From: a virus
Reading direction: 5' to 3' (one strand)
IMG/VR virus record: IMGVR_UViG_3300028028_000001
Span: 32,001-96,000 of that record
Length of the DNA: 64,000 nt
In this document: positions 1 to 64,000 of the stretch, one piece after another
Layout: the number at the start of each line of letters is the position of its first letter
How positions within the stretch are numbered: the first letter of the stretch is position 1
Position numbers and translations under genes: made by a program
Notes under the pieces: generated by a model
What the model was told of the DNA's origin: nothing
Seen by the model: the letters and a program-made list of their open reading frames with translations, nothing else
The model's database searches: none

Positions 1-1314
1 CGCTGGGGGTCCGTGTTTGATGCGGTTCAGGGCTCCACTGGCGACTCCGAGAAAGCGGCTCGGGTGGCTTGGGGGGTGATGAGGAAGGCTATCATGGCGG
101 TCCGTGTTCCAGGCCATACCAGAAACGGACACTATGTGAAACCCTACCTGCGGATGATGGACCGCGCCGAGGCCCAGGCGGGACCAGGCGAGCGCATCGT
201 TTACCGGGCGTCCAACGAGAACGCTCCCGAGGTCGGTACGCACTACACCGAGCAGAAGGAGCACGCGGTCGCCTACACCGATAATTCTGGTTTCGGTGGC
301 TCAAAGGTCCATCGGTACGCGATCAAGCCGCAGAACGTGGCGGATACGGTCGGGGAGGAAAGGAACGGTCTTCGAGGACTGGCGCTTGCCTACCTGCGGG
401 CGCTCGACCCTGAAGACGCGGCAGAGGTGAAGGAGAAGACCAGAAGACGACTTGGCGTGGATGACGACGAGCGGATCACGTCGAAGCACGTCGCGCAGGA
501 TTGGGATGAGCGCGGGCTGACTCATGTCTTCCATGTTCTGGAGCACGATCCCCGGGTTGAACAGGCGATATCGCAGGTCCACGACTGGATCCGGTTTGAG
601 GATGATTTCCCCGAGGGGTCGATTACCTGGAAGCGTCTTGGTGGAGAAAAGCCGATGAACAAGGGTCTTGTACTGGAGGCCTCAGATACCAACCCCGCAG
701 TCAAGCGCTGGAAGCAGATCGATCGTGGCCACTCCGAGGAAGGGCACCGCTTCCTTTCGCGGGTCCATGCGGGCGGTGGGCAAATGGCCATCACCCAGGG
801 CCATGCGGACGAGCCGCACGTCAAGAGGCTCCTTCGAGAAAAGTTGATTCAACTCAAGAGGAACCCGGGTCACCACTGGAACGAGTACACGGCGCACCTC
901 ACGAAGGAGGGCACGAAGTACCATGAGGCCTATCGAGCCGCGCACGAGCAGACAGGAAAGCAGGAGAGCCTGTTCAAGGGCGTGGTCTGCATCTACATGA
1001 TCCGCAGTGACACGATGAGGAAAAGCATCCTTGAGAAGGCGGTTATCCCGGCGCTCGACATGGTTCCGGAGGACTTGGAGGAAGACGCTACCCCGAACAC
1101 CTGGACCGAGAACGGGTATACCGTCTCATGGCGACGGGGCAAGCGCGGGCATGGGTCGGTTACCTTCGAAGGGAACGGGCTGGCTATGCCGTTCGTGATG
1201 ACCGCTGCGGGCAAGAAGCACGCTCGGATCGTCGCAAGGGACGCGTCGGCGCTGTTGGCGAAGGGCAAGATCCCGCTTCTTGACGGGGTATTCAGGATGC
1301 GGAGAAAGACATGA
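1..1314 (+). CDS. Large-protein segment whose 5' end lies outside the window; ChaB-like motif plus one HxR hairpin motif
   Basis: Frame 1 is open from nt 1. 'GDSEKAARVAWGVMRKA' resembles the ChaB family. 'VRVPGHTRNGHYVKPYLR' matches a motif shared with the next four large proteins. The stop overlaps the next start (ATGA at 1311). Confidence 0.6.
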   Translation, partial: RWGSVFDAVQGSTGDSEKAARVAWGVMRKAIMAVRVPGHTRNGHYVKPYLRMMDRAEAQAGPGERIVYRASNENAPEVGTHYTEQKEHAVAYTDNSGFGGSKVHRYAIKPQNVADTVGEERNGLRGLALAYLRALDPEDAAEVKEKTRRRLGVDDDERITSKHVAQDWDERGLTHVFHVLEHDPRVEQAISQVHDWIRFEDDFPEGSITWKRLGGEKPMNKGLVLEASDTNPAVKRWKQIDRGHSEEGHRFLSRVHAGGGQMAITQGHADEPHVKRLLREKLIQLKRNPGHHWNEYTAHLTKEGTKYHEAYRAAHEQTGKQESLFKGVVCIYMIRSDTMRKSILEKAVIPALDMVPEDLEEDATPNTWTENGYTVSWRRGKRGHGSVTFEGNGLAMPFVMTAAGKKHARIVARDASALLAKGKIPLLDGVFRMRRKT

Positions 1315-3122
1315 ACCAGATCGCGAATCAGCCGGGCGTTCATCTTGACCATTTGAAGCATAGGTGGGTTCGAGATGAGGACGTGAAACCAGGCACGCGG
1401 TTTTATGTGCCTCACCATGAGGAATTGGACGTTCGGTCTGTCAAAGACGGGAAGGCAGAGGTGGGTTTGGTTGGCCACCCCATCACTGTGGACGTGCCTG
1501 AAAAGTCGGTGAAGTACTTTCATGCAGACATGCATGGGCAGTTGAACCACAAGCCCGATAGTGGCAACGAGCATGTTGACGCCGTAATTAGAGGGGAGGG
1601 TGAACACCTCGGCAAGGGCAACGACGGGATCGTTTATCGCCACGGGGAGAAAGTGGTCAAGGTCTCAACGACCGTCCCTTACCAGCCCTTCAACCGTGGG
1701 CAGCACAGGACTCCAGAGGAAGCCCTACGGCATCTTCAAAAGGAGCACGAGGCCCATACGGCACTCCAGGGGATTCCTGGCGTGCCCGAAGTGGATGGGC
1801 AAGAGCATGAGGGGCGATACTGGATGGTTAAGCCGCATCTTTCGCCTACTGGCGTGGTCGATGAAAAAGAAGCACATCAGGTGCGCGATTCCGTCCGGGC
1901 CATGCACGCGAAGGGATGGGTTCTGGGCGATACCGTGCAGGTTGGCCGAGACAAGTCGGGCGGCATCCAGTTCATGGACCTCGGGTCTGCTCACAAGTCG
2001 GATAGCGACTACCAAAGAGAGCACGACGAAGAAAGGTTGGCCTCGTTCTTCCATCTTCATCGGTTGAAGTACACGGATCCCCCTGCTGAAGTACAGAAAA
2101 AGGAGCGGGTAGCACGCACTCTCCTGGACATGGCCATCAAACACCAGGATCCGGAAAAGGTCAGGGCGCATCGTATTGAGTGGAAACGACTGGCGAGCGA
2201 ACACAGGATGAACCTCGTCAGAAAAGACGACTTCGACGGGATGATGGCGTTTGCGGACATTACCGATGCGATGGAGAAACGGCTTGAAAAGGCCATCTTC
2301 CTCAACGGCCAAAAGCGCAACCCCAAGGACTTCGACGAAGCCGCCCTATCTCAAGGCATCCGCGTGGAGATGGAGCACACCGACGATCCGAAGATCGCGA
2401 TAGAGATCGCGATGGATCACCTTGCCGAGCGTCCGGACTACTACGATCGGCTGGAAGAGATGGAAGCGAAGCCGATTCAAAAAGCCATCCTCTCCGGGAT
2501 CCGCTTTATGTACCTACTACGCAAGTCTCAGCTCAACCTCTTCGACTGGCACGGCGAACCCGTCCAGCACGAGCACCGCGAGCCGATCCCCACCAGGCCA
2601 CGCATGGGACCGGGCCCCCTGTTCGCCGAAGAGCGAGCGTCGGCGCCCGTGCATGCCCCGCTGCCCCCTATGCCTCCTCCGACCTCGCACACCTTCACCT
2701 CCAATATTCACGTCAAGAGCCACCTTCGGCGCCTGCCGTCGGGTGAAGTGGTGGAGGTAGCCGCGCACGAGAGAACAGCCGATCGGGTAACCCACGACGA
2801 TCCGAAGCCCCGGCAGACGAAGATCACAGAGTACGCCGACAAGCCGGCGCTCTTGAAGCCGCCTTCCATGGCACCGCAGCCCCGAGAGATGCCGAAGCCC
2901 TTCACGGAAGAGCAGTTAAAAGCGATTGGAGAGGCACGGGTGCGCCAAGAGGCGGCCGGCGGAACTCCGGGACAAGGAAGGCCCTGGGTACGATGGCCCA
3001 GCCAACCAGCGCCTCTCTGCTGCGAAAGCGGGGAGACTTGGGCCCGCGCACCGGGCAGCGGCAAAGAGCGCCCCGTGGACCTCGCAGGGCGTCCTGCTCC
3101 GATGGCAGCAACTGGCGATTGA
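1311..3122 (+). CDS. Multidomain protein: protein-kinase-like domain, DUF5661-like segment and the shared QLNLF/HxR module
   Basis: G-loop 'GKGNDGIVY', 'KVVKV', 'FMDLGSA' (DFG-like). 'RVEMEHTDDPKIAIEIAMDHLAERPDYYDRLEEME' is DUF5661-like. 'LRKSQLNLFDW...IHVKSHLRRLPSGEVVEVAAHER'. GC3 drops after about 2925, so the true 3' end is uncertain. Confidence 0.7.
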   Translation: MNQIANQPGVHLDHLKHRWVRDEDVKPGTRFYVPHHEELDVRSVKDGKAEVGLVGHPITVDVPEKSVKYFHADMHGQLNHKPDSGNEHVDAVIRGEGEHLGKGNDGIVYRHGEKVVKVSTTVPYQPFNRGQHRTPEEALRHLQKEHEAHTALQGIPGVPEVDGQEHEGRYWMVKPHLSPTGVVDEKEAHQVRDSVRAMHAKGWVLGDTVQVGRDKSGGIQFMDLGSAHKSDSDYQREHDEERLASFFHLHRLKYTDPPAEVQKKERVARTLLDMAIKHQDPEKVRAHRIEWKRLASEHRMNLVRKDDFDGMMAFADITDAMEKRLEKAIFLNGQKRNPKDFDEAALSQGIRVEMEHTDDPKIAIEIAMDHLAERPDYYDRLEEMEAKPIQKAILSGIRFMYLLRKSQLNLFDWHGEPVQHEHREPIPTRPRMGPGPLFAEERASAPVHAPLPPMPPPTSHTFTSNIHVKSHLRRLPSGEVVEVAAHERTADRVTHDDPKPRQTKITEYADKPALLKPPSMAPQPREMPKPFTEEQLKAIGEARVRQEAAGGTPGQGRPWVRWPSQPAPLCCESGETWARAPGSGKERPVDLAGRPAPMAATGD

Positions 3123-3819
3123 CCCTCGCCTGTTGGATGATGAGTTCGCCGACGACTTCCCCGGATACAAGAGCCCGAAGCTCCAGGCGGTCATCCAGGC
3201 CACGAAGGACCACCTGACGAATCACCCCGAAACCGGCGCCGTGCTTTTCTGTGAGTACAACGGCGGGATTGAGGCGATGAAGTCGAGCCTGATCGAGGAA
3301 GGCTACCGCCCCGAGGACATCGGGGTCTATACGGGCAAGGTGTCAAGCCAGCGGAAACGGCGCGACCTTCAGAACGACCTGAACAGCGGCAAGATCAAGA
3401 TCCTCCTTGGCAACACGGCGGCACTTGAGACGGGCGCGAACCTCCAGAAACGCGCTAACTTTGTCGCTCATCTCAACACGCCATGGGCCCCGGATCGGCT
3501 TGTCCAGTCAACCGGGCGAGTCCATCGGCAAGGGCAGGAACGGAAGGTTACCGTATTTCGCCCGACCGGATCCGAGGTAGAAGAACTCATCGAGCGCGTT
3601 GTCTCGCGCAAGCTCCTTCAATCCTCACAGGCGACCGGCGTAACGATGGCCGCTGACTCTCATGTAGCTGTCTCCATGCGCCGAAAGGGCCGCGAAAAGC
3701 TCGACTCCTCCACGATCGCGAAACTGCTGGGAATCGACCCGTCGCTGTTGTCGCAGAAGGGCGATGAAGCAGAACGCGAGGCCGCAGAGATCAAGGAAAT
3801 GAAGAAGAGGAAGAAATGA
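2926..3819 (+). CDS. SNF2/SF2 helicase C-terminal lobe only (motifs IV-VI); probably continues the upstream ORF by a frame change
   Basis: 'LLRWQQLAIDPRLL', 'KILLGNTAALETGANLQ', 'WAPDRLVQSTGRVHRQGQ'. No ATG start (TTG at 2926) and a 197-nt overlap with 1311..3122. High GC3 in this frame from about 2926. Confidence 0.65.
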   Translation: MERHGCAKRRPAELRDKEGPGYDGPANQRLSAAKAGRLGPAHRAAAKSAPWTSQGVLLRWQQLAIDPRLLDDEFADDFPGYKSPKLQAVIQATKDHLTNHPETGAVLFCEYNGGIEAMKSSLIEEGYRPEDIGVYTGKVSSQRKRRDLQNDLNSGKIKILLGNTAALETGANLQKRANFVAHLNTPWAPDRLVQSTGRVHRQGQERKVTVFRPTGSEVEELIERVVSRKLLQSSQATGVTMAADSHVAVSMRRKGREKLDSSTIAKLLGIDPSLLSQKGDEAEREAAEIKEMKKRKK

Positions 3820-5537
3820 ACGACTCCGAAGCCACGAATCTCCTGCGCGCCTTGGCCCCCGTCGGTGGGTCTCCTGGTGGGTTCGACCCCAAGAAGCGCC
3901 GCGTGCTCGTCATGCGGCTTCATCGGTATCTGGTGGAGGATGGCGGCTACATCCCAGCGTGGCTCAAGAACGAGGCGGCCGAGATGCGGAAGGGCGTGAT
4001 CCTTTACGTCGAGTTGCACAAGGCCGCTCAACTTGGGCTCTTCGGTGGTCAGGGTCGGGAGTTTCGCCCGGAGGTGCCGAAGCCGCATGGTGGTGGTAAG
4101 CCTCGTGGGCCGCAGCAGACCGGGATGACCTCGGGCGGGCTCTTCGGCACGGTCTGGGTCAAGGACCATGATCGGGTGGTGAATGGGCACGTCGAGCACG
4201 TTGACGGTCATGAGAGGAAGGTGGTGGGGAATGTCCACGCGCCCACGTTGACAGGAAAGGAGGAAGGTGGTAGGGTCGAGAGTGAACCTTCTCCGAAAGA
4301 GGAAAGCATGACCCGGCACCCTGACGCTCCGGAAGGATTCGAACCGGTTGACATGTCCATTCATGGAGCCCATAAGGCACCATCGAACGAAAAGGGGCAA
4401 CAGGGCTCTTTCAACTACTGGTATCCGACGCTGGAATCGGCTCGGGCAGGCCAGAAGCACCATGAAGAGCAGCAACGAGTAAAGGGGGATATGAAGCGGG
4501 CGCGGGAACATGAGAAGATCGCTCGCGGATCGGCAAAGTTCATTGAGGCTGAAACTCAACGAAGAGCAAAACTCGCGGCGGCAGAGATTCGGCGCACCGC
4601 TGTTCCTTTTGTTCACCCGAGTATCTATGAATATCGGGACTACATCAGAGAGCAGGGTGGTTTCGTGGAAGATGGTGGGTGGAAGGTGCCAGCCGCAGCT
4701 CACGCCGCCATTACGGAGCACATCGAGGAGCGGAATCGGAAATTGGCCATCAAGCGCCAAACGAAGCCATCAGTAACCCCACCGGTTCCGGCCGCACTGA
4801 AATACATACCCATACAGCACTCGAACACCTACGACTATCGGGAAGACATCAAGAAAGCCGGTGGTCGGTGGGACAATAACCAGCGGGTCTGGATGGTCCC
4901 GGAAAACAGGCATGCCGAACTAATCGCCAAGATGACGCCTGCGCCTGCGCCCCCTCCCGCAGCTCCTTTGCCGACGATCGCACCAGGAGAAAAGGAATAC
5001 ACCAGATTTGAGAATGGATCGCGTCGTATGAAGCCCGCTCATCCGTTGGCTGTCGGAGACGTGGTGTTTCGAGGGGATGGCGCAAACCGAACTTACCAGA
5101 CGGTCACGAAAGTAAGGCCTTCGCTCTTCCGTTCCGAAAACGATCAGGAGGACTTTGGAGAAACCGGAAGAGGTGCAGGTTGGTATCATCCGTATACCGT
5201 TCGACCTGCTACTGAGGAGGAATCGGCCAACCTCCGCGGCAAGCACGCAGAAGCAGACGCAAAGGTCAAGGCTGCGACTGCCGCAAAAATGGCGCTACAG
5301 TCAGCCATCCAGACGGCGGAATATCCGAAGAAGGCTGAACCATCAGGAGAGAGCATCAAGATTGGTCAAAATGAAACAATTCAGGTTGAGCCAGACCTTC
5401 AACACGCGTGGCACATCAAGTATAACGGTCGTGATGGCGACAACTGGGCCTACAACAACCTGGGCGGCCACTCGATCGCGCATCGGTTCCCAATGACTCC
5501 TGAACTATCAGGACACATCGAAGCGCTGAAAGTCTAA
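3816..5537 (+). CDS. Large hypothetical protein with the shared QLGLF/HxR module and two DUF5710-like repeats
   Basis: ATGA overlap at 3816. 'LHKAAQLGLFGG...VWVKDHDRVVNGHVEHVDGHER'. Repeats 'YEYRDYIREQGGFVEDGGWKVP' and 'YDYREDIKKAGGRWDNNQRVWMVP'. Confidence 0.75.
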   Translation: MNDSEATNLLRALAPVGGSPGGFDPKKRRVLVMRLHRYLVEDGGYIPAWLKNEAAEMRKGVILYVELHKAAQLGLFGGQGREFRPEVPKPHGGGKPRGPQQTGMTSGGLFGTVWVKDHDRVVNGHVEHVDGHERKVVGNVHAPTLTGKEEGGRVESEPSPKEESMTRHPDAPEGFEPVDMSIHGAHKAPSNEKGQQGSFNYWYPTLESARAGQKHHEEQQRVKGDMKRAREHEKIARGSAKFIEAETQRRAKLAAAEIRRTAVPFVHPSIYEYRDYIREQGGFVEDGGWKVPAAAHAAITEHIEERNRKLAIKRQTKPSVTPPVPAALKYIPIQHSNTYDYREDIKKAGGRWDNNQRVWMVPENRHAELIAKMTPAPAPPPAAPLPTIAPGEKEYTRFENGSRRMKPAHPLAVGDVVFRGDGANRTYQTVTKVRPSLFRSENDQEDFGETGRGAGWYHPYTVRPATEEESANLRGKHAEADAKVKAATAAKMALQSAIQTAEYPKKAEPSGESIKIGQNETIQVEPDLQHAWHIKYNGRDGDNWAYNNLGGHSIAHRFPMTPELSGHIEALKV

Positions 5538-5539
5538 TC

Positions 5540-5818
5540 GTGCTGCTTCTTTTCGTTCTCCTCCTCTCCTGCGCCCCAGAACCGCCAGAAGTCTGCAATA
5601 TGGTCTCCGTGCCCTGGGAGCGCTCGACGCTCAAGGCGATCGAGGTTTACCTCGACTACCTGCCCTGTGAGGCCACGATCGGCTGCGAGTCGCTTAACGG
5701 GACCGTGACGATTTACGACCTGGAGCCCGTTTGCGGAGTCGCCTGCCGGGTATACGGATCCTGCCGCCCGGACGAAACGCCGCTGGAACTTCGATACTCC
5801 GCGTGCGACTGCTCATAG
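5540..5818 (+). CDS. Small Cys-rich putative lipoprotein
   Basis: GTG start 3 nt after the previous stop. N-terminus 'MLLLFVLLLSC' has a lipobox-like LLSC. 8 further Cys. Confidence 0.5.
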   Translation: MLLLFVLLLSCAPEPPEVCNMVSVPWERSTLKAIEVYLDYLPCEATIGCESLNGTVTIYDLEPVCGVACRVYGSCRPDETPLELRYSACDCS

Positions 5819-6625
5819 CAGCGTAGTTTGCTCCCGCTCCTCATCCTGGCCCATTGGCAGACCTATCTGAACGCCAGCGGCCTCGATGCTCTCCAACCTG
5901 CGCGCCGCGATGTCGAGATAAGCCGGCTCCGTCTCGATCCCGATGTACTGGCGCCCAGAGAGTAATGCAGCCTCTCCGATGGCCCCAGAACCTGCGAAAG
6001 GGTCAAGGACCGTGCCGCCATGGGTCACGACGGAAACGAGCCACGCGCAGACCCTTGGGGGCTTTTCGGTGACGTGCTCGCGGTCCCTTGAAGACGCCTC
6101 GGTGACGTAACCGGGCAGGCAGCCGATCCCTGGTCTGTCGGTCGGCATCGGTCCAAGGGTTCCGACGGCGATGAATTCGCCCGGGTTCCAGAACCAGCCC
6201 ATCCGAGGCCTTGACGATCCGGGAGGCTTCAACCACGGGTGGATCCCGCGAAGGATGAACCCGCCCACTTGGAGCGCATCACAGACCGCGCCAACCTGCC
6301 GCCAGTCGGAAAAGACGCATGCCGGACTGCCGGGGAGCATGACCCGAGTCGCACGGGCCGCAATCTCCCCAAGCCAGATCGTGAAGGATCGCTGGTCTCG
6401 GTTGTCGCCTGCGAAGTTCGGAAGGTATTCGGCCTGCGCGGAATCGGAGCTGAGATACTTCTTGCGGGTGTCTAGCGTTCGATCACCACGGAAGGCACCC
6501 CCCGAAGAGTACGGGGGATCCGTGATCAGGGCGTCAACGCGGACGCGTTCGCGTTCGAGATCCGCGAGTACGAACAGGGAGTCGCCGTTGTAGAGTTTCC
6601 AGGTCTTTCCTTGGGCGTGTAGCAT
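5813..6625 (-). CDS. DNA methyltransferase, beta-class N6-adenine/N4-cytosine type
   Basis: Catalytic 'ITDPPYSSGG' precedes the SAM-binding 'VLDPFAGSGAIGEAA'. Opposite strand to all neighbouring genes. Confidence 0.9.
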   Translation of the reverse strand: MLHAQGKTWKLYNGDSLFVLADLERERVRVDALITDPPYSSGGAFRGDRTLDTRKKYLSSDSAQAEYLPNFAGDNRDQRSFTIWLGEIAARATRVMLPGSPACVFSDWRQVGAVCDALQVGGFILRGIHPWLKPPGSSRPRMGWFWNPGEFIAVGTLGPMPTDRPGIGCLPGYVTEASSRDREHVTEKPPRVCAWLVSVVTHGGTVLDPFAGSGAIGEAALLSGRQYIGIETEPAYLDIAARRLESIEAAGVQIGLPMGQDEEREQTTLL

Positions 6626-6667
6626 GGTGGAAGTGTAACACGTTGCATGGAGAGGTCAAGGTGGCAC

Positions 6668-6702
6668 GGTCTTTGCTACACCTTTCAGTGAAAGGAAAGA
6701 CC
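6668..6702. promoter_or_regulatory. Nested hairpin in the divergent intergenic region; possible operator or RNA structure
   Basis: GGTCTTT...AAAGACC encloses CCTTTC-agt-GAAAGG. Lies between the divergently transcribed MTase and + strand genes. No promoter consensus could be assigned. Confidence 0.25.
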
Positions 6703-6790
6703 ATGGAAACCCTCATCGCGGCGGGATCGGCTCCGGCCATCCTCATGTCGAGTTCTTCGTTCCCGTCTACCGAATCCACGCGAGCAAGCC

Positions 6791-7006
6791 ATGACCTGCC
6801 CCCGCTGCCACCAGCAATTCACCCCGACAGCAGAGGAGTCCAAGTGCCCCGACTGCGAGCGGGAGATCCTTCGTCGCAGGTACGAGATCGCCAGGATCCG
6901 CCGACATGGCGAGACCTGGCTTCTCGTCTCCCCGCGCCATGTTCTCGCGGGTGGGTTCGCCTCGCGCGAGCAGGCCGAGAGGTTCCGTTCCGCCAGGGTG
7001 GGGTAG
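6791..7006 (+). CDS. Small zinc-ribbon protein
   Basis: 'CPRC...CPDC' pair. ATG start. The stop lies 8 nt before the next ATG. Confidence 0.55.
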   Translation: MTCPRCHQQFTPTAEESKCPDCEREILRRRYEIARIRRHGETWLLVSPRHVLAGGFASREQAERFRSARVG

Positions 7007-7013
7007 ATCCGGA

Positions 7014-7511
7014 ATGGACCTCTTCAACCATCAAGGCGCCGTCTTCTCGGAGGATCGCGTCTACCGCTATCGGCTCTGGCGGCATCCTCCTGATACCCGG
7101 TTCGCCGCGTTCATCGGGCTCAACCCGAGCACCGCTGACGAAACCCAGAACGACCCGACCGTGACCCGTTGTATCGGGTTCGCTCGGTCGTGGGGTCTTG
7201 CGGGCATGGAGATGTTGAACCTTTACGGGTTTCGCTCGACGGATCCCGATCCGATGTTCAAGCACTCTGCTCCTATAGGACCGGGCAACGACGAGGCGAT
7301 CCTGGCGGTCGCTCGTGAGGCGTCGATCGTGATCGGCTGCTGGGGCGCGTTTCCTCAAGCCCGCATCCGTGCTATCGAGGTTCATAGGATGCTTTCCTCT
7401 GCCGGTATCGTGCTTCATGCTCTGCAATTGACTTCGCAGGGTTGGCCTCGGCATCCTCTCTACCTCTGCCGAGACCGGGAGCCCTTTCCATGGAGGATCC
7501 CTGCGGGGTAA
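7014..7511 (+). CDS. DUF1643 family protein
   Basis: 'VYRYRLWR...FIGLNPSTADETQNDPTVTRCIGFA...GWPRHPLYL' is typical of DUF1643. Start moved to ATG 7014 from the ORF-track 6906. Confidence 0.8.
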   Translation: MDLFNHQGAVFSEDRVYRYRLWRHPPDTRFAAFIGLNPSTADETQNDPTVTRCIGFARSWGLAGMEMLNLYGFRSTDPDPMFKHSAPIGPGNDEAILAVAREASIVIGCWGAFPQARIRAIEVHRMLSSAGIVLHALQLTSQGWPRHPLYLCRDREPFPWRIPAG

Positions 7512-7537
7512 AGAGGTAACACCATTCGAGGGTTCCC

Positions 7538-9871
7538 ATGCACCTCTATCGCCCCGTTCGATCCGCTGACGGTTCTCTTTCGCTACGTGCCTCGGAACTG
7601 GTCTTCCGTCGCCCCGATGTGGCCCCCCGCGAGCTGCGCAAGGCCCTTCGTCTTCCGATCGGCATCGGCTGGCGTGACATCGACCAGGACGTGGACGGTG
7701 GCAAGGAGAAGAGGATCGTGGAGTGGGGAACGGTCTCCCGCTACTGGCCCTCACTCGAAGCCGCCATGGCCGCAGAACGGCGCTACCTGATCCTCGGGTC
7801 GCAGGATGACGGCTACGGGATTCCCCAGGTCGAGCGGCCCGGGTCGGTCCAGGCCTGGGAAGCACGGGAGCGCGCCCGTTCGGCTCATGAGATGGTGATC
7901 TACTACTCGCCCGACGGGTGGACGGCTCTTGCTGGTGACGAGCACGGTGGGCAGGTCAAGGTGCTCGACGACTGCCGCGCGTACCGCTGGCCCTCGCTCA
8001 TGGACGCGCTCTCTGCTGAGACGGCGTGGAGAGAGAAGGCGGACGCCGCGACCCTCAAACAGGTCCAGGCCGAAGCGCGCGGTGGAGAACCGAAGCCTTC
8101 GTTCTACGGTTACGGCGCGTTCATGGACGCGGCGCGGAAGTGTGCGGAGTTCATGGCGCTTGCGGATCCGGGTGTCGGGGCGCCTCTCGTTCGGTTCACG
8201 GTGGACCTTCGCAAGGCCGCTCAAATGGGGTTGTTCGGAGGGGAGACACGGATCCCGGAGCGGTCGCATCAAATGGGCCTCTTCGGTGGGACCGCGCACG
8301 TCAAGGCGCATACCCGGGTGGTCCATGGGCATGTGATCGAGGTGAAGGCCCATGATCGGGAGGTCGAGCATGGGGCGAACCATCCTCCCGAGGTGATGGG
8401 GCACTCGGCGCCGGGACATCGGGTGGATGTGGATGCGAAGGTGGCATGGCCAGAAGTCAAAGAAGGCAACCTGTACCGCATCCATTTCGACACCCGCGAC
8501 GAAGGCCAGCCGCACGGCGACTATATCGCCAAACGAGCCTCGACGAATCATCACCAGTTCGAGAACCTTCTCAACGGCGCCCCCATGATGTTGAACCGGG
8601 ATGCGGAAGGGCAGGGGAAGCACAGTCTGAGCGGCAAGGAAGGTGTCAGGATCCGAAGCGTTACAGGGTTTGAGGATGCTCTGGATGAGGCGAAAGCCAA
8701 GCATGAGATCATCCGAAAGGACGCGGAACGGGCGGCTTTGGCACCGAAGGTTGAGGAGAAGCCCTCCATTTCCGTCGATCCGGCCCAAATCGTCAAACCA
8801 GCGGACATTCAACCACCGGGCCCCATTCGTGACTACACCGACATGAAGCCATCGGTCGGTATGAAGGTTCACGGGCACTACATGCGGTCACCCTTCACCG
8901 GCACGGTCCATAACATCGAATCCGACTCAAGCGGATACCCTGGCACCCAGAACGATCGCAGGTTGTGGGTGAAACTTGATAGCCCCCTGGTGGTCCCGGA
9001 AGGTGATTCGTCATACCCCGCCGGTCACGTTCGGCGCGAGGCAGGGGAAAGCATCATTTTCCACGGGGAAAAACAGGCGTCAGGACATACACGGGTTCAT
9101 CATGACACCCATCAAACCCTGGATTCGGTAGATAATCCGCTTCCTGGGTTGGTGCCCTTCGTAACAGACTACGATTCACGAAAGAAAACCCATACCCTGT
9201 CCGTGAACGGGAAGATGTCGAGCCATCCGACGCATGAAGCCGCGTTTGCTGCGGGGATGGAGGAGGTCAAGCCCACAACGCAACTTATCACCGAAGATGA
9301 GCTGAGAGAGCAGACCATCAAGCCCCCACCCAAGCCCACCCTATCCGTCAAACCTGCGGAAATCGTTCAGGTTATACCGGGTATGGAGCACGAACATCCG
9401 GACTTTCCAGGCCACCGGTTGACCCGTGTGCAAACCCGGGAGAGGGACATCAGTTCCCGTGGTCGGGGACATGATTTATACACAATGATTGCCGGCCCAG
9501 AAGATGACACAATGCACTGGAGCGACAAGCATGTTGGCCATGAAGTAATTTCGGACGATTATCCAAGGTCAAGGTCCATACGATCAAGCGATAGACATGG
9601 TGAAACCTATGCGCATATGCCGCTCAAGCCCGGTAGTGTGATTATGCGTCTCAAAAAGAATACCGACGGGACAACCCAGAAGTCTGCGTTAGTTGTTCCG
9701 GAAAGTGGAGGAGACACATACCCAAGACACAAAGATCAACCACTGGACGCCGATAGTTTGCCGTCTGCAACGGTAACCTCACGCAAAGCGGCTACTGGAT
9801 GGGAAACTGTAGTAGATATCCCCGAAGGGATATCGGGTGTCAAGGCTGGTAAGCGAATTTACCGAGGATAG
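7538..9871 (+). CDS. Large hypothetical protein with a duplicated QMGLF motif plus the HxR module
   Basis: 'LRKAAQMGLFGG...SHQMGLFGGTAHVKAHTRVVHGHVIEVKAHDR'. The last ~500 nt have visibly lower GC. Confidence 0.75.
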   Translation: MHLYRPVRSADGSLSLRASELVFRRPDVAPRELRKALRLPIGIGWRDIDQDVDGGKEKRIVEWGTVSRYWPSLEAAMAAERRYLILGSQDDGYGIPQVERPGSVQAWEARERARSAHEMVIYYSPDGWTALAGDEHGGQVKVLDDCRAYRWPSLMDALSAETAWREKADAATLKQVQAEARGGEPKPSFYGYGAFMDAARKCAEFMALADPGVGAPLVRFTVDLRKAAQMGLFGGETRIPERSHQMGLFGGTAHVKAHTRVVHGHVIEVKAHDREVEHGANHPPEVMGHSAPGHRVDVDAKVAWPEVKEGNLYRIHFDTRDEGQPHGDYIAKRASTNHHQFENLLNGAPMMLNRDAEGQGKHSLSGKEGVRIRSVTGFEDALDEAKAKHEIIRKDAERAALAPKVEEKPSISVDPAQIVKPADIQPPGPIRDYTDMKPSVGMKVHGHYMRSPFTGTVHNIESDSSGYPGTQNDRRLWVKLDSPLVVPEGDSSYPAGHVRREAGESIIFHGEKQASGHTRVHHDTHQTLDSVDNPLPGLVPFVTDYDSRKKTHTLSVNGKMSSHPTHEAAFAAGMEEVKPTTQLITEDELREQTIKPPPKPTLSVKPAEIVQVIPGMEHEHPDFPGHRLTRVQTRERDISSRGRGHDLYTMIAGPEDDTMHWSDKHVGHEVISDDYPRSRSIRSSDRHGETYAHMPLKPGSVIMRLKKNTDGTTQKSALVVPESGGDTYPRHKDQPLDADSLPSATVTSRKAATGWETVVDIPEGISGVKAGKRIYRG

Positions 9872-9874
9872 CCC

Positions 9875-12800
9875 ATGTTCACCCCCTGCAAGTGCTCCAA
9901 AGGCTGCAAGGCCCACGCCATCATCACAGCGCTCGACATGGACGGGACCACCTACCCTGTGCGAGTCCCCTATGAGCACCGCTACTCCTCGATCGGCTGG
10001 GGCGACCGTCCGCGCGTGCGGTTCGGTGATTCCGTAGCCGTCGAAGTGGCGCGCGGAGAGAAGGGCGTCCAGGCTCTTGACGAACTCGGCAACCTTCACC
10101 GGTTGAACCATGGCGCGTTCTCCACCTGGATTCCGGAAAGGAAGGGCAAGGCTCTCAAAAAGGCGGAAGTCAAAGCCGGTCAACGATGGATCACGGTCCA
10201 CCCCGGCGGCGAAGGCTCAACGGGCGTCCCCATCCTGATTCAGGAGGAGAAGGACGGAACCCACCGAGTCGTGGCAGGCGCGGGCGGGAAACTGACGCAC
10301 CTCCGGCTTGAGAACGTCAAGAGCGCGGACGAATACGCCAAGTCCAAAGCCGACAAGAAGGCCGCAAAGAAAGAGAAGGACAAGACCGCTCCGAAGGAAG
10401 TCAAGGAGACCAAGAAGGAAGCCCACGAGAAGAAGCGCGAGGCCGAGCGCCAGTTCGTCAAAAAGGTGAGCACGAAACTCGGGGGAGTCTCCGAGGATCG
10501 CAAGCGTGACGAATCCGAATCTCCCGCCGTCGCACGTCGGCTTGACGCGCAGCATCATCGAAAGCAGGTCAACGAGGCCAAGAAGCGCGCCCACGGAGCC
10601 ATGCAGGCGGTCGTTGCAGAGCGGACCGGGCAGGAGAGGGCAAAGGCGCTCACCTCCGAGGATACTCCCGAGGTCTCCGCTCACGTTCAGGAAACGATTC
10701 GCGCAGAACTCGACGACGAGGAAGCCGCTCAGAAGGCGCGCAAGGAAGCCCGCGCGCCAAAGATGATGGCCTCCCGGGCCGTGGACCCCGGAGCGCAAGA
10801 GAAAGCCGTCGTCCATGCCGTTGAAGCGGTCAAGCAGGCCCCTGAGCAGCTCGACAAGACACTTGAAGCGCTCGGCGGGCGTACTGACTCGGGCGAGGTT
10901 CTCCGGCTCTCTGTCGTGCCTGCCGTGGAGGCGAAACGCCGGTCCCTGCAAGCGCTCCAGGACGCCCAGATCATCCATGAAGCCCTATCGAACGGGCCCC
11001 CGAAAGACGAGAAGCAGCAGGCGATCGTGGAGCAGGCCCTGGGCGGCGCGAAACTCGGAACCGAGGAGGCCAAGGAAGCACTCCAGACCGCCATGGTCTC
11101 GAAGGTCAACGAAGCCGAGCGGCACGAAGTCCAGTCCAGGAAGCTCGACCAGATCGCACGGGACAAGGGCGAAGACGTGGCCGACCGTGCTCTCCGGGCG
11201 ACCGACGCGGCAAGGGCCATCGCTCGCGAAACACAGGAAGCGCGGCGCCTGGGACTCGACAATCCCGAGAAGACGCCCCTTACTGTGCCTGAAACCGATG
11301 AACTCATGGACGTGGTGAAGGACCTCCAGGACCTGAAAGCGAAGACCCGAGCCCTGAAGAACGTCGTCAAGGACGCGGAAAAGGGCAACTTCGATCGGTC
11401 GCGCCGTGCGTTCAAGATGGACGTTCAAGCGGCCCCCAAAGACGTGGAGATGTCGATCGAGGAAGAGGTTCAGCGCTCACTCACGGAGCAGCTCCTCGGC
11501 GCGGTCAAGACCGATCGCCCGGAGTACATCCAGGGCGTCACCGCTGGGCACTATGACGCCCTCGCGGATGTCGGCTTGCAGATTGGCGGCCAGCGCTACC
11601 TGGACCGCCCCACGGTGGACGCTCTCGGCGCGAAGAATGCCGCGATCCTACTCCGGTATGGGCTTGACCAGGACGGGCACGATATGGACGCCGTTCGCCA
11701 GGCCGTGGAAGAGTCGCACGTTGACGCGGTGAAAACCGAAGCCGCCAAAGCCATCGAGAAAGCGCGATCCTACGTCCCTGGGTTGGTCCACGAAGTCGAT
11801 ACAACCGAAGACGCCGAAGCAGCAATGGCGCACTTGGACGCCCACGAATCCGAGATCGTCTCAGCGCAGAAGGCCCTTTCCTCGGCGATCGGGAGGCTCG
11901 AAGGTACGGCTACCCTTGGCCAGGCGCTGCGCGACAAGATGCCCGATAGCCTTTCCGTTCGGGGCACCTCTCTTGAATCGTCTCAGCAGTGGGTTCATTC
12001 GCTCGGGCTTCACCCTGCCGATTACGAGGTGAACGCTGCACGGAACGAGATTACGATCCCCCGCCGATCGTGGGACAAACTGCTATCCCGAGACTCGCGC
12101 GAGGACATCGACAACCGGCGCGTGGTCAACGAGATCAAGGCAGGTCAGCACGACATCAAGGGTTGGCTTCCTCCCGGCATTGCCTATCGAGAGGCCTCCA
12201 CGTTCACCGCGCCCGTTCCCAGCGCTCCTCGCATGTGGGAACCGCTTTCGTTCGATGGCGACCTCGACGAGGCCATCAAGACACACGTCGGCGCCCGGTT
12301 GGCATCCGGTGAGCATATCGGGGAGATTGCGTCTGACATCTCCTCGGAAGGTGTTGCTTCGCAGGCCCCGAGCGCGAAGGAATACCGCGCGGCACTCGAG
12401 CGGCACTTCCCTCTCTACAAGGAAGGTGGAAAGGAACGGCTCACCGAAGCCCTGGCGGCTCTTGGACCTCGGCCGGAGAACGAGAACGAGGCGATCGAGT
12501 GGGACCGAAAAGCCATTAAGGCGGAGCAAGCGGAAAAGGTAGGCCTGACGCACTTCGCCGACAAGTGGGAGTCCTGGGCCCAGGACTACATGGAAAAGAA
12601 GCACGGTGGCGAGGGAGCCTATCACTCGCAGAACCTGCATCCCGAGGACGTGGCGACCCGTGAGGCCATTTTCCGGACGCTGGCGGATCACCCGGAGGGC
12701 AAGATCGCCTTCAAGCCGTCGGGTCAACTGACACCGCAGGAAGAGGGGGTGATTCGGGACCGGTACTATCAGAGGATGGGGATCGACCCGAAGGTGAAGG

Positions 12801-15577
12801 TTGACGAGGCAAGGTTCCAAAGGGAGATGGCCCAGGCCAGTATGCCGGAAGGGCAGTGGGAGACCATGGTCAAGGAACACGAAGGAGAAGGCATAACTCC
12901 AGGGCAGGCCAAGGCCCGAGCCATGTCTCACCTTGGAGAGAAGGTCAAGAATGAGGCGTATTACCAAGAACTGACGAAACCATGGGACAAGACGGCTGGA
13001 ACTGCATCTATAGACGAACCAAAGGATGTAAAACAACGTCGCCAATACCTGACGCGCGAACTCGCCGCACTCGGGAAAGAGCCCGACCGCCAAGACAAAG
13101 AGGCCAACCAGAAATGGCAAGAAGCGCGTAATGCTGTTTTTGAAAAGGCCGACACCGATTCTGGCAAGGAAGAACTTGATGAGACCAGTCCCGAATACCG
13201 GGCTTGGCAAAAACGACGTGATGCTGTTCTTGCCCGTCATCCGCGAGCGGGTATGCAAAGCGCAATCGATAGTCTCGACAAAGCCGATCCGGAGTACGCA
13301 AGCAAAGTCGAAGCCATCAAACAGGACGCAGCGACCGCCCCCACCGCCTGGGGCAACTACGTTGAAGCGCACGGTTCGCGGCAACTGGCGATCGAGGCCC
13401 TGCAAGATGAGATGAGGGGCGAATTCGTCAAGACGTACCAGGAGCACCACGGAAAGGTCACCGGGAACCCGCTACGGGTGGGCGTTCAGGACGTAACCAA
13501 CAAGGCGCGCCATATCCGGGCAACAGGATCCCCCGAGGAAATCGCGCAAGCCAGGGCAGAGGAAAGGTCCAGGCTATCCAGTCTCCAGAAGAGGCAGGGC
13601 GGCGGATTTACCGAGATGGGCGGTGCAGGGTCGGCGAAAGCCCTGTTCACAAAAGCACTTGAACAAGACGAAATCGACAAGTCAAGTCAACTCGCTATGT
13701 TCGGATCGGCTACCTCCTCGGTGGCGGACCTCCCCGAAAAGAAGATCGAGCCGAAGACCGGCCAGCGGTGGAGTCTCGGAACCCGCGCGGAATCGCAACT
13801 TGAGAGCGTCATCAATGGCGGCCTGGGCCAGCAGTTTCAACCAGGAAGCCCGATCCGGCTTTTCGGTGGGCTCAACATGGATGGCGATCGAATCCACCAG
13901 CAGCGGGTTCTTCGCCAACTCGATCGGGTCAAAAGGATGGCGGCGCTTCTCGGCACGGGCGCGGGGAAGTCGCTCACCTCGATCGCAGGGTTCACCCAGG
14001 CGCACGCGAAGGGTGAGGCATCCCACGGGCTCTATCTGGTCCCTGCCGCAGTCCAAGACCAGTTCGGCGGCGAGATGTTGCGCTACACGCAGCCCGGGAA
14101 ATACAACTGGGCAACGGGTGGCGGAAAGAGCCACGCGGAACGGGTACGGATGCTCAAGGATCCGTCTATTCATATGCGGGTTATGACACACCAGTCCTTC
14201 CGGGATACTGCCCTAAAACTCATGGCAGACCACCATGGTCGGACTACCGAGAAGATGACAGAGGACTTCGGAAAGGCAGACCCAAAGACCCGCGCCCGGT
14301 GGATGCGTGAGGCCTTCGATGCCCACGGGATCCCCCGCCACTTCGTCTATTATGACGAGGCGCACACCGCGACCTCCGAGAACGAGAAGAGCGCCTCTCT
14401 GACTCATGACGTTGCGACGGCGGTAACGCATCCGTCGAACGCTACCCATCTGCTTCTCGGGACCGCCACCCCCACGAAGAACAACACCGGAGAGATGCAC
14501 TCATGGGCCTCGCTACTCGATCCGGACAAGTACGCCGATCGGTGGAAGTTCATGCAGAACTTTGGGAGGGAAACCGCCTGGAACCCGAACGCGATCCGTC
14601 AAGAACTTGGGCACCGGGTTTACACCGCCAGAATCGACCCCGAAGGAGTATCCCGAACAGACACCGACAACCCGACCGTGGAGGAAAAGGAAGTCCAGAC
14701 TGGTGAGAATATGTGGGGTCCAACCTACGAAAAGCAGAAGGTGAAGTCTGCCGGCAAGCCGATCGAACTTCACCCTACCCAGAAGGCCCGGGTAGATGAG
14801 ATCACGGCGGCTTATGAGCAGGCATCCACCTCGTTCAAGAAGGGCCATGTGGACGTGGAGAGCATCCGGAAAATCAACCCGGCACCGTTCGAGGGTAAGA
14901 CCGATGAGCAGGCCCAAAGCATCGCGCGGAACATGATGAAGGGCCTTGGCTTCACCCGTGACGCGGCGCTGGAGCGGGCGATCAACCGCTCGCCTGTGGG
15001 CCAGAACGCGAAACTGGACGCCCTGGCCTCTGTCGTCCAGCATGACCTCGCGCAGAACTGGACCGATCGGAAAGGCAACGCGCGCAAGGGGAAGGCCTCG
15101 ATCATCTTTTCGGACTCGGCGCAGGATGGAAAACTCATCAACCAGCACCTTCGCTCTCTTGGCGTCCGCTCGGCTTTCTATCACGGTGGGCTTCCGAACG
15201 AGCAGAAAGAAGCCATCCGCACCGGGTTCCAACCCGAGCAAGGCGAGCCGAAGCACGACGTTATCGTCGCCACGTCGGCGGCCGAGGCGGGTCTGAACCT
15301 CCAACGGGCAAGCGTGCTGCACAATTACGACGTGCCCCAGACTGAGAAGAGCCACGCGCAGAGAGCCGGGCGAGCGTACCGGCAGGGGCAACTTGGCGAC
15401 GTGGAGATTCACAACTGGCACACGAACACGGCGTTCGAGCGTCGGGCGCTTCAACTGCTCAAGGAGAAGCGGTATCTCGCTTCCGTGTTTCAGACTCCGA
15501 TCGGCCATATGGACGACACAGGAACGGGCCTGCGTTATACTCGGATCATCTCACGCAAACATGAGGCTGCGGCATGA
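9875..15577 (+). CDS. 1900-aa SNF2-family helicase with long N-terminal extension (polyvalent/DarB-style architecture)
   Basis: 'GTGAGKSLTS' (Walker A), 'YYDEAHTA' (motif II), 'LLGTATPTKNN', 'ATSAAEAGLNLQ', 'QRAGRAYRQGQ'. N-terminal 'RWITVHPGGEGSTGVPILI' and a K/E/A-rich coiled region. Confidence 0.9.
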   Translation: MFTPCKCSKGCKAHAIITALDMDGTTYPVRVPYEHRYSSIGWGDRPRVRFGDSVAVEVARGEKGVQALDELGNLHRLNHGAFSTWIPERKGKALKKAEVKAGQRWITVHPGGEGSTGVPILIQEEKDGTHRVVAGAGGKLTHLRLENVKSADEYAKSKADKKAAKKEKDKTAPKEVKETKKEAHEKKREAERQFVKKVSTKLGGVSEDRKRDESESPAVARRLDAQHHRKQVNEAKKRAHGAMQAVVAERTGQERAKALTSEDTPEVSAHVQETIRAELDDEEAAQKARKEARAPKMMASRAVDPGAQEKAVVHAVEAVKQAPEQLDKTLEALGGRTDSGEVLRLSVVPAVEAKRRSLQALQDAQIIHEALSNGPPKDEKQQAIVEQALGGAKLGTEEAKEALQTAMVSKVNEAERHEVQSRKLDQIARDKGEDVADRALRATDAARAIARETQEARRLGLDNPEKTPLTVPETDELMDVVKDLQDLKAKTRALKNVVKDAEKGNFDRSRRAFKMDVQAAPKDVEMSIEEEVQRSLTEQLLGAVKTDRPEYIQGVTAGHYDALADVGLQIGGQRYLDRPTVDALGAKNAAILLRYGLDQDGHDMDAVRQAVEESHVDAVKTEAAKAIEKARSYVPGLVHEVDTTEDAEAAMAHLDAHESEIVSAQKALSSAIGRLEGTATLGQALRDKMPDSLSVRGTSLESSQQWVHSLGLHPADYEVNAARNEITIPRRSWDKLLSRDSREDIDNRRVVNEIKAGQHDIKGWLPPGIAYREASTFTAPVPSAPRMWEPLSFDGDLDEAIKTHVGARLASGEHIGEIASDISSEGVASQAPSAKEYRAALERHFPLYKEGGKERLTEALAALGPRPENENEAIEWDRKAIKAEQAEKVGLTHFADKWESWAQDYMEKKHGGEGAYHSQNLHPEDVATREAIFRTLADHPEGKIAFKPSGQLTPQEEGVIRDRYYQRMGIDPKVKVDEARFQREMAQASMPEGQWETMVKEHEGEGITPGQAKARAMSHLGEKVKNEAYYQELTKPWDKTAGTASIDEPKDVKQRRQYLTRELAALGKEPDRQDKEANQKWQEARNAVFEKADTDSGKEELDETSPEYRAWQKRRDAVLARHPRAGMQSAIDSLDKADPEYASKVEAIKQDAATAPTAWGNYVEAHGSRQLAIEALQDEMRGEFVKTYQEHHGKVTGNPLRVGVQDVTNKARHIRATGSPEEIAQARAEERSRLSSLQKRQGGGFTEMGGAGSAKALFTKALEQDEIDKSSQLAMFGSATSSVADLPEKKIEPKTGQRWSLGTRAESQLESVINGGLGQQFQPGSPIRLFGGLNMDGDRIHQQRVLRQLDRVKRMAALLGTGAGKSLTSIAGFTQAHAKGEASHGLYLVPAAVQDQFGGEMLRYTQPGKYNWATGGGKSHAERVRMLKDPSIHMRVMTHQSFRDTALKLMADHHGRTTEKMTEDFGKADPKTRARWMREAFDAHGIPRHFVYYDEAHTATSENEKSASLTHDVATAVTHPSNATHLLLGTATPTKNNTGEMHSWASLLDPDKYADRWKFMQNFGRETAWNPNAIRQELGHRVYTARIDPEGVSRTDTDNPTVEEKEVQTGENMWGPTYEKQKVKSAGKPIELHPTQKARVDEITAAYEQASTSFKKGHVDVESIRKINPAPFEGKTDEQAQSIARNMMKGLGFTRDAALERAINRSPVGQNAKLDALASVVQHDLAQNWTDRKGNARKGKASIIFSDSAQDGKLINQHLRSLGVRSAFYHGGLPNEQKEAIRTGFQPEQGEPKHDVIVATSAAEAGLNLQRASVLHNYDVPQTEKSHAQRAGRAYRQGQLGDVEIHNWHTNTAFERRALQLLKEKRYLASVFQTPIGHMDDTGTGLRYTRIISRKHEAAA

Positions 15578-15738
15578 AGATGAGAAAGAAAAAAGTAGAC
15601 TTCTCAGCGGTAATCCGGCCAGTCAAAGAAGAAACTTCCTCGCACTTCGGATCGCGTGTCGTCGATATACGGTGTGTAGATTTCTCGGTTGACTCGATCC
15701 GTGCGTTTATCAAGCGGATGGAGCAGGAACCACTATGA
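15574..15738 (+). CDS. Small basic hypothetical protein (54 aa); below the ORF-track length cutoff
   Basis: My translation: MKMRKKKVDFSAVIRPVKEETSSHFGSRVVDIRCVDFSVDSIRAFIKRMEQEPL. ATGA overlaps at both ends (15574 and 15735). GC is lower than the flanks. Confidence 0.45.
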   Translation: MKMRKKKVDFSAVIRPVKEETSSHFGSRVVDIRCVDFSVDSIRAFIKRMEQEPL

Positions 15739-15977
15739 ACGACCGACAAGAGATGATCAAACTCCTCGCGTCTCTGGAGGCCAACAAGCAGGCAATCCAG
15801 GGCGCAAGAAAGGACCTGGCCCGGGAATGCTCCGAGCGTCAGGATGCCGTGTCTCCTGCCCTGGAAACGATCGGCGAGCACCCCGACATGGAAGACGCGG
15901 GGATCCTCGGGCACCGCTACCACAAGACGATTCTGGCCGATCACCATGCGCTTGGCGAACTGGCGCGCCGTGGCTGA
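15735..15977 (+). CDS. Hypothetical protein
   Basis: ATG start, coding-like composition, helical sequence. Confidence 0.6.
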   Translation: MNDRQEMIKLLASLEANKQAIQGARKDLARECSERQDAVSPALETIGEHPDMEDAGILGHRYHKTILADHHALGELARRG

Positions 15978-16206
15978 CCTGTCGGCGTTCAAGATCCGAT
16001 GTCCTGCCTGCGGTTACGATATGTGGGCCGTGCGCGCGGGTCAGTGGACGCTCAAAACCGCTATTATCCGGGTGGACGACGGGGTCTTCATTGCACGATG
16101 CCCAGAAGGGCGGTGCAAAGGTGAAGCCGTGGTCCCGATGGTTCTCCTGCACTCCGACGCTACCCGCCGAATTGTGAGAATTCGAAAAAACAGCGCTGAG
16201 GTATAG
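15946..16206 (+). CDS. Small zinc-ribbon protein
   Basis: 'RCPACGYDMW...RCPEGRC'. Start is uncertain: ATG 15946 or GTG 15970 (GTGGCTGA coupling with the upstream stop). Confidence 0.55.
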   Translation: MRLANWRAVADLSAFKIRCPACGYDMWAVRAGQWTLKTAIIRVDDGVFIARCPEGRCKGEAVVPMVLLHSDATRRIVRIRKNSAEV

Positions 16207-16246
16207 CCGGGCAGTCTGGTCCGAACCTCTCACGGCCCACCCACGG

Positions 16247-16284
16247 CCCTACCCGGATCCCCTCCCGGGTAGGGCCTTCTTTTG
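16247..16284 (+). terminator. Rho-independent terminator
   Basis: Perfect 10-bp stem CCCTACCCGG/CCGGGTAGGG, 8-nt loop, then CCTTCTTTTGTT. Confidence 0.75.
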
Positions 16285-16293
16285 TTGGTACTC

Positions 16294-17079
16294 ATGTCGA
16301 TCCCCTTCGAACTCTCCGGATCCCTCCTCGCTCGCCCGCTCCGAAAAGCGGTGAGCGCGCGGACTCGTCCGCTTGAAGGGTTCCTGACTACCTACGGCGT
16401 ACTCAGCGAAAACGGCGGGATCATCCCGACCGCTGACCGAGACGGGCAGGTCATGGAAGCCGCCTCTGCTCTGGGGCTCATCGACTTTCAGGAGTACCTC
16501 CGAACCGGGCTCTGGAACGATACCCACGATGACACCGTGATTGTAGGGCGCTCCGATGGCCTGGAGTTTCACAACGGCTCGACGAAGTTGTCACAGGCTC
16601 ACCGGAAGGTCGGCTACTTCACGGCCGGGCACTTGTTCGACCCTGCGAACCCGGCTTCTTTCGGGGACTACAAGCCCTCGCCAAAGGAACTGGAACGCTC
16701 GGACTACTTCTGGGACCTCGCCAGCAGTACCCTGGGCGAAACCGATCGCGGGTTGGCTTTTTCGGCTCATGGCCGGATGTGGACCGACCCGACAAATACC
16801 AGGATTTTGACGGCGAAGATTGATCAGGTGGCGGTCTGCGAAACCCCGGTCAATCCCTACTGTCCTGCCGAGATCCCCGAAGTGTCGGCTGAACTTGCGA
16901 AGGCGGTCAAGAAGCCGACTGCTTCCTCTTTGCTTGCTTCCCTCAAACCGGAGACGCGGGAAAAGCTGGTCGCCATCATCAAGAAGCGTTTCCCCCATCT
17001 GTCAGACGCGGAGATCGATACCGTTCTTCTGAAACTGGCAGAAAACCACCACTATGGAGTAAAATCCGATGCCCAATGA
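16294..17079 (+). CDS. Putative prohead maturation protease
   Basis: Sits directly upstream of the scaffold and capsid genes. 'WNDTHDDTVIVGR', 'GLAFSAHGR' and 'IDQVAVCETPVNPYC' resemble prohead serine protease blocks. Start set to ATG 16294. Confidence 0.55.
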   Translation: MSIPFELSGSLLARPLRKAVSARTRPLEGFLTTYGVLSENGGIIPTADRDGQVMEAASALGLIDFQEYLRTGLWNDTHDDTVIVGRSDGLEFHNGSTKLSQAHRKVGYFTAGHLFDPANPASFGDYKPSPKELERSDYFWDLASSTLGETDRGLAFSAHGRMWTDPTNTRILTAKIDQVAVCETPVNPYCPAEIPEVSAELAKAVKKPTASSLLASLKPETREKLVAIIKKRFPHLSDAEIDTVLLKLAENHHYGVKSDAQ

Positions 17080-17746
17080 AAAGAAGCCGCTCGATGACCT
17101 GATCGAGCAGATCGATGCCTCTGTCGTCACCTCGGCAATGCAGCCGCTGGTGGACGGGTTCAAGGACCTTGCGAAAGCGGTCAAGGACTTCACCGACAAG
17201 GAAGACGACGAGAAGGAAGACAAGGAAGAGGAGTCCGACCCCGACATCCACGAGGACAAGGAGGACGAATCCGATCCTGACATCCACGAGGACAAGGAAG
17301 AGCCCCCGCACAAGGCCAAGGAAGACGACTCCGACGCCATGGAAAAGGCGATCGCGCTCGACGTGACCGAGTACCTTGACCGGTGGTCCAGGGATCTCCC
17401 GGCGCTCACCTCCGAAGTCAAGGCGCTCCGCAAGGACAACGCGGACCTTCGGAAGGCGGTGGCCGCTTACGCGGACCATTCGGCAGCGCTCACCAAGGCC
17501 GTGCTCTCCCTCGCCGAAGTCCGCAAGCCTGCCGAGGCCTCCCCGGCTCCCGTGGTCGCCGAAGCCGCTGGAGAGCGCTTCGAGGCTCCGGTCGTTCTGT
17601 CCGTGATTCCCATGGAGAAACTCACCAAGGCCGTGATGTCCGGCGTCATCGACGGTCGCCACTTCGACAACTACACCTCCACCAAGCGTTTCGACCCCAA
17701 CGACATCACGAACGATCGGCTTCACAAAGCCGTCTCCGCTCTCTGA
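17069..17746 (+). CDS. Putative scaffolding protein (acidic, helical)
   Basis: Lies between the protease and the capsid gene. D/E/K-rich with an internal tandem repeat. Confidence 0.6.
   Translation: MPNEKKPLDDLIEQIDASVVTSAMQPLVDGFKDLAKAVKDFTDKEDDEKEDKEEESDPDIHEDKEDESDPDIHEDKEEPPHKAKEDDSDAMEKAIALDVTEYLDRWSRDLPALTSEVKALRKDNADLRKAVAAYADHSAALTKAVLSLAEVRKPAEASPAPVVAEAAGERFEAPVVLSVIPMEKLTKAVMSGVIDGRHFDNYTSTKRFDPNDITNDRLHKAVSAL
17216..17302 (+). repeat. 36-nt tandem repeat, about 2.4 copies, inside the scaffold gene
   Basis: Units 17216-17251 and 17252-17287 encode 'EDKE(E/D)ESDPDIH'. A partial third unit runs to 17302. Confidence 0.85.
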
Positions 17747-17777
17747 TCCCATCCCAACCCCACAAGGACAAAACACC

Positions 17778-19379
17778 ATGAACCCTCAGACTCTCCTCCT
17801 CGCCTTGACGATGGCCTATTCGTTCTCCGCTGACGGCTCCGTCTCGATGAACAAAGCCGTCACATCCAGCACGATCGCCAGCGCGGTCCCCGAGTCGCTG
17901 GAAATGCAGGCCGCCATCGCGACCTGGAGCGACCGAACCCCGGGCGTCAACACCCTGCTCAAGCTCATCCCGCGCGCCGTCGCCACGAAGCAGGAGCACA
18001 AGTACGTCAGCCTCGACTCCTGGGGCGACGTGGCCCACCAGACCGGCATGGGCACCGAGACCGGCACCCCCGCGAGCCTCCAGTTCTCCTCGACCACCCC
18101 GGTTGTGTGGCTCCAGATCTGCAACCAGGCGACCGACGTCTACTTCATGGCCGAGCTCCAGAAGATGGTCGGCATTGAAGGGACCGTGGATCCCGTCGTC
18201 GTCGCCACCAACGCCACCCTCAAGCGTGAAGCGTGGCTCACCAACCGCAACATGTACCTGCTCGACACCAGTAAGAGCCGCGCAGGCGTCGGCGCCGCCG
18301 GTCGCGTCTACAAGGGCGTCCTTCAGCAGGTTCGCGAGGGCACCGACGGCACCACGGGTTCCTCGACCTTCGGCTCGCACGAGATCGACCTTCGTGGCGC
18401 GGACATCACCTCCGATAACATCCGCACCCAGATCGCCCACATCCTGGAGTACTACGGCATGGCCAACGTGCTCCTGATGCCGCCCACCCCGCGAGGCAAC
18501 CTGGAAAGCTCCCTCGAAGGCGCCAACCGCATCACCATGGGCGGCGTGGACATTCGAACCCACCTTCTGGGCAACTCGATCGCCGGCCTCCAGAGCCAGG
18601 GCAACGTCATGTGGTTCGCCACCGAGCTCGCGCTCAGCGCGAAGAACTCGAAGCCCCGATACACCGCGCCTCCCGCCGGCTGGGCAACCACCACGGTCCC
18701 GACCGTCGTGTCTGCCGTGGTCGCTGGTGGAACCTCGGGCAACGCCTCGCTGTGGGGCGCCTCGGACGATGGCAACATCTACCACGTCGTCACCGAGGTT
18801 GTCAACGAGCTCGAAGGCGCGGGAACCCGTGAGCCTGCCGGCGCCGCCTACAACGCGGTCGCAGTCGGGCAGGAAGTCCGCCTGACCCTCACCCCGGGTT
18901 CCGTGGATGCCGATCGCCTCCGCGTCTACCGTGGCCACGATACCGACGTGAGCCCCGGCGGCACCGCTGGCGCCGTGACTGAGGCTTGGTTCCTCTTCGA
19001 GGTGGCCGCGAACGGCGCGGTTCCCGTCGTGACCTACGACTACAACCAGAGCCTGCCCCGCACCGCCTGGGCCGTCGCGCTCGACATCCAGAGCCCGGTC
19101 GCCGACGCCATGTTCAACCCGAGAGGCAACTCCCTGGGCGCCAACTATGCCGACGCCAACGACGCCGCGATCTCGCAGATCGGCTACCGCGACAACGGTA
19201 TGACCTCGAACGTGAGCTTCGCGCAGCTCGGGCCCGCTCCCATGCGCCTCCAGCTCGCCCCCGTGGCCCTGACCGCCCCGATGGGCCGCCCCGTGATCCT
19301 CCGCGTCGGCGCCCCCGTCGTGCGGATCCCGCAGCGCTGCTTCACCTTCAAGAACGTTCGTGACGTGGTTTACAACTAG
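17778..19379 (+). CDS. Major capsid protein (533 aa)
   Basis: Follows protease and scaffold, and is followed by a terminator. Very high GC3. No specific motif recognised, so the call is positional. Confidence 0.7.
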   Translation: MNPQTLLLALTMAYSFSADGSVSMNKAVTSSTIASAVPESLEMQAAIATWSDRTPGVNTLLKLIPRAVATKQEHKYVSLDSWGDVAHQTGMGTETGTPASLQFSSTTPVVWLQICNQATDVYFMAELQKMVGIEGTVDPVVVATNATLKREAWLTNRNMYLLDTSKSRAGVGAAGRVYKGVLQQVREGTDGTTGSSTFGSHEIDLRGADITSDNIRTQIAHILEYYGMANVLLMPPTPRGNLESSLEGANRITMGGVDIRTHLLGNSIAGLQSQGNVMWFATELALSAKNSKPRYTAPPAGWATTTVPTVVSAVVAGGTSGNASLWGASDDGNIYHVVTEVVNELEGAGTREPAGAAYNAVAVGQEVRLTLTPGSVDADRLRVYRGHDTDVSPGGTAGAVTEAWFLFEVAANGAVPVVTYDYNQSLPRTAWAVALDIQSPVADAMFNPRGNSLGANYADANDAAISQIGYRDNGMTSNVSFAQLGPAPMRLQLAPVALTAPMGRPVILRVGAPVVRIPQRCFTFKNVRDVVYN

Positions 19380-19398
19380 TCGCGGCTTCGAGGTATAA

Positions 19399-19425
19399 GG
19401 GGATCGCTCTGCGGTCCCTTTTTTC
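19399..19425 (+). terminator. Rho-independent terminator after the capsid gene
   Basis: GGGATCGC-tct-GCGGTCCC (8 bp, one G-U pair) followed by TTTTTT. Confidence 0.65.
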
Positions 19426-19436
19426 TTGGAGTTTGC

Positions 19437-20204
19437 ATGATTGCCATTGAGTACATTTCGCCGATTTCGATCCGGATCAATGGAATCACCGTCGATTTTC
19501 GCGCCCATGATTTCAGGGGCCGCTCCCGGTTTATGGCCTTTGTCGCCGAAGACATGCCGATCGGGTTCTTCAAATCGAAGGGCTACACGATCCACGGCAT
19601 CGTCGCGGATCCTCCTGTTCCGACGCTCAAGGCCCCTCCGCTGGCGTCCGGCGCGATCTACTCCCTCCCGGAAACGCTGGCGCACGCCTTCCTCCGAGGA
19701 TGGACCCTGGAAGACCTCTGGGGCGCTGGCAAGGGCGGCAAGTGGAATGACGAGGGCGGGCGCGGAACTTGCGGCCTGACGGTTGTGGAGTGCGCTCTGG
19801 CGTCCCCTCCGAAGGGTTGGGTTCCTGGTTGCGGCGCGAAGCCCTGGGAGATGGCTGGGTGGATCGCACCTGCGCAGACCTGGGCGCCGCCTGTCGTCGT
19901 CGAACCTGTTGTGGAGGCTGAGCCCGAAGTGGTGGCCGAGGAACCTGCCGAAGAGCCCCAGGCGGAACCAGAAGTGGAGCCAGAAGTGGAACCCGTGAAG
20001 GAGAAGATCCCCGAGTCCTGGACCGCTGATGAGTGGGAGCGGATGGCCTCGGCGATCCGCGAGGTCCACAAATCCGACGATCCCCCCAAGCGTGGGCGCC
20101 TGGAATGGCTCTGGAAGAACAAGGCCACCGATGACAAGCGGCGCAAGATGCCGGCGCTCTCGGACGATGACCTGAACCTGCTTCTCGGCCGGGCCTTCGC
20201 GTGA
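19437..20204 (+). CDS. Hypothetical virion-module protein with a P/E-rich region
   Basis: ATG with GGAG upstream. 'EPVVEAEPEVVAEEPAEEPQAEPEVEPEVEP'. The N-terminal ~100 nt are lower in GC. Confidence 0.6.
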   Translation: MIAIEYISPISIRINGITVDFRAHDFRGRSRFMAFVAEDMPIGFFKSKGYTIHGIVADPPVPTLKAPPLASGAIYSLPETLAHAFLRGWTLEDLWGAGKGGKWNDEGGRGTCGLTVVECALASPPKGWVPGCGAKPWEMAGWIAPAQTWAPPVVVEPVVEAEPEVVAEEPAEEPQAEPEVEPEVEPVKEKIPESWTADEWERMASAIREVHKSDDPPKRGRLEWLWKNKATDDKRRKMPALSDDDLNLLLGRAFA

Positions 20205-21106
20205 CACTTGAGCGCACCCTTGGCCTGACGTGCCCCATCCCGGAGGCCATCGACGCTCAGCTTTGGTTGGACCGGTTCGCGTGGCCCCTCCTGGAATCGG
20301 TTGGCGCGTCTCGGTCCAAAAGTGTCTTCGAGAACACCGATCCCGTGGTCCGGGCGAAACTGCTGGACGCGGTACGCTGGCAACTTCGGGCCGTGCTGTC
20401 CGAGGCCGAGATCAAACTCGGCGTGCCCATGGGCATCCGCGTGGTCAAGTCCGATCCTGTGGACTCCGGTCTTCGGCAGGGCATCGACTATGACGAGCGG
20501 ATCGGGAGAACCCCCTTCTATCCCGAGCAATGCCGGGATGAGTACTACCCGCTCGAACTCCCGTCAGGCACGATATCGATCGAACGGGTCCGCCTGTACT
20601 ACCTTCGGAACCTCGTCTATGAGTTTTCCCCTGCCATGGGCAACGAAGACGCGATCCGGCTGGCCAACATGCGGACGGGCGCGGCGAACCTGATCCCTCA
20701 AGGTGCGCCGTATCTGCTCACGTCCACCGCGTGGCTCCCGATGATGCTCCCTTCCTTCTCACTTGGGAGGACCACCCCGGACGCCTGGGCCATCGACTAC
20801 ACCCTGGGCCCGGTCACTGTCACCGGGGAGATCGGGCGGATTGAACTCGTGGTGGTGAACTGGTGCTATGCCGCTGCGGCTAAGATGATCTTCGCCCAGG
20901 CCGGCCTTGCCCGTAGCCAGGGGCTTACCAACGCCTCCCTTTCCTTTGACGGGTTCTCCAAGTCGATCGGTCTGTCGTCGGGCGCAAACACCGGGCTTTA
21001 TTCGGCGATCGAGAAGTCCTGCCAGGACCTGATGGATCGGATCGATTGGCGCGCTTTGCGGTCCATGAAGCGAGGGGGCCCGAGGATTCTTCCTTATGGC
21101 TCGTGA
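20201..21106 (+). CDS. Hypothetical head/neck-module protein
   Basis: GTGA overlap with the upstream stop. Coding-like composition. Call is positional. Confidence 0.6.
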   Translation: MTLERTLGLTCPIPEAIDAQLWLDRFAWPLLESVGASRSKSVFENTDPVVRAKLLDAVRWQLRAVLSEAEIKLGVPMGIRVVKSDPVDSGLRQGIDYDERIGRTPFYPEQCRDEYYPLELPSGTISIERVRLYYLRNLVYEFSPAMGNEDAIRLANMRTGAANLIPQGAPYLLTSTAWLPMMLPSFSLGRTTPDAWAIDYTLGPVTVTGEIGRIELVVVNWCYAAAAKMIFAQAGLARSQGLTNASLSFDGFSKSIGLSSGANTGLYSAIEKSCQDLMDRIDWRALRSMKRGGPRILPYGS

Positions 21107-21869
21107 ACCGTTCTTCTTCGGCGTTCATGCCGACGACTTCCCGGCTCTGCACTTCGATTCGATCGAGTACGATCACGCGATTGAGGAGCACGGGCAGAAC
21201 ATCGAACTCCGGCGCGCGGTTCTGTGTCCTTGCGCCCGAATCGAGGATCACCGGCCACGGGGAACCTGCACGACGTGTAAGGGCCTCGGACTGGTCTACC
21301 CGGAAACGATGCGAGAAGAGACCCGGGTGCTTCTGTCAACCCGTGCCCCTCGGAAGACTCCGGAGGGCGCCACGGTCTACGTCGTGGGCACCATTTGGGC
21401 TTCTTTTCGGCTCGGGTACGTCCCTGGTGACGGGGATCTGATTCTACCCGAGGAGGAAGAGCACGTCGTCCACCAGACCATCTTCCGTGAGTCGCTACAG
21501 GTCACCACGGGGGCGGCATGGGCCCGAGCTACCGCACACGATCAGGTGCCGCCCGTCCTTCGACCCGCGCAGGATCGGCTTCTGTACCCAGATCCTACGA
21601 CGATCGAAGCCGTGCTCTGGAAGAACGGCGATACCCTGATCACTGCCGGCGCTCTCGATTACTCGATCGTCGGTGATCGTATCGTGTGGAGCGGCGCAAG
21701 GTCTCCGGCTCCGGGCGTGGCCTACACGATCCGATATCGGGCGAAAGCGGCCTATCAGTTGCAGCCGTCAGAACCTCTCTACCGGATGGAGGCAGATTCC
21801 GGGCTCCCCTACCGCTGCCAGGCCGTGCGCCTCGACCGCGTTGGATGGCCTGATGTTCGGGATGTTTGA
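21096..21869 (+). CDS. Hypothetical virion protein with a Cys cluster
   Basis: 'CPCARIEDHRPRGTCTTCKGLG'. Lies in the neck module. Confidence 0.6.
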   Translation: MAREPFFFGVHADDFPALHFDSIEYDHAIEEHGQNIELRRAVLCPCARIEDHRPRGTCTTCKGLGLVYPETMREETRVLLSTRAPRKTPEGATVYVVGTIWASFRLGYVPGDGDLILPEEEEHVVHQTIFRESLQVTTGAAWARATAHDQVPPVLRPAQDRLLYPDPTTIEAVLWKNGDTLITAGALDYSIVGDRIVWSGARSPAPGVAYTIRYRAKAAYQLQPSEPLYRMEADSGLPYRCQAVRLDRVGWPDVRDV

Positions 21870-22777
21870 TGAAACTGGAGATCCCCCGGCTGACGTTCAA
21901 CGTGGAGTTGTCCTCGTTCCAGGGCCTTGAGCGGATCGGTCTGGAGCAGGTAGGCGCGGCTCTTGAGTCGGCGACGTGGCGCACCGCTCAATGGATGAGG
22001 AACCAGTGGGCAGACCAGGCGCAGCGGATGGGCGTTCATGACACGGGCGCCTATCTCCGAGGAATACGAGAAGATGGCATGATCGTGCCGGTTTCGTCGA
22101 ACCTAGCGGATCCGTCGGCCGCTATGTTTGCCGTCGTGCTCGACGTGGTGAACACCGCGAAGCACGCGCAGGCGGTGGAGGAGGGGTCCATGGCCTTCCA
22201 TATGCCCGATCGCGTGGATTGGGCCCGATCGGGTCGGGTCAAGGTCTCCAAAAAGGGCGTTCCTTACATCCATGTCCCGTTTCGGCACTACACGCACGCG
22301 GCGAGCGGGTCAACGGCTACCGCCCTGCGCTCGATGATGACGAAGGAGATCACAGCGGAGGCCAAGACGCTCGACCGTCGGTTGGCCCTTGGCGCTGGGT
22401 TCCAGCATACGCCAGAGGGCCAGTTCGTAGCCGTTGACAAGTACCGCTGGGCGGGCCTGTCGGACAAGAAGAGGATCACGAGGCCCGGGGCAAGTGTCGG
22501 CGATCCGGAGTGGCGTGGAGCGAAGCACGTCGCGTTCGGGATGGTCAACCCCGCGTGGAAGTCGTCGAAGTACGAAGGGCTCATGAAGACGGACCCGGAA
22601 AAGCATACCAACTACATGACGATCCGCACGATGACTCGGGACTCTCCAGGGTGGAACATCCCGGCAAAGGCCGGCAAGTGGGTTGCCCGGACTACTGCGC
22701 AGATCACAGAGTCCTCCGATGAGGTAAAGAAGACCTTTGAAACGGCTTTCGCAAAGGCGATATTGAAGGTGCTATGA
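21869..22777 (+). CDS. Hypothetical head-tail joining-module protein
   Basis: ATG 21869 shares one base with the upstream TGA (TGATG). Weak HK97 gp10-like feel ('HDTGAYLRGI'). Confidence 0.55.
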   Translation: MKLEIPRLTFNVELSSFQGLERIGLEQVGAALESATWRTAQWMRNQWADQAQRMGVHDTGAYLRGIREDGMIVPVSSNLADPSAAMFAVVLDVVNTAKHAQAVEEGSMAFHMPDRVDWARSGRVKVSKKGVPYIHVPFRHYTHAASGSTATALRSMMTKEITAEAKTLDRRLALGAGFQHTPEGQFVAVDKYRWAGLSDKKRITRPGASVGDPEWRGAKHVAFGMVNPAWKSSKYEGLMKTDPEKHTNYMTIRTMTRDSPGWNIPAKAGKWVARTTAQITESSDEVKKTFETAFAKAILKVL

Positions 22778-23484
22778 CGGTTCCCGTTCTTCCCAACAGC
22801 GCCAACTTCACGGAACTCCGGATCCGCGAGATCCTTCTTCGAGGCATCGTTGACCTGGCCTCCGATGAAGAGCGGCTCAACCTCCTTTTCCGCAGGGTGG
22901 ACGGTCTGCCGCAGGGCACCCAAGAGACCTGGGCCGAAGACCTGAAAACGCTCTTGAAACTTTCGGTTACGGACCCTGCCGCCAGGATCCGGGTCATCAT
23001 TGGCTACCCCTGGGATGTCAACTCCCTACCATGCTGGTCGATCGTGAAAGAAGGGGGCTCGGAGAACGATTCCGAGGCCACCATGGGCGATGAAGCCGGC
23101 CTCGTGAACGTCCAGACCGGGCATATCCACGATTCAGACGGCGTTGAATGGCCCCGGATCGTCGGGTATACGGCTTACGGGATCCCGTGGACATCGAACT
23201 TCCAGATCGGGACCTGGGCCACGACTCCGGATGTTTCGATCCTTCTGCACGAAGCCGCGATCGAGATTCTGGACATCGCCCGGGGGGAGCTCGATACCTC
23301 TGGCGTCCAGTCCATCTCCCTCTCCGAGCCGGGTGGGATGATCCCGAACCCGGAACAGCATCCCTCCCTTGGCGTGGGGTATATCCCGCTCGTTCGCGTC
23401 TCCTGTAAGTGGACTCGCCTCCGGTTGCAGAAGCGCTCCCCTCGTCCAACACACGTCACACGCCGCACCACGACCCTCCTGTAA
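22774..23484 (+). CDS. Hypothetical tail-completion-module protein
   Basis: ATGA overlap at 22774. Lies immediately before the sheath gene. Confidence 0.55.
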   Translation: MTVPVLPNSANFTELRIREILLRGIVDLASDEERLNLLFRRVDGLPQGTQETWAEDLKTLLKLSVTDPAARIRVIIGYPWDVNSLPCWSIVKEGGSENDSEATMGDEAGLVNVQTGHIHDSDGVEWPRIVGYTAYGIPWTSNFQIGTWATTPDVSILLHEAAIEILDIARGELDTSGVQSISLSEPGGMIPNPEQHPSLGVGYIPLVRVSCKWTRLRLQKRSPRPTHVTRRTTTLL

Positions 23485-23496
23485 GGAGCGCTCTCC

Positions 23497-25290
23497 ATGT
23501 TCATCACGTTCAACGGCGAAAAAGTCTACATTCCTGGAGCGTACTCCTCGACCGAGATCGTTTCGACGCTCGAAGGCCCCACGGCTTCGTTCCAGGTCCC
23601 CATGCTCATGGGCGCGGCGGACTACGGGATCCCCTACCATTTCCCGGAGATCAAGTTCTCCGACGAGCCCGCGCAGAACCCCTGGATCATGTGCGGCGAT
23701 TTGACCACGCTCAAGCGGTTCTTCAACCGAGATTCCGAGATTGCGACGGCATACGAGACGGCGGCACTTCACGGGCTCCCCTACTCCTACGTCGCCTGCA
23801 TGTCGAAACTCACGCGCGAAACCGTGGTCGCCACCTCCGGCGCTGGTCCCGTGGTCAACGAGCAGACGATCTACTCTCGCCTTGCTGGTGCTCCGGGTGG
23901 GTTCCATAAGATCAGTTACACCGCTGCGCACGTCTTCACAGTCATCCCGGTCAAGGACTTCTCGATGCTCACCGCCAACGCGGCGGGCGCTGCGACCAGG
24001 GTCTACGTCAAGAGCAACTCCTGGGTCACAGATGGCATGACTCTCACGATCGGCGGAAACGCCATCGTCGCGGAAACGAAGGTGGTAGCCACGCCCGGAA
24101 CAGGTGAGGAACTCTCTTCGACCGGTCAGAAACTCTACTGGATCGAGTTCACCACGGGGCTCGCGAACCCGATGACCACGGCGGCTTACAGCCTCGTGTG
24201 CTCCCATGACGCTCCGATCGTCGGCTCCGCACTCACCACGGGTCAGAAACTCTACGATTGGCTCAACACCGATCCGGCCGCGAAGCTCGTCCTGGGCTCC
24301 AAAAAAGAGTCCACCTACACGGGCACCCGGCCCACCACGATCGCGGCGGCTACCTTGATGAAGGAGATCGCGACCTGGGGCGCCAACACCGCTGGGACCT
24401 CGCCGAAGCCCGCACTCACGGACTTCACCGACTTCATCACGGACATGGACGCCTCGGCCTGGGATGACTTCATTCAGGTCTATGACGACGTGCCCCGGCT
24501 TTTCTACGTCGTGGACCCCACGAACACGGTTCATGAGGCCATGCGCAACTGGGCGATTGCCAAGCGGTCCTCGACGACTCCGGGCGACTATTCGATCAAG
24601 GTCCTTACCGGGTGCGCCTGGGGCGATGTCGTTGTCGCCTCGGGGACCACGACTTCGCCGACCTTTCGAGCGCAGGCCATCGACAATCAGGATGTTGTCC
24701 TGGTTGCCAACGGCTTCAACTGGCAGGCCGCATACCTTTCCCACGCGGCGGCCGTTTTCGGGATGATCGTCGCGGGCGGCGTGAACCACAACCTGACCCA
24801 GGACCGATATGTCGGCATCATGGCGTGGGAAGCGAAGTGGAACGAGCGGGCGCTCGGCGAACTCACCACGCTGCACAAGTACGGGGTTCTCACGAACCGG
24901 CTCGCGGTAGACAACTCTGGATCCTACTGGGTCGTTTCGCAGGGGCTTTCGACGCTCCAGGCGAACTCGGTCTCCTGGAACCCTGACGCGACGACTCCGC
25001 TGATTCAGCAGCGCGACCTCCAGGACTTCGTGAAGCGGGATCTCGACTTTGTTCTCGTGCGGTCGCAACTCGGCCAGGACGAAACCGATCGCAACTCGAT
25101 CACCTCGGCGCTGGTCGCTCGGGCAACCGGCTACCACTACGACAACGGGTTCATCGAGGATGGCACCTACAAGATCACTTCTACCGCGCTTGACCCCTCC
25201 GGCGCTGGCTGGGTTGTCGGCGACACCTATCGCCTGCCCACCACGGTAGACTGGATCACGACTGTTCACCGCGTCCTCGTGGGCGAGTAA
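23497..25290 (+). CDS. Tail sheath protein
   Basis: AAGGAG RBS. N-terminus 'VYIPGAYSSTEI...GPTASFQVPMLMGAADYG' is sheath-like. 597 aa, followed by the tube gene. Confidence 0.75.
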   Translation: MFITFNGEKVYIPGAYSSTEIVSTLEGPTASFQVPMLMGAADYGIPYHFPEIKFSDEPAQNPWIMCGDLTTLKRFFNRDSEIATAYETAALHGLPYSYVACMSKLTRETVVATSGAGPVVNEQTIYSRLAGAPGGFHKISYTAAHVFTVIPVKDFSMLTANAAGAATRVYVKSNSWVTDGMTLTIGGNAIVAETKVVATPGTGEELSSTGQKLYWIEFTTGLANPMTTAAYSLVCSHDAPIVGSALTTGQKLYDWLNTDPAAKLVLGSKKESTYTGTRPTTIAAATLMKEIATWGANTAGTSPKPALTDFTDFITDMDASAWDDFIQVYDDVPRLFYVVDPTNTVHEAMRNWAIAKRSSTTPGDYSIKVLTGCAWGDVVVASGTTTSPTFRAQAIDNQDVVLVANGFNWQAAYLSHAAAVFGMIVAGGVNHNLTQDRYVGIMAWEAKWNERALGELTTLHKYGVLTNRLAVDNSGSYWVVSQGLSTLQANSVSWNPDATTPLIQQRDLQDFVKRDLDFVLVRSQLGQDETDRNSITSALVARATGYHYDNGFIEDGTYKITSTALDPSGAGWVVGDTYRLPTTVDWITTVHRVLVGE

Positions 25291-25299
25291 GGAGCTTCG

Positions 25300-25788
25300 A
25301 TGGGTTACGCTGACTATCAGACTTCGGGCGCGTATGCGGCAAAGCAGGCCGGCGCCTTCCATTCCGTCGTGCTCCAGAACGAGGCGGACGCCACCGACAA
25401 GTTGGTCGGCGCCACCACGGGGATCTCCTGGAACGAGGACTATGAAGGGATCCCGGTGGAAGAGATGGGCAACGATGGCGTCGACGAGCATGTTGACGGT
25501 CGCATGACCGTCTCAGGCTCCTTCACCATGAACGCCTCCTCACAGCGCCTCGACGCCATGCCGACGCGCCAGGACTTCATCGGCAAGCGCTACACGATCA
25601 CGCAGCAAGTCGCAAAGTCGGCGGACTCGACGGCGATCGGGACCGTGGTCTGGGTCTGTACCAAGTGCAAGATCACCGGGATTTCCGGGCAGAACGCGGC
25701 GCGCGGGATTCAGACGCTTTCGGTGAACTTCGTCGGTTCGCGGCGCTACTCCGGCGCGGAATGGGCCGACCTGACTGGGGCGATGTAG
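25300..25788 (+). CDS. Tail tube protein
   Basis: 162 aa directly after the sheath gene, GGAG RBS. 'GISWNEDYEGIPVEEMGNDG...GRMTVSGSF' is tube-like. Confidence 0.7.
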   Translation: MGYADYQTSGAYAAKQAGAFHSVVLQNEADATDKLVGATTGISWNEDYEGIPVEEMGNDGVDEHVDGRMTVSGSFTMNASSQRLDAMPTRQDFIGKRYTITQQVAKSADSTAIGTVVWVCTKCKITGISGQNAARGIQTLSVNFVGSRRYSGAEWADLTGAM

Positions 25789-26298
25789 ATGAAGCGCGCC
25801 ACCGTTTCGTTCCAGGCGCAAGTCCGGGATCTCTGGGTTCTCCCCGATGGGTCCCTTGGCCCCAAGGAGCAGGCGGCTACCTTCACCATGCACCGGTCCC
25901 CTACCGGCCTGGAACGGCTCAAGATCACCCGTCGAACCCACTCCATCCTCGGCGAGGGCAACGAAGCCGCTGGGCATTTGGAACTCGCGGCGCTCAAGAT
26001 GGCGATTCAAGAGCAGGCTCGGATCGTGCGCGAGGAGATCGGCGAAGTTGAAGACGTTGAGAAGGCCTGGGAAACCCACGAAAGCGAAGCCGCGATCATG
26101 TATGCGGACCTATCTGAGCAGGCGGGCGACCTTTACGCAATGGCCCGGTGGGAACTCCTGGCCGTGGACGTACCCGAGCGATTCCGGAACCTCGCAGAAT
26201 CCGACATCGAAGAGCGGGTCGTGATGGCGCTCCGGGTCGCCTGGTGGAAAGCCGAGGATCCGACTCGCGCGGGAAAAGAGCAGCCCTCCGAGTCCTGA
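25789..26298 (+). CDS. Tail assembly chaperone, short (G-like) product
   Basis: Lies between the tube and tape measure genes. A slippery site sits near its 3' end. Confidence 0.7.
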   Translation: MKRATVSFQAQVRDLWVLPDGSLGPKEQAATFTMHRSPTGLERLKITRRTHSILGEGNEAAGHLELAALKMAIQEQARIVREEIGEVEDVEKAWETHESEAAIMYADLSEQAGDLYAMARWELLAVDVPERFRNLAESDIEERVVMALRVAWWKAEDPTRAGKEQPSES

Positions 26299-26642
26299 AC
26301 GGGGAGCCCGGAGGGCAGACCGCAGGACACCCGACCGTAACGGACGCGGAGATCGAGGCTGATTCCATCTGGACCCTTTGGCGGCTCGCCTATGGAATGC
26401 CTCCGAACGACCCACGGTTTCAGGATATCACGGAAGAGGAGGTTCTAACGGATCTCCTCGTTCGCCATTTCCACAGGAAGAACGGCGCATCCGAGGAAGA
26501 GCGGCTTATCGAGCACCTTCGAGACAACCTATCGGAGTTCGATGCTCTTGAGAAGTTGGCCGAGAAGATACCGCAAGTGAGGCCTTCGAAGCCAAAAGCG
26601 CCGCCCACGATCGCCCGTCGGGGTAAAAAGGTGATGCCATGA
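25789..26642 (+). CDS. Tail assembly chaperone, -1 frameshift (GT-like) product: 25789..26277 joined to 26277..26642
   Basis: The frame-3 ORF is open across the site and ends in an ATGA overlap with the tape measure start. The predicted fusion is about 284 aa. Confidence 0.65.
26271..26277 (+). promoter_or_regulatory. Programmed -1 ribosomal frameshift slippery heptamer G GGA AAA
   Basis: In-frame X XXY YYZ pattern 21 nt before the G stop. Same class as lambda G/GT (G GGA AAG). Confidence 0.65.
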
Positions 26643-28318
26643 CCGACGCCAAGATCAGAATCACCGGTGAAGCCGACGTTACCCGTATGCGGGCGATGAC
26701 GGATGAACTGCGCAAGTTGACGGATGGCGTCCGGAACTTCAATCGCGAATCGAAGACCAGCGGAGGCGGCGCGCCTGCTGGTGGCGATTGGGGCGCCTGG
26801 CAGGCGTATCACAAGGCGAATCCGATCCCCTGGGCGCCTGTGTCGGGGATGGCTGACGAGGAGGCCAGGGACCGCAGGACGGAGCGAGATGAAGAGCGGC
26901 GGGTTGCTCGCGAGGAGCGTCAACGATCGTCGAAGGAGAGCCGAGTCGGCGCTAAGGCGATGGCTGGCGCTCGGGCTGGCTACGGCTACGGTATGGCAGG
27001 CCTGGGGCTCCTGGGCCTCGGTGGTGGCGTTGGCGGCGTGATGTCCTGGCTCTTCCAGTCGGGCGAGGAGCACCTTCAGCAGAGCACGGCCATCAAGGTT
27101 CTTGAGCAGAGGTTTGGCTCACTGGCGACCGCAGGCGACCGGGTGAAGTCCTCGTTCTGGGGCGCCGGGCACTCTCTCGGGTTCGTGAATTCTCAAATGG
27201 CCGGGCTTATGGAAGCCCTTGGCGCGCAGACGAACACGGTATCGAAAGAGGATTGGCAGCAGTTCGGCGGGTTTGCAAAGCACACTGGGATGGACCCAGG
27301 CGCGGCAATGGGATTACTTGGGCATTTGGAACGGTTGACCCCAGGTGGTGTTACTGTGGTTGAGTTGGCCGGGCTCAAGCAGCAGGCCAACAAGCAGGGC
27401 ATGGGTAGGGGGAGGCTCCCGGAGTTTCTTCAAAACTTCATGACCCTTGCTCAGGAGCAGTTCCAGGACACCGGAAAGTTCGACTTCTCGCCCGCTATGA
27501 ACGTCTCGGCGATGCCTTCCTCGATGTTTTCGGGTGAGGCAGGGCGCGGCGAGATGGGTTTGAGTTTTGTCCAGAACATGAACCAGGCCATGACCGGATC
27601 GGACGCGGCGAAAACGTTTCTTCTTCGGTCGATGGGCTACGGTCGCGAAGGTGGCCCCGACTACATGTCTGCGAAGGAGCGGCTTGAAGCCGGTATCCAT
27701 GGGGAAGCCGGCGCTCAGAACCTGCTTGCGATGTCCGAGGGTATGCGCGGATGGGGCAAAGACCGAATCGCGCAGTCCATGGAAAAACTCAACCCGAACA
27801 TGAAGATGTGGCAGATTCGGGGATTCGTCGAAACTATTTCGGACGACAAGAAATATGCGGAGTTCAAGAGGGCGCTTTCCGGGGATCGTACCTTTTCCGA
27901 TTATGAGGAATACGTAGGCACCTTGAGTGAGGATCAGAGAAAAGCCTTTGAGGAAGAGGGCTATTTCGGTCTTGGCAAAAAGGCGCTTTCCGAAGGTGAA
28001 TCGATGGCGGTTACCAAGGAAGCGCAGAAAGCCGAGCAAGGCGACACGATGGCCGATGTTCTCCGATCGCTGAATCGAACGCTGGAAAACCTGCGCGATT
28101 GGATGCAGAGCGCCACCGGGCAGACTTTGGCGAAGTCGGTGGAGAAGATGACTGATGCTATCGAGGGTTGGTCAGAGAAGTTTGAGAAGTACGCAAAGGG
28201 TGGGGAAATAAAGGATGCGCTCAAATACTACCTGGAACCTGATGAAAAACCGCCACTGAAACCGGGTGAAAGGGGTTACGAGCGGCAGCAAGCAGAACGG
28301 GAACGGTACGGCCTATGA
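26639..28318 (+). CDS. Tape measure protein
   Basis: Follows the chaperone. Helical, with a Gly-rich hydrophobic segment 'GYGYGMAGLGLLGLGGGVGGVMSWLF'. Confidence 0.75.
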   Translation: MTDAKIRITGEADVTRMRAMTDELRKLTDGVRNFNRESKTSGGGAPAGGDWGAWQAYHKANPIPWAPVSGMADEEARDRRTERDEERRVAREERQRSSKESRVGAKAMAGARAGYGYGMAGLGLLGLGGGVGGVMSWLFQSGEEHLQQSTAIKVLEQRFGSLATAGDRVKSSFWGAGHSLGFVNSQMAGLMEALGAQTNTVSKEDWQQFGGFAKHTGMDPGAAMGLLGHLERLTPGGVTVVELAGLKQQANKQGMGRGRLPEFLQNFMTLAQEQFQDTGKFDFSPAMNVSAMPSSMFSGEAGRGEMGLSFVQNMNQAMTGSDAAKTFLLRSMGYGREGGPDYMSAKERLEAGIHGEAGAQNLLAMSEGMRGWGKDRIAQSMEKLNPNMKMWQIRGFVETISDDKKYAEFKRALSGDRTFSDYEEYVGTLSEDQRKAFEEEGYFGLGKKALSEGESMAVTKEAQKAEQGDTMADVLRSLNRTLENLRDWMQSATGQTLAKSVEKMTDAIEGWSEKFEKYAKGGEIKDALKYYLEPDEKPPLKPGERGYERQQAERERYGL

Positions 28319-29877
28319 CCACCATAATCCAGCAGCCCCAAAGAGGGCAACCAAGGGTCTATATCTGGGCAGGTGACACCGAAGCCGACAAGGTGGACGT
28401 TTCCGCCGACGTGATCGGGTTCGAGACATCCAAGAAACTCGGCTCCCCTACAGGCTCCTTCACGCTAACGCTCATGCCGAGCGTTGGATCCGCACAGACT
28501 CCCGCCGACATGCGGAGAATCACGAAACTCTATAGGGCGAACCTGACGAATCGCGTTGTTTCCATCGGCTGGAAGTACGACGGCGGAATCATGCTCGGGC
28601 TGGTTTCCAACGTCGCGGAAAGCCACAACTTCGGCGGGTCCTACACGCGCACGCTGACTATCACCGGGCAGGACTTTGGTAAGGTGCTTGTGAACGACAA
28701 CGTGGTTTCTGCGCTCATGAACCAACACGACGCGGGCTCTATCAAGTTCCTCGACAACGTGAAGGCGGCGCTCGGTCCAAGTACCTACGTTGGAGAGATG
28801 TACCTGAATGACCCACTTTCAAACGAACTCATCCCGACTCTGGCATACGGGCTGAGCGAGGTTATCGACTGGATTCTTGCAATATCGCCGTCCATGACGA
28901 TTCCGATCATGGGTAAAGTGTTCGGCGGGTCGGGCAAGGTGTCCGAGTACATTAACACCGCGAGTTACAGCTCCTTGGCCTGGAACGATGGCAAGATCTG
29001 GTCCACCGACGCGGCTACCTATTCGGGCAATATCTGGGGCTATATCCAGTCCATGATCGATCCAGACTTTTACGAAGTGGTGATCGATAGTTACCCACTT
29101 GCGACCAACCATACCGCGCTGAATGGACTTGCGCAGGTTTACCTCATGGTTCGCCCCAAACCCTTCGACGAGAAGATTCTTGAGTGGGCCTCGGTAGACG
29201 AGCAGACCGGGATGACGTGGGAAGACCTCAAGACCAAAACGAACGAGAGCAACCACGATATCGACCTTTCCGAGATGATCTCAGCGCAGTTCTCCTATGG
29301 GGATTCGGGCGCGATTTCGTCCTATGTGGTGACCTCGCCCTATACCGTGTTCGGCGCCTCCGACGGCTCGCTTCTTGGGATGCAATTCCCACTTCTGGAC
29401 ACCTATATCGCGAAAAGGTACGGTATCAAGTCCATGAAGTCCCGGCTTACCATGCTCGGACTCGACCCAAACGTGAAGTCCGATCCTGCGGCGATAACGG
29501 ACTTTATCCACCGCCTGTTCAACTGGTATCGGTATGCCCCGTTCTTTGAGAACGCCACGATAACGATCGCGGGTGGAACGCCGCTTGAGGGGGCGACTCC
29601 GACAAGCCGCGAGCTGATCCGGGTCGGCGATCCTGTTCGGCTTCCGTGGCGAAAGGCTCCCTATTCGGTCCCCTACATGTCGGAGGATGGCATGCGCTAC
29701 TACTGCACAGGCGTCTCGCAATCCTGGCGATCCTCACCTGGGCGCACGGGCATCCTGACGACTCGCCTGGACCTTACCCGAGGGCACAACGCTTCGATGA
29801 TCGCGGCTCTTGACGAGATGGTCCGCAAGGATGCGCCCGTCTCAAATCCCGCCCACTTCGCCGATTCCCTGGGGTAA
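28315..29877 (+). CDS. Baseplate hub / tail-associated protein (gpD/XkdQ-like position)
   Basis: ATGA overlap. Position after the tape measure. The resemblance is weak. Confidence 0.45.
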   Translation: MTTIIQQPQRGQPRVYIWAGDTEADKVDVSADVIGFETSKKLGSPTGSFTLTLMPSVGSAQTPADMRRITKLYRANLTNRVVSIGWKYDGGIMLGLVSNVAESHNFGGSYTRTLTITGQDFGKVLVNDNVVSALMNQHDAGSIKFLDNVKAALGPSTYVGEMYLNDPLSNELIPTLAYGLSEVIDWILAISPSMTIPIMGKVFGGSGKVSEYINTASYSSLAWNDGKIWSTDAATYSGNIWGYIQSMIDPDFYEVVIDSYPLATNHTALNGLAQVYLMVRPKPFDEKILEWASVDEQTGMTWEDLKTKTNESNHDIDLSEMISAQFSYGDSGAISSYVVTSPYTVFGASDGSLLGMQFPLLDTYIAKRYGIKSMKSRLTMLGLDPNVKSDPAAITDFIHRLFNWYRYAPFFENATITIAGGTPLEGATPTSRELIRVGDPVRLPWRKAPYSVPYMSEDGMRYYCTGVSQSWRSSPGRTGILTTRLDLTRGHNASMIAALDEMVRKDAPVSNPAHFADSLG

Positions 29878-29879
29878 CC

Positions 29880-30668
29880 GTGGAACCTGACCGACACAGT
29901 ACTTATCCGGTTGGGCCTCGCCTTGCGTGGTTCGTCAAGCAGGATGGGAAATACTTCCTCCAGGACGAGCACGGGAACAAGTTCAGGAACCTGGACCGTA
30001 TCCTGATCGTTCAGGGCTCGTTTGGCTTCGACTTTGAGGGCCAGGAGAAACTCCCCCGGCCGCAGATTCGGGATCCCCTTGGGAAGGTCCTTGTCCAGGG
30101 TGACGCGCTCATCCTCGACTTTCGGAACGGGGACGATCGTTGTCCGATCGTTCGCGGTGGCGTCCGCTCCTATGATACCGGCGACGGGCAGTTGGCGCGC
30201 AACTTTGAGAACATGGCGCGGGGATATAACCGCTACAAGTTCCGGCTCTATCCGCAGGACGAGACCGGGCTGAAACTCGGAGAGGTCCGGTTCTACTGCT
30301 GCGACAATTACAAGAACGAGGCGGATTGGGGCCTTGTTGATTTCTACGTCTCGAACAGCGTGGACGGGGTGATCGAAACGGCGCTGAATGTCCAGGTCGG
30401 GCCGGTTCTTGGGTCTCATAACCTGTTCTTCATGAGTCCGTCGCAGGCTGGTTTTACGGTTTCGGGTGGGTCGGATCCGGTTATCAAGCAGCCCTTTGAA
30501 GACGACTTGAAGACGTGGCTTAACGGACTCACGACGTTTCTGGCGTCCATTGCTGCGGCGCCGCCCCCGATCGCTGCTGCCGTCGCTGCCTTCCAGCCGA
30601 TCCATGCGGCGTTTCTGGCAACCGTCAACGCGGGAACCCACCTCACCACGGTCTTCAAAACGGAGTAG
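29880..30668 (+). CDS. Baseplate spike protein (gpV/Mu gp45-like)
   Basis: 'VLVQGDALILDFRNGDDRCPIVRGGV' matches the gpV-type OB-fold block. GTG start. Confidence 0.6.
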   Translation: MEPDRHSTYPVGPRLAWFVKQDGKYFLQDEHGNKFRNLDRILIVQGSFGFDFEGQEKLPRPQIRDPLGKVLVQGDALILDFRNGDDRCPIVRGGVRSYDTGDGQLARNFENMARGYNRYKFRLYPQDETGLKLGEVRFYCCDNYKNEADWGLVDFYVSNSVDGVIETALNVQVGPVLGSHNLFFMSPSQAGFTVSGGSDPVIKQPFEDDLKTWLNGLTTFLASIAAAPPPIAAAVAAFQPIHAAFLATVNAGTHLTTVFKTE

Positions 30669-30671
30669 CCC

Positions 30672-32324
30672 ATGATCGGCGTTAACGGCGGGCATCAACT
30701 GAACATCCTGATCTTCGAGGTCGGCATGATTCAGACGATTCAGGCGCTCGGGATTGACCTCAAGGTGGTCTCGACCGTTTCTGTTCATCCGCTCCTTGTG
30801 GCTCCAACCTCGATCCGCTACACGGATGCAACCCGATCCTCGTTCAACCAGACTGCCGGTGGGACCGTGCTCACGCCCGGCGGGCGGGCTCTCCGAAACG
30901 TCACGCTTGAGGGCACGTTCGGGTCAGAATCGCGGGGGCTTGGCCCCTACATCGGCAACGGAGCGATCCGCTTTACCCGGTTTTACAAGGAAGTCGTCCG
31001 TATGGGTGAGGCGCTAACCCAAGACGAAGTGGACGATAACGTGGATTGGCTCAATGGAACGCCGTTTATCAAGCTGTTCCTGACGACCTACGATGATGCG
31101 AATACAAACTTCTTCATCAACTTCTATGACTTCTGGCACGATCGCGCTTTCCAGTGTTTGGTCCAGCGCTTTGACCACGATCGCGCGTTCATGAAGGGCG
31201 GCGCGGTCGGTCTGACGCACTACACGATGTCGCTTCAAGAAATCGGGCCTATTGTGGAAGGTGGGCTTGGGGAGTCCATCATTTCGCTTCTGATGGACGG
31301 GTTGACGCTCTGGAACGATATCAACAACGTGATCGATAGTTACGACCTCGCTACGATCATCGAGGCCTTCACCGGACCCGTTGCCATCGCTCTTTCGATG
31401 GCCGAGGGCACCCTGGAGGCCATCCGGAGCAACCTGGACGCGGCGACGGCTCTCTTCGGATCCTCCCTGCCGCCCGAGTCGGCACTTCCGTCGGCGCTTT
31501 CCTCGTTCGGTGCGGAGTGTGAATCGTTGGCATCCTCCATGGAGGCAATCTCTGGAACAGTGGAGGCCTCGGCGCCTGCTCCTGCAGCGCCTGCTACCAC
31601 GATGTCCTGGGATGACCCGCGAGCGCTCGACCTGGACGCCTGGGATACCGTGGCGTCCATGCGCGACCTGGCCGACGCTGCACGTTTCCAACTCTGCGCT
31701 GGCCTGTTCTTCGGGATGTCGCTCACCGACTATCAGAACTTCCTGGCTTCGTCCGGAGACGCATCCTGGCGGGGTCCGGAGTTTGGGGGCTCCATCGACT
31801 ACATTGTGGGCGAGTACGACACCGCAGGAGCCATCGAGGCGCGCTTCGGGGTAGACTGGCAACGCGTGCTTGCCTTCAATGGCCTGACGCCTCTGGAGGC
31901 CCTTACCGAGGGCACCAGGATCCGGATCCCGGTGCGCCGCTACTACGGAACCCAGGGACGGAATGCGATCCCCGTGCTCGACTCGCACGCTGGGGAAGCC
32001 GCCTGGGGTCGTGACGTGGCGATGGAGATCGGCGTTGATGCACTTGGGGATCTCCTGCTCGTCGAAGGGGAGGATTGCCTCACCCAGGGCGTGCAAGTCC
32101 TTTCCGAAGAACTGGCCACCAGTCTGATCAAGCCGCTACAGTCGATCCCCGAAAGCGTGCGGGGTTCCTGGCTTACCAAGAAGATTAGCGCCGCCATGAA
32201 GTCCGATCCCCGCATCTCCTCTGTGGTGTCGGTGACCACGGAAGAAAGTGATCGAGGTATAGCCCTCCGCGTGGTGGCCCAGGCCATCAACGGTTCTACG
32301 ATCCGCACCGGAGTCCGTGTCTAA
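30672..32324 (+). CDS. Baseplate protein with a LysM-like segment and a C-terminal gp25/gpW-like domain
   Basis: 'YIVGEYDTAGAIEARFGVDWQRVLAFNGL...GTRIRIPV' is LysM-like. C-terminal 'GDLLLVEGEDCLTQGV...DPRISSVVSVTTEE...' is gp25-like. Confidence 0.6.
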   Translation: MIGVNGGHQLNILIFEVGMIQTIQALGIDLKVVSTVSVHPLLVAPTSIRYTDATRSSFNQTAGGTVLTPGGRALRNVTLEGTFGSESRGLGPYIGNGAIRFTRFYKEVVRMGEALTQDEVDDNVDWLNGTPFIKLFLTTYDDANTNFFINFYDFWHDRAFQCLVQRFDHDRAFMKGGAVGLTHYTMSLQEIGPIVEGGLGESIISLLMDGLTLWNDINNVIDSYDLATIIEAFTGPVAIALSMAEGTLEAIRSNLDAATALFGSSLPPESALPSALSSFGAECESLASSMEAISGTVEASAPAPAAPATTMSWDDPRALDLDAWDTVASMRDLADAARFQLCAGLFFGMSLTDYQNFLASSGDASWRGPEFGGSIDYIVGEYDTAGAIEARFGVDWQRVLAFNGLTPLEALTEGTRIRIPVRRYYGTQGRNAIPVLDSHAGEAAWGRDVAMEIGVDALGDLLLVEGEDCLTQGVQVLSEELATSLIKPLQSIPESVRGSWLTKKISAAMKSDPRISSVVSVTTEESDRGIALRVVAQAINGSTIRTGVRV

Positions 32325-33670
32325 TGGCCACCCCCCGCTCACGAACAGACCTTGCCCGAGAATGGATCCGCCGACTCGTCGGCTATTCCCCCTCGGTCTC
32401 CTGGTTCGGGTCGGGTGGCGTGGCTCTGGCATTCTCGAAGGCCACCGGGGACCTTGCCGAGATCGCCCAGGACCTCTTCGTCTCGATGCGCAGGCGCTTG
32501 ACGCTCCTGGCATCTTCGGAATCGGACCTGGATGATATCGCCCAGGAACTCGGCACGGCGCGACTCACGGACGCACGGGCGCACGTTTACGCCGTGGTGG
32601 TTCCCTGGTCCGCTTCCGTTGTCGCGGTCGTGAGCGCGGGGAATGACTTCCTTCAAGTGGATGACGCCAGCAGGTTCCTCGCTCTTGACTCCCTTCGGAT
32701 CCGGGGATCCTCGGGAACGTCCGAGGCGCTTGTCGTGATCGCCATCGTCGGAAACGTGATCGAGTGCTTGCCTCTTACTGGTACCTACAACCCGCTGACG
32801 GAAGGTGTCTCGGTCCTGCTGCGGACTACGATCCCGGTTGGATCCACGATCGTCTCGCAGGCCGGTGTTTCATTTCAGACTCTGGCGACCGTGATTGCTG
32901 GTGACGCAAACCCACTTTTTGACGGTGAAGCCGCGTTCGTAGCGCTCGCCGACAAGGTGGATTGTGAATGCTCGGTCGCTGGTGCGGCGGGCAACATCGA
33001 GCCGGACTCCCTGGATTCCATCACCGGAGCCCCACGAATCGCCCGGGTCTACAACCCTGAAGGCGGCTATGGCGGCGACTCTGAACAGGACGCTCAACTC
33101 AAATACCGGGCCTCCCATCGTGCGACACTGGCGAATCAGGAGACCTCGGCGTGGTTGTTCGCCCTTGCCCGCGAGGGCAACCCGAACACTCTCCGGGCCA
33201 TCAAGGACACGACAACGGCGCTTTCCACATTGAAGTTTCGGCTTCTGAAAAGAACGGGAGCATCCTTTTCGGCTGCTGAACTCACCGAGTTGAAAGCCTA
33301 CATGGAGGCCCGCTTTCGGTCGCAGTATCAAGCCGATATTGGCAATGTGACCCTGACGGCCATCACAGTTGAGGCGCGGGTGAAGATGTCCTCGGGCGCC
33401 AGTTTCCAGACCTCCTGGCGCGCTGCTGCTTCGGGAATGGCGGCCTATCTCGACTATCGGGTCTGGGCCTTTGGGGGGACCGTTGACAACTCCGAGCTTC
33501 TTCAAATCCTCCAGAACACGGCGGGCATTGCGAGCGTTGAAACAGCATCTTTTCTTCCTGCTGTTCCGGTTCCAGTTTCCGCGCTGTCCCTCCCGGTACT
33601 GGTCTACTTCGCGATCGAGGATCAAGACACGGGTGAGACGTTCGGCGGGAATCTTGCGGTGAGTTTCTGA
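32324..33670 (+). CDS. Baseplate J-like protein
   Basis: 'AGAAGNIEPDSLDSITGAPRIARVYNPEGGYGGDSEQDAQLKYR' is a typical gpJ block. Confidence 0.75.
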   Translation: MATPRSRTDLAREWIRRLVGYSPSVSWFGSGGVALAFSKATGDLAEIAQDLFVSMRRRLTLLASSESDLDDIAQELGTARLTDARAHVYAVVVPWSASVVAVVSAGNDFLQVDDASRFLALDSLRIRGSSGTSEALVVIAIVGNVIECLPLTGTYNPLTEGVSVLLRTTIPVGSTIVSQAGVSFQTLATVIAGDANPLFDGEAAFVALADKVDCECSVAGAAGNIEPDSLDSITGAPRIARVYNPEGGYGGDSEQDAQLKYRASHRATLANQETSAWLFALAREGNPNTLRAIKDTTTALSTLKFRLLKRTGASFSAAELTELKAYMEARFRSQYQADIGNVTLTAITVEARVKMSSGASFQTSWRAAASGMAAYLDYRVWAFGGTVDNSELLQILQNTAGIASVETASFLPAVPVPVSALSLPVLVYFAIEDQDTGETFGGNLAVSF

Positions 33671-35658
33671 TGGATAAGCGCCTGATCTGGTGGCACTCCG
33701 ATAGCGGGGTTCTTCCGACGGCGTGGACCGTGGTGGGCGGTGGCGCGCTTCAACTCCCGGAGTCCGGCGGGCTGCTGGTGGAAGACGTTTCCGCGGTTGA
33801 TCCGCTCTACTGCATGATCCAGGTGTTTGAATCTGACACGGGCGCCGGACCTGTGCGCGACCAGGACACGATCGAGGTTCAGATCCGCTGTCAGGGGCAG
33901 GCCAACACCGCTGGATGGGCATCCGGGGCCTCTGGTATCGGCGTGGCCATCTCCGACGGGTCAAGGGTATGCCTGTTCTCGTTCGGCGATCGCCTGCGCT
34001 TCGTGAACCCTGCAACGGGCGCAATCTACTACACCGATCCGCGACCGTTTCCCTGGCTCGGGTGGAACACGATCAAGATTACGAAACGCGCCTCCGAGGC
34101 CTGGGTGGTCGAAATGAACGGGCACCTCCATATCGTGATCCCCTACCTGCTCGCTACGGCTCTGGTGACACCTCCTGCATACGTCGCCTTCGGGTGCTTC
34201 GACCCTACTGGAACGGCTACGGCTACGTTCGAGCAGCCCGAGGTTGGCCTGAACATGGCGCTGCCCTCTCAGGGGCTTGTGGAGCGGCTTCATTCGCTCT
34301 TCCCTGTCGCAGTCCGGGAAAGGTGGACCGACGTAGGCCGAGGCCTCCTGCGCGCTTCTGTGGGCGTTTTCCAGCAAGGGTATGAGGCGATTCAAGGCGC
34401 GTGGAGAGACATGACCTCCGCTGCTGAGACCGCTGGGCTACCCTACTCCTTCACCGGAAAGGTTCTCCCGAATCGCGAGGCTCCGGCGTGGACCCTGACG
34501 AATCCGGGGCAGATATCGATCGTGCGAGAGCGGGTCAGAATCCAGGGGGTTGGCGCGGCGGCCAGCGCTACGGCGTTCTGGGACGCCACCATGCCGACGG
34601 TTTCAGACTACGAGCACATTCTCGGCGCTCGGGTAGATTCCTGGGAAGCGCTGCCTCCGACGGTGGACGCATGGGGCCGGGTTGGTCCCTACCTCCAGAT
34701 TGACGACATGAATCGTTCAATAACGGCGCACTTGATCGAAGACTCCGGCGCGTGGTTCTGGGTTCTGACCGACGACACGATCGGCGGCGGTGCCTTCACA
34801 GAGATCGGGCGAAGGTGGCAAGTCGGCAGGTTTGTCTCCCATACCGTCGATGTCCGAATGTTCGGGCGCGACGTGGTGGTGCTCATGGTCAACGGGCAGA
34901 TCGTTGACCGGGTGAGTTATTCCTCGTTCCCGCTTTCAATGGGACCTTTCCCGTTCGGTGTGATCGGGGTTACCTCGGCGCTCGGGTACTTCGACTTTTC
35001 GCACGCTACGGCTGTTCGCCGGTTGTGCGATTTGACCCAGCGGATCGGGTTGATCTCCAGGTGTCAAGAGCGCCTGATTGCTCCAGGCGGCTGTGAGCGA
35101 AACGACGAGTTGGAAGTCTGGAAACGCGCCCAGCCGTGCGTGAACGAGCTCCGGGGAACGACTCGCGGAATGGAGATCGAGATCGCGCGGTTGGCGTGCT
35201 GTGGGACGGACGTGGTGGTCGAGCAGACCCGCGTTGAATGGTTCCTCGATGTGACATGGCCCGACATTACGCCAATATACTTGGATGCAGCGGGGTTATT
35301 CTCCGATGTATTTACCGAGGTATGCGACGGGCCCTCCGCTTGGGATCCGAACGAGCTTGCGAGGTATGCAGCAACGTACCTTGTTCCTCTTTCCATTCTC
35401 GAACTGACTTACTCGATCTGCCTCTCTACGGCGCTGACAGGCCCAAACGTGACCATCCCGACCGAAACGCTGCTTCCTGTAACCTCTGTCTCCGGCTTCG
35501 GTGTCGGCGATGTGGTTCAGGTACGAACGGCGACCGGGACAAGCCACGAAGACGCCTCGATAACTTCGATCGTTGGCCTGAATGTCATCGTTCAACCTCC
35601 TCTTGTCGGGGCTTACGTCGCAGGATCCTTGCTTCGTAAAGTCCTAACCACGACGTGA
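33670..35658 (+). CDS. Putative baseplate wedge / tail fibre protein
   Basis: Follows the gpJ-like gene (TGATG junction). 662 aa. No motif recognised. Confidence 0.5.
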   Translation: MDKRLIWWHSDSGVLPTAWTVVGGGALQLPESGGLLVEDVSAVDPLYCMIQVFESDTGAGPVRDQDTIEVQIRCQGQANTAGWASGASGIGVAISDGSRVCLFSFGDRLRFVNPATGAIYYTDPRPFPWLGWNTIKITKRASEAWVVEMNGHLHIVIPYLLATALVTPPAYVAFGCFDPTGTATATFEQPEVGLNMALPSQGLVERLHSLFPVAVRERWTDVGRGLLRASVGVFQQGYEAIQGAWRDMTSAAETAGLPYSFTGKVLPNREAPAWTLTNPGQISIVRERVRIQGVGAAASATAFWDATMPTVSDYEHILGARVDSWEALPPTVDAWGRVGPYLQIDDMNRSITAHLIEDSGAWFWVLTDDTIGGGAFTEIGRRWQVGRFVSHTVDVRMFGRDVVVLMVNGQIVDRVSYSSFPLSMGPFPFGVIGVTSALGYFDFSHATAVRRLCDLTQRIGLISRCQERLIAPGGCERNDELEVWKRAQPCVNELRGTTRGMEIEIARLACCGTDVVVEQTRVEWFLDVTWPDITPIYLDAAGLFSDVFTEVCDGPSAWDPNELARYAATYLVPLSILELTYSICLSTALTGPNVTIPTETLLPVTSVSGFGVGDVVQVRTATGTSHEDASITSIVGLNVIVQPPLVGAYVAGSLLRKVLTTT

Positions 35659-35662
35659 GCCC

Positions 35663-37564
35663 ATGCCAGGAATCCCGACTTCTCAAGGCCTGCGCTACCT
35701 GCTGAACCTTCGGATCGGCGTGGACGAGTTGCAGTGGTGGCAGAAGGAAGAGGTCGAGCAGCGCCGGCTGGCCGTTCGCGCGATGACTCGCAACTTCGGC
35801 CTTGTCGTGTCGAACAAGTGCGACGGCTCGGCGGATTCGCAGTGGCTCGTTGATGACGCTCCGGCAGGCACCGACGGCGTTCTCTACCTGACGACTTCGA
35901 CCGATAGCGCGCTCCCCGGGCAGGGTCCCGAGTCCGCGATCCTCGTCACAGATGACGGGGACGCGGTGGAGTTTGAAGGGCCTGACGGTGGGGCGATTCC
36001 CAACGTGATCGTGCCTGGCGATGCAACGTGGTACACGCTCGTCGCCCGGGCGTCGAGCACTTACGAGGGGCCCGGCACGATTCAACTCTTTGCAGGCGCT
36101 GGAAACGTTGTAGGTATCGACACGGTTTTTACGCGGTATATCGGCGCAACGGATGGCGGTACGGGACGTGGAACCCTCCTGCGCGTTTCTGGCTCGGCGT
36201 TAGGAAACGATGGCGACTACACGATCGAGACGATCGTGGATGGCTTGACCGCCACGGTTTCCCCTGTGGCTATTGCAAACGAATCCGGGCTTACCTACAC
36301 TCCGATCGGCACGTTTCTGGGCGCGACTCCTGCAAACCCGGAACTGCACGAACGCAAGCGTATTGTGTTTGCCTTGGTGGCCAGGACTCGGGAACCTGCC
36401 GCAGGGGATTACGTTGTCGCCGACGTGATGCGTGGGATTGGCGTTCACCCGATCACCGTCATCGACCGACGCGAGCGCAACATCTGGCGACCTTCGTTGG
36501 GTGGGGAGCATCACTGCTGCACCGCTTTTCCGATGTTGGGTTATGACACCGGAGCGGCTACGTGGGGCCCTGTTGTCGAGACAATTATGGCAAATGCTGG
36601 GCTCACGTCGTTGACAACCTCAAGCGGGATCGGATTGCTTGCCGCAGTTCAGGACATCGTGGCGGGCGATATTGTAGCGATGGAGTACGACGCCGCAACA
36701 TCAACTTGGCAGAACCCAGGCGGGGGCGCTGCGGTTACCATTGCAGCAGGAGCGGACGACCCAGCGATCATCGAAGTACCGGCCTCGTGTGGATTCACCC
36801 ATATCTGCTTCTACGTTGATGGCGGCGCTCTTTATATGGCGAGGTCCACGGACAAGGGTCTGACCTTCGCTGCTGGTGGGTTGATCTGGAACCCCCCAGC
36901 GGTTGATGCTGCTGACTACATCGAGAGACCCGCTGCGATCTTGTTGAAGAACCATCGGATCATCGTTCTTTGCTCGTATTACGACGACTCCGTGTCCCAT
37001 AAACTGATCAAGTACGTGTATTCAGATACCTACTCAGCGACCTGGGTTACCAACGCAAACGTCGGTTATACCTGGGTCAACTCGTTTACCTTGGCCCCTC
37101 CTGCCACGTATGACACAACGGACCCCGCCATTTGGCAGTCGGACAGCGGACGGATTGAGACCTGCTGGCAGGAGACCGGTCCAGGAGGGGCTATTCGGAT
37201 CCGTCATGCCGAGTCTCTTCGCGCTGGAGAACTTTACAGTGCGTCCATGATCAACCGTGGGTATGCAATAGCTGATCATTCTCAGGACCAGTACAGCCCT
37301 TGTTGTTTTGCAGACGACGATGGTAGTACGATTGTCGTTTACGAGCAAGATGCAGGGTTAAACGCAGATTTGCAAGTGTCAACTGTAGGCGGCACCTCAG
37401 TAATAGATGACAGCATTATTGTTCGTGGCGTGCTTTCGGTCAAACCATACGCATTACAACCCATTGGCTCCAGTCTTATCACGCTTTACCGTGTTGTGAA
37501 TACCATTTATTCAATCCGTCTTCAACTCAACCGCGCCCAAAGAAACAAACTCACGAGGTTCTAA
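35663..37564 (+). CDS. Tail fibre / receptor-binding protein with BNR (Asp-box) beta-propeller-like C-terminal half
   Basis: 'RSTDKGLTF', 'YSDTYSATW' and 'QSDSGRIETCW' fit SxDxGxTW-type repeats. The last ~300 nt are markedly low in GC. Confidence 0.6.
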   Translation: MPGIPTSQGLRYLLNLRIGVDELQWWQKEEVEQRRLAVRAMTRNFGLVVSNKCDGSADSQWLVDDAPAGTDGVLYLTTSTDSALPGQGPESAILVTDDGDAVEFEGPDGGAIPNVIVPGDATWYTLVARASSTYEGPGTIQLFAGAGNVVGIDTVFTRYIGATDGGTGRGTLLRVSGSALGNDGDYTIETIVDGLTATVSPVAIANESGLTYTPIGTFLGATPANPELHERKRIVFALVARTREPAAGDYVVADVMRGIGVHPITVIDRRERNIWRPSLGGEHHCCTAFPMLGYDTGAATWGPVVETIMANAGLTSLTTSSGIGLLAAVQDIVAGDIVAMEYDAATSTWQNPGGGAAVTIAAGADDPAIIEVPASCGFTHICFYVDGGALYMARSTDKGLTFAAGGLIWNPPAVDAADYIERPAAILLKNHRIIVLCSYYDDSVSHKLIKYVYSDTYSATWVTNANVGYTWVNSFTLAPPATYDTTDPAIWQSDSGRIETCWQETGPGGAIRIRHAESLRAGELYSASMINRGYAIADHSQDQYSPCCFADDDGSTIVVYEQDAGLNADLQVSTVGGTSVIDDSIIVRGVLSVKPYALQPIGSSLITLYRVVNTIYSIRLQLNRAQRNKLTRF

Positions 37565-38428
37565 ATGGACTTTTCACGAATCTATAGCACTTTGGAGCGG
37601 ATACGGGCCGCGATTGCTTCTCCTGCGATTCCTGCTGGTGCGGCGACATCATCCAACCAAACGACCGGAGCCCAGAAGACCCAACTCTGCGGCGCTGGCC
37701 CTGGATACGCCGCGCTTGATGTTGCGACCGCCACGAAGCAGAGCGACGGCTCCCAGAAGACCATGATCATGGGCGTCGAGGGTGCCAACCAGCGTCAGGT
37801 CAAGGTCAACCCGCTGGGAGCCGTGAACATCGACGCTCCGCAGCTTCCCGCAGCCCTCGATGGAGTCTCGCTCAAGGTCAAGGAGCAGAGCCCCCTGACC
37901 GGGTTCGCCCTTGAGGCCGGTGGAAACCTCGCGAGCATCAAAGGCGACATGACCACACTCGCGGGCATTGACTACGCGACTGACACGAATCTCGCCGACG
38001 TGCTCACGTCGCTCTCTGCCGGTGGCGACGCCCTGAACGCGATTAACGCGCCGGCAAGAGGCACCAGGATCCCGCTGGCGACGATCGTGCTGGCGGCCGA
38101 AACCGGAGTCACCGAGTACGCCCTTGCGACCGGCCTCCCCGCAGGTACGGAGATCGACATCGTTGGAGTCAAGGGCGGGCTCTCTGCTGCTCCTGGCGCT
38201 GCGACCTGGAGGATCCACGCGAGCGACGTGACCGGCTGGACCCCGCTCGACTACGAAGAGGAGTGTTACACGTCGGCGGCTACTGCGGTGGCCTCGCCCA
38301 TCGGCGACAGCATCCCGAACAATCCCGCCATGCTCACCGTCCCCGTGAGTGGAAACATCTTCGTTCGAATCATCCCCAACGCTGGAACCATCACGGGCAG
38401 CGTCAAGATCCGCATTGTAAGGCGGTAA
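37565..38428 (+). CDS. Putative tail fibre protein
   Basis: Position in the fibre module. Ala/Gly/Thr-rich fibrous composition. Confidence 0.5.
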   Translation: MDFSRIYSTLERIRAAIASPAIPAGAATSSNQTTGAQKTQLCGAGPGYAALDVATATKQSDGSQKTMIMGVEGANQRQVKVNPLGAVNIDAPQLPAALDGVSLKVKEQSPLTGFALEAGGNLASIKGDMTTLAGIDYATDTNLADVLTSLSAGGDALNAINAPARGTRIPLATIVLAAETGVTEYALATGLPAGTEIDIVGVKGGLSAAPGAATWRIHASDVTGWTPLDYEEECYTSAATAVASPIGDSIPNNPAMLTVPVSGNIFVRIIPNAGTITGSVKIRIVRR

Positions 38429-38429
38429 C

Positions 38430-39587
38430 ATGTCATTCCCCAGCCAGCCCCAGCTTCCCGCCGGCTCGATTGTACCGACTCTGCCGGTTGTTCCTGTGGC
38501 CTTGCCAGCCCCGAGCCTCCCCACAATCACCCCAAGCGGAACCTTCGTTTGGGGCAACTGCGAAACCTACGTAGAGGAAACCCTTACCCTGACCTGTGCT
38601 GCGGGTGTGTCCCCGGGATCGTGCCTCCTCACGTTCACGGGTGACGCAGACGCGTTCGAGATGGTCGAGCGTGATGGGGTGATCATCGACCCCCCGCAGG
38701 ACTGCTCGACGATATCCGACCAACAGAGCCGATTTTCCGTGGCTCCAGGCGGCTCCACGACCGCGAAGTTCCGATTCATACCGACCGATGGCGCGGCAAA
38801 GTCTGCAACTCTGACCGTCACAAACGAGCTTGGAGCCAGTCTTGGCACGTTCACGATGTCAGGAACGTGGACGGACACATTCGTTATCGCCAATATTTCC
38901 GCGGGAATGTCGCTCTATTGCGCGCGGGACATTTCAGTAGGAGCGCTATCCCTGGGTACACGATTCAGGGATATGTCCGGCGTTCTACCAGATCACATCG
39001 CAATAGTGCCCGCGGGGGAGTGGGCCATTAAAAGCGACGCACCGATCGGGGCTTGTGCATCGCTCGCTAAATGCGTCGAGTCAGATACTCAGACGGATTG
39101 GGTTGCCGGTGCTACTCGACGGCAAATCACAATCGAAAGCAATCTTTCCACGGGGGCGATAGCGGGCTTCGTCGTCTTCAAAGTACCAAGTTATTACTAC
39201 TACGTCACCCTTTGGATGAACAAGGGAAACTGTCTGGTGGAAGGCGGTTTGAACCCGTCGTTTGGGATATATACAAGTGCAACACAGATTGCGCTTTACG
39301 TCAACGATGGAGGTGGGTTTGCACAAGTCAATCACGCATCAACGGCCGGTGTTCTTTTTGCGGCTTGGCGCCGATCGGGCGGAACGACCTATCACTATCT
39401 TTCCGCTGTCGGCGGTGCGTGGAAGGGGCTGGGGTCGGCCTCCTCTGCAACGTTTCAGGTCGTAAAGGGCTCCATGATCTACCCCGATTGCACCCCGACA
39501 AGAGTGGATAATCTCATGTACGCTTGGGGGATCAGCGAATTTGACACATCAGAGGCGGACCTCCAGGCCATCTTCGAGGCGATGTGA
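38430..39587 (+). CDS. Hypothetical tail-associated protein
   Basis: Pro-rich N-terminus. Lies between the fibre genes and the endolysin. Its central part is lower in GC. Confidence 0.5.
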   Translation: MSFPSQPQLPAGSIVPTLPVVPVALPAPSLPTITPSGTFVWGNCETYVEETLTLTCAAGVSPGSCLLTFTGDADAFEMVERDGVIIDPPQDCSTISDQQSRFSVAPGGSTTAKFRFIPTDGAAKSATLTVTNELGASLGTFTMSGTWTDTFVIANISAGMSLYCARDISVGALSLGTRFRDMSGVLPDHIAIVPAGEWAIKSDAPIGACASLAKCVESDTQTDWVAGATRRQITIESNLSTGAIAGFVVFKVPSYYYYVTLWMNKGNCLVEGGLNPSFGIYTSATQIALYVNDGGGFAQVNHASTAGVLFAAWRRSGGTTYHYLSAVGGAWKGLGSASSATFQVVKGSMIYPDCTPTRVDNLMYAWGISEFDTSEADLQAIFEAM

Positions 39588-40174
39588 TGAAACCCTACCT
39601 CATCACCGCGCACACGCCCCACCCAGGAGCGGACCCTGATGGCCCGGGAGGAATCCCCTCGGAGTCCGAACTCTCCCCCGTGGTCTGCCGCGAGGTCTGC
39701 CGCCTTGTCCAGGGCGCTCGACTCGCGGAGGGTGCTACGTCAGGAGACCGGCGCGCGTTCGTGGCGGCTCAAAGTGGCGAGCGCCTGGCCATCGAGGTGC
39801 ATGCCAACATGGGTAGGGGCAGAGCCGGGATCGTCTTCTACATGCCCGGGTCGAAGCGTGGTGAAAGGGCCGCTCGTCTCATCGCCGCAGAGCTCCAGCG
39901 CGAGATCCGGATCATCGCGCCCGATTACTACTGCATCGTCCAGCCGGCCCAAGACAAGTGGGATGACGGATCCGAAGCGTGGCCGAACACGCAGGACGCG
40001 CTTCATTGGACATGGCCGGACGATCCCAAGAAGTTCAAGAAAATGGTGGAATGCTCCGGTGTGCTGGTCGAGCTCGGGTTCCTGGACCAACCCAAGCACG
40101 CGGCGCTGTGGAAGGAAGACGGACTCAAGATTTGTGCCCGAGGCATTGCTTCCGGGTTATGGATGATGTCATGA
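39587..40174 (+). CDS. Endolysin, N-acetylmuramoyl-L-alanine amidase (Amidase_3-like)
   Basis: 'LAIEVHANMGRGRAGIVFYMPGS...RLIAAELQ...GVLVELGFLDQPKHAALW'. ATG 39587 (TGATG junction). Confidence 0.8.
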   Translation: MKPYLITAHTPHPGADPDGPGGIPSESELSPVVCREVCRLVQGARLAEGATSGDRRAFVAAQSGERLAIEVHANMGRGRAGIVFYMPGSKRGERAARLIAAELQREIRIIAPDYYCIVQPAQDKWDDGSEAWPNTQDALHWTWPDDPKKFKKMVECSGVLVELGFLDQPKHAALWKEDGLKICARGIASGLWMMS

Positions 40175-40395
40175 ACCAGCGCCTCACCATGATCCTCCTC
40201 GCGCTCGGAGTCATGGCCTCCTGCCTGCTCATGGGGCGATGTTCGGCGCCACCTTGCCGGGAGTGCCCACCTCCCCCAATATGCCCCAGCGTTGACGTGG
40301 AAGCCCGCGACGTGCAGATCAGAGCGCTCCGGGATATGGAGCCGGACCTTCGGACCGAGGAGATCGCTACCCTTCTTGAGGAGTGCCTCCGATGA
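40171..40395 (+). CDS. Small membrane/lipoprotein, Pro/Cys-rich (o-spanin-like)
   Basis: ATGA overlap. 'MILLALGVMASC' is lipobox-like, followed by 'CRECPPPPICP'. Confidence 0.5.
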   Translation: MNQRLTMILLALGVMASCLLMGRCSAPPCRECPPPPICPSVDVEARDVQIRALRDMEPDLRTEEIATLLEECLR

Positions 40396-40565
40396 ACGAT
40401 GAGCACGATATGCCCGCATTCTCCGGCTCCAACGACAGTTGGATCGAGAAGAGGCGGATCCGAGAGCAGATCGCGGGTTCCTGTACCTACTGCCGCCCCC
40501 ATTCGGGCGAAAACCGGCGCAAGGGAAACCGTCCGCCCCAGAAAAAACGGAAGGACTGGCGATGA
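40392..40565 (+). CDS. Small basic hypothetical protein
   Basis: ATGA overlaps at both ends. 57 aa, 'CTYCRPH', K/R-rich tail. Confidence 0.45.
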   Translation: MNDEHDMPAFSGSNDSWIEKRRIREQIAGSCTYCRPHSGENRRKGNRPPQKKRKDWR

Positions 40566-40966
40566 TCTGGCTCCTCCTAACCGGTTGCATCCACACGATC
40601 GAGCCGCTCTATCCGGACGTGCCGCCCGTTGCGCCGGCTCGCGAAGAAGTGCCGGCTTCGTTGGATGACGTGCCGGGCGTGGGGTTCTACATCCCCGGAA
40701 AGCCAGCGCCGTTCGTTGACGCGCAATGCCGGGCGACTGGACGCGGGCAGGTCCTTCCTCAATCGGATTCGGTACTTGTGATTCAACAATCCCGAGACCT
40801 TGACTTCTGGCGCCAGTACGGCATGGACCGATACCAGGAGCGGCAGGGCTACGAGAATTCGAGGCAGTTTCTTTACTCCGAGGCGGTGGTCGCCCGGAGA
40901 AAAATGATCTGGGGGACCGCTTCCGATGTCGGAGTTGGGATCCTGGTTGAATTCATTATCCTGTGA
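40562..40966 (+). CDS. Lipoprotein with C-terminal TM helix (unimolecular-spanin-like architecture)
   Basis: ATGA overlap. 'MIWLLLTGC' lipobox. C-terminal 'VGVGILVEFIIL'. 134 aa. Confidence 0.55.
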   Translation: MIWLLLTGCIHTIEPLYPDVPPVAPAREEVPASLDDVPGVGFYIPGKPAPFVDAQCRATGRGQVLPQSDSVLVIQQSRDLDFWRQYGMDRYQERQGYENSRQFLYSEAVVARRKMIWGTASDVGVGILVEFIIL

Positions 40967-40973
40967 TGCGGAG

Positions 40974-41519
40974 ATGAACATGGCAGAACCGAAAGTCAAA
41001 CCGGACCAGGACCACGAGACAACGCAGGAGTGTTTCAGGTCTACGGTTGCCAGACTGGATGAATCATCGAAGGCTATGGCCGGGCTTCCTCCTGCTATGG
41101 CCGTGCTTGGTGAAAAGATAGACCGAGCAGTTGACGAGATCAACAGCACTGCCGCAGCGGCTATGGCACTTGTGCATGGTAGTATTGCCCAAGTTGCGGC
41201 CGTGGTAGCCGTTGCCACATCGCACGCTGAAATGGTTGCAAGGCGAGAGGCTATTGAAGCCAAAAAAGAGGCGGACAAAATCGCAGTAGCGAAAGAAAAG
41301 GAAGCTCAGTGGTGGGGTAGAATCGACCGGGTCGGCGGGAAACTGACCATTCCCGCGCTTATTGTGCTGACATCTCTCGCGAATTGTCTGGCATCGAGAA
41401 TGAGTTATCAGCCTGCTGCCGTTGCACAAACCGCATCGGTGGCGGCTGTGGCGACGACTGCGACGGTGGCTCCAACGGCGGCTGTTGCCCCTACGGCTGC
41501 GGTGGCTACATCGCCGTGA
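40974..41519 (+). CDS. Membrane protein of the lysis cassette (holin candidate)
   Basis: Hydrophobic 'IAQVAAVVAVAT' and 'LTIPALIVLTSLANCLA'. C-terminal VAPTAA repeats. Confidence 0.45.
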   Translation: MNMAEPKVKPDQDHETTQECFRSTVARLDESSKAMAGLPPAMAVLGEKIDRAVDEINSTAAAAMALVHGSIAQVAAVVAVATSHAEMVARREAIEAKKEADKIAVAKEKEAQWWGRIDRVGGKLTIPALIVLTSLANCLASRMSYQPAAVAQTASVAAVATTATVAPTAAVAPTAAVATSP

Positions 41520-41701
41520 AGTGGGCGATCCTGTTTCTTTTGGCGATCGATGAGTGCCCCGGCTCGAACATCGAGGAGGCGCTTATAGATTATGAGGATC
41601 GGTGCGGGGAGAGTCTTGCTGTGGCGGGCTACCCTACGCCGGAATGCGTTGCTGCTATCGAGGTTTCTGATTGTGGGGTTGTGCCGGGGGAGTGTAAATA
41701 G
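41516..41701 (+). CDS. Small Cys-containing protein with a hydrophobic N-terminus
   Basis: GTGA overlap with the upstream stop. 'VKWAILFLLAI...'. Last + strand gene. Confidence 0.4.
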   Translation: MKWAILFLLAIDECPGSNIEEALIDYEDRCGESLAVAGYPTPECVAAIEVSDCGVVPGECK

Positions 41702-41703
41702 CA

Positions 41704-41732
41704 GCGACCGCATAGGATCGCTATACGGTCGC
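41704..41732. terminator. Hairpin between convergent blocks (possible bidirectional terminator)
   Basis: GCGACCG-c-ATAG [gatcg] CTAT-a-CGGTCGC, 11 bp paired. No clear U-tract on either strand. Confidence 0.4.
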
Positions 41733-41802
41733 GGTACTCCTTGTGCGACTTGGCACATGAGCTGAAATCAGTTTAGCATGGGTTAGGGTGGGGCAAGGGC
41801 CT

Positions 41803-42063
41803 TCACAGGTCATACTCCGATGTCTTGTTCATGCCGCGCCGCTCATCTCGGAGAGCGCGACGAAGAACCTTCTTGGCGATTCCTGGCGGTAATAGGGGAA
41901 CGTCTCGAAAGAACGGCGTACCGGAGCAGTTTGGGCAATCGCCATAGCGACATGAGTTTATGACGGGATCCATGAACCAAAGGAGCGGCTTTTTACCTCG
42001 CCTGACCCGTCGCGTCTCGAATCCGCACATCCAACAGCGGACTTTGTAGCGGTGATGGCGCAT
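41803..42063 (-). CDS. Zinc-finger hypothetical protein
   Basis: 'CWMCG...CRYGDCPNC'. Lies in the low-GC island. Confidence 0.55.
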   Translation of the reverse strand: MRHHRYKVRCWMCGFETRRVRRGKKPLLWFMDPVINSCRYGDCPNCSGTPFFRDVPLLPPGIAKKVLRRALRDERRGMNKTSEYDL

Positions 42064-42065
42064 CG

Positions 42066-42374
42066 CTACTCCGGCAAAGGCACGTCAACAAGCCGATAGT
42101 TGATCATTTCAACGTGCCCATGGTGGTCCATTCTGGCCACAAGGTCCTCATCTCCATCCGCCTCCGCTTGCTCACGGGTCACTCGGTCGCACTCCTCGGT
42201 CATGCCATGGACCACGCCCCAACAGATTCCGGTTACGGCATCGTCCCAGCCGTCTTCGGCGTGCTCTCTCATGTCGTCTATGGCCTCCTGACAGCGCTTG
42301 CGGGCTTCGTCGGCCGTCGCGTGAAAGTCGGTCCCGTCGTCGGGGACGTAGCTGAAATAGTTGCGTTCGGTCAT
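42066..42374 (-). CDS. Acidic hypothetical protein
   Basis: ATGA overlap upstream. Coding-like composition. Confidence 0.6.
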   Translation of the reverse strand: MTERNYFSYVPDDGTDFHATADEARKRCQEAIDDMREHAEDGWDDAVTGICWGVVHGMTEECDRVTREQAEADGDEDLVARMDHHGHVEMINYRLVDVPLPE

Positions 42375-42799
42375 TTCTTCAATCCTTTCGCTAACAGTTC
42401 CATAAATGTAGGGGGAATGGGTTCCTCAAAAAAGAGATATCCCTCTGTACCTTTATACGCCCAATATAAATCCTGGTAGTATCCAAGTTGTTCATCGTCC
42501 ACAACACACGCTTTTTTCTCCGGAGCCCACGACCAGGTGCAAAGTTTGCCATCGACTATCTTCGTACCTTGAAAGGCGTAAAGCAATGAAATACGCTGGC
42601 CATGTGCATCCATGAAGGGCTTGCTATCGACACCGCGACGATGATGATCCTCGTAGTATTCTCCGCAATGTGGGCACGGAATATGTGGAAAGAAAAGACG
42701 CGCCATGAACGGATGAAAGGCACCGGCCCGAAGATAAAACAGGATCCCTCCGTTTTGGGATAGGTCTATGATTTTCTCAGTCATCAGGTCGTCAAACAT
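42371..42799 (-). CDS. Hypothetical protein (lowest-GC gene in the window)
   Basis: AGGTGA RBS. 'CPHCGEYYEDHH'. GC about 47% by eye against about 60% in the flanks. Confidence 0.6.
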   Translation of the reverse strand: MFDDLMTEKIIDLSQNGGILFYLRAGAFHPFMARLFFPHIPCPHCGEYYEDHHRRGVDSKPFMDAHGQRISLLYAFQGTKIVDGKLCTWSWAPEKKACVVDDEQLGYYQDLYWAYKGTEGYLFFEEPIPPTFMELLAKGLKK

Positions 42800-42829
42800 T
42801 ATTTCACCTGTTTCCTTTTTGGAAAAGAA

Positions 42830-43057
42830 TCATCTCCTCCACCATTCCCGCGCAGGAGGCGGGCGCTTTTCGTGTTTCTTTTTCGGAGGGTCGGCAGGTA
42901 TGGGTTGGTGCCAACACAAGTAGTACGCCGTTTCCGTGGCATTTGAGACCGGATATTCACCCGTCCCGAGGCACGTCGGGCAGTCCGATTGAGTGCTTGT
43001 GATGTCTCGGTTGTTTATCCAACCGAGACCTTTGCACGTTGGGCAAGGCGTGGGCAT
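42830..43057 (-). CDS. DnaJ-type zinc-finger protein (two CxxCxGxG motifs)
   Basis: 'CPTCKGLG' and 'CPTCLGTG'. Start set to the internal ATG, which shares one base with the upstream TGA. Confidence 0.6.
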   Translation of the reverse strand: MPTPCPTCKGLGWINNRDITSTQSDCPTCLGTGEYPVSNATETAYYLCWHQPIPADPPKKKHEKRPPPAREWWRR

Positions 43058-43401
43058 CACCACTCCGTAGAGTAAAGGAACCCGGAAGGCTGCAACGCCC
43101 ACCAGGAGGCCTTCGCGTGAATCCCGTACCGGAAAGGACCATCCGGGTACGTGTTGCCCATGGCCTTCGTGATGACGATGCACTTGGACAAGTCCGCGCC
43201 CGCGTGCTCGGCATGGATGAGTTCTTCTTTTACGGTGAAGTCGTCTTCAAAGCCGACATCTACCGATTCGTCATCGGACAGTTGATCCCACTCTTCATCG
43301 TAGGTGTACGGTTCGCCCGTGTGCTCCTCGTAAACCGTGAGCACGTCTGATGCTGTTTCGGCTATGAACGTGTCCGTGCCGTTTGTGAAAAGGTGGCGCA
43401 T
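43057..43401 (-). CDS. Acidic hypothetical protein
   Basis: ATG 43401 has AAGGA 7 nt upstream. The ORF-track GTG at 43446 lacks usable RBS spacing. Confidence 0.55.
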   Translation of the reverse strand: MRHLFTNGTDTFIAETASDVLTVYEEHTGEPYTYDEEWDQLSDDESVDVGFEDDFTVKEELIHAEHAGADLSKCIVITKAMGNTYPDGPFRYGIHAKASWWALQPSGFLYSTEW

Positions 43402-43433
43402 TTTCTTGTCCTTGGGATGAAAGGTGTACCGGG

Positions 43434-44183
43434 TCACTCCTCGCACCCCTCGAAAATGATGGATTCAAGGTGCCCTTCCAGCAGAGGGAAACTCATCCAC
43501 TTGTCCGGATCCTGTCGCAACAGCCGGAGGTCAAGCCAGCAGTTGAAGCGCTCTTCCAAGTTGGCCCGGGTCAACCCCGCGCGTACTTCGGGTTCGATGA
43601 ACCCCTCCGAATCGCTGGTGTCCACGGGTTCGACCACCGGCACGGGCTCCACGGTCGTCTTCTTCTTCGCGACAACGACTCTCCGTCTGACTTCGGGCGC
43701 CCGCGCGAGCTCTTCCAGCCGTCCGGCTTTCTCCGCCGCTCGATAGTGCTTGTGGCACAACCCGCCCTTGTGATCCGGAGTCGAGCAACCCTCGATCCGG
43801 CAAACTCCGGGCGTCGTGGAGTTGCCGATTTTCATCTCGACAACCGGAGCCACGGGCGCGAACTCATCAAGTCGGTTTTCCGCGAGCGCGCGCTGGTAGT
43901 GGCGCTCACAGAGGCCCTTGCGCTTTGCCCCGAATCGGCACCCTTCGACGTTGCACCGGCCATAGACCGGATTGGAAGCCCGGTGCATTTCATCGGGGAT
44001 CTTACGCATCGTGCTCTCCGGGGGTTCGCAGAGACCCGCCTTGATGACCTGCTCTCGGTGTTCTCGGCAAAGGTGGCGCGTTTCAGGGGACCGTAGAGGA
44101 CCCGTGGCGTTGCGATAGATCGTGACGCGCTCGGTTCCGCCGAAAGAGGCGGTGCATCCTGTCACGTCGCAGGGGTGGGTCAT
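43434..44183 (-). CDS. Protein with three CxxGC...(G)LCxxH(Y/R) zinc-ribbon repeats (putative DNA-binding)
   Basis: 'CDVTGC...LCREHR', 'CNVEGC...GLCERHY', 'CRIEGC...GLCHKHY'. AAGGAG RBS before ATG 44183. The longer ORF-track N-terminus overlaps the tRNA. Confidence 0.65.
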   Translation of the reverse strand: MTHPCDVTGCTASFGGTERVTIYRNATGPLRSPETRHLCREHREQVIKAGLCEPPESTMRKIPDEMHRASNPVYGRCNVEGCRFGAKRKGLCERHYQRALAENRLDEFAPVAPVVEMKIGNSTTPGVCRIEGCSTPDHKGGLCHKHYRAAEKAGRLEELARAPEVRRRVVVAKKKTTVEPVPVVEPVDTSDSEGFIEPEVRAGLTRANLEERFNCWLDLRLLRQDPDKWMSFPLLEGHLESIIFEGCEE

Positions 44184-44202
44184 GTTGGCTCCTTGAAAAG
44201 AA

Positions 44203-44274
44203 TGGACCCGGTGGGAGTCGAACCCACGACATCCTGCTTGCAAGGCAGGCGCTCTCCCGCTGAGCTACGGGCCC
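44203..44274 (-). tRNA. tRNA-Ala (anticodon UGC)
   Basis: Hand-folded cloverleaf: GGGCCCG/CGGGTCC acceptor with G3:U70, anticodon loop CUUGCAA, T-loop TTCGACT, discriminator A. CCA is not encoded. Confidence 0.9.
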
Positions 44275-44282
44275 GGTGGTGG

Positions 44283-44546
44283 TCAGATCCCCGGGTGGGG
44301 ACCCGTGCGCCAGTCGAAGCCGCCGAGCACGGAGTCGAACCACTCGCCCGGGTCGGCTCCCCAGCCGTCTTCATCGTCTTCGTCGCCCGTGTCGTCGCCG
44401 TCGCCCGTGTCCTCGGTTTCGCCGGTGTCAGGATCGGGTTCGATCGGGGAATCCCATCCCGGCGGGTGGAATTCGTCCGGGATGACGCGGATCGTGGGGC
44501 CGTCGAGCGGACTGGCGGCGAGAAGGGCGAGAAGTAGGAATCTCAT
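44283..44546 (-). CDS. Secreted acidic protein (signal peptide)
   Basis: 'MRFLLLALLAASPLDG' followed by a D/E/G/T-rich region. ATGA overlap upstream. Confidence 0.55.
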   Translation of the reverse strand: MRFLLLALLAASPLDGPTIRVIPDEFHPPGWDSPIEPDPDTGETEDTGDGDDTGDEDDEDGWGADPGEWFDSVLGGFDWRTGPHPGI

Positions 44547-44704
44547 GGTTTCTCCTGTTTTGGTGGTTCAGTCTTGTGGGTAGTAACATGTTGAGCAGAA
44601 AGGGCAAGGCCTCGCGCGATTCGGGCGCGGCGGTAGAAGAATCGGAAGAGGTCAGCGAAAAGCCAGCCGAGAAGGAAACCGGCGATGAGAAGGGCGTAGT
44701 TCAT
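44543..44704 (-). CDS. Small single-pass membrane protein (53 aa)
   Basis: 'MNYALLIAGFLLGWLFADLF'. ATGA overlap with the radical-SAM stop. The RBS lies inside the 23-bp repeat. Confidence 0.5.
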   Translation of the reverse strand: MNYALLIAGFLLGWLFADLFRFFYRRARIARGLALSAQHVTTHKTEPPKQEKP

Positions 44705-45546
44705 CTCTCGATCTCCTGATTGGGTTCGCCGTCCAGAGGGCCGGCCAGTTTCGCGATCAATGCCGGTCGGAACCATCGCCGTTGAAAAGCGCGCCATTCT
44801 GGTTTGAATTGCCCGCCGTCATCTCGCCAGAGCATCGCGGCGGGAAAGATCCCAGTCTCCAGGACCGCTCGAAGCCGCGTTTCTGCTTTCTCGAAGGTGT
44901 CGCTCGGAAACCCGATCAGGACGTAGCAGCGGACCCGATGGCCCGCAAAGTGCTGTCCGGCTTCCTTGAGCACCTCCGCTGCCCGCTTGACGTGATCCCA
45001 ATCGTCAGGGGTGTCGTAGGCCAAGAAGATGCTTTCTGGGTGTAGTTTGACGAGAGCAGCGGCAACGTCGCGCGTTATCCGTTTCGGTTCGAGCCCGCCT
45101 GTGAATTGCGGACGTTTCGGTTGCCGAGCGAGCATGGCGAATACGTCGGTAATGTGCCCATCGGAGCAAGCTAATAGGTTGTCGTCGAGCACGTTCCAAC
45201 CATCATGAATCGAGAGTTCTCGGATTGTGCCTTCGCGCTTCGGTACAGAGCAGAACCAGCAGCGATTTGGGCACCCGCGAGACGTGATCGTGTAGCCGTG
45301 TCGGAGGTACTGGCCGGACTCGAAGTCACCTCCGGGCAGGCCAAGAGCAGGGCCGCCTACCTGGACAGGCGCAATCCTGGCCCACGAATCCGCAAGCATC
45401 CGAGCGACCGGGAGATCCCAGGTAAACGCCACCGATACCCTAACCTCTGTGATTCCGTCTGGAATGAACAGCGGGGGATCTCCGATGAACGTCAGCGGAT
45501 CGGTTGGCGTTGCTTGGGTTCGCCGTGGGAAAACGCGCGCAATCAT
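44701..45546 (-). CDS. Radical SAM protein
   Basis: 'SRGCPNRCWFCSV' is a CX3CX2C motif. Start set to ATG 45546 (ATGA overlap, AGGAGA RBS). Confidence 0.85.
   Translation of the reverse strand: MIARVFPRRTQATPTDPLTFIGDPPLFIPDGITEVRVSVAFTWDLPVARMLADSWARIAPVQVGGPALGLPGGDFESGQYLRHGYTITSRGCPNRCWFCSVPKREGTIRELSIHDGWNVLDDNLLACSDGHITDVFAMLARQPKRPQFTGGLEPKRITRDVAAALVKLHPESIFLAYDTPDDWDHVKRAAEVLKEAGQHFAGHRVRCYVLIGFPSDTFEKAETRLRAVLETGIFPAAMLWRDDGGQFKPEWRAFQRRWFRPALIAKLAGPLDGEPNQEIER
44711..44733 (-). repeat. 23-bp direct repeat, copy 1
   Basis: ATCTCCTGATTGGGTTCGCCGTC (+ strand), identical to 45553-45575. Encodes 'DGEPNQEI' and provides the AGGAGA RBS of the next gene. Confidence 0.95.
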
Positions 45547-46505
45547 GGAGCTATCTCCTGATTGGGTTCGCCGTCGCCAGGAAACTCCCGCCATTCCCGA
45601 CCGTCGATAATTGCCCCGGTGTTGTGCTTTCCGAGGCGAGAAAGAATAGTCACCGGGAAAGCGTCTTCATCGCGGGCCCGCATGAAGTCGATACCCATGT
45701 TCAGAACGCGCCCCTTCTTGTCCATGCAGGCATCCGTCCTGGAAATATGGGTACTGGCCTTGCTGACCCAACGCTGATAGTTCCACATTTCATCGAATAC
45801 CGGCATCCCGTTACACATATCCACCATTCCGGGCCCGTATTCCCCCCACTGTTTAAAAAAATACGGAACCCCAGCGGCCAAACACTGATCGCGCAACCCA
45901 CGAACCCAATCCGGATGGGTAGGCCGCGCGTTCGGGCCCGACTCACCGCCAGCGATAACCCAATGGATCCCGTCCAGATTCAACTGGATAGGCCCAAGAA
46001 GAGGCTCGCAGGACAGGAAGCGAACGGGCGCTTTGACCTGTCGAAGGAACGGATACCGCTCATCGAAGCGCTGTTGATTCTCGGCAGTGACCCCGGCCCA
46101 GGCGTTGATCGGCCACCAGTAGGACCGATTCCAGGCCAGCATCGCCTCGGGTCGCTTCGTCAGGAGTTGCCAGATCAGCCCGCGCTTGGTTTCCTCGATG
46201 AGTTCCCAGAGTCGTCGCCGGGCCATGACGAGTTCGGGAAGTTCCTCGAACACGTCGCACGTCGAGCCGCAAAAGACCTTGACCCGCGTGCCTTCCTTCT
46301 CGGCCTTTCGACTCCAGGCGATCGGCTGCTTCCAGTAGGAGTCGCTGGCCATCACCCGAGGATGATCGCCCCATTCCGCGTGGCGTCTCATGCCGGGCGG
46401 TAGGGTTTCGGCGTAGCAGTTTTTGCAGGCCTCGGAGACCTTTCGGCATCCTGACCATGGATTGAAGGTATTTCCGGTCCACGCTATGTTGGAGTTTTCG
46501 CTCAT
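45543..46505 (-). CDS. DUF5131 (phage Gp37/Gp68) family protein
   Basis: 'NIAWTGNTFNPWSGCRKVSEACKNCYAE' is the family's N-terminal signature. 320 aa. Confidence 0.85.
   Translation of the reverse strand: MSENSNIAWTGNTFNPWSGCRKVSEACKNCYAETLPPGMRRHAEWGDHPRVMASDSYWKQPIAWSRKAEKEGTRVKVFCGSTCDVFEELPELVMARRRLWELIEETKRGLIWQLLTKRPEAMLAWNRSYWWPINAWAGVTAENQQRFDERYPFLRQVKAPVRFLSCEPLLGPIQLNLDGIHWVIAGGESGPNARPTHPDWVRGLRDQCLAAGVPYFFKQWGEYGPGMVDMCNGMPVFDEMWNYQRWVSKASTHISRTDACMDKKGRVLNMGIDFMRARDEDAFPVTILSRLGKHNTGAIIDGREWREFPGDGEPNQEIAP
45553..45575 (-). repeat. 23-bp direct repeat, copy 2
   Basis: Perfect match to 44711-44733, 842 nt apart. Together they bracket the radical-SAM gene. Confidence 0.95.
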
Positions 46506-46632
46506 TTTCTGCTCCCGTCCGAAGTGTAAAATCGTGAGAGTTCAAACTCAATCAGCCGGGCCAGAAGGGCGCGCGCAACAGCCGAGAGATGGATACACGT
46601 TGCGGCCTTTCTTTCGGCATAGATACGGCGAG

Positions 46633-47004
46633 TCATCCCTTCACCTCAATAATCGCCTTGGCAATGGCGATCCCTTCGGAATCATGCCAGCCGGTGATAC
46701 GTTCCGAAAAGTCCGCGACTGCCCAGCCGTTCAAGGGGTCGTAGCGGGTGGAAAGGAACGGGCGGTTTGTGAGTTCTCGGAGGCCTTGTAGTAGGGCGCC
46801 ACGCGTGGCTCCATCGGAAAGGGCAGGATACCAACCGAGGGTGCTTCTGTTGAACATGGTAGCACCTGCGCCGTCACCGTATGGGTGTGGTAGTGTGCCG
46901 GTGACTCGGACTTGGTTTCGCCCAAAGACCGCGAGCATCCCCTCCCGCCAGCACTCCGGCCAGGCCCTAACGAGTTCTTGGGCTACTTCGGTTTCGTGGG
47001 TCAT
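46633..47004 (-). CDS. Hypothetical protein
   Basis: ATG 47004 with AAGGAGG RBS and an ATGA overlap upstream. Confidence 0.6.
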   Translation of the reverse strand: MTHETEVAQELVRAWPECWREGMLAVFGRNQVRVTGTLPHPYGDGAGATMFNRSTLGWYPALSDGATRGALLQGLRELTNRPFLSTRYDPLNGWAVADFSERITGWHDSEGIAIAKAIIEVKG

Positions 47005-47144
47005 GATTCCTCCTTGAATTCGAAATACCAAACCGTCTCGCAATGCGGGCATTTCCACGCGGGGCAACCTGCATAAACAATGTCCGTAAGCCACTCGGGG
47101 AGCACGTCCAGGCCGCAGGATGGACAGTGGAAAAGCGGAGTCAT
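47001..47144 (-). CDS. Small zinc-ribbon protein (47 aa)
   Basis: 'CPSCG...CPHC'. ATGA overlaps at both ends. Confidence 0.5.
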   Translation of the reverse strand: MTPLFHCPSCGLDVLPEWLTDIVYAGCPAWKCPHCETVWYFEFKEES

Positions 47145-47314
47145 GGCCTCATCACTCCGAAAAGCAAACCAAAGAGGCAGGAGCAAACCCAGAAGAGCCA
47201 AGCAGGTTCCTGGCCAAGGTGAATGTCGTACCCGCCGACGAGCCCGGCAAGAAGGCCAAGAAGAGGCCACCTTTTCCCGTAGGCGTATAGGGCGAGGGGG
47301 ATTGCGAGGATCAC
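47141..47314 (-). CDS. Small two-TM membrane protein (57 aa); absent from the ORF track
   Basis: My translation: VILAIPLALYAYGKRWPLLGLLAGLVGGYDIHLGQEPAWLFWVCSCLFGLLFGVMRP. GGAGG RBS, GTGA overlap upstream, ATGA overlap downstream. Confidence 0.5.
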   Translation of the reverse strand: MILAIPLALYAYGKRWPLLGLLAGLVGGYDIHLGQEPAWLFWVCSCLFGLLFGVMRP

Positions 47315-47508
47315 GGAGTTACCTCCACAACGACATCAGCAAATTCCACCCGGTCAATCGACTGCCGGATGATGTTGGCCTGTTTCTCGGCTTCGGACGG
47401 GTCGAACCAGAGCGCTTGCCTCTTCGTCTTGGTCAGGAGAAAAGCCGGCTTTGTTGAGCGGACGAATCTCCGGAAACCGTTGGAGGAGCGGAGGAGGATG
47501 GTGGTCAT
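47311..47508 (-). CDS. Hypothetical protein (65 aa)
   Basis: Internal ATG 47508 forms an ATGA overlap with the upstream stop. Confidence 0.5.
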   Translation of the reverse strand: MTTILLRSSNGFRRFVRSTKPAFLLTKTKRQALWFDPSEAEKQANIIRQSIDRVEFADVVVEVTP

Positions 47509-47909
47509 CTCTTCCTCGCTTCCCAAGCCGCAAGAGTCGCGGGAACGTCGAATCGCGCGCCATACGGGTACCGGTAGCCCGTCGCGCGTTGCCATGGCTG
47601 CTCATCGGAATTCCCGACTTCGCGCAGGTAGACCCGAGCCGGCGTTACCCGTGTGATAACATACTCATCCTTTGGCGCATGAATCCAGACCGGACGGGGA
47701 AGAGCCTGATCTTTCTCGGTTTGCTCCAGGCGCGCAAGTTTCGCTTGAGCCTGCGGAATCAAGCCGTCCCGGGACCATCCCATCAGGATGGAGTCGCGCC
47801 GTTCCAGGGCCTCGATGCTCATTTGATGCGCAGCGATGTTTGCCGCAATGTCAACCCGCTCCTGTTGGAGTCGGGCTATGGTGGCACGGGCCTCTTCGAT
47901 CGGGGTCAT
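47505..47909 (-). CDS. Hypothetical protein
   Basis: ATGA overlaps at both ends. Coiled-coil N-terminus. Confidence 0.6.
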   Translation of the reverse strand: MTPIEEARATIARLQQERVDIAANIAAHQMSIEALERRDSILMGWSRDGLIPQAQAKLARLEQTEKDQALPRPVWIHAPKDEYVITRVTPARVYLREVGNSDEQPWQRATGYRYPYGARFDVPATLAAWEARKR

Positions 47910-48205
47910 TTGCCCACCTCCTGAACCCGCCAGACTTCGGCGGACGGGGTCATCTCCGCGATCTCGGTCCCCGGAAAGTTGACGCAGGCGATCCGGGTGT
48001 AGGAAACGCCGTACAAGGCCGCCAGCGCGTCCCTACGGCTCTTTGAGTTCGGGGAGCGCGTACCACGCTCCCACTCGCTGACGGTGTGAGGCGGGAGGGA
48101 GAGGGCCGTCTCTACGGCCTTCTGGGTCAGACCTGCTTCCCTGCGCAGTTGCCGCAGTCCGTAGCCGTGGCATTTTTGGAGCCAGCGATCGATGGGGTCG
48201 GTCAT
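47906..48205 (-). CDS. XRE-family helix-turn-helix transcriptional regulator
   Basis: 'LRQLRREAGLTQKAVETALSLPPHTVSEWERGTRSPN'. Confidence 0.8.
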   Translation of the reverse strand: MTDPIDRWLQKCHGYGLRQLRREAGLTQKAVETALSLPPHTVSEWERGTRSPNSKSRRDALAALYGVSYTRIACVNFPGTEIAEMTPSAEVWRVQEVGK

Positions 48206-48549
48206 GGCTTCCTCACTGCCAGTCTCAACTCATCCCGCTGGATGGTCAAGGACAGGATTTTCTCGCGGAGTCGGCCCTGCTCGACAAGGAACGACTCCAC
48301 CACGCGAGCCCAGCTCTCGGAGTACGGATAGACGGAGTAGTTCACGCCGGGTTGGACTCGTTCTATAAGCGAGTGTTTCCGATCCGTTAAGCCGATGATA
48401 TCGGCCTCCACTTCAATGTAGTTCGGATGCCGTTCCATCCGGGTGATTTCCCCGATCCACCATCCTTCTGGATGGTTGACCGAGTCCACTTCGATGATGC
48501 ACTTCTGCCCTACCTTGGGCGTTTCTTCGGATTTCCATTGACCGGACAT
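48202..48549 (-). CDS. Hypothetical protein (115 aa)
   Basis: ATG 48549 lies 2 nt after the upstream TAG. The longer 244-aa ORF N-terminus is an alternate frame of the L12-like gene. Confidence 0.55.
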   Translation of the reverse strand: MSGQWKSEETPKVGQKCIIEVDSVNHPEGWWIGEITRMERHPNYIEVEADIIGLTDRKHSLIERVQPGVNYSVYPYSESWARVVESFLVEQGRLREKILSLTIQRDELRLAVRKP

Positions 48550-48551
48550 TT

Positions 48552-48929
48552 CTACTCCTTCACGATCGCACCGGATTCCCGGAGCATCCGGGCGGCGGCG
48601 GCGAGGGTGACCGTGGAACCGCTCCGATCGCATCGCAGTTCCGACTGCCCGATGGTGGTTGGCGCGGCTTCGACGAGGTTCTTGGCCTCCATGAGACCGA
48701 TGCCGGTCAACTCGCGGATCGCCTTGATGACGTTGATCTTGTTCTCGCCCCATGAGACGAGGAGGATCGCGTCGCCGGGAATGGGCACGTCCATCTTGGA
48801 GAGAGTCGCGGTCTTCTCTGCGATGGCGCCGCGGAGTATCTCCGCTCGCGTCAACGCATCGCGGCCGATCCGCTCCAGTTCCTCCGCTCTCGCGCGGAGT
48901 ACTTCGATTTCCTGTTTCAATCGTTCCAT
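48552..48929 (-). CDS. Protein with a coiled-coil N-terminus and a ribosomal protein L7/L12 C-terminal domain
   Basis: 'NKINVIKAIRELTGIGLMEAKNLVEAAP...LRESGAIVKE' aligns by eye with E. coli bL12 '[28 protein letters not shown]...LEEAGAEVEVK'. Confidence 0.8.
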   Translation of the reverse strand: MERLKQEIEVLRARAEELERIGRDALTRAEILRGAIAEKTATLSKMDVPIPGDAILLVSWGENKINVIKAIRELTGIGLMEAKNLVEAAPTTIGQSELRCDRSGSTVTLAAAARMLRESGAIVKE

Positions 48930-49000
48930 GTTTCACTTCCTTTCCTCTCTGTCATACCCGGTTAGCGAGAGTCTGTCAACGCGATTCCGTGGAATACTTC

Positions 49001-49249
49001 TCACCAGGGGATAGAACCACGATACCAAGCCACTTTCCCGCGAGTCGGCACGCCGAGGATCAAGGTGAGAGGATCGCCACGGGACCATGGCCAGGCCACG
49101 ACGCAAGCGGCGGATCCCTTCGGCAAGGTCCCGAGATACCGGCTTACATCGGGTAGAATCATCTCCCCGGAGTAGAGGAGGATCGCCACGTCTTCGGCTC
49201 GGCAAGGCGATAACTGCGCCTCGCCGACTTTGGCGCGGTCGCTAATCAC
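49001..49249 (-). CDS. Hypothetical protein
   Basis: ATGA overlap with the helicase stop. Confidence 0.5.
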   Translation of the reverse strand: MISDRAKVGEAQLSPCRAEDVAILLYSGEMILPDVSRYLGTLPKGSAACVVAWPWSRGDPLTLILGVPTRGKVAWYRGSIPW

Positions 49250-51228
49250 CGACGAAACCCCACAATCTGCGAAATAGTTGTTTCTCGCCGTTCTATGGCT
49301 CGGCAGTCCACCGCGCGGAGACCAGGATGGCTCGTTAGCCCTGTCGGCTTCCCTTCCCTAAAGGTTTTCGTCCATACCTTCGGCTTTTTCCAGGCGTCGG
49401 GAGCGCTCTTTCGGCACGTCTGACAGAACCAGAATAGCCGATCGGAGAGGACGTAAGGCGAGCCGCAAGAGCAGGTATCGTGCCGCCAGTCCTGCACGCG
49501 GGCACGGGATGAGGCGGCCTCGATCAAGATGTCCACCTCGCCCTTCGTCATAGCCGAGAAGTCACGTTTCAACCCGAGACCGGAAAGGCGCTTGATATCC
49601 GCCGGAGTAGCCGGTTTCCCCTTCCAGTCTTCGGCCGTCGCACCGCGCACTTTCCTATCCAAAAGCCACTTCTGCCCGAATCGGATAGCCTCGCCCTTGT
49701 CGGTGAACGTGCCGATCTTTGTAGGATCCTCCTTGTTCAGGATGGACCAGACTTCAAACCGATCGCATATATGCACGGTCCATCGGTCCTTTTCCGAGGA
49801 ACCGTATGGAGTACCAGCAAAGAGACCGGACGGGGCGGCCCGATCCGACAAGCCGGAAGCCGTCCATGTCTTCTGGTACTCGTAAAAGCCGATATCTTCC
49901 GTCGCTTTCTGGCCACCGAGGAGGAAGATTTCGTAAGACTTGACGCCTGATATCCGGGGCTCGATCGTCAGAAGTTCTGGCGTATCAAGCAGGGTTTGCT
50001 TCGGGCGGTCAAGTTCGGAAAGGGGGTGTTTTGAACGGGCGGTCTTCCACTGGACGCTCGCGATCCGCTCTTCGATGGCCTCGATACATCCGATACCCTG
50101 GTCTTCATGGTGGCGACGAACACATAGATCGCCGGGTTTCCACTCCCTTTTCTCGGTTGGCGAGGTGCGGGAGAGGTCAACCAGATCGGAGAGGTCAAGA
50201 GGGCAGCCGTTGTCCACGAGGTCAATGAAAAGGGCGTCGGGCTTACCTTTCCGCAATGAACGTCCGAGCATCTGGACGAAGACGATCCGGGATTGAGTCG
50301 GCCTGGCCTTGAGGATCGCCGCGCAGTTCGGGGCGTCGAATCCCTCCCGGATGAGGTCCACGGAAACGACCACGGGGATAGCGCCAACCTTGAAGCCATC
50401 TACTACCGCGCGACGGTCTTTCATCGCTCCCCAGGCCGCCCGGGCCGGAATACCGGCCTCCTGGAAGGCCTCGGTAAGGTGCTGCGCGTGCTCGACCGTG
50501 ACCGCAAAGACGAGGGTCGGGCGAGCTCCGCAACGGGAAAGGTACTGCTCGACCACCAGCCGGTTACGGTCTGGCGTGTCGATGGCCTTGGCGAGGTCCA
50601 CCGCCTGCCAGTCGTCGCCGATCGTGCGAACCGAGGAGAGATCGATGGAGGTCTTGACCCGGAAGGATTGGAGTTGGCAGAGGTCGCCGTTCTCGATCGC
50701 TTCACGGATCCCGTACTCGTAGACTACCGCCTGGAACACGTCGCCCAGGCCAGACGTTCCGCCTTTCGGGGCGCTGCGGAAGGGGGTCGCGGTCATGCCC
50801 ACCGTCTTACATGCGAAGTGGTCAATAATCCTTTTTCGGGACGGCGCTGTGTAGTGGTGCACCTCGTCCGGCAAGAGAAGATCGATTTTCGGCGCGGTCG
50901 CCAGTCGCTTGGGGGTCAGGGATTGCGCGGACGCCACAATGATCGGGCCGGTCCAATCGTCCAGTTTCGCCATTACAATGGAGCATTTTCCGATCCGGGC
51001 GATCCGGTTGGCAAGGTCGGTTACCAGTTCCTCCCGCTCCGTCGTGATTAGGACGCGCTTTCCTTTGTCGGCGGCGGCTTGGGCGATGCCGGAGATTAGA
51101 TTCCCTTTTCCCGTTCCAGTTGCGGCGCTGATAATGATCCGGTCCCAGGTTTTGAGTCCGGATCGGGCGGCTTGGAAGGCCTCTTCCTGCCACTTTCTTG
51201 GGGGTTGGTTCGGGGGGTGGGGGAACAT
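49246..51228 (-). CDS. SF2 DEAD/DEAH-box DNA helicase with a C-terminal Zn-ribbon extension
   Basis: 'AATGTGKG' (Walker A), 'LLLPDEVHHY', 'MTATPFR', 'QMLGRSLR', and a C-terminal 'CSCGS...CQTC'. Confidence 0.9.
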   Translation of the reverse strand: MFPHPPNQPPRKWQEEAFQAARSGLKTWDRIIISAATGTGKGNLISGIAQAAADKGKRVLITTEREELVTDLANRIARIGKCSIVMAKLDDWTGPIIVASAQSLTPKRLATAPKIDLLLPDEVHHYTAPSRKRIIDHFACKTVGMTATPFRSAPKGGTSGLGDVFQAVVYEYGIREAIENGDLCQLQSFRVKTSIDLSSVRTIGDDWQAVDLAKAIDTPDRNRLVVEQYLSRCGARPTLVFAVTVEHAQHLTEAFQEAGIPARAAWGAMKDRRAVVDGFKVGAIPVVVSVDLIREGFDAPNCAAILKARPTQSRIVFVQMLGRSLRKGKPDALFIDLVDNGCPLDLSDLVDLSRTSPTEKREWKPGDLCVRRHHEDQGIGCIEAIEERIASVQWKTARSKHPLSELDRPKQTLLDTPELLTIEPRISGVKSYEIFLLGGQKATEDIGFYEYQKTWTASGLSDRAAPSGLFAGTPYGSSEKDRWTVHICDRFEVWSILNKEDPTKIGTFTDKGEAIRFGQKWLLDRKVRGATAEDWKGKPATPADIKRLSGLGLKRDFSAMTKGEVDILIEAASSRARVQDWRHDTCSCGSPYVLSDRLFWFCQTCRKSAPDAWKKPKVWTKTFREGKPTGLTSHPGLRAVDCRAIERRETTISQIVGFRR

Positions 51229-51239
51229 GTAAGCAATCC

Positions 51240-51692
51240 TTACAGGTTCACGCGCCGGATCATCTCGGCTTCAATGCGCTTGATAAGTTGCCACTTCGTT
51301 CCAACGTGGTCCACTCCGATCGATTGGGCCGCCTTGACGACTTCGGCCTTCGGGTCGTTGTAGGTGACTTTCCGCCCGTACAACGCGCCAAACTTGAGCC
51401 ACGCCCGTTCCTTGATTTCGTACTGGCGATCCTGTTCTTCCTTCCTCTCCTGCTCTTCCTTGGCTCTTTGTGAGGCCAACTTTTCCCGGATCGCCGTCTC
51501 GTCTATCTCCAGGGGCCGGCGCCATGCCCAGACCGGATCGGGTTCGAGCCGGATGACCGCCACGGGTTCCCACGCGCTTAACGCTGCCATGCCTTCGGGG
51601 AGCGGTGGGAGATCCTCTTCTGCTGACGCCGTTCCTATTTGCCACTTGTCGATTTGCATATGAAGTTCCAGGGAGAGTTTGGGGGTTGGCAT
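51240..51692 (-). CDS. Hypothetical protein with a SAP/HeH-like C-terminal motif
   Basis: Start moved to the internal ATG just after the upstream stop. 'GVDHVGTKWQLIKRIEAEM'. Confidence 0.5.
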   Translation of the reverse strand: MPTPKLSLELHMQIDKWQIGTASAEEDLPPLPEGMAALSAWEPVAVIRLEPDPVWAWRRPLEIDETAIREKLASQRAKEEQERKEEQDRQYEIKERAWLKFGALYGRKVTYNDPKAEVVKAAQSIGVDHVGTKWQLIKRIEAEMIRRVNL

Positions 51693-51696
51693 GGGT

Positions 51697-52077
51697 TCAC
51701 GGTTTGGGAATGAAGAAAGGATCATCCCATGGCGGATAGGAAACGACAGGAATCCCCTTCGCCCGCGCAAACGCGACTTCCGTTTCCAACCCGGCGGATA
51801 CCTCCATCGGCGCGCATCTCCAAACGGCATCGCAGACTGCCACAAGCGCAAGGTCCCGAGAGATGTAAAAGCCCTGTGGATCCTTGGGATTCGTGAGTCC
51901 CGCTTCGTGCATCAGGTGATGGTGGATCCATGAGACCACCACGAACCCGCTATTTGTTGCGAGCGCGCAGAAGGCCAGGTATCGGCGGATATTGCGCTCC
52001 TTGTTGCCCCATTCCGGGGAGCCGTCGCCTTGTAGGGGGTGGGCTATGTAGATTAGGGGGCCGGGGTGGGGGTTCAT
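51697..52077 (-). CDS. Nucleoside 2-deoxyribosyltransferase-like protein (DUF1937/DUF4406-like)
   Basis: 'LIYIAHPLQGD...NIRRYLAFCA...CDAVWRCAPMEVSAGLETEVAFARAKGIPVV'. ATGA overlap at 52077. Confidence 0.65.
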   Translation of the reverse strand: MNPHPGPLIYIAHPLQGDGSPEWGNKERNIRRYLAFCALATNSGFVVVSWIHHHLMHEAGLTNPKDPQGFYISRDLALVAVCDAVWRCAPMEVSAGLETEVAFARAKGIPVVSYPPWDDPFFIPKP

Positions 52078-53102
52078 CTTGCGTGCTCCCATTCAATCCA
52101 TTGTTTCAGCACGAGCCCGACAGCATGAGCGACGGGAGGCACTACGGCGTTCCCGAGCGCACAGATTTTCGCCGCGTGGACTCTGGCGGGGGTCCATCCG
52201 GACGGCTTGACGCTTCCGTCCATCCAATCGGGAATCCCATGAACGCCTCGCACCAGGGGATCGAAAGGCGATGCCCCGGACCACGGAGCCGCCTCATCTC
52301 CCGCCCGACACTCGCGGTCCCCTGCTCCGTCCCCGCTTTCCAGTCTGCCGACATGAGCGTCGGTAGCAGTTCGGATCGCGGAGTCGAGCCAATCCGCAAA
52401 GCGGGGAGCAGGCTCATGTGATGCAGATCCCCTCCCGCCCCGCATCGTTCCCCATCGCTCGCTCGAAGCGTCGGCAGCAGCCCGCGCTGCGCCTTCGTGG
52501 TTCGCCCTTCCTTGGGGCGTCGGGATCCGCCCATCTCCGATGCCGTCAGGGTCGGTAGCAGTTCCGTCCGCAGGTCGCGCCCACGTTGCGGCGCAGCGGG
52601 CCTGATTCCCCCGGTCCCCATCGCTGAGCACAGAGTCGGCAAGAGCGAGAACAAACCCTCTTGACCGCTCGTGTCTGGCTCCCACGTCACAGGCCCGCAC
52701 GCGCAGGACAGGACTGGTCCGATAGCCGAGATCTGCAAGTCCGCCCCGCACCACGGGCACCCACGTCTTCTTGGCATTCCAGACGTTCTCGACGACGACA
52801 GCGCGAGGTCTGGCTTCTCGGATGACTCGAAGCATCTCGAACCAGAGACCCGATCGGGCTCCGTCGAAGCCGGCTTTTCGGCCAGCGGTGGACAAGTCCT
52901 GGCAAGGGAATCCGCCGCAAATAACATCTGCTGAGACATCTCGAAGCTCCTTGATGTCCGGGTAAATCGGACAGTTCCAATGCGCTCGAAGGACCGAGCG
53001 ACAAAATGCATCGGCCTCGCATTGCCAGGCGACGGGGCCGAATCCCGCGAGTTCAAGGCCCATTTCGAGCCCGCCTATGCCGCTGAACAGGGAGCCGATC
53101 AT
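52074..53102 (-). CDS. DNA (cytosine-5)-methyltransferase
   Basis: 'FSGIGGLEMG' (motif I), 'GGFPCQDLS' (IV), 'VVVENV' (VI), 'ALGNAVVPPVA' (X). Confidence 0.9.
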   Translation of the reverse strand: MIGSLFSGIGGLEMGLELAGFGPVAWQCEADAFCRSVLRAHWNCPIYPDIKELRDVSADVICGGFPCQDLSTAGRKAGFDGARSGLWFEMLRVIREARPRAVVVENVWNAKKTWVPVVRGGLADLGYRTSPVLRVRACDVGARHERSRGFVLALADSVLSDGDRGNQARCAATWARPADGTATDPDGIGDGRIPTPQGRANHEGAARAAADASSERWGTMRGGRGSASHEPAPRFADWLDSAIRTATDAHVGRLESGDGAGDRECRAGDEAAPWSGASPFDPLVRGVHGIPDWMDGSVKPSGWTPARVHAAKICALGNAVVPPVAHAVGLVLKQWIEWEHAR

Positions 53103-53401
53103 CCCGTCATCCTCCCCAAAACCAAACCCGCCAGCACAAGAGCCTCACGCGAAACCTCGTCCAATCCGTCCCGACGTGCATAGACGGCCAAGTCAAGCGC
53201 CTCCTGGAGTCCGTCCTTGAGCCCGCGACCGTCGCCGTAGGGAAGCGGCTTACCGTGCTTCTCGATGCCCATGAGCCGGCGTTCGATGCAGACATCTCGA
53301 AGCAAACCTTGGGGCATTTCGTCGATGATGTCCTGCCAAACGTCGCCTTCCCCTTGGTTGGAGCCTACGGGGAGGGTGGTTACGAGGTCACGCACGTTCA
53401 T
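53099..53401 (-). CDS. Hypothetical protein, possibly a MazG-like NTP pyrophosphohydrolase fold
   Basis: 'GIEKHGKPLP...LQEALDLAVYARR' weakly resembles all-alpha NTP-PPase blocks. Confidence 0.35.
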   Translation of the reverse strand: MNVRDLVTTLPVGSNQGEGDVWQDIIDEMPQGLLRDVCIERRLMGIEKHGKPLPYGDGRGLKDGLQEALDLAVYARRDGLDEVSREALVLAGLVLGRMTG

Positions 53402-53969
53402 TGAACACCTCCGGACAAGCCTTGACCAGTTCAGCGCGAACGAGAACCATCAAGGCGCGCATCTGCGGGTGAGTCGCCGGGGCCTCGCGGAGGGACAGGA
53501 CATGGAGCCATTCCCGGAAGTTGCACGTCATCACGATCTCGGTCTTGAGACCGTTTGGCAGGAAGTACCGGGCTTGCTGGGGAGTCCTACCGCGCGCGAG
53601 GCACCTGGAATAGTGGCGTTCGATGGCTGCGAGGAGAATCCGATCGGCGTCATCAAGGTCGAAGTCCACGGGGGCGATAAAACGGATCGAGTCGCGGTAG
53701 TTGCAGTATCGCGTTGACTCCTGCGAGTAGGCCGCGATCCTGTGCCTCACCAGTTCATGCGTCACGCCCCGATCGGTAACGATCCGGATCGTGGCGCTTG
53801 CGTGCTCCAACACGGACAGGTGCCCGCGCCGCATGAGCATGGCGATGAAAGGGGCGGTTGACTCCGGGTTTCCGGTACTTTGGTAGCAGGTGCGCCCGGC
53901 GGACTCGATGAGCCGAGCCGATTCGGGAGTCACGGAAAGAAGTTCGGCAGACTGATTGACTACTTGCAT
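53388..53969 (-). CDS. thyX: Flavin-dependent thymidylate synthase ThyX
   Basis: ThyX signature 'LVRHRIAAYSQESTRY' and 'SVLEHASATIRI'. Confidence 0.9.
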   Translation of the reverse strand: MQVVNQSAELLSVTPESARLIESAGRTCYQSTGNPESTAPFIAMLMRRGHLSVLEHASATIRIVTDRGVTHELVRHRIAAYSQESTRYCNYRDSIRFIAPVDFDLDDADRILLAAIERHYSRCLARGRTPQQARYFLPNGLKTEIVMTCNFREWLHVLSLREAPATHPQMRALMVLVRAELVKACPEVFNERA

Positions 53970-54211
53970 GGGCGCTCCAGAAAAAACATAGCCGCGTCCT
54001 GGACATCGGGAGGCATGGCCTGGTTGATGAAGTACCGTGCGATGGTCTGCCCGTTCACCATCGGATCGGTGGAACGGACGGGCTTATGCGCGCGCACGGC
54101 GTCAATGATTTCGCGCCAGGGCCGCATCCACTCCGCGCACCCAAGGCAAAGACCGCCGGGGGAGGTCAGGCAGTCTGGGCAGAGTTGGCTTGGGGGTTGG
54201 AGTTCGGTCAT
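53960..54211 (-). CDS. Hypothetical Cys-containing protein
   Basis: ATG 54211 forms an ATGA overlap. 'CPDC...CLGC'. Confidence 0.5.
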   Translation of the reverse strand: MTELQPPSQLCPDCLTSPGGLCLGCAEWMRPWREIIDAVRAHKPVRSTDPMVNGQTIARYFINQAMPPDVQDAAMFFLERPCK

Positions 54212-54663
54212 GGGTTCACCGCGAGCCATTCAGAGACGAGGGCTTCGGGGTTGTCACGAAGGGCGAGCCAGTAACTGCGTTTCGCATCGGGCAAGAAATG
54301 TTCGATATCTTGCTCGTACCATCCCTCACCCATCCACTTTTCTTGCCCATCAGGAAAGCGCACATAGATAGCTGTGTTGCTAAAGTGATCCGGCCCTTTG
54401 TACCGGTGGCTCCATCGTTTGTCCCACTCCATCCCACTCCTCACCAGCCAATCGCGGGTCTCGGGGCGGGTTGGGTCGGAGAGGAGGCGGGTGGAGGCGT
54501 CTATCCAGTTTTTCCGAATATCCTCCTCTACATCTTCCCATTCCCGGGCGTACTTTCGAGCCACATCGCAAGTATCGATCAAAGCTTGAAAGAACTCGAC
54601 GGCTCGTCTTTCCGCCTCTTCGCGGACCTTGGGGTGATTCAGGAGTCGGGGGTCGGGGGTCAT
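54208..54663 (-). CDS. Hypothetical protein
   Basis: ATGA overlaps at both ends. Coding-like composition. Confidence 0.6.
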   Translation of the reverse strand: MTPDPRLLNHPKVREEAERRAVEFFQALIDTCDVARKYAREWEDVEEDIRKNWIDASTRLLSDPTRPETRDWLVRSGMEWDKRWSHRYKGPDHFSNTAIYVRFPDGQEKWMGEGWYEQDIEHFLPDAKRSYWLALRDNPEALVSEWLAVNP

Positions 54664-55130
54664 TTTCCAATCTCCTCATCCGGGTCCATGCCATGTTCTC
54701 GGCAAAGTTCTTGCGCCGTCGTCGAACCGGTTCCAAGGGCGTTCCGGACGTGCGCCCACCTTGGCCCCCTCTTTGTCTTTCGGCCGGCGTTATGGACCGC
54801 TCCCCATAGAAGTTTCCTATCCACTTCCTCGATCTTCCGGAGCCTCCTCACCTCCTCAATGAGCGCTCGGAGGTCTTCGGGGGCGTGGGCGATGAGCGAG
54901 GCGTTTGCATAGCTTTCCGATTTTGACCGGTCAACCGAACCGTTCGGAATGATCGCCCAATGTTGCGGCGGGTTCGGATCAAGTAGATAGGTTCCAAGGA
55001 TGCACTTGGTTGGTACTTCGGCGATTTCGTACCCGTCGGATCCGATAACCGAGTCGCATTCGCCGGTCCACGGCCCCCGAGTCGCGGCCTTGAGCCGGTC
55101 TTCGATGGCCTGGAGTTGTTCGGGGGTCAT
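54660..55130 (-). CDS. Ead/Ea22-like protein, paralog 1
   Basis: 'RLKAATRGPWTGE...GSDGYEIAEV...ANASLIAHAPEDLRALIEEVRRLRK'. Confidence 0.7.
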   Translation of the reverse strand: MTPEQLQAIEDRLKAATRGPWTGECDSVIGSDGYEIAEVPTKCILGTYLLDPNPPQHWAIIPNGSVDRSKSESYANASLIAHAPEDLRALIEEVRRLRKIEEVDRKLLWGAVHNAGRKTKRGPRWAHVRNALGTGSTTAQELCREHGMDPDEEIGK

Positions 55131-55483
55131 GGGTTCTTCTCCATCGCTAAAAGGGCGCAGTCGATGGGGTTACTTGAAAATGTGGTGTCCATCAACGACC
55201 GAGAACGTGCGTCTATAACGCATGTTGGCCCTATCATCCACCCCAACCCTTCCGACGCCGCTTTCATCCACGCGGCCGAATCACAAGGAGCCCAGGCCCA
55301 CCCGCCGTCGATGGCGTCAAGGGTGCATCGGTCGGTCGGGCGATTGAACGGACGATCGTCGCTCATCTCCATGGGTTCGCCGTGTATCATGGCAAACCAT
55401 CGGCCAGGGGCTTCCTGTTCCGCCAGTTTCTTGCGCCACTTCACAGGGAGCGCCAGGAGCCGCTTGATTTGTTCTGGGGTCAT
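55127..55483 (-). CDS. Hypothetical protein
   Basis: ATGA overlaps at both ends. Confidence 0.55.
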   Translation of the reverse strand: MTPEQIKRLLALPVKWRKKLAEQEAPGRWFAMIHGEPMEMSDDRPFNRPTDRCTLDAIDGGWAWAPCDSAAWMKAASEGLGWMIGPTCVIDARSRSLMDTTFSSNPIDCALLAMEKNP

Positions 55484-55719
55484 CTCTTCGCCTCCTCAAT
55501 AGCGGCCTTGAGGCTATCAAGGAGCGCTTCGGCAACCGGGATACTCATGCTGTAGCACATTCCATGATCGGCAAAGGCCGCATCAGACCACGGTGGATCA
55601 ATGCCCTTGACACGAATCCTGACATCTCGGACCTTGGAGCCATCATTGCGGACCCATTCCTCCGATTCCGCGCTTATCCAGGGTCGCGCCTTCCACTCGG
55701 CTTTTTCTTCGGGGGTCAT
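55480..55719 (-). CDS. Hypothetical protein (79 aa)
   Basis: Internal ATG 55719 lies 4 nt after the dnaN stop, with GGAG upstream. Confidence 0.5.
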   Translation of the reverse strand: MTPEEKAEWKARPWISAESEEWVRNDGSKVRDVRIRVKGIDPPWSDAAFADHGMCYSMSIPVAEALLDSLKAAIEEAKR

Positions 55720-55723
55720 CTCG

Positions 55724-56791
55724 TTACTCCAACCGAATCGGCATGACAACGAACAAAGCAGACTCGTCGCCAACCGGGTAAATCAGGCAAGGGGAAAGCG
55801 CCTCGTCGAGTCCAATCCGCACCTGCTCGGTCGCAATCACCGCGAGCGCTTCGATCAAATAGACCACGTTGAATCCCATGGTGATAGCCTCGCCAGTCAT
55901 ATCCACCGGGACGGGATGAGAGGCCTCGCCGTGTTCGATGGACCTGGCGCTGATGGTCAGTTCCTCGCGATCGAACACGATCCGGACCGTGGAGGCCTTG
56001 TCCTGCGCTTCCAGAGAGACCCGCTTGAGGGCTTCGACAAGTCGGATCCGGTCAACCAGGATCGTTCTCTTGGACGTGCCGGTCGGAAGAACGCGGCGGT
56101 AGGGAGGAAACTCGCCATCGATGAGATGGGCGTGAAGCGTGACGTTGGCGCTCCGGATGACGAGCGAGCGCGACAGGAAACCGAGGGTCAACGGCGCGGG
56201 CATCTTGCGGATCTCTTGGAGGGTTCGCCTGGAGATGAGCATTTTCCCGGGGACTTTGAGCGTCCCGGAGAACGGCCCTTCCGCGTACTGGAGGCGACTC
56301 CCGTCCGTGGAGACGAGCCGGAGCATGTCTTCGGAGTTCTCGAAGTGGGCGCCGTTCAGGCCATACCGGTTGTCTAAGGCGGGGATCCCGAACGCCACCT
56401 GTTCGATGAGCCGGTGAAGGTTGGCCGGGGTGAAGGTCTCGTGGGTTTCCAGGCTCGGCATTTCCTGCGCGTTGGCCGGATCTTCGCCGTGAATCTTGAA
56501 TGAAGCCGGGGCGCAGTCGATGGAGAGTTTGAACTTGTCATCCGTCGCGAGCGTGACCGTGCCTGTTGGCAGGGACTTGGCGATCTGGAAGAGATGGCGA
56601 CCGTCAACCAGGATCGCTGACGGGCTGGTGACGTCGGCGGGCACCAGGATCGAGAGCGTGTTTTCGTCGTCGGAGGCGATGAGTTCCAGACTGACGCCCG
56701 CGCGGAGTAGGGCATTGTTGGTTTTCCTGAGGCAACCCTGGATTGCTGATAGGGCGTCGAGTAGGGTTCTAGAGGGGATGGTTAGGTTCAT
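55724..56791 (-). CDS. dnaN: DNA polymerase III beta subunit (sliding clamp)
   Basis: 'STDGSRLQY', 'IDGEFPPYRRVLP', 'GFNVVYLIEAL', 'LFVVMPIRLE'. Start set to ATG 56791 (ATGA overlap). Confidence 0.9.
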   Translation of the reverse strand: MNLTIPSRTLLDALSAIQGCLRKTNNALLRAGVSLELIASDDENTLSILVPADVTSPSAILVDGRHLFQIAKSLPTGTVTLATDDKFKLSIDCAPASFKIHGEDPANAQEMPSLETHETFTPANLHRLIEQVAFGIPALDNRYGLNGAHFENSEDMLRLVSTDGSRLQYAEGPFSGTLKVPGKMLISRRTLQEIRKMPAPLTLGFLSRSLVIRSANVTLHAHLIDGEFPPYRRVLPTGTSKRTILVDRIRLVEALKRVSLEAQDKASTVRIVFDREELTISARSIEHGEASHPVPVDMTGEAITMGFNVVYLIEALAVIATEQVRIGLDEALSPCLIYPVGDESALFVVMPIRLE

Positions 56792-57507
56792 TTGGGGGCC
56801 TTTTCGGGGGTTGGGGGCACAAGACTGAGACGGGTGGCGTCGTCGTCCCAGAGCCGTCCGCTCATGGTGATTCGGTCTATCTGATCGTCCGAATCCCACT
56901 TCACGGATAGGTGCTTCCCGTCCATGATGACGGTCGCGGTGTCATCCGGTGCGCCCGTCCAGAATACGCGGTCGCCAGGGTGGAAACGGGCAAGTTGTAG
57001 GTTGGGAGTAGCGTTCTCGTTGGGTTCCTTTATTTGGGGGGGGCTTGCGCGGAGTTCTTCGATTTCCGCCTGCATCCTTGACATCGCCGCGGAGTGTTCG
57101 TGCTCCTCTTTGATGTTCTTGCGGTAGGACTCAAGCAGGCGATCTTCGAGGCGGGCGATCGTGGCCTGCATTGTCTTGACATATTCGACCCAGCCGACAT
57201 CTTCGGGGCAGTGGGCTGCCTCTTCATTCTCCAGTCGGGTGAGCTCTGCGACGGCGTTTCGAAGGTCGGCGTTGGCGATCCGAAGTTCTGCGGTCGTCTT
57301 GGCGTACTGGCTTTCCAGTTTGGAGACACCTTCCGCCAACCTTTCGGGCGGAATCTCGCCACCTGACAGGGCCTCGTTCACGTCGCGGATGATGGCCTCC
57401 ATCTCATCGAAAGCCCGCAACACGAGCCAAGGAAAGGACCGTTCGACCAGTTTATCCCCTGGCCACGTTCGGTTGATGAATTCTCGGAGTTGATCGGCGG
57501 TGGTCAT
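56788..57507 (-). CDS. Coiled-coil hypothetical protein
   Basis: Long heptad-like region. ATGA overlaps at both ends. Confidence 0.6.
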   Translation of the reverse strand: MTTADQLREFINRTWPGDKLVERSFPWLVLRAFDEMEAIIRDVNEALSGGEIPPERLAEGVSKLESQYAKTTAELRIANADLRNAVAELTRLENEEAAHCPEDVGWVEYVKTMQATIARLEDRLLESYRKNIKEEHEHSAAMSRMQAEIEELRASPPQIKEPNENATPNLQLARFHPGDRVFWTGAPDDTATVIMDGKHLSVKWDSDDQIDRITMSGRLWDDDATRLSLVPPTPEKAPK

Positions 57508-57719
57508 GCTCTTGCCGCTTTTCTGACTATGGTCAAGGAATGAGACCGGAACTTTTTGAGCGCCTCACACCAGCCAAGCGGAGAACATGTTCCGTCTTCA
57601 TGGCAGTGTTGGCAATGGATGGTGAACCCGCGACCACGGCGAACGATCATTGACACGATGAAACATCGGCCATCATCGTTGGATCTGTAGATGTCGCCGA
57701 CATGGACAGTTTCGGTCAT
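57504..57719 (-). CDS. Hypothetical protein
   Basis: ATGA overlaps at both ends. 'CQHCHEDGTC'. Confidence 0.5.
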   Translation of the reverse strand: MTETVHVGDIYRSNDDGRCFIVSMIVRRGRGFTIHCQHCHEDGTCSPLGWCEALKKFRSHSLTIVRKAARA

Positions 57720-57955
57720 TCCCCCTTCCTCCCAATCTCGATAATCCGAAGGGCAAGGGGGACAGAGATCATCTCGGTCCAGGTTTTGCCATCTTGACGC
57801 ACCGTAAAAATGAAGTCCGGATTGTAACCGAAGACCTTTACCGTCAAGTCATCGGTTGACATGACTCTTTCGAAGTCATGTGTAATAGTGGTCCATGCGT
57901 CAAGATATTCCTTGTCTCTTTTCGTTGTTGTTCCGTCGGGGAGTCTTCGGGTCAT
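57716..57955 (-). CDS. Hypothetical protein
   Basis: ATGA overlaps at both ends. Confidence 0.5.
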   Translation of the reverse strand: MTRRLPDGTTTKRDKEYLDAWTTITHDFERVMSTDDLTVKVFGYNPDFIFTVRQDGKTWTEMISVPLALRIIEIGRKGE

Positions 57956-58653
57956 TTGTATTTCTTCACTGCTTCCATAGCAAGAAGGGCGTATTCAAAC
58001 GGTCCGTATTTCTCGGGCTTGTAGTACCAACCATCGTCACGCCTGTATACCGTGTGGGCGCGGCCATCGGACCAAACCCAATCGGAATAGGTCCACCCCT
58101 CCAGCCCCTTCCTTCCGGTTTCTGCGTCAAGGATGGCCTGGAGGCGGGCGATTTTATCGAGGTCCTCCTGATTGGATATTCGGTACCCGGAAGGCCCTGC
58201 CGAGCACGGATATAGGGCGTTTACTGCCCTTCTCACCTCATACTCCTGTGCCATGGCGCGTTCATAATTCTGTGCAACCACCCTCAGTTCGACTGATTCT
58301 ATCCCGGTGACAAAAAGCTTGTGTTCATAAGCCCATCGGACGACACCTTCCCCGGAAATGTCAACGCGGGGATCCGATTTTCCCTCACAGTCGGCCGCAG
58401 TCGTGGAGTCGAGAGTCAATTCCTCGGAAATGGGGATATAACTATGGAGATTCAAGGCTTCGGTGACCATGGCGTATAGCGCAGGATCACGGGAGACAAT
58501 GCGCCGCATGTTGAGGCTCACTACCCAACTGACCGTTTTCGCCATGGCCATTATCGGAGGTAGCAGAATATTCAGTATCCGTTGGTTGTACGTACACTCT
58601 ACGTCATCCCGTTCGTTTTCGATCGCTCGAATGGTGTCAAGATCGAAGGTCAT
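57952..58653 (-). CDS. Hypothetical protein
   Basis: ATGA overlaps at both ends. 233 aa. Confidence 0.6.
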   Translation of the reverse strand: MTFDLDTIRAIENERDDVECTYNQRILNILLPPIMAMAKTVSWVVSLNMRRIVSRDPALYAMVTEALNLHSYIPISEELTLDSTTAADCEGKSDPRVDISGEGVVRWAYEHKLFVTGIESVELRVVAQNYERAMAQEYEVRRAVNALYPCSAGPSGYRISNQEDLDKIARLQAILDAETGRKGLEGWTYSDWVWSDGRAHTVYRRDDGWYYKPEKYGPFEYALLAMEAVKKYK

Positions 58654-59054
58654 TTTTCACTCTCCAGTTCATCCAATCTATCTCGAAGTTCTCGGAAGCA
58701 ATAGCAATCCAGCGTTGCATTATCGTTGTCCACAATCCATTGACGGGCAACCTCCTCAACTTTCCGAAGCCTCTTGATTTCCTCGATGCACGCCCGGAGG
58801 TCTTCGGGGGCGTGGGCGATGAGTTGTGTATTCGCATCGCTCTCCGATTCGGGCCTTTCAATCCAACCGTTTGGCGTGTTAGCCCAATGGTGCGGAGGGT
58901 TCGGATCGGATAGATAGGAACCGGAAATACACTTTCCTTCTATCACATCTGCGATTTCGTACCCGTCTGAGCCTATTACGTAGTCACGATCTCCAGCCCA
59001 CGGTCCCGGAGTAGCCTCTGCAAGCCGTTTTTCGATGGGTTCAAGGTCGAACAT
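58650..59054 (-). CDS. Ead/Ea22-like protein, paralog 2
   Basis: 'RLAEATPGPWAGD...GSDGYEIADV...ANTQLIAHAPEDLRACIEEIKRLRK'. Start moved to the internal ATG. Confidence 0.7.
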   Translation of the reverse strand: MFDLEPIEKRLAEATPGPWAGDRDYVIGSDGYEIADVIEGKCISGSYLSDPNPPHHWANTPNGWIERPESESDANTQLIAHAPEDLRACIEEIKRLRKVEEVARQWIVDNDNATLDCYCFRELRDRLDELESEK

Positions 59055-59065
59055 TGGGGCTCCTA

Positions 59066-59518
59066 TCAAAATGGCACGTCTTCCGTTTCGAACGGGCATG
59101 GATTGGCTTCGGCGTTCGAACGGATTGCGTAGCAGGATGGTGCGGTGCAATACCGAACATGCTCTGTGAAGGTATGGCCGTTGATGGTGGCCTCTGGTTC
59201 CTCTTTTTCGCCGAATATTGATCTTGTTTCGGCGTCCGTTGTGAGTCGTTCTACGGTCGCGATACTGTCCGCGTGTTTATTGCGCGATGAGCAGGGGTGA
59301 TCGACGGCGGCCTGCCGGCAAATGCAGCACCCTGGGTTGTCGCAGACCAGGTATCCCGATTTGAAGACGTGCCCGTTGAAGTGCCACTCTGGAGCGGCGG
59401 GCGCCACACTCATGGGCTCCAACACCCTTGCCGTCCAGAAGACCCGAGCCCCCTGAACACGATCCATGTCGATCCGCTCCCGCCGGCACCACTCAATAGC
59501 GGCATCTTCCATGGTCAT
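59066..59518 (-). CDS. Hypothetical Cys-rich protein ending in an SSB-like acidic tail
   Basis: C-terminus '...PFETEDVPF'; SSB ends '...DDDPVPF'. ATG 59518 forms an ATGA overlap with the upstream small ORF (the track start at 59527 is GTG). Confidence 0.55.
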   Translation of the reverse strand: MTMEDAAIEWCRRERIDMDRVQGARVFWTARVLEPMSVAPAAPEWHFNGHVFKSGYLVCDNPGCCICRQAAVDHPCSSRNKHADSIATVERLTTDAETRSIFGEKEEPEATINGHTFTEHVRYCTAPSCYAIRSNAEANPCPFETEDVPF

Positions 59519-59682
59519 CTCGTCCACCGAGAAGATGGAGCCGGGTCCGTAGTGGCTCGGAAGGGGCTTGACATGCCGTCCTTGAAGAACGGATGGACCT
59601 CTATGAGACCAGAAAACCGGGTAGACTGGCGGACCTCGCCGATTACCGTCGTGTGGCCCATTAGGGAGATTTTGGCGAACAT
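59515..59682 (-). CDS. Small hypothetical protein (55 aa); absent from the ORF track
   Basis: My translation: MFAKISLMGHTTVIGEVRQSTRFSGLIEVHPFFKDGMSSPFRATTDPAPSSRWTR. GGAG sits 6 nt upstream of the ATG. Confidence 0.4.
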   Translation of the reverse strand: MFAKISLMGHTTVIGEVRQSTRFSGLIEVHPFFKDGMSSPFRATTDPAPSSRWTR

Positions 59683-59694
59683 GGGAGACTCCTT

Positions 59695-60111
59695 TTAGAA
59701 TGGCACCGGATCGTCATCGGCAGGCGGCACATACGCTCCATCGTTGCCCGAAGACTGCGGCTGGTACTCGCCCCGTTCCTCTCGATTGGCGTTGGACCCG
59801 AGAAACCGGACGATCTCGGCGACGATCTCCGTCGTGTAGCGGTCGTTTCCGTCCTTGTCTTTCCACTTGGAGGTCTGGAGCCGGCCCTCGATGTAGACCT
59901 GCCGGCCCTTCTTGAGGTACTTGCCCGCGTTTTCGGCGGTCTTTCCGAAACAGGTCACCTTGTGCCACTCGGTATGATCCTGCCATTCCGAGCCCACTTT
60001 TCTCCGGTCGGTTGTGGCGACTCGGAGCGAGGCGACTTGCGAGCCGCTGTTGGTGTTGCGGACTTCTGGGTCGGCTCCGAGATTGCCGACGAGGATTACT
60101 TTGTTGATCAT
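59695..60111 (-). CDS. ssb: Single-stranded DNA-binding protein
   Basis: '[18 protein letters not shown]...[14 protein letters not shown]...[11 protein letters not shown]' with tail 'DDDPVPF'. ATGA overlap at 60111. Confidence 0.9.
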
Positions 60112-60353
60112 TTGGGGTCTCCGGGAAGGTCGCAGCGTTTGTGTTTGGGCCATGCGTCCATGCGATCGGCGTGCTCGCGGGCAAGTCGAGAGGCCTCCGG
60201 GGACCCGCCTTCTTGCTCGTTGACTTTCGCCCAAAGTCGCACAAGGGTTGCGGCCACGATGTCCTGACCACGAAGAAGGAACACGGGTTCATCTTCGGGG
60301 ATCAGGTTCTCGGGGTCCTGGATTCGGTTGTAGTCTTCTCTTGCGTGTTTCAC
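60108..60353 (-). CDS. Hypothetical protein (a conserved phage family, as I recall)
   Basis: '[26 protein letters not shown]' resembles a recurrent phage small-protein family of unknown function. Confidence 0.6.
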
Positions 60354-60643
60354 TTGATTTCTCCATGTTTTGGGAATGTCCAGTACCGACGATCCGATCC
60401 GATCCCGAACAGCGCATAGAGCATCTCTCCGTCGTCAATGGTGTATCGACCCTTCCGGATCGCCTTGATGACGCCCTTTCGCGTCCAGCCAGAGCGGAGG
60501 AAAACCGGGGCGTAGGGGTAGGGAAGGCGCTTTCCTCTCGGGAATGGTCTGCTTTCTTGGATGGTGTCGGGAAAGGACTCGATCCTTTCTTTGCGCTTGT
60601 TTCGGCAGAGGATGCTGACGAGGTGGATCCGGACGGTCTGCAT
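60350..60643 (-). CDS. Hypothetical basic protein
   Basis: Internal ATG 60643 lies directly after the upstream stop. Confidence 0.5.
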   Translation of the reverse strand: MQTVRIHLVSILCRNKRKERIESFPDTIQESRPFPRGKRLPYPYAPVFLRSGWTRKGVIKAIRKGRYTIDDGEMLYALFGIGSDRRYWTFPKHGEIK

Positions 60644-60644
60644 A

Positions 60645-61142
60645 TCAACTTCCTTTCGTGGACATCGTAACACGTCGCCTCAAAAGTTCAAGCCAGCCGT
60701 CTTCCGAATCCATGCGAATTGTGGTCAGGGAAGGGCGAAACGTGGAGAGTGCCTGAACGTCTCGCCATGGCAGGATGTACCGATCCTCTCCGAGGAGTAC
60801 GGCCAGGATTCCGATCCCGCCTTGCTGGTCGTAGGAGTCGAGGAAGGCCCTCTGGTGAGGCTCGACAACGGACAGCGATAGAGTCTCTTCCTTTGTCGCC
60901 TTGCACTCCGCACCGATGGCCAGGCCTCGGGATAGGAGGATGAAGTCCGAGGGGCCTATCCCTTCCGTATGACACAGCCAAAGATTTCCAACCTGGCGGA
61001 TCTTCTTCATCTCTTCGGGCGTCCTGGCCACCACAAGGAGACCCGATTGAGCGAGCGCTCGGCATCGGGTCTCGAAGTCGTCTTGCCAGGCCTCGCCTAA
61101 CTTCTGGGCTTCGTAGCCGGCGATTTTCTGGAGAGGATTCAT
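60645..61142 (-). CDS. PD-(D/E)xK nuclease, Holliday-junction-resolvase-like (RecU/Hjc type)
   Basis: 'GPSDFILLSRG..AIGAECKAT' fits a D...E-x-K motif. ATGA overlap at 61142. Confidence 0.6.
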   Translation of the reverse strand: MNPLQKIAGYEAQKLGEAWQDDFETRCRALAQSGLLVVARTPEEMKKIRQVGNLWLCHTEGIGPSDFILLSRGLAIGAECKATKEETLSLSVVEPHQRAFLDSYDQQGGIGILAVLLGEDRYILPWRDVQALSTFRPSLTTIRMDSEDGWLELLRRRVTMSTKGS

Positions 61143-61381
61143 TTTGCCTTTTCGTCTTCGGTTGGCATGGCAGGGACATCGAAAAAGGGACCGTCCGGGT
61201 TGTCGCCGCATCGCCCTTGTCTGTTCATCCTCCGATACCAGAGAGCGCACCGGGATCCGATGCAGTCGATTCCGGGGGCCTTGGAAGGGTCGGGGAAAAC
61301 AGGGACCGCGTAGGGAATTCCGCTATTCGGTACAATCTCAAGAAGGATCGCCCTCGCCTGCATGAGTCGGTGACAGATCAT
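61139..61381 (-). CDS. Hypothetical protein
   Basis: ATGA overlaps at both ends. Confidence 0.5.
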   Translation of the reverse strand: MICHRLMQARAILLEIVPNSGIPYAVPVFPDPSKAPGIDCIGSRCALWYRRMNRQGRCGDNPDGPFFDVPAMPTEDEKAK

Positions 61382-61740
61382 GATTCGACCCCTGCAAACC
61401 GCGCCCTTACCTCCTCGCTCATCGGCTCGGAGTTGTCAACGCACTTGAAGCAACCCCCAGCGCCACGGAATACCGACTTGTCGATCTCCATGAAAATGCC
61501 GTAGTGCTCTTTATCGGTCACAAGCCGGAACCGGAGCACCTTGGACCCTACCCGACGAAGGATCGCCATGATGTCCGACGCTCGCCCGGAGTAGACCGCG
61601 ACGTATCCGTCCGCTGATTCCGTTCCGCTGTTTCTGACGGTCGTTTCGTCATCTCTGGAGGAACCCTTGCCCTTGAACAGGTCCATAAGTTCCGCGATAA
61701 GCGCCGGGGTGGACTCGTGTTGGATGTTGGTTTCGATCAT
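61378..61740 (-). CDS. Hypothetical protein
   Basis: Internal ATG 61740 lies 1 nt after the upstream stop. Confidence 0.5.
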   Translation of the reverse strand: MIETNIQHESTPALIAELMDLFKGKGSSRDDETTVRNSGTESADGYVAVYSGRASDIMAILRRVGSKVLRFRLVTDKEHYGIFMEIDKSVFRGAGGCFKCVDNSEPMSEEVRARFAGVES

Positions 61741-61741
61741 G

Positions 61742-63319
61742 TCAGTCCCACCGATCGATGCGGTAGGAGGTTGCGATACCGTTCGCCGTGACGCGGAAAG
61801 TACCGGTTGCGCCATTGTCGATCAATACTCCGCAAGCACTGCCTTCCGGAAGTCCTTGCATGAGTGCGCCCCGTGAATACGCCTCGATGACCGCTCGGAT
61901 GCCGTGGAATTCCGACTTGAGCGTTTCGGGGAAAAGCGCATTTCCGCCTTGCTTCGATTCCCGAGCGCCATCGAGGATGAAGACGACTCCATGGCCTTGA
62001 TGCTCGTTCCCGCCATGCCACATCGATGGCTTCAAACTGATGGCGTTGACCTTGGTCCATCCGCGTGAGAGTCCCCACTGTGACGGCGCGGATCCGCCGT
62101 GCCAGAGATACCACGCGAACGGGTTTCGCTGTTCCTCCGAGTCCCATTGCAGGATCGGGGGCGCTTCGGGGTTGACCGCTGTCGTGATGGCTGTGAAGGA
62201 CGAAGAGCCTTCAACAAGGTATTCGATGGCGTCGGCGGTCGAAAGCACCGTGCGTTGGAATTTATCCCAAGTGATCGCCATGGAGGGAGCGGTCATCGTC
62301 GGTGTTTCCGCCTTGCCCTTCGCTTTGAGGTGCCCGAAAACACCGGACGGCTCTTCCGCTTTGGGCGCTTTCGGAGTCCAGACGGTCTGGAGTTCTTCAA
62401 CGCGGGCGATCCTTCGGTCCAGGGAGCCCGCAGCTTTCAGCGTTGCAATCACCTTTTCCGCCTGTGCGATCGTGCCTTCTGACGGCGCTGCTTGCGGGCG
62501 CTGGTACTGGAGGGGGTGCATCTTTTCGGCGAAGCGCTTGGACGCGACTTCGAAGCTCATCCCGGATGCGATGTCTTCCAGGAGTGTCCCGATCATCGAG
62601 GATCGAGGATGGCAGAAACCAGCGGGAGCGGTCGCGACGGCACGCCATACAATGTTGGCCTTGTTGGCTTTCGACGCATCGCGGACAACATGGAGATTTC
62701 GGAGCCATTCGGCGGGGCCAAGCACCTTCTCGGAGCGATAGAGCGCGTCGGACTTGAGAAGCGCGACGGCCTGTTCGAGACTCGACAAGGGGAACTCTCC
62801 GAGCGCTCGGGACACGTTCTTGAAGTCTTCGGCTTTCTCCGCCATCGCTTGACCGTCGGTGTGGATCGGGTGGCGAAAGACGTTCTTCGGACGGATGGCG
62901 AGATGATGCCAGACGCCTGTAACAGGCTGGCCCCATACCTTTTCCGAGGAGAGGAATACGCCGTTCACCTTGGCCTTGCGGACGATTCGAGCGAGCGACG
63001 CGATAGATGCTTTGCACTCTTCGGGGGCGTCGTCTTCGTGCCACATGACAGGCGATGTCCGCCCGTTCTCGTCGATCGTCACGAGTCCACCGAAGCGCTC
63101 GATGAAGTGGCGGCAGGCGTGGCAGTTGTGGTACTGACGGAGATGATCCGGAAAGGACGCAAGGTACGCGTCGAAAAGTCCGGTCGCGTCAGTCGTGAAA
63201 CGTGGCAGGCCTCCGAGTGCTTCGAATCTGGCCTGAAACCTCGCCAGAAACGCGTCGTACTCGTGATCTTCGTGATTGCCGGTATGGGCTGTTCCGATGC
63301 TGGTTGAGATGGTTTCCAC
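61742..63319 (-). CDS. Large hypothetical protein (525 aa), function unknown
   Basis: GTG 63319 has AAGGAAG 4 nt upstream. 'RQYHNCHACRHFIERFGG'. No family recognised. Confidence 0.6.
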   Translation of the reverse strand: METISTSIGTAHTGNHEDHEYDAFLARFQARFEALGGLPRFTTDATGLFDAYLASFPDHLRQYHNCHACRHFIERFGGLVTIDENGRTSPVMWHEDDAPEECKASIASLARIVRKAKVNGVFLSSEKVWGQPVTGVWHHLAIRPKNVFRHPIHTDGQAMAEKAEDFKNVSRALGEFPLSSLEQAVALLKSDALYRSEKVLGPAEWLRNLHVVRDASKANKANIVWRAVATAPAGFCHPRSSMIGTLLEDIASGMSFEVASKRFAEKMHPLQYQRPQAAPSEGTIAQAEKVIATLKAAGSLDRRIARVEELQTVWTPKAPKAEEPSGVFGHLKAKGKAETPTMTAPSMAITWDKFQRTVLSTADAIEYLVEGSSSFTAITTAVNPEAPPILQWDSEEQRNPFAWYLWHGGSAPSQWGLSRGWTKVNAISLKPSMWHGGNEHQGHGVVFILDGARESKQGGNALFPETLKSEFHGIRAVIEAYSRGALMQGLPEGSACGVLIDNGATGTFRVTANGIATSYRIDRWD

Positions 63320-63374
63320 TGTGCTTCCTTTGTTTTTGGGGCTTTGTTTTTTGTAGAAGTGTCCGAAGGGAAGA

Positions 63375-64000
63375 CTATTCCCCCCTCCATTCCATAGCCA
63401 ATTCGCCATCAGAGGGCCGGGCGGACAGGATGATCACGCCCTTCTCGACCGCGAGCCGGGCGAGTTCGGCGACACTGGAGGGCTGCAACTCCGCGAGCCA
63501 CTTTCCATCGATCGGGATGATTCGGCCGGGGAACGCGGCCAACCCAAGATGGAGCATGACGCTCATCCGCTGCCCGTCCGACAAGCCGCGAGGATCGGCG
63601 AAGAGTTTGACCTTGCCATCAACGCTGGCATAGAGCCGACCGTCCACGATGGTCAAGCCAGCCGGGATCCCCTTCGCGGCGAGAATGGCCCCGATTTTCG
63701 ACGAAACGGCCGCCGCCTGGACTCGGAGCCGTTTTCCGTCCGCCTGCGCGTTTTCGGAGGCTTCCTTGGCCAACCCTTGCGCCTCCTTGAGGGTCCGGAG
63801 CGTTTCGGCGTGCTCCTTTCGCTTGGTCTGGATGTCCTTGGCCCGCTTGACCTGCTCGTAGTGGGCCAGGGCGTCCGCGAGCACCTGTTCCGCCTTGTCG
63901 GCGTCGGCGATCGTGGGGAGGTCGGGGATCCCTGCGTAGCTCTTCTGGGCTTCGTCCCATCGGGCGGCTTCGGTGACTCGATCGGATCGCTGCTTGCGGA
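63375..64000 (-). CDS. SMC/Rad50/SbcC-like ATPase, C-terminal part (5' end outside the window)
   Basis: 'GLSDGQRMSVMLHLGLA' is an ABC signature-like motif, followed by 'GRIIPIDGKWLAEL' (Walker B-like). I checked that the frame stays open to nt 64000. Confidence 0.65.
   Translation of the reverse strand, partial: RKQRSDRVTEAARWDEAQKSYAGIPDLPTIADADKAEQVLADALAHYEQVKRAKDIQTKRKEHAETLRTLKEAQGLAKEASENAQADGKRLRVQAAAVSSKIGAILAAKGIPAGLTIVDGRLYASVDGKVKLFADPRGLSDGQRMSVMLHLGLAAFPGRIIPIDGKWLAELQPSSVAELARLAVEKGVIILSARPSDGELAMEWRGE

Follow-up and report, generated by a model that had tools for sequence, protein, structure and literature searches.

The accepted adaptor for loading effector domains into phage heads is the MuF or SPP1 gp7-type domain. 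Virion-delivered polyvalent effectors form a major chapter of phage-host conflict, one that is almost entirely computational. Polyvalent proteins carry 2-15 effector domains per polypeptide (Iyer, Burroughs, Anand, de Souza and Aravind 2017; PMC5512222). [quoted passage not shown] The locus described here, in a 64 kb viral window (the whole stretch of DNA analysed, 64,000 nucleotides), resembles the P1 DarB and T4 capsid-targeting sequences in having a short leader common to otherwise unrelated proteins, which here would be head-packaged. What appears to be new, as judged from the sequence, is a junction cassette that lies outside Pfam, NCBIfam and the annotated PHROGs; polyvalent arrays themselves are already known.

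A split polyvalent array beside the head genes

At the start of the window, ORFs A to H form a phage polyvalent effector array whose units are encoded as separate genes. The block and its surroundings contain the following features.

1 to 1314, + strand: ORF A, 456 aa, an effector unit whose true start lies 57 nt before the window
1311 to 3122, + strand: ORF B, 603 aa; aa 18-264 resemble part of the polyvalent protein P0011, and DUF5661 (aa 346-387) is followed by the cassette at aa 397-488
2926 or 3133 to 3819, + strand: ORF C, a lone SNF2-type helicase C-lobe (Pfam Helicase_C)
3816 to 5537, + strand: ORF D, 573 aa, with a cassette at aa 61-134
7538 to 9871, + strand: ORF G, 777 aa, with a cassette at aa 218-274
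9875 to 15577, + strand: ORF H, 1,900 aa, an SNF2 helicase core after a long N-terminal region
16282 to 19379, + strand: protease-like, scaffold-like and major-capsid ORFs, which follow the block immediately and have orthologs in the same order in the related locus L012
L003 4548-5681: MuF-like protein, three genes upstream of A

The start of ORF C is 3133 according to gene callers, and a longer frame from 2926 overlaps the tail of B. The ORF coordinates bear out the ATGA overlaps of A/B and C/D and the 3-nt gap between G and H that had been described before. Two genes, one for a methylase on the reverse strand and one for a DUF1643 protein, interrupt the array. Among the domain labels first proposed, DUF5661 (ORF B, Pfam E 1.5e-11), Helicase_C and SNF2 (both matched by Pfam in ORF H) were retained and the "ChaB-like" and "kinase-like" labels found no Pfam support, while the DUF5710 label in ORF D (aa 339-372) corresponds to a match of 23.6 bits, under the 26.5-bit cut-off. 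PHROG DarB-like and helicase families match ORFs C and H. ORF A gave zero matches in Pfam and NCBIfam, and the whole ORF G protein, searched against 5.8 billion proteins, matched only itself (as "MAG: Thermoleophilia bacterium") and had zero relatives among phage sequences. Since the block encodes separate proteins (297-1,900 aa), each with 1-3 recognisable domains, we file the window as a split array and not as a polyvalent protein.

Upstream of A are encoded a GpA-type terminase, a portal-like protein and the MuF-like protein. Pfam gave no match for the protease-like, scaffold-like and capsid ORFs at 16282 to 19379, and the capsid protein had zero relatives among GenBank phages and IMG/VR. 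When L012 was compared with the window, identity was 42% for the MuF-like protein, 49% for the protease-like protein, 40% for the capsid protein and 38-50% for H, which is the ortholog of a 2,036-aa L012 protein. The slot of A-G is filled in L012 by a single 2,566-aa protein, P0009, with InPase, DUF5661, ART-PolyVal, LPD1 and HATPase domains, and the H ortholog follows 3 nt after it. Residues 18-264 of ORF B are 45% identical to P0011. The flanking genes, the synteny with L012 and the fused P0009 thus give good support to the original prediction that a polyvalent protein lies dismembered ahead of the head genes, and the block is very probably related to polyvalent proteins. It overlaps with them (PMC5512222) in domain repertoire, through the DUF5661 and SNF2 ATPase domains of the window and through InPase, ART-PolyVal, LPD1 and C5/N6 methylases in the cassette-bearing relatives, and it adjoins portal-like, MuF-like and capsid genes. 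Unlike polyvalent proteins, the array in the window is split over at least six genes. The MuF-like protein recalls the MuF or SPP1 gp7-type route, but since it is a separate polypeptide here, A-H would have to enter the head in some other way; the cassette itself is unrelated to the MuF domain in sequence and is far shorter.

The three-part cassette and its copies

The cassette is a non-catalytic leader or junction segment made of three elements. E1 is a hydrophobic strand with K-A/S at its end; E2 is Q-[LM]-x-[LM]-F, with G after it in most cases, and lies in a probably disordered linker rich in Pro, Gly, Lys and Glu (the LF site below); and E3 is a basic, putatively amphipathic beta-hairpin of ~22 residues with H/Y-x-R on each of its two strands. 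Copies and partial copies in the window are as follows.

76 to 153, + strand: segment at aa 45-70 of full-length A; VMRKAIMA (hydrophobic strand and K-A), then VRVPGHTRNGHYVKPYLR, a weak hairpin copy
2499 to 2774, + strand: cassette of B; IRFMYLLRKS (2499-2528), QLNLF (2529-2543), a 54-aa Pro-rich linker and hairpin IHVKSHLRRLPSGEVVEVAAHER (2706-2774)
3996 to 4217, + strand: cassette of D; VILYVELHKAA (3996-4028), QLGLFGG (4029-4049), a Gly/Pro-rich linker, a second LF site, GGLFG (4134-4148), and hairpin VWVKDHDRVVNGHVEHVDGHER (4152-4217)
8189 to 8359, + strand: cassette of G; VRFTVDLRKAA (8189-8221), QMGLFGG (8222-8242), a short linker, a second QMGLFGG (8270-8290) and hairpin AHVKAHTRVVHGHVIEVKAHDR (8294-8359)
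10151 to 10210, + strand: K-A junction of H, ALKKAEVKAGQRWITVHPGG
13688 to 13705, + strand: stand-alone QLAMFG of H, just upstream of the SNF2 core

The LF sites described before in B, D and G were all recovered, at 2529-2543 (QLNLF, B), 4029-4043 (QLGLF, D) and 8222-8236 and 8270-8284 (QMGLF, G), and two further sites were added, QLAMF at 13688-13702 in H and GGLFG in D, the latter directly preceding the hairpin in the same way as the second LF site of G. Peptides around the LF sites are YLLRKSQLNLFDWHG, HKAAQLGLFGGQG, RKAAQMGLFGGET and DKSSQLAMFGSAT, with MIILLTKAQLALFDTP in Bordetella phage PHB04. The pattern Q[LMIV]x[LM]F occurs only five times in the six frames of the 64 kb window, each time in frame, in B, D, G (twice) and H. 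Because these four ORFs hold ~3.6% of six-frame positions and received 5/5 of the motifs, the probability of such a placement by chance is ~6e-8. A comparison of D aa 61-167 with G aa 218-314 gave a BLASTP E value of 3.5e-8, and the identity of the two copies at the DNA level (AAGGCCGCTCAA) is present as described.

An HMM built from foreign sequences only was run on the six-frame ORFs of the window. This external HMM recognised the hairpin of B (2706-2774; 26.2 bits, E 3e-7) and that of G (8294-8359; 23.2 bits, E 2e-6), and gave a weak score to that of D (4152-4217; 5.9 bits). The hairpin that had been assigned to A proved weak, with a non-significant score of 5.5 bits at 100-153; by eye, the segment resembles the G-[HY]-x-R-x-G-x-Y-V-K-P-[HY]-x-R variant of PHB04 ATI15667 and Yersinia gp131. 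The "degenerate copy" formerly seen in the N-terminus of H (9956-10054) was discarded, as the external HMM was silent there and the region lies inside a Cys-rich domain shared with the L012 ortholog. The K-A junction of H precedes a conserved unnamed RWITVHPxG domain, which in many relatives is preceded by a leader of a hydrophobic run and K-A/S at the protein N-terminus. The LF sites, the external HMM and the D-G BLASTP match all indicate that the predicted module is real in B, D and G, and the cassette is almost certainly a real, recurrent module. The gene breaks, however, do not fall at the modules, which are internal in B, D and G; the cassette lies near the N-terminus in A (aa 45-70) and D (aa 61-134).

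When 1.84 billion proteins were searched with a profile built from the copies in B, D and G, the matches included P0009 (E 5e-5) and P0011 (E 2e-4) and also the multi-hairpin proteins P0010, P0012 and P0013. In P0009, the same LF-plus-hairpin cassette lies between the domains. The cassette of the relatives opens each effector unit, standing at the N-terminus where the units are separate genes and between domains where they are fused: it starts at residue 1 in L011_427, L011_576, L012_1516 and PHB04 ATI15645 (a DarB-like giant methylase-helicase), ATI15667 and ATI15650 (an HD hydrolase), and it is internal in P0009, P0011, L012_918 and L012_2036. As many as three cassettes occur on one polypeptide (P0011, L010_1112), and L010 has six hairpins with only one LF site.

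The statement that the module is not a named family holds for Pfam, NCBIfam and the annotated PHROGs. Pfam returned zero matches on the isolated modules, with hits reported down to E ≤ 10, and none over the hairpins of P0010, P0012, P0013 and the PHB04 and Yersinia proteins, and NCBIfam gave none over the cassette. The best match of the hairpin profile among PDB sequences had E 0.14, which is not significant. The isolated 73-aa G module, searched against 5.8 billion proteins in a word-indexed search, gave one candidate and zero confirmed matches; the module alignment against IMG/VR gave 37 pattern matches, of which 0 were confirmed; and in plasmids the bipartite module gave only two weak hairpin-only matches. 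Two IMG/VR DNA-pattern matches for H-T-R-R-T-K-S-G-K were both rejected as chance, one being preceded by a stop and the other being an H-T-S-R variant. A double-glycine leader was likewise rejected, since the hydrophobic spacing misfits and GG is not universal in the cassettes. In the literature searched on clamp-binding motifs in phage or virion proteins and on capsid-targeting sequences we found no description of the cassette, and the passages of PMC5512222 on hairpin, linker and clamp do not describe a junction cassette. The cassette provides a handle for spotting candidate effector cargo in genomes, even for enzymes without homologs such as ORF G, and since cultured Bordetella phage PHB04 carries it, experiments are possible.

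The Q-x-x-L-F element, the hairpin and a possible docking role

The window phage also encodes a beta sliding clamp, which is a candidate partner of the Q-x-x-L-F motifs.

55724 to 56899, − strand: beta sliding clamp DnaN, probable start 56791

This DnaN is full-length: all three Pfam DNA_pol3_beta domains match (3/3), the best E value against solved beta clamps is 1e-36, and its C-terminal end, VVMPIRL, is conserved, aligning to VVMPMRL. In E. coli, Pol II ends in QLGLF, which is identical to the D copy, and UmuC carries QLNLF, which is identical to the B copy. The window pentapeptides QLNLF, QLGLF, QMGLF (twice) and QLAMF all fit Q[LM]x[LM]F and match the clamp-type QL(S/D)LF or Qxx(L/M)F, and the bacterial beta-clamp-binding consensus is QL(S/D)LF (PMC9690074). 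E2 resembles a beta-clamp-binding motif in its composition (Q, an aliphatic residue, a small or polar residue, L/M and F), in its possibly flexible or terminal position and in its occurrence on DNA-acting enzymes, and the same phage encodes a DnaN-type clamp. At the H site, the pattern Q-[LM]-[GSA]-[LM]-F holds without exception in H and six relatives, seven orthologs in all, as an island between flanks that vary and contain many gaps. A further 20 LF copies were found in relatives, and the motif can precede or follow the hairpin (PHB04 ATI15667, L023). The LF-bearing units include ones with SNF2, C5 or N6 methylase, Mom-like or ParB domains and the hairpin-led NUDIX, HD and InPase units are without LF, a comparison drawn from few proteins, with D, G and ATI15667 among several whose domains are unassigned. 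In the AF2 model of G, the LF region has pLDDT <50 in a model that is weak as a whole (mean pLDDT 52.7).

Several features set E2 apart from known clamp motifs. Its conservation reaches upstream of the pentapeptide (h-x-h-x-L-x-K-A), with h-x-L-x-K-A conserved as in no known clamp motif, and Gly after Phe is frequent in the cassette, though not universal (LFDW, LFAK, LFRQ, LFPP). The setting is likewise unusual for a clamp motif, since LF occurs, in one or two copies, in head-cluster proteins and not in the replication module, whose ORFs in the window showed no clamp-type motif. DnaN was not found in the head-region loci of related phages or in ~40 kb of PHB04, and PHB04 was absent among the 40 records listed out of 116 DnaN tblastn matches. 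E2 may tentatively be read as a beta-clamp-binding motif, and it is rather doubtful that it is a true clamp motif on virion-delivered effectors, such that PHB04-like phages and their metagenomic relatives would inject clamp-docking enzymes with the hairpin as a portable cargo clip.

With regard to E3, the alternating pattern of a two-stranded hairpin would put K/H/R on one face, and the AF2 model of G, of the same low mean pLDDT of 52.7, has strands in the hairpin region at pLDDT ~70. In Yersinia phage fHe-Yen8-01, gp131 (hairpin and NUDIX) is annotated "particle associated", as is the neighbouring ART polyvalent protein. The hairpin was also found in a plasmid zeta-toxin protein, where it is C-terminal, and in secreted Firmicute proteins, where it follows the signal peptide, and because of these carriers its role need not concern capsids or DNA. 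E3 may serve as a packaging or DNA clip, with a likelihood a little below even.

The reading we favour, with its chance put a little below even, is that the cassette would be a docking device in which the E3/E1 clip is combined with a clamp-binding E2. Jointly, E3 and E1 would form a generic basic clip that ties each unit to a polyanion, namely packaged DNA, or to a component of the prohead, letting the enzymes travel along with the genome. After injection, E2 would park the DNA-directed units (the SNF2 helicase and, in relatives, methylases and the Mom-like and ParB-like units) on the sliding clamp of the host or on the phage DnaN. The clamp would in this way become a landing pad on DNA for anti-restriction, DNA modification and takeover. 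If E2 does bind the clamp, injected phage enzymes would join the clamp clients, in parallel to DNMT1-PCNA in eukaryotes, and this would suggest a mechanism for action in cis on incoming or newly replicated DNA.

Capsid targeting, spacing and processing as alternatives

The original prediction suggested a capsid-targeting or prohead-protease processing signal. As a capsid-targeting leader, comparable to the T4 internal-protein capsid-targeting sequence or the P1 DarB N-terminus, the cassette would recruit effector units into the prohead via scaffold, portal or the inner capsid surface, possibly with trimming by the protease. In its favour, every carrier is encoded within the head-morphogenesis cluster, the same N-terminal leader is found on unrelated enzymes in PHB04 and its relatives (HD hydrolase, NUDIX, methylase-helicase and Mom-like), gp131 and its ART neighbour carry the particle-associated annotation, and the P1 DarB N-terminus offers a precedent (PMC9024508); in relatives the leader opens a DarB-like giant methylase-helicase (PHB04 ATI15645). 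Unlike the P1 Dar and T4 sequences, however, the cassette is often internal, as in B (aa 397-488) and G (aa 218-274), and repeated, with up to three cassettes on a polypeptide for which one address would suffice. Homology to the P1 Dar packaging signals was rejected, as DarB, DarA, Hdf, DdrA, DdrB and Ulx are without the hairpin and only DdrB has a QGDMF, which is unrelated. None of the protease-like, scaffold-like, capsid, portal-like and MuF-like ORFs has the LF motif, the LF part of the cassette equals the beta-clamp-binding consensus, and the hairpin also occurs in the plasmid and secreted bacterial proteins. We consider capsid targeting less likely than docking, though a serious rival; should it nevertheless be correct, the cassette would be a portable tag that loads foreign proteins into heads, as with the N-terminus of P1 DarB.

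The cassette could also be a passive structured spacer, that is, a self-folding hairpin and a flexible linker between domains, inherited by descent or duplication and with no specific partner. The linker length, which varies from ~0 to 54 aa, the very different protein contexts of the hairpin and the low AF2 confidence are consistent with such a spacer. Q-h-small-h-F is nevertheless invariant and H/Y and R are near-invariant across otherwise unalignable proteins, and the cassette stands at the extreme N-terminus of single-domain enzymes, where a spacer is unneeded, which makes this explanation improbable.

A role in proteolytic processing, with Q-h-x-h-F↓G or the h-h-L-x-K-A strand as the site where a zincin-type or prohead protease separates the units, would account for cassettes that lie between the domains of fused proteins and at the start of the gene where the units are split. 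Embedded metallopeptidases are proposed to process polyvalent proteins (PMC5512222), and the LPD1 domain of P0009 carries an HEWGH motif. The Prp/L27-type cleavage site is LNLQFF↓A, and the hydrophobic P1/P2 pair followed by a small residue in the cassette recalls it. Cleavage at LF would, however, yield inconsistent products, because LF flanks the hairpin on either side and is in tandem in G. F is not always followed by G, the motif is missing from the protease-like, scaffold-like and capsid ORFs, and L010 combines its six hairpins with one LF site, so that processing is quite improbable. Host Prp-type cleavage as the sole explanation was rejected since the motif register differs and hosts such as Bordetella and Pseudomonas are not known to have the L27 extension.

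A chance or compositional resemblance among His/Arg-rich, high-GC ORFs would fit the A and H N-terminal "copies", which are without statistical support, but it has practically no standing overall and is refuted for B, D and G by the D-G BLASTP match, the external HMM scores for B and G, the five LF motifs in frame within B, D, G and H, and the retrieval of polyvalent proteins by the B/D/G profile from among 1.84 billion sequences.

Genomic setting of the effector ORFs

The contig containing the window (~96.5 kb) is also present in Logan SRR8449812 and ENA ERZ27247322, and is labelled by NCBI as a Thermoleophilia MAG. The gene order upstream of the effector ORFs A-H was read from the 10 kb located 5' of the window (L003).

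Genes of the 10-kb upstream flank, in order
GpA-type large terminase, first in the flank
Portal-like protein, 548 aa
MuF-like protein, 377 aa, called by eye from a C-terminal HPNC motif; a Pfam search gave no match
Protein of 124 aa
Ala/Gly/Thr-rich protein, 819 aa, L003 6108-8567, between the MuF-like gene and ORF A; no family match
ORF A, 456 aa, starting 57 nt 5' of the window edge

Since A-H are flanked by these terminase, portal-like and MuF-like genes on one side, and by protease-like, scaffold-like and capsid ORFs 3' of H on the other, they lie within a head-morphogenesis cluster, as had been proposed from the downstream genes. The predicted ORF coordinates, the ATGA overlaps of A/B and C/D and the 3-nt gap between G and H were all correct. 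The co-directional effector block is split between D/E and G by an N6/N4 DNA methylase gene (5813-6625, -) and a DUF1643 gene (6906-7511, +). ORF C, placed at 3133-3819 by gene callers, is a lone SNF2-type helicase C-lobe; a longer frame 5' of this start (2926-3132) encodes LLRWQQLAIDPRLL, which resembles the SNF2 inter-lobe motif, and overlaps in a different frame the odd-looking C-terminal tail of B (about 2900-3122), so that a frameshift, either sequencing or programmed, could join B to C. In the scaffold-like ORF (17069-17746, +), an acidic stretch is duplicated in tandem (EDKE[E/D]ESDPDIH, twice), and five L/M-x-K-A-[VI] motifs (LAKAV, MEKAI, LTKAV twice and a C-terminal LHKAV) are reminiscent of the L-x-K-A of element E1 described below. 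In the minus-strand early region (44704-46505 and 52077-53969, both -), a radical-SAM protein lies beside a DUF5131 protein; the region also encodes a C5 cytosine methylase and an ORF called ThyX-like by eye, from its RHR...S-x-x-S-x-R-Y pattern.

A leader and junction cassette

In a six-frame regex scan of the whole 64 kb, the LF motif Q[LMIV]x[LM]F occurred five times, and all five sites were in frame within B (2529), D (4029), G (8222 and 8270) and H (13688), the last of which was absent from the original prediction. Because the ORFs carrying the motif make up only ~3.6% of six-frame positions, the probability of this placement by chance is ~6e-8. D has a second GGLFG immediately 5' of its hairpin, like G. 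A hairpin HMM built from 39 foreign instances only and run on the six-frame ORF set of the window recovered the proposed copies in B (26.2 bits, E 3e-7) and G (23.2 bits, E 2e-6), while those in D (5.9 bits) and A (5.5 bits) were not significant. D is homologous to G across 114 residues (BLASTP E 3.5e-8), and the reported D/G identity at the DNA level is real; A is no more than a plausible member of the hairpin set. The supposed degenerate copy at the N-terminus of H is no module; this stretch belongs to a Cys-rich domain whose alignment with the H ortholog encoded at L012, the contig of a related phage, holds at each residue. Directly after its Cys-rich domain, that ortholog has an insertion of ~250 aa (L012_2036 aa 95-354; L012 18000-18750), in which a genuine cassette of LF and hairpin is joined by one further domain ('HPPCGPWG...LEHPVGSRLF'); this shows that cassette-plus-domain units are gained or lost blockwise.

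The anatomy of the cassette was derived from the window, L010, L011, L012, 39 IMG/VR loci recovered by the RWITVHPxG domain of H, and two GenBank phages. E1 is a strand-like hydrophobic stretch that ends in K-A/S (VRFTVDLRKA, VILYVELHKA, IRFMYLLRKS, MIILLTKA, MLRVMILAKA, RPILLLKAS). E2 is Q-[LMI]-[GASND]-[LM]-F, mostly followed by G, and its linker is Pro/Gly/Lys/Glu-rich and about 0-54 residues long. E3 is a hairpin of ~22 residues, x-V-K-x-[HY]-x-R-(turn with G)-x-V-x-V-x-x-[HY]-x-R; if two-stranded, its K/H/R side chains would line one face, and small or hydrophobic ones the other. An AF2 model of the G copy with a 3-sequence alignment, weak as a whole (52.7), had strands in E3 at a pLDDT of about 70, and its confidence near E2 was low. 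The cassette had no match in Pfam, NCBIfam or PDB, and no annotated entry in PHROGs.

The cassette starts at residue 1 in L011_427 (which carries a Mom-like domain), L011_576 and L012_1516, and in the cultured Bordetella phage PHB04 in a 2,097-aa 'N-6 DNA methylase' (opening MIILLTKAQLALFDTPVHVGAHVRKDGTVVKPHIR), ATI15667 and the HD hydrolase ATI15650. Since it is N-terminal on separate proteins and inter-domain in fused ones, and since E1 alone opens about 18 of 40 RWITVHPNG domains, the cassette is, as judged from sequence, a unit leader. In H this domain ('GQRWITVHPGG...GVPILI...DGTHRVVAGAGGKL', aa 93-130, window 10151-10260) has no Pfam match; SNF2 proteins of ~1,500-2,000 aa on 39 IMG/VR contigs (L015-L053) and in PHB04 conserve it, at or close to the N-terminus and usually directly preceded by a hydrophobic run and K-A/S.

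A HMMER search of 1.84 billion representative proteins, with a profile from the three full copies (B, D and G), matched besides these the polyvalent proteins P0009 (2,566 aa; InPase, DUF5661, ART-PolyVal, LPD1 with HEWGH, HATPase) and P0011 (1,531 aa; InPase, a region 45% identical to the B N-terminal domain, C5 methylase), as well as P0010, P0012 and P0013, which are mostly repeated hairpins. P0009 is encoded in L012, which is syntenic with the window phage and matches it in its MuF-like (42% identity), protease-like (49%), capsid (40%) and H (38-50%) proteins. There the single P0009 stands in place of A-G and is followed 3 nt later by the 2,036-aa H ortholog, directly supporting the proposal of a dismembered polyvalent protein. 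In one respect the window departs from the picture originally drawn: its gene breaks are not located at the cassettes.

E2 as a candidate clamp-binding motif

Proteins that cannot otherwise be aligned share the E2 pattern (Q, aliphatic, small, L/M, F) without variation. In seven H-type proteins, H itself plus six orthologs, the homologous site before the helicase holds it as an invariant island between variable, gap-rich flanks. The pattern can stand before E3, after E3, doubled or alone, and it is located in Pro/Gly-rich linkers. QLGLF is the motif of E. coli Pol II, and QLNLF that of UmuC. The pattern coincides with QL(S/D)LF, the consensus by which bacterial proteins bind the beta clamp (PMC9690074), and these features together point to E2 as a putative short linear motif for a very conserved partner. 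The window encodes a full-length DnaN-type beta sliding clamp (55724-56899, -), which matches all three Pfam domains and solved clamps (E 1e-36); VVMPIRL at its C-terminus pairs with VVMPMRL of the solved clamps in the alignment. The window ORFs that were scanned included no recognisable DNA polymerase. In a small sample, E2 was, suggestively, carried by units that have SNF2, methylase, Mom-like or ParB domains, and was absent from hairpin-led NUDIX, HD and InPase units. A clamp-binding role of the LF element would be a specific alternative to the address or processing signal originally proposed, and is cheap to test.

Distribution and possible roles of the hairpin

E3 has a far wider distribution than the bipartite form. 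The L010 polyvalent locus contains six copies (E2 once) and a 1,373-aa IMG/VR protein four; E3 also lies behind a signal peptide in P0010, and in an unrelated phage it makes up stand-alone proteins of 45-50 aa adjoining a KTSC-domain gene. One of these, P0016 (L006 8001-8138; also L007-L009), consists of 45 aa with only the hairpin and a basic tail; its neighbours are the KTSC-domain gene, a PTPS gene, a 553-aa gene that is probably the large terminase, and an SPP1-type portal. In the form G-Y-x-R-x-D-G-T-x-V-x-P-H-x-R, E3 is C-terminal in a zeta-toxin protein from a Microbacterium plasmid (L057 5002-6081) and stands right behind the signal peptide in a secreted protein of Aneurinibacillus (L058 5899-6618), so the hairpin is not phage-specific. 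The E1-E2-E3 combination was encountered solely in the PHB04-like and L012-like phage group; PHB04 was its only carrier in the phage collection, and none was found in plasmids.

Overall, the element is real: an uncatalogued leader/junction cassette of phage polyvalent effector arrays, wider than originally described and present in a cultured phage. A capsid-targeting leader is possible, as it accounts for an N-terminal tag common to unrelated enzymes and has a precedent in the N-terminal 30 residues of P1 DarB (PMC9024508), but the cassette has no sequence relationship to the P1 Dar proteins, and the internal repeats and non-phage hairpins are left unexplained. A protease-processing site is also possible, since the junction position fits, as does the proposal that polyvalent proteins undergo processing (PMC5512222); however, the E2/E3 order is variable, the residue after F is not universal, and the protease-like, scaffold-like, capsid, portal-like and MuF-like ORFs lack the motif. 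The invariant residues, and the presence of leaders on single-domain enzymes, are not easily explained by a purely passive spacer. Within the leader/junction cassette, E3 may serve as a generic clip that grips a polyanion or the edge of a beta-sheet, since its basic face and its occurrence in unrelated contexts would fit such a role, and in phages it could hold cargo with DNA or in the prohead. The record of Yersinia phage fHe-Yen8-01 gives the label 'particle associated' to a NUDIX protein led by the hairpin and to its ART polyvalent neighbour.

Follow-up and report, generated by a model that had tools for sequence, protein, structure and literature searches.

The canonical motif by which proteins bind the bacterial sliding clamp is Q-phi-x-[L/M]-[F/L] or Q-phi-x-[L/M]-x-[F/L] (2024 review, PMC11139829), and the bacterial consensus of this clamp-binding motif (CBM) is QL[S/D]LF (Dalrymple 2001; PMC11139829). 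The motif reads QLGLF in Pol II and QLNLF in Pol V (UmuC), as stated in the initial annotation of the DNA described here and as the review confirms (PMC11139829). In Hda the CBM is N-terminal (QLSLPL) and lies within a disordered N-terminus (PMC11139829). Mobile elements also make use of the host clamp, among them IS transposases (PMC4549789) and phage Mu, through MuC in late transcription (PMC12867686). The clamp of phage T4, gp45, is bound by gp43, gp33, gp55 and T4 ligase, all of which carry C-terminal clamp-binding tails (PMC6212786, PMC2988020). Polyvalent proteins of phages and conjugative elements have been described through a catalogue of their globular domains, and a zincin-type self-processing was proposed for them (Iyer et al. 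2017, PMC5512222). The word 'clamp' does not occur in that article, which mentions neither linkers nor QLxLF.

The locus analysed here belongs to an uncultured virus, of which a stretch of 64,000 nucleotides (the window; IMG/VR record IMGVR_UViG_3300028028_000001, positions 32,001 to 96,000) was examined. The head genes are ordered as TerL, portal, a putative MuF-like ORF, an 820-aa ORF, A, B, a helicase C-terminal fragment, C, F, G, a scaffold-like gene and the major head protein gene. The five ORFs A, B, C, F and G lie in the interval from the portal gene to the scaffold-like and capsid genes, where the genes of packaged effectors are located. The ORFs in question are the following.

1..1314, plus strand: ORF A, 456 aa, beginning 56 nt 5' of the window
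1311..3122, plus strand: ORF B, 603 aa, with a DUF5661 domain (aa 346-387) followed by a linker cassette
3133..3819, plus strand: stand-alone DarB-like helicase C-terminal domain, 228 aa, directly 3' of ORF B
3816..5537, plus strand: ORF C, 573 aa, with a cassette near its N-terminus and a weak DUF5710 match at aa 339-372
7538..9871, plus strand: ORF F, 777 aa
9875..15577, plus strand: ORF G, 1900 aa, with a C-terminal SNF2/SF2 helicase at aa 1341-1873 (nt 13895-15493) and a match to phrog_62

Judged by its sequence, ORF G is probably a polyvalent-type protein: like the catalogued members it is large and multidomain and bears a DarB-type SF2 helicase, and the genes of this set adjoin portal and head genes. 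The DUF5661 domain of B is another point of likeness, since in P0012 it stands alongside InPase, ART-PolyVal and LPD1. No zincin domain was detected in the proteins of the window. Pfam and PHROG searches recognised no family in ORF A and, in A, C and F together, no domain beyond the weak DUF5710 match of C. Exact-sequence look-ups of ORF A and of the ORF at 61742-63409 found nothing on record, and the full-length ORF F, compared with 5.8 billion proteins, matched itself only. The idea that the N-terminus of ORF A is ChaB-like obtained no support from Pfam.

Six pentapeptides had been reported in these ORFs as likely clamp-binding motifs. All six are present at the reported positions, each in frame with a long plus-strand ORF.

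961-975, plus strand: QESLF in ORF A, with the hydrophobic strand KGVVCIYMIR (976-1005) and then an ILEKA site (1027-1041) downstream
2529-2543, plus strand: QLNLF in ORF B
4029-4043, plus strand: QLGLF in ORF C, with GG directly after
8222-8236 and 8270-8284, plus strand: two copies of QMGLF in ORF F, in a tandem of QMGLFGG
13688-13702, plus strand: QLAMF in ORF G, with G directly after, about 65 aa upstream of the helicase

Peptides of 15 to 20 residues that bear the motif are LRKAAQMGLFGGETR, LHKAAQLGLFGGQGR, LLRKSQLNLFDWHGE, DKSSQLAMFGSATSS and TGKQESLFKGVV. The proteins A, B, C, F and G, 4,309 aa in all, contain the form Q[LM]x[LM]F five times, against a mean of 0.029 expected from composition-preserving shuffles of the same five proteins, and none of 2000 such shuffles contained five or more. 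It is missing from the remaining likely genes of the window (13,973 aa) and from every other six-frame ORF of at least 60 aa (80,402 aa scanned over the whole window), and the replication proteins of the window yielded no canonical clamp motif. The claimed excess over chance is upheld by these counts. The accompanying view that the motifs are homologous copies stands for the cassettes of B, C and F, whose homology is limited to about 70-110 aa of linker, but not for G and A, where the motifs lie in other contexts.

The fit to the canonical CBM is exact for QLGLF (Pol II) and QLNLF (Pol V), and QMGLF and QLAMF conform to Q-phi-x-[LM]-F. Five of the six peptides thus follow the strict, high-affinity form Q[LM]x[LM]F, while QESLF departs from it at position 2 by the E. 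coli rule; QESLF is the clamp motif of M. smegmatis DinB1 (PMC9346131). The grammar is identical to that of known CBMs in that position 3 varies (G, S, A, N or E), the region is probably flexible and a hexameric variant, QLALDF, exists; the QxxMFG form found here resembles the internal QADMFG of Pol III alpha. The carriers differ, being head-module polyvalent phage proteins and not replication or repair proteins, as do the number of copies, up to four per linker, and the strong preference for Gly at positions 3, 6 and 7, which goes beyond what clamp binding needs. A search of the accessible literature retrieved no description of clamp motifs in these proteins and, for QLGLFG-type strings in a phage context, nothing relevant; the initial annotation likewise knew of no such description for virion-module polyvalent proteins.

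In B, C and F the motif is part of a cassette made of a hydrophobic strand, an h-x-K-A site, Q-L-x-L-F(GG), a spacer and a basic His-rich hairpin.

2484..2810, plus strand: cassette of ORF B, with IQKA, strand GIRFMYLLRKS, QLNLF, GPGPLF (2607-2624) and the His-rich hairpin IHVKSHLRRLPSGEVVEVAAHER (2706-2774)
3987..4265, plus strand: cassette of ORF C, with strand GVILYVELHKA, QLGLF, SGGLFG (4131-4148) and the hairpin VWVKDHDRVVNGHVEHVDGHER (4152-4217)
8177..8392, plus strand: cassette of ORF F, with strand LVRFTVDLRKA, the tandem QMGLFGG and the hairpin HVKAHTRVVHGHVIEVKAHDR (8297-8359)

At the N-terminus of ORF A a VMRKA site (76-90) precedes the hairpin-like VRVPGHTRNGHYVKPYLR (100-153). The spacer between motif and hairpin measures from 2 to more than 50 residues and contains Gly and Pro runs. 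The Gly-Gly after the motif is not obligatory, as QLELFKRAR illustrates; since the GG is not kept throughout (QLELFKRAR, QLNLFDW), an LxGG-type cleavage at LFGG, by a DUB or a PLpro-like enzyme, was discarded.

The h-x-K-A site directly precedes QLxLF in C and F and is replaced by K-S in B. Similar sites are borne by genes that follow ORF G.

16282..17079, plus strand: ORF at the usual position of a prohead protease, with two h-x-K-A sites
17069..17746, plus strand: acidic scaffold-like protein, 225 aa, with six h-x-K-A-[V/I] sites
17778..19379, plus strand: major head protein (phrog_752), with an N-terminal SMNKA followed by VTSS (17844-17858)

SMNKA, at aa 23-27 of the major head protein, marks a candidate site of propeptide cleavage, and h-x-K-A is rare in tail and replication genes. 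Given its six copies in the scaffold-like protein and its recurrence at the N-terminus of the capsid protein, h-x-K-A is probably the site of a maturation protease, whose cut would expose QLxLF. Pfam, PHROG and PDB sequence searches found no recognisable prohead protease gene, and the ORF at 16282-17079 had no match in Pfam, PHROGs or PDB sequences that would identify it as one.

Comparable linkers were found in other phages. P0002, a homologue 42% identical to G, carries QAGMFG, QTGMFG, QPAMFG and QSSMFG at the same pre-helicase position, i.e. four tandem Q-x-x-M-F-G repeats within 45 aa, and the C-terminal tail of P0003 has QANLFGG. In P0012, P0015 and P0016, bona fide polyvalent proteins identified by profile matches, the linkers contain QMGLF, QVGLF, QLGLF, QLALF, QMGMF, QPGLF and QLALF. 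One phage lineage of IMG/VR possesses seven diverged paralogous linkers, with QLGLF, QLELF, QLGLF, QMSLF, QLGFF, QLSLF and QQGLF. The cassette recurs between the domains of polyvalent proteins (InPase, LPD1, ART, C5 methylase, SNF2 helicase, Topo IB, Mom) in other high-GC uncultured phages, and P0012, P0015, P0016 and related IMG/VR ORFs include LPD1, InPase, ART, ddrB-ParB, GNAT and methylase domains. The residues whose conservation had been put forward as a check, Q, L/M and F, are kept in the few homologues and in many analogous linkers, both paralogous and distant, while position 3 and the flanks drift; the sample is small, and the instances in neighbouring ORFs were collected with the regular expression Q..[LMF]F, which makes the invariance of Q and F there partly one of construction. 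In equivalent linkers of two phages the hexamer QLALDF takes the place of the pentamer. A search of the 5.8-billion-protein index with an alignment of 11 linkers returned nothing at E <=0.01, because the profile was too short. Among linkers anchored on the hairpin and not selected on QLxLF, the one unbiased set, the motif is present in 9 of 10 from contigs with a GC content of at least 0.63 versus 0 of 30 at lower GC. The low-GC relatives keep the strand, the K[AS] site and the hairpin and lack QLxLF, which is therefore a separable add-on.

The Gly-rich, probably disordered setting initially attributed to the motifs is plausible. Indels, Gly runs and Pro-rich spacers in the linkers of homologues support flexibility. 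AlphaFold2 models of F aa 1-400 (single sequence) and G aa 1151-1900 (3-row alignment) place the motif regions in coil with the lowest pLDDT (20-27), but both models are poor overall, with mean pLDDT of 45 and 37, and they suggest rather than establish that the motif-bearing linkers are disordered.

The phage also encodes a clamp of its own, as had been claimed.

55724..56791, minus strand: DnaN (β sliding clamp), 355 aa from the ATG, with an alternative GTG start at 56899

This ORF contains all three Pfam β-clamp domains and matches PDB 4tr8 (E = 4e-38). Its peptide pocket is identical to that of E. coli at 15 of 18 residues, at an overall identity of 30%, and the substitutions are H175S, V344L and M364I. 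A tie between the motif and the phage's own DnaN does not extend to the other phages examined: the retrieved portions of the other motif-bearing contigs contained no DnaN, and in the parts of contigs examined the only other DnaN, that of L025, was found without QLxLF. To our knowledge, host clamps are universal.

The explanation that we prefer, with a confidence a little short of even, is that the QLxLF peptides are functional short linear motifs in the linkers of head-module polyvalent effectors and most likely bind a clamp. The sequences suggest that phage-delivered DNA enzymes ride on the sliding clamp. A cut by the maturation protease at h-x-K-A would place QLxLF within one or two residues of a freshly made, flexible N-terminus. 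Hda has a comparable arrangement, with the difference that the N-terminal position would here arise by proteolysis, at a predicted cleavage site. After delivery or expression, Gln and Leu would enter subsite II of the clamp and Leu-Phe subsite I. The partner could be the clamp of the host or the phage DnaN with its conserved pocket, and the motif would hold its attached module on DNA that carries a clamp. The domain that follows the motif is in many cases a DNA enzyme (SNF2 helicase here; C5 methylase, Topo IB and Mom in relatives), and the purpose would be recruitment to DNA and not clamp blockade. As in the T4 gp45 system, a phage-encoded clamp could be a hub at which several phage proteins dock by way of short peptides at their ends, although gp45 is a PCNA-like trimer that binds other peptides and serves replication and transcription proteins instead of head cargo. 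It is possible, if somewhat unlikely, that in a high-GC phage lineage polyvalent head proteins are cut at h-x-K-A, each DNA enzyme (SNF2 helicase, C5 methylase, Topo IB, Mom and others) then starting with QLxLF and a basic hairpin and loading onto the clamps of the incoming or replicating genome. The idea that the two QMGLF copies of F span both pockets of one clamp dimer was set aside, the 11 intervening residues being too short by estimate.

The same peptides could be a virion-assembly signal, QLxLF(GG) acting as a capsid- or scaffold-docking peptide or as an exosite for the maturation protease, with a coincidental likeness to clamp motifs. This serious rival we consider unlikely, though several observations speak for it. 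One or two residues before the motif stands h-x-K-A, which is otherwise rare but also occurs in the scaffold-like protein and at the capsid N-terminus; the carriers of the motif are all head-module or polyvalent proteins. The strict form LxKAxQ[LM]G[LM]FGG is present in viral contigs and absent from 596 Gbp of reference genomes, where the five matches are all apparently antisense or in tiny ORFs and include no prophage or ICE example; tblastn with the F cassette gave no match in cultured phages or PLSDB plasmids. The surplus of Gly at positions 3, 6 and 7 would also suit such a signal. The cargo-loading peptides of encapsulins and the capsid-targeting sequences of T4 and P1, which bring cargo into an HK97-fold shell, are short, Gly-rich and hydrophobic peptides in flexible tails that resemble the preference seen here, and closeness to a maturation cleavage site, a probable one here, is common to both. 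Their consensus (e.g. GSLxIGSLK), however, has no invariant Gln, and the invariant Gln and the alternation of pentamer and hexamer are specifically expected of clamp binding and not of hydrophobic docking. Moreover, the cassette exists without QLxLF at lower GC and appears to work there, unlike a cargo-loading peptide; packaging and cleavage elements therefore exist without the motif and do not need it. No QLxLF follows the h-x-K-A sites of the scaffold-like and capsid proteins and, conversely, neither the motif of G nor the tandem repeats of P0002 adjoin a K-A site.

Alternatively, the pentapeptide would have no dedicated partner and would be the loop of a β mini-domain, between the strand and the His-rich hairpin, that was multiplied by cassette duplication. 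The homology of the B, C and F cassettes agrees with such an origin, the strand and the hairpin on either side of the pentapeptide could pair into a three-stranded sheet and the Gly after Phe suits a turn. We regard this as quite improbable, given that the motif of G lies outside any cassette and is nevertheless conserved as four repeats in the 42%-identical homologue. The length range and the Gly and Pro runs of the spacer fit a compact fold poorly, the motif can be missing with strand and hairpin intact, and the seven paralogous linkers of one phage keep Q..LF in diverged surroundings.

The initial annotation had also proposed that the proteins block host clamp clients. On this reading the motifs would act as competitive inhibitors of the host clamp pockets while the phage replicates with its own DnaN. 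This draws on the same motif evidence as recruitment, on the three substitutions in the pocket of the phage clamp and on the several copies in some proteins (F, P0002), and there is precedent in phage-encoded inhibitors of the staphylococcal clamp. It is nonetheless very improbable. Virion cargo arrives in few copies per infection, against hundreds of clamps per cell, which makes blockade stoichiometrically unattractive, and the almost unchanged pocket of the phage clamp would be blocked as well. The enzymes to which the motifs are joined would benefit from tethering, and no DnaN occurs in the retrieved portions of other motif-bearing contigs. Finally, self-association of cargo in the head through GLFG or MFG in Gly/Pro-rich spacers, like that of nucleoporin GLFG repeats, is scarcely credible despite the frequency of GLFGG and the four MFG repeats in 45 aa of P0002, and was set aside as a main explanation, since Gln and not Gly is the residue that never varies (QLELFKRAR, QLNLFDW and QLALFDP lack flanking Gly), most proteins having one or two copies only.

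If the peptides bind a clamp, they would resemble those of IS transposases, MuC and TnsE of Tn7, which also uses the host clamp, in that a genomic parasite places its own protein on DNA via a clamp motif. Those are single regulatory or transposition proteins made in the cell, whereas here a whole set of probable virion-cargo modules would be concerned. The domains of polyvalent effectors have been catalogued and their linkers so far ignored. The recurrent grammar of h-x-K-A, QLxLF and hairpin offers a practical way of parsing the uncharacterised giant proteins of phages into modules, and a motif that turned out to be a capsid-targeting peptide could usefully serve to bring cargo into phage heads. 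Should their linkers contain functional clamp motifs, the effectors would be addressed to clamp-loaded DNA, which would explain how a few molecules per virion could act in cis on phage DNA. Virion-borne anti-defence effectors would then form a new large class of clamp clients, inhibitors of the clamp pocket or clamp variants could alter susceptibility to phages, and the clamp would be a hub exploited by phages from the first minute of infection.

Six clamp-like pentapeptides named in the initial annotation were recovered at their reported positions, all in frame with long + strand ORFs, here called A, B, C, F and G:
961-975 (+), QESLF, in ORF A (+ strand, 456 aa, starting 56 nt upstream of the window)
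2529-2543 (+), QLNLF, in ORF B (1311-3122)
4029-4043 (+), QLGLF, in ORF C (3816-5537)
8222-8236 and 8270-8284 (+), QMGLF, two copies, in ORF F (7538-9871)
13688-13702 (+), QLAMF, in ORF G (9875-15577, 1900 aa)
Together, these ORFs (4,309 aa) contain five matches to the strict pattern Q[LM]x[LM]F, against a mean of 0.029 in composition-preserving shuffles, none of 2000 reaching five; the claimed excess over chance is thus upheld. The pattern was found neither in the remaining 13,973 aa of likely window genes nor in any other six-frame ORF of at least 60 aa (80,402 aa scanned).

The window represents one phage-like genome, evenly composed throughout (GC 0.57-0.63). Its single tRNA, a tRNA-Ala (TGC; 44203-44274, -), lies between the structural and replication arms. 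In the related Logan contig L001, the upstream order is terminase large subunit, portal, a putative MuF-like ORF, an 820-aa ORF and ORF A. G is followed by an ORF where a protease is usually encoded, an acidic scaffold-like ORF, the gene for the major head protein (phrog_752) and then tail genes. The minus-strand half carries SSB, DnaN (the beta clamp), an SF2 helicase, methylases and other replication-type genes. G matches phrog_62 and has an SNF2/SF2 helicase at its C-terminus, B contains a DUF5661 domain, and the small ORF 3' of B is a DarB-like helicase C-terminal fragment. Based on this domain content and the head-module setting, the five proteins are classed from sequence as head-module proteins of the polyvalent type (Iyer et al. 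2017), their packaging being putative.

Some irregularities of this module were also observed. The DarB-like domain (3133-3819, 228 aa) stands alone without a motor domain, and the final ~65 codons of B overlap a longer alternative-frame ORF (2926-3819) continuing into it; a frameshift, decay of a helicase gene or a gene split could explain this. Between C and F lie an N6/N4 DNA methylase (5813-6625, -) and a DUF1643 gene (6906-7511, +), which break the series of large head-module genes on the + strand. The 820-aa ORF (L001 6108-8567), between the putative MuF-like gene and ORF A, is rich in Ala, Gly, Thr and Val and matched no family; it looks like a fibre or decoration protein, an odd place for one.

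The initial annotation had described the motifs as homologous copies. This holds for B, C and F, which share a short cassette (BLASTP among the five proteins: C 65-216 versus F 222-362, E = 2e-10; B 370-521 versus C 38-181, E = 3e-4), but not for QLAMF of G, which lies in a low-complexity stretch ~65 aa ahead of the helicase. The cassette starts with an alternating hydrophobic strand (LVRFTVDL in F, VILYVEL in C, IRFMYLL in B), followed by K-A or K-S, 0-1 residue (0 in B) and Q-[LM]-x-L-F, mostly with G-G next. After a spacer of highly variable length, often with a second GLF or PLF inside, it ends in a basic His-rich hairpin, h-V-K-x-H-x-R-x3-4-G-x-V-x-x-V-x-x-H-x-R (h, hydrophobic). In ORF A, the N-terminus has VMRKA and then a hairpin-like segment, and QESLF lies 5' of a similar hydrophobic strand and an ILEKA site. 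The window contains the following hairpins:
2706-2774, His-rich hairpin
4152-4217, His-rich hairpin
8297-8359, His-rich hairpin
100-153, hairpin-like segment

The hairpin, as VKAHxRKTxxGxxxVxxHxR, is also a widespread independent element (loci L054, L062, L075 and L014-L029 among the fetched contigs). Polyvalent-protein linkers contain it whatever the GC class of the phage, and in low-GC metagenome contigs it forms, as M-x-x-VKAHTRKTKKG..., the very N-terminus of several small ORFs nearby; it may be a tag for DNA binding or packaging. Other short conserved peptides can take its place at the K-A boundary: RWITVHPGG..G.PILI (G aa 104-124, window 10184-10246) and, in P0012 (aa 414-430) and ORFs of loci L005, L006 and L011, GGPYIGPRGGKW, HKYIKRTGxPGxYxYxY and GSRGGKYYVNEKGVVRYG. 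They may form a family of small beta elements that substitute for one another where modules begin.

The h-x-K-A string, mostly with V, I or A next, recurs across the head module:
76-90, 1027-1041, 2475-2486, 4014-4025, 8207-8218 and 10151-10165, linker boundaries of A, B, C, F and G
16282-17079, ORF at the protease position, two sites
17069-17746, scaffold-like protein, six sites in 225 aa
17844-17858, major head protein residues 23-27, SMNKA then VTSS
Tail proteins (~7,000 aa) and replication genes are almost devoid of it. Assemblin-type proteases cleave at h-x-A/S, a logic that h-x-K-A resembles. From this distribution in the window phage, h-x-K-A is probably a maturation-protease site, and the ORF at the protease position had no Pfam, PHROG or PDB match. 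QLxLF is directly preceded by such sites (LRKA then AQMGLF; LHKA then AQLGLF; LRKS then QLNLF), and cleavage there would place it one or two residues behind a new N-terminus, a position like that in Hda.

Conservation of the Q, L/M and F positions was borne out in relatives. A search with F among 5.8 billion proteins gave no homologue. For G, the C-terminal 750 aa had two, P0002 and P0003. P0002 (42% identity, 98% of query covered) has four tandem copies in its pre-helicase stretch (QAGMFG, QTGMFG, QPAMFG, QSSMFG); these lie at aa 118-165, within 45 residues, separated by Pro/Ala/Glu spacers just ahead of the helicase. The C-terminal tail of P0003 has two LFG motifs (QANLFGG...NDLFG), so that motif copy number shifts fast between homologues. 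Exhaustive profile searches with the B, C and F cassettes returned few proteins, of which P0012, P0015 and P0016 are true matches. These are textbook polyvalent proteins (InPase, DUF5661, ART-PolyVal, LPD1, HATPase and C5 methylase domains) with QMGLF, QVGLF, QLGLF, QLALF, QMGMF, QPGLF and QLALF in their linkers. A DNA-pattern scan of IMG/VR for KAxQ[LM]G[LM]FGG gave ten loci; at least eight of them fall on domain boundaries within large ORFs.

A second scan, of IMG/VR and then metagenomes, was anchored on the hairpin (VKAHxRKTxxG) and so avoided selecting on the motif. It gave 40 distinct hairpin linkers. In contigs of GC ≥0.63, nine of ten carried Q-x-x-[L/F]-F at most a dozen residues upstream (QLSLF, QLGFF, QMSLF, QLGLF, QLELF, QQGLF); in lower-GC contigs none of 30 did, h-h-x-K-[S/A] directly preceding the hairpin or the hairpin forming the N-terminus of small ORFs. 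One phage lineage kept Q..LF in all seven diverged paralogous linkers, with different flanks after it (GPRKAE, KRAR, GGPSQ, GT, GGQTT, GGQST, AQ). Neighbouring ORFs in the same loci contain QLNLF, QLALF, QVRLF, QMSMF and QLGLF, and two phages have the hexamer QLALDF in the equivalent linker. In the 35 instances that did not come from motif-seeded searches, L or M fills position 2 in 21 cases and position 4 in 34, G fills position 6 in 21, and position 3 varies among G, A, S, N, E and R. The independent lineages are few (the window phage, the P0012/P0015/P0016 group, perhaps six IMG/VR or metagenome lineages and one TARA contig), and several instances were found with patterns that contain the motif.

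The canonical clamp motif is Q-phi-x-[L/M]-[F/L] or Q-phi-x-[L/M]-x-[F/L], and its QLxLF form binds most tightly (2024 review, PMC11139829). The same review confirms the assignments of QLGLF to Pol II and QLNLF to Pol V/UmuC made in the initial annotation. QESLF is the clamp motif deleted in Mycobacterium smegmatis DinB1 (PMC9346131), which bears on the present contig, deposited as a Thermoleophilia (Actinomycetota) MAG. In the linker peptides Gln is invariant, position 2 aliphatic, position 3 free, position 4 L or M and position 5 Phe, the invariance of Q and F being by construction for regex-found instances and unbiased in the hairpin-anchored set alone; a hexameric form occurs occasionally, and the context is probably flexible. 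The peptides appear to be real, selected short linear motifs of head-module polyvalent proteins, with the grammar of a beta-clamp-binding motif in every respect visible from sequence.

Flexibility is indicated by spacer lengths of 2 to >50 residues, by spacers rich in Pro, Glu and Lys, and by up to eight Gly in a row after LF in locus L011. This sequence evidence is stronger than the AF2 models, which neither prove nor refute exposure of the motif. For G aa 1151-1900 (two homologues in the alignment) mean pLDDT was 45, with helicase segments at 80-88 and coil at residues 91-187 (pLDDT 23-27), including QLAMF at 122-126; for F aa 1-400 (single sequence) it was 37, residues 230-295 being coil at 20-27.

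The beta clamp annotated at 55724-56791 (-) is genuine, with all three Pfam domains and a match to PDB 4tr8 (E = 4e-38). Compared with the E. coli clamp (reference identical to PDB 1mmi; pocket residues as listed in the 2024 review), 15 of 18 pocket residues are identical at 30% overall identity, the exceptions being H175S, V344L, at a position that review calls unconserved, and M364I. Among the fetched loci DnaN occurred in one contig only, without the motif. Acidic SSB tails are the classic hub peptide for SSB partners, and the phage SSB (59695-60153, -) ends in DDDPVPF; counting DnaN, two replication hubs are thus encoded by the phage. Around DnaN (42000-64000, -), the window has no recognisable DNA polymerase or clamp loader; the 96.7-kb contig has roughly 24 kb outside the analysed sequence, where the polymerase may be encoded. 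No window replication protein has a canonical clamp motif to show the client grammar of this clamp. The arm includes:
44701-45594 (-), radical SAM protein
45543-46505 (-), DUF5131
49246-51228 (-), SF2 helicase
52074-53102 (-), C5 methylase
53388-53969 (-), ThyX-like ORF

Where nameable, the domain 3' of the motif is often a DNA enzyme: SNF2 helicase (G, P0002, loci L008 and L019), C5 DNA methylase (P0016, L019), type IB topoisomerase (L007) or Mom (L009); GNAT and unrecognised domains also occur. The L007 enzyme (7026-8801 of a viral contig) is a eukaryotic-type topoisomerase IB (Pfam Topoisom_I, E = 2e-28) whose N-terminus is the LRKAEQIGLFGG cassette.

We tentatively favour clamp docking, in which QLxLF would dock on the clamp and hold the attached DNA enzyme at clamp-loaded DNA, because the grammar fits, the motif is separable, the phage clamp pocket is intact and every host has a clamp. 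Since low-GC relatives have the strand, K-A and hairpin without QLxLF, the motif is regarded as an addition serving a function of its own, dispensable for whatever part the cassette plays in packaging or cleavage. The main rival, rather unlikely, is a role in virion assembly, through capsid or scaffold docking or as a protease exosite. In its favour, the motif adjoins the putative cleavage site, its carriers are head-module proteins without exception, its strict form occurs in viral contigs and not in 596 Gbp of reference genomes, and the F-cassette peptide had no tblastn match in plasmids and cultured phages. A purely structural loop fits the data poorly and is improbable. Clamp blockade is more doubtful still: low-copy cargo is ill suited to it, and the phage clamp would be hit too. 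An FG-like cohesive motif fits poorly and is very hard to credit.

Mobile elements are known to use the clamp, as in IS transposases (PMC4549789), phage Mu MuC (PMC12867686) and T4 gp45 clients. The linker motif is a textbook one; what appears new is its presence in polyvalent, virion-module proteins. In agreement with the initial annotation, the open-access literature yielded no account of polyvalent or virion proteins with clamp motifs, and no paper with QLGLFG-type strings in a phage context. The founding paper on polyvalent proteins mentions neither clamp nor linkers (Iyer et al. 2017), and a jumbo-phage review matching 'polyvalent protein' and 'clamp' does not connect the two. If clamp binding is confirmed, virion-module effectors would constitute a new class of clamp clients.

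Follow-up and report, generated by a model that had tools for sequence, protein, structure and literature searches.

A probable out-of-frame deletion or recombination junction beside an orphaned SNF2 C-lobe in a phage island of polyvalent-type proteins

Why would the C-terminal lobe of an SNF2 helicase be encoded in a frame that opens inside the end of another gene and lacks a proper start? In the window analysed here (the whole stretch of 64,000 nt), ORF A runs from an ATG over 1311..3122 of the + strand and specifies 603 aa, whilst the helicase frame (frame B) is open from 2920 to its stop codon at 3817-3819 and, counted from the TTG at 2926, overlaps ORF A by 197 nt (2926..3122). An A-run (TTAAAAG, 2916-2922) lies where frame B opens. 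The coordinates that an earlier note gave for both ORFs, the TAA, the TTG, the overlap and the A-run are all correct on re-reading of the sequence. The best reading of the evidence is that the place where the frames meet is the junction of an ordinary gene remnant, and neither a programmed frameshift nor an assembly error. The features concerned are the following, where X2 and X3 are metagenomes with matching contigs.

1311..2953, + strand: genuine coding part of ORF A (P0001), from Pfam, homologs, AF2/Foldseek, codon score and the comparison with X3.
2917..2919, + strand: TAA shutting frame B, 34 nt 5' of the junction, read from the sequence and present also in X2 and X3.
2926..2928, + strand: TTG in poor context, the sole possible canonical start that yields the whole C-lobe (297 aa).
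2953..2954, + strand: inferred rearrangement junction, with the ORF A lineage to the left and SNF2-derived sequence of the other frame to the right, from X3, codon usage and profile.
2954..3122, + strand: tail by which ORF A reads through the SNF2 fragment in the incorrect frame, about 55 codons up to the TGA at 3120-3122.
2954..3819, + strand: 3' third of an SNF2 helicase gene in frame B, from phmmer, a 28-homolog profile, Pfam and AF2.
3133..3135, + strand: TTG of the source's own gene call (228 aa), without an SD motif.
3816..5537, + strand: next island gene (573 aa, weak DUF5710 match), whose ATG overlaps the C-lobe stop (ATGA).

ORF A begins with an SH3-like N-terminus, followed by a protein-kinase-like domain (about aa 20-275), DUF5661 (aa 346-387; E 1.5e-11, the sole Pfam match there) and a QLNLF + HxR module located by regex at aa 407-488. 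No kinase emerged by sequence alone, as a PDB profile search and Pfam at E 10 were both blank, and it was the fold search that decided. The AF2 model of the kinase-like domain protein has a pLDDT of 87, and its top Foldseek matches are all protein kinases (CurKC, CK1, ASK1 and Rio2, E 2e-7 to 2e-5). Homologs P0007-P0015 span this domain, and G101, K102, G103, K117 and D223-x-G225 are invariant in the family, so that predicted fold and family alignment together give the N-domain a bilobal kinase core, with its Gly-rich loop, VxK lysine and DxG metal-binding motif. The 'kinase-like' label of the earlier note is thus borne out by the modelled fold, with catalytic competence only putative. Six of the seven codons of ORF A that are changed in X3 are changed synonymously.

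Frame B specifies pre-lobe helices (including LLRWQQLAIDP), then a RecA-like lobe 2 that bears motifs IV-VI, and lastly a helical tail at the C-terminus. Pfam recognises Helicase_C alone in this product (residues 93-205, nt 3196-3534, E 5e-12); in phmmer it is 63% identical to P0043 (1052 aa) over residues 707-980 of that protein, and 37 matches lie below 1e-30, and a profile built from 28 homologs matches at E 3e-126 over hmm positions 567-842 of 872 only. The AF2 model (pLDDT 82.7, low confidence being limited to residues 1-20) matches the SWI2/SNF2 lobe 2 of CSB, ISWI and Ino80 in a structure search. Motifs IV-VI and the SNF2-type helical elements of lobe 2 are therefore in place, and those of lobe 1 (Q, I GxGKT, Ia, II DExH and III) are found neither in the frame-B product nor in ORF A. 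The earlier statement that no SNF2 N-lobe lies upstream holds in Pfam, which detects just DUF5661 in ORF A and just Helicase_C in frame B, with SNF2-rel_dom, DEAD and ResIII absent from both and no SNF2/DEAD N-lobe ahead of the C-lobe. As lobe 1 is missing, there is no ATP site.

The missing lobe is always present in relatives with complete genes. The sequences closest to the C-lobe in an exhaustive phmmer search (P0043-P0058, 42-63% identity) reach lengths of about 1700 aa, and every close relative with a complete gene is a single SNF2 ORF of 900-1200 aa with both lobes; the two-frame layout occurs in none, which answers the question of contiguity in homologous phages that the earlier note raised. 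Pfam sees Helicase_C in all ten relatives scanned and SNF2-rel_dom in nine, the exception being P0050. This and the shorter relatives are probably cut at contig ends, which is where the short relatives with contigs checked begin (5/5). The likeness is to the SNF2 ATPases of phages and prophages of the polyvalent DarB-like class (P0043, P0044, the 914-aa ORF of L026, PHROG 62 and 10089), with 42-65% identity over the last ~280 residues. The pre-lobe helix LLRWQQLAIDP, motifs IV-VI, the C-terminal tail and the predicted lobe-2 fold are all shared, as is, in similar form, the setting among large phage proteins. Unlike in these ATPases, the SNF2-rel_dom part (lobe 1 plus helical insert, ~340 aa) and the N-terminal region are missing genome-wide, and the fragment has no native start codon.

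This genome-wide absence was seen when 16 relatives were searched by tblastn against the entire genome (99.4% complete): the C-lobe alone was matched and the first ~700 residues were left unmatched. The sole SNF2 N-lobe of the genome (PF00176) belongs to a 1900-aa protein which has its own C-lobe, so that the pairing in trans with this protein put forward by the earlier note is not suggested. A split helicase was likewise rejected, as each SF2 N-lobe on the contig already has its own C-lobe, and residues 395-548 of P0001 have no similarity to the region preceding the helicase core of the 1900-aa protein. On one relative's contig, a single 2626-aa protein combines DUF5661, a methyltransferase and SNF2, and an ancestral single gene is therefore plausible. 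Neither a P0001 homolog nor a close C-lobe occurs among 40 relatives or in the whole order (24 genomes). Scans of P0001 against genome contigs and of P0002 against viral contigs gave nothing, blastn of 1311-3819 had no match among phage records, and tblastn of the C-lobe returned distant SNF2/DarB-like matches only.

The next question is where coding leaves one frame for the other. A change-point model of codon usage trained on 20 ORFs of the window places the passage from A to B at 2958, with 2943-2970 within 2.4 ln units of the best and the A-run (2919) about 6 ln units below it. The codon score of frame A is positive to ~2955 and strongly negative after, that of frame B is negative over 2920-2955, and the overlap accordingly carries no dual-coding signal, A being negative from 2955 and B before it. 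The coding signal therefore changes at ~2958 (2943-2970), and not at 2926 and the A-run, where the earlier note had placed it. The coarse GC3 profile is ambiguous from 2900 to 3060. Homology to the SNF2 profile is detectable in frame B from ~2980, and there is none in frame A (-0.7 and 0.6 bits); a fusion made at the A-run scores 47.2 bits, one made at 2958 scores 50.7, and frame B alone 49.2.

These values bear on programmed +1 or -2 ribosomal frameshifting, at the A-run or elsewhere in 2920-2980, which would yield a kinase-like/C-lobe fusion. Programmed shifts are known from the tail chaperone G/GT (-1) and from prfB (+1), and the locus is like them in that two long open frames overlap and the downstream one is without a start. 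The geometry would permit a shift, since frame B opens at 2920, frame A stays open and the A-run sits at the boundary. However, the slippery heptamer, shift-prone stop, hungry codon with upstream SD or stimulatory fold of those genes are lacking, and the layout is not conserved in relatives. The sequence around 2943-2970 (GAGGCGGCCGGCGGAACTCCG) contains none of the known +1 slippery or hungry-codon motifs, transcriptional slippage would need a longer run than AAAA, and the RNA fold of 2900-3040 is no better than shuffles (z -0.49). Codon usage and the profile (47.2 vs 49.2 bits) both disfavour the A-run, X3 diverges at the site, and the fusion product would still be without lobe 1. The shift at the A-run considered by the earlier note is thus unsupported, and programmed shifting in general seems highly improbable.

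An assembly or sequencing artefact, whether an indel or a chimeric join, might be feared in a GC-rich region of a metagenome-assembled genome. Against this, a 45-kb contig assembled independently from X1, the probable source sample, at depth 32.6 is identical to the window across the junction, and a 230-nt contig of X2, an independent groundwater study and hence another study and habitat, covers 2762-2991 with no differences and no gaps. The junction is bridged without differences by both, and is therefore not an assembly slip; the sequencing indel proposed earlier is excluded by the identical junction in X2 and the 32x coverage in X1, and an artefact of any sort is scarcely credible. The public runs listed as carrying the sequence include none of RNA.

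The third metagenome, X3, holds a relative of ~94% identity, and it is here that the breakpoint comes into view. Its contig record 9 follows the window over 2877-2953, apart from one synonymous change, and extends for 236 nt past 2953, which the aligner left unaligned. The 30 known nt beyond 2953 show no significant similarity to the window downstream (shuffle p ~0.3) and have no exact match in viral or metagenome contigs. A collinear placement of this 30-mer requires X3 to differ in length by a net 4 nt and would leave its two parts sharing a reading frame; it was dropped at the same shuffle p of ~0.3, and the junction peptide read with such a four-letter step (P0190) has no near-length homolog. 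No relative covers 2992-3245, a stretch that takes in part of the frame overlap, as the contigs of X2 and X3 leave a gap there. On the window's side of the junction, ORF A runs through helicase-derived DNA in the incorrect frame for its ~55 codons, until the chance TGA at 3120. This tail is rich in Pro, Gly, Arg and Ala in frame A, with no homolog found, whilst the same DNA read in frame B is 65% identical to P0043.

We therefore take the frame break, with a probability of about two in three, for a junction at 2953|2954 where a deletion or recombination joined the parts out of frame and orphaned the C-lobe. A deletion or illegitimate recombination at about this point, inside an island of large 'polyvalent'-type proteins, would have removed the 5' two thirds of an SNF2 gene of ~1000-1200 aa, that is, its N-terminal region and lobe 1 with motifs Q, I, Ia, II and III. 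The gene affected could have followed the kinase-like/DUF5661 gene or been fused with it in a single longer one, and the surviving 3' third would have been joined to the kinase-like/DUF5661 frame one base out of register. The helicase frame has no native start because it is open only back to the TAA at 2917, 11 codons beyond the junction. The C-lobe would be incapable of ATPase action and, we infer, either untranslated or produced at low level from TTG 2926, where it may be weakly translated at most. Whether the window underwent a deletion or X3 a replacement can only be surmised, with 30 nt of X3 known past the junction and no copy of the undeleted ancestral arrangement found.

The same change point could also be the mark of something smaller, namely a frameshift mutation (net +1 or -2 nt) in the GC-rich GGCGGCCGGCGG, at ~2950-2962, of a pre-existing fusion of the kinase-like domain, DUF5661 and helicase C-lobe (~835 aa). 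The change point does lie inside this repeat-like stretch, the fusion at 2958 has the top profile score, and 39 residues separate 'EEQLK' from the conserved 'GP..R' in the fused reading, compared with 37 in L026. In frame A, 'EEQLK' and 'ARV' bear a weak, non-significant similarity to the SNF2 linker of L026 and P0045, a weak hint at the level of sequence that a small indel in an earlier fusion gene would likewise explain. By eye, 'THDDP...', 'EEQLK' and 'EARV' of frame A had looked like an SNF2 linker block, which was rejected when profile and BLAST tests gave no significant gain. The profile gains of just +1.5 bits and +1 bit are indeed not significant, however, and frame A by itself has no profile homology; X3 is not collinear over the site, its 30 known bases being unrelated (p ~0.3), and among 5.8 billion proteins there is no fused relative of 331-1056 aa; a search with the junction peptide found none either. 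A small mutation in an older fusion is for these reasons quite unlikely.

The state of the C-lobe itself is informative about time and selection. It has no stop in 299 codons, keeps 50 of 54 conserved columns (a count inside the range seen for intact homologs, and with the QST.RV.RQGQ motif included), and of its 16 codons changed in X3, 15 are synonymous and the remaining one is a conservative change. If the junction is a scar, the event would be recent relative to the split from X3, because the C-lobe is intact and has a pattern of purifying selection. A 'decaying gene', one of the earlier options, thus stands in the sense of a truncated gene and fails in that of decay. The lack of decay and the synonymous changes are as compatible with a gene still under selection as with a recent remnant.

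A functional standalone C-lobe is a less likely alternative: 297 aa translated from TTG 2926 within the 3' end of ORF A and kept by selection, perhaps after arising by truncation. Such a protein might, for example, bind DNA or a partner, act as a decoy or be packaged with an accessory role. In its favour are the intact frame, with all strongly conserved motif positions kept, the 15/16 synonymous codons, the confident folding of the product by itself in AF2 and the crystallisation of isolated SNF2 C-lobes (5jxt and 5gn1, among the structure matches), as well as the coupling of the frame's stop to the next ATG, the identical arrangement in two studies and the location of TTG 2926 just past the frame-closing stop. 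The start is the difficulty. The only canonical starts in frame B ahead of the conserved core are TTG 2926 and TTG 3133, and the latter would remove the conserved LLRWQQLAIDP helix. The only SD-like motif for TTG 2926 is GGAAGAG at -19 to -13, weak and badly spaced, whereas 21 of the 23 other listed starts in the operon are ATG, many with a GAGG/GGAG-like motif ahead; the absence of an ATG and the poor context of this TTG, as described earlier, are thus real. Frame B has a negative codon score over 2920-2955, a promoter scan found no promoter-like site in 2400-4000, no complete standalone C-lobe gene exists among relatives with contigs checked, and the contig offers no partner N-lobe; with lobe 1 absent, the product has no ATP site.

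A more specific proposal is that the lone lobe 2, made separately from TTG 2926 or fused by frameshift, is kept as a module of a virion-packaged effector set, where it would act as a decoy or inhibitor by binding DNA or an SNF2-type defence ATPase of host or phage. Were this true, its intactness and near-purely synonymous divergence would reflect ongoing selection, but we regard it as unlikely. Only proof that the lone lobe 2 is expressed and under selection would lend it biological interest, as a possible decoy or adaptor.

For annotation, the deletion or recombination junction would mean that the 603-aa call includes ~55 spurious C-terminal residues and that the 228-aa 'helicase' call is a fragment unable to hydrolyse ATP, neither of which should be propagated as a helicase or a frameshift gene. 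The locus would also be a clean and dated case of the remodelling of phage polyvalent-protein islands by crude deletions, with a near relative (X3) that differs exactly at the breakpoint.

The setting is in keeping with such an island, which here sits between the portal gene and the remaining head genes, with TerL (phrog_675, E 1e-60) and portal upstream. As in the polyvalent proteins of phages and conjugative elements (PMC5512222), a run of large multidomain proteins lies next to portal and terminase, and it includes DUF5661, SNF2 and a kinase domain without the customary C-terminal subdomain. All three are typical of phage polyvalent proteins (PMC5512222), and small neighbouring ORFs with single polyvalent-type domains were noted by Iyer, Burroughs, Anand, de Souza and Aravind in 2017 (PMC5512222). 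Unlike those single-domain ORFs, the small ORF here is what is left of a truncated two-lobe enzyme, and its join to ORF A is out of frame. Cassette exchange was tried as an explanation and rejected, as no DNA repeat of 2600-3900 exists elsewhere in the genome to serve it. The product of the 573-aa gene that follows the C-lobe is weakly similar at its N-terminus to that of the gene downstream of P0043 in L012.

Two overlapping frames meet at this point on the + strand, in DNA that corresponds to C3:32001-96000 of a 2.27-Mb, 99.4%-complete metagenome-assembled genome (60% GC):

1311 to 3122, + strand: ORF A, 603 aa, with an ATG start
2920 to the stop at 3817-3819, + strand: frame B, closed on its upstream side by the TAA at 2917-2919

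The 197-nt overlap with ORF A that the earlier note counted from TTG 2926 holds. Pfam recognizes DUF5661 and nothing else in ORF A, Helicase_C and nothing else in frame B. The source gene call begins at TTG 3133 (228 aa), which avoids the overlap and cuts away a conserved helix. The simplest account of all our observations, to which we assign a probability of about 0.65, is an out-of-frame deletion or recombination scar at 2953/2954. Such an event would have cost an SNF2 gene its lobe 1 and all the sequence before it; that gene may have stood on its own, downstream, or may have formed the C-terminal end of a single long kinase-DUF5661-SNF2 polyvalent gene. ORF A now runs on, out of frame, through some 55 codons of helicase-derived sequence, and the helicase frame, its native start missing, reaches by chance just 11 codons upstream of the junction.

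In a codon-usage change-point model trained on 20 window ORFs, the best position for the switch from frame A to frame B is 2958 (2943-2970 lying within 2.4 ln units); the score of frame A is strongly negative from 2955 onward, and that of frame B is negative up to there. The A-run (TTAAAAG, 2916-2922), to which the earlier note had pointed, is about 6 ln units worse when the switch is set at 2919. Searched with a profile built from 28 full-length relatives, frame B gives a match that begins near 2980 (hmm 567-842 of 872, E 3e-126) and frame A gives none. The AF2 model of the protein encoded in frame B becomes confident at about residue 25, low confidence being confined to residues 1-20, encoded before about 2980. 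With a linker-only profile, frame B alone scores 49.2 bits, a fusion at 2958 50.7, a fusion at the A-run 47.2 and frame A alone -0.7, so that fusing the frames adds nothing significant; the frame-A residues EEQLK add 1 bit in BLAST against the closest linker. An older fusion gene hit by a small indel is, on balance, improbable, and a programmed +1/-2 frameshift still more so, as 2943-2970 holds no slippery or shift-prone motif and shuffled versions of the local RNA fold about as well as the real one (z -0.49). A run of four A's would fall short of what transcriptional slippage requires.

The junction is present in independent DNA, the stretch being found as Logan contigs in three public runs. 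In X1 (landfill, the probable source) a 45-kb contig of depth 32.6 is identical over 1200-4200; a second, 13-kb contig of depth 11.3 has only two stretches of 22-25 nt in common, at 1891-1915 and 3306-3327, and may come from a distantly related phage of the same sample. In X2 (groundwater, another study) a 230-nt contig spans 2762-2991 with neither differences nor gaps, reproducing A-run, TAA and junction alike, which excludes an assembly slip and makes an assembly or sequencing artefact of any kind hardly credible. X3, from a third study, holds a relative about 89-99% identical over the aligned pieces; for the two coding regions that were compared, the figure is about 94%. Contig 9 of X3 follows the window over 2877-2953 with a single synonymous change (T2916C) and then continues for 236 unaligned nt, of which the 30 bases shown past 2953 have no significant similarity to the downstream window (p about 0.3). 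This departure coincides with the codon-usage change point, some 30 nt ahead of detectable SNF2 homology, and from the alignment we read 2953/2954 as a structural breakpoint.

What is missing is lobe 1. An exhaustive phmmer search with the C-lobe gave 37 matches below 1e-30, the best being P0043 (1052 aa, 63% identity, query 11-283 on 707-980), followed by P0044-P0058. Among the 10 of these that were scanned, Pfam finds Helicase_C in all and SNF2-rel_dom in nine, the exception being P0050, which, like the shorter relatives, is probably cut at a contig end; five short matches (P0005, P0006, P0070, P0079 and P0097) all begin at contig ends. Every complete relative found is a single ORF, and no complete standalone C-lobe gene occurs among relatives whose contigs were checked. 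When 16 relatives were searched by tblastn against the whole genome, they matched the window at 2950-3800 only, their first ~700 residues finding no counterpart. Within the genome, the 1900-aa protein alone carries an SNF2 N-lobe, as part of a complete SNF2 core, and each SF2 N-lobe on the contig has its own C-lobe.

The C-lobe that remains keeps 50 of the 54 columns whose conservation in relatives is 90% or more, against 50-54 of 54-59 in intact relatives, and its model matches lobe 2 of CSB, ISWI, Ino80 and other SWI2/SNF2 ATPases; it is therefore undamaged. The listed differences from the X3 copy, which covers 3246-3683, change 16 codons when read in frame B, 15 of them synonymously and one as R>K; read in either of the remaining frames, 16 or 17 of 17 would be non-synonymous. 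ORF A likewise has six of seven changed codons synonymous in frame A. Either the partner lobe was lost recently relative to the ~6% X3 divergence, or selection continues. The latter would suit a standalone lobe 2, kept and translated from TTG 2926, which we regard as unlikely: the sole motif upstream of that codon is GGAAGAG at -19 to -13, other listed operon starts are ATG in 21 of 23 cases, many with a GAGG/GGAG-like motif upstream, and 2400-4000 yielded no promoter-like site. Under the deletion or recombination account, the change would probably have happened here and not in X3, the loss would be recent and the remnant probably without function.

The feature is real but ordinary, a truncated gene within a mosaic phage island. 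Upstream on the contig come the large terminase (phrog_675, E 1e-60) and portal, downstream the baseplate and LysM proteins; ORF A and the C-lobe stand in a series of long + strand ORFs, 377 to 1900 aa each. According to Iyer et al. (PMC5512222), phage 'polyvalent proteins' with genes next to portal and terminase bring together SNF2 modules, segments of DUF5661 type and a kinase that lacks its usual C-subdomain, the same domain types in the same setting as here. The kinase-like domain of ORF A fits the kinase described there: the ORF A N-terminus is modelled as a protein-kinase-like core (pLDDT 87; top Foldseek matches kinases without exception), with a compact fold at 1368-2210 (aa 20-300), a small beta domain ahead of it, and GKG, the VKV lysine and DxG invariant across a family of at least nine metagenomic or prophage proteins (P0007-P0015). 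No similarity links ORF A to the N-termini of the SNF2 relatives. The closest homolog of ORF A, P0007 (968 aa), adjoins a DNA methylase gene on contig L030 (NCBI CAZRFD010000016.1; region 20844-22907 noted), and this contig also codes for a 2626-aa polyvalent protein combining DUF5661, Eco57I/N6 methyltransferase, SNF2-rel_dom and Helicase_C.

Each large island protein has a QxxLF pentapeptide (QLNLF, QLGLF, QMGLF twice, QLAMF, QESLF), followed in three by a hairpin-like HxR...G.V...HxR module, and both are absent from close SNF2 relatives of other phages. The sites are:

961-975: QxxLF/HxR-module site
2529-2774: QxxLF/HxR-module site
4029-4217: QxxLF/HxR-module site
8222-8359: QxxLF/HxR-module site
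13688-13702: QxxLF/HxR-module site

The gene after P0043 (on contig L012) has a ~55-aa N-terminal segment in common with the window's downstream gene (3816-3974 against L012:3511-3693, 39% identity), and another of its segments matches the ORF A N-terminus (1320-1478 against L012:4939-5100, 40%); small modules are thus shuffled between proteins of the island. In gene 3816..5537, 13 substitutions from X3 fall within 27 nt at 4083-4109, altering four codons in a row (P-H-G-G to G-R-S-E) within a Gly-rich stretch; the differences to either side are synonymous, and the patch has the look of local hypervariability or recombination.
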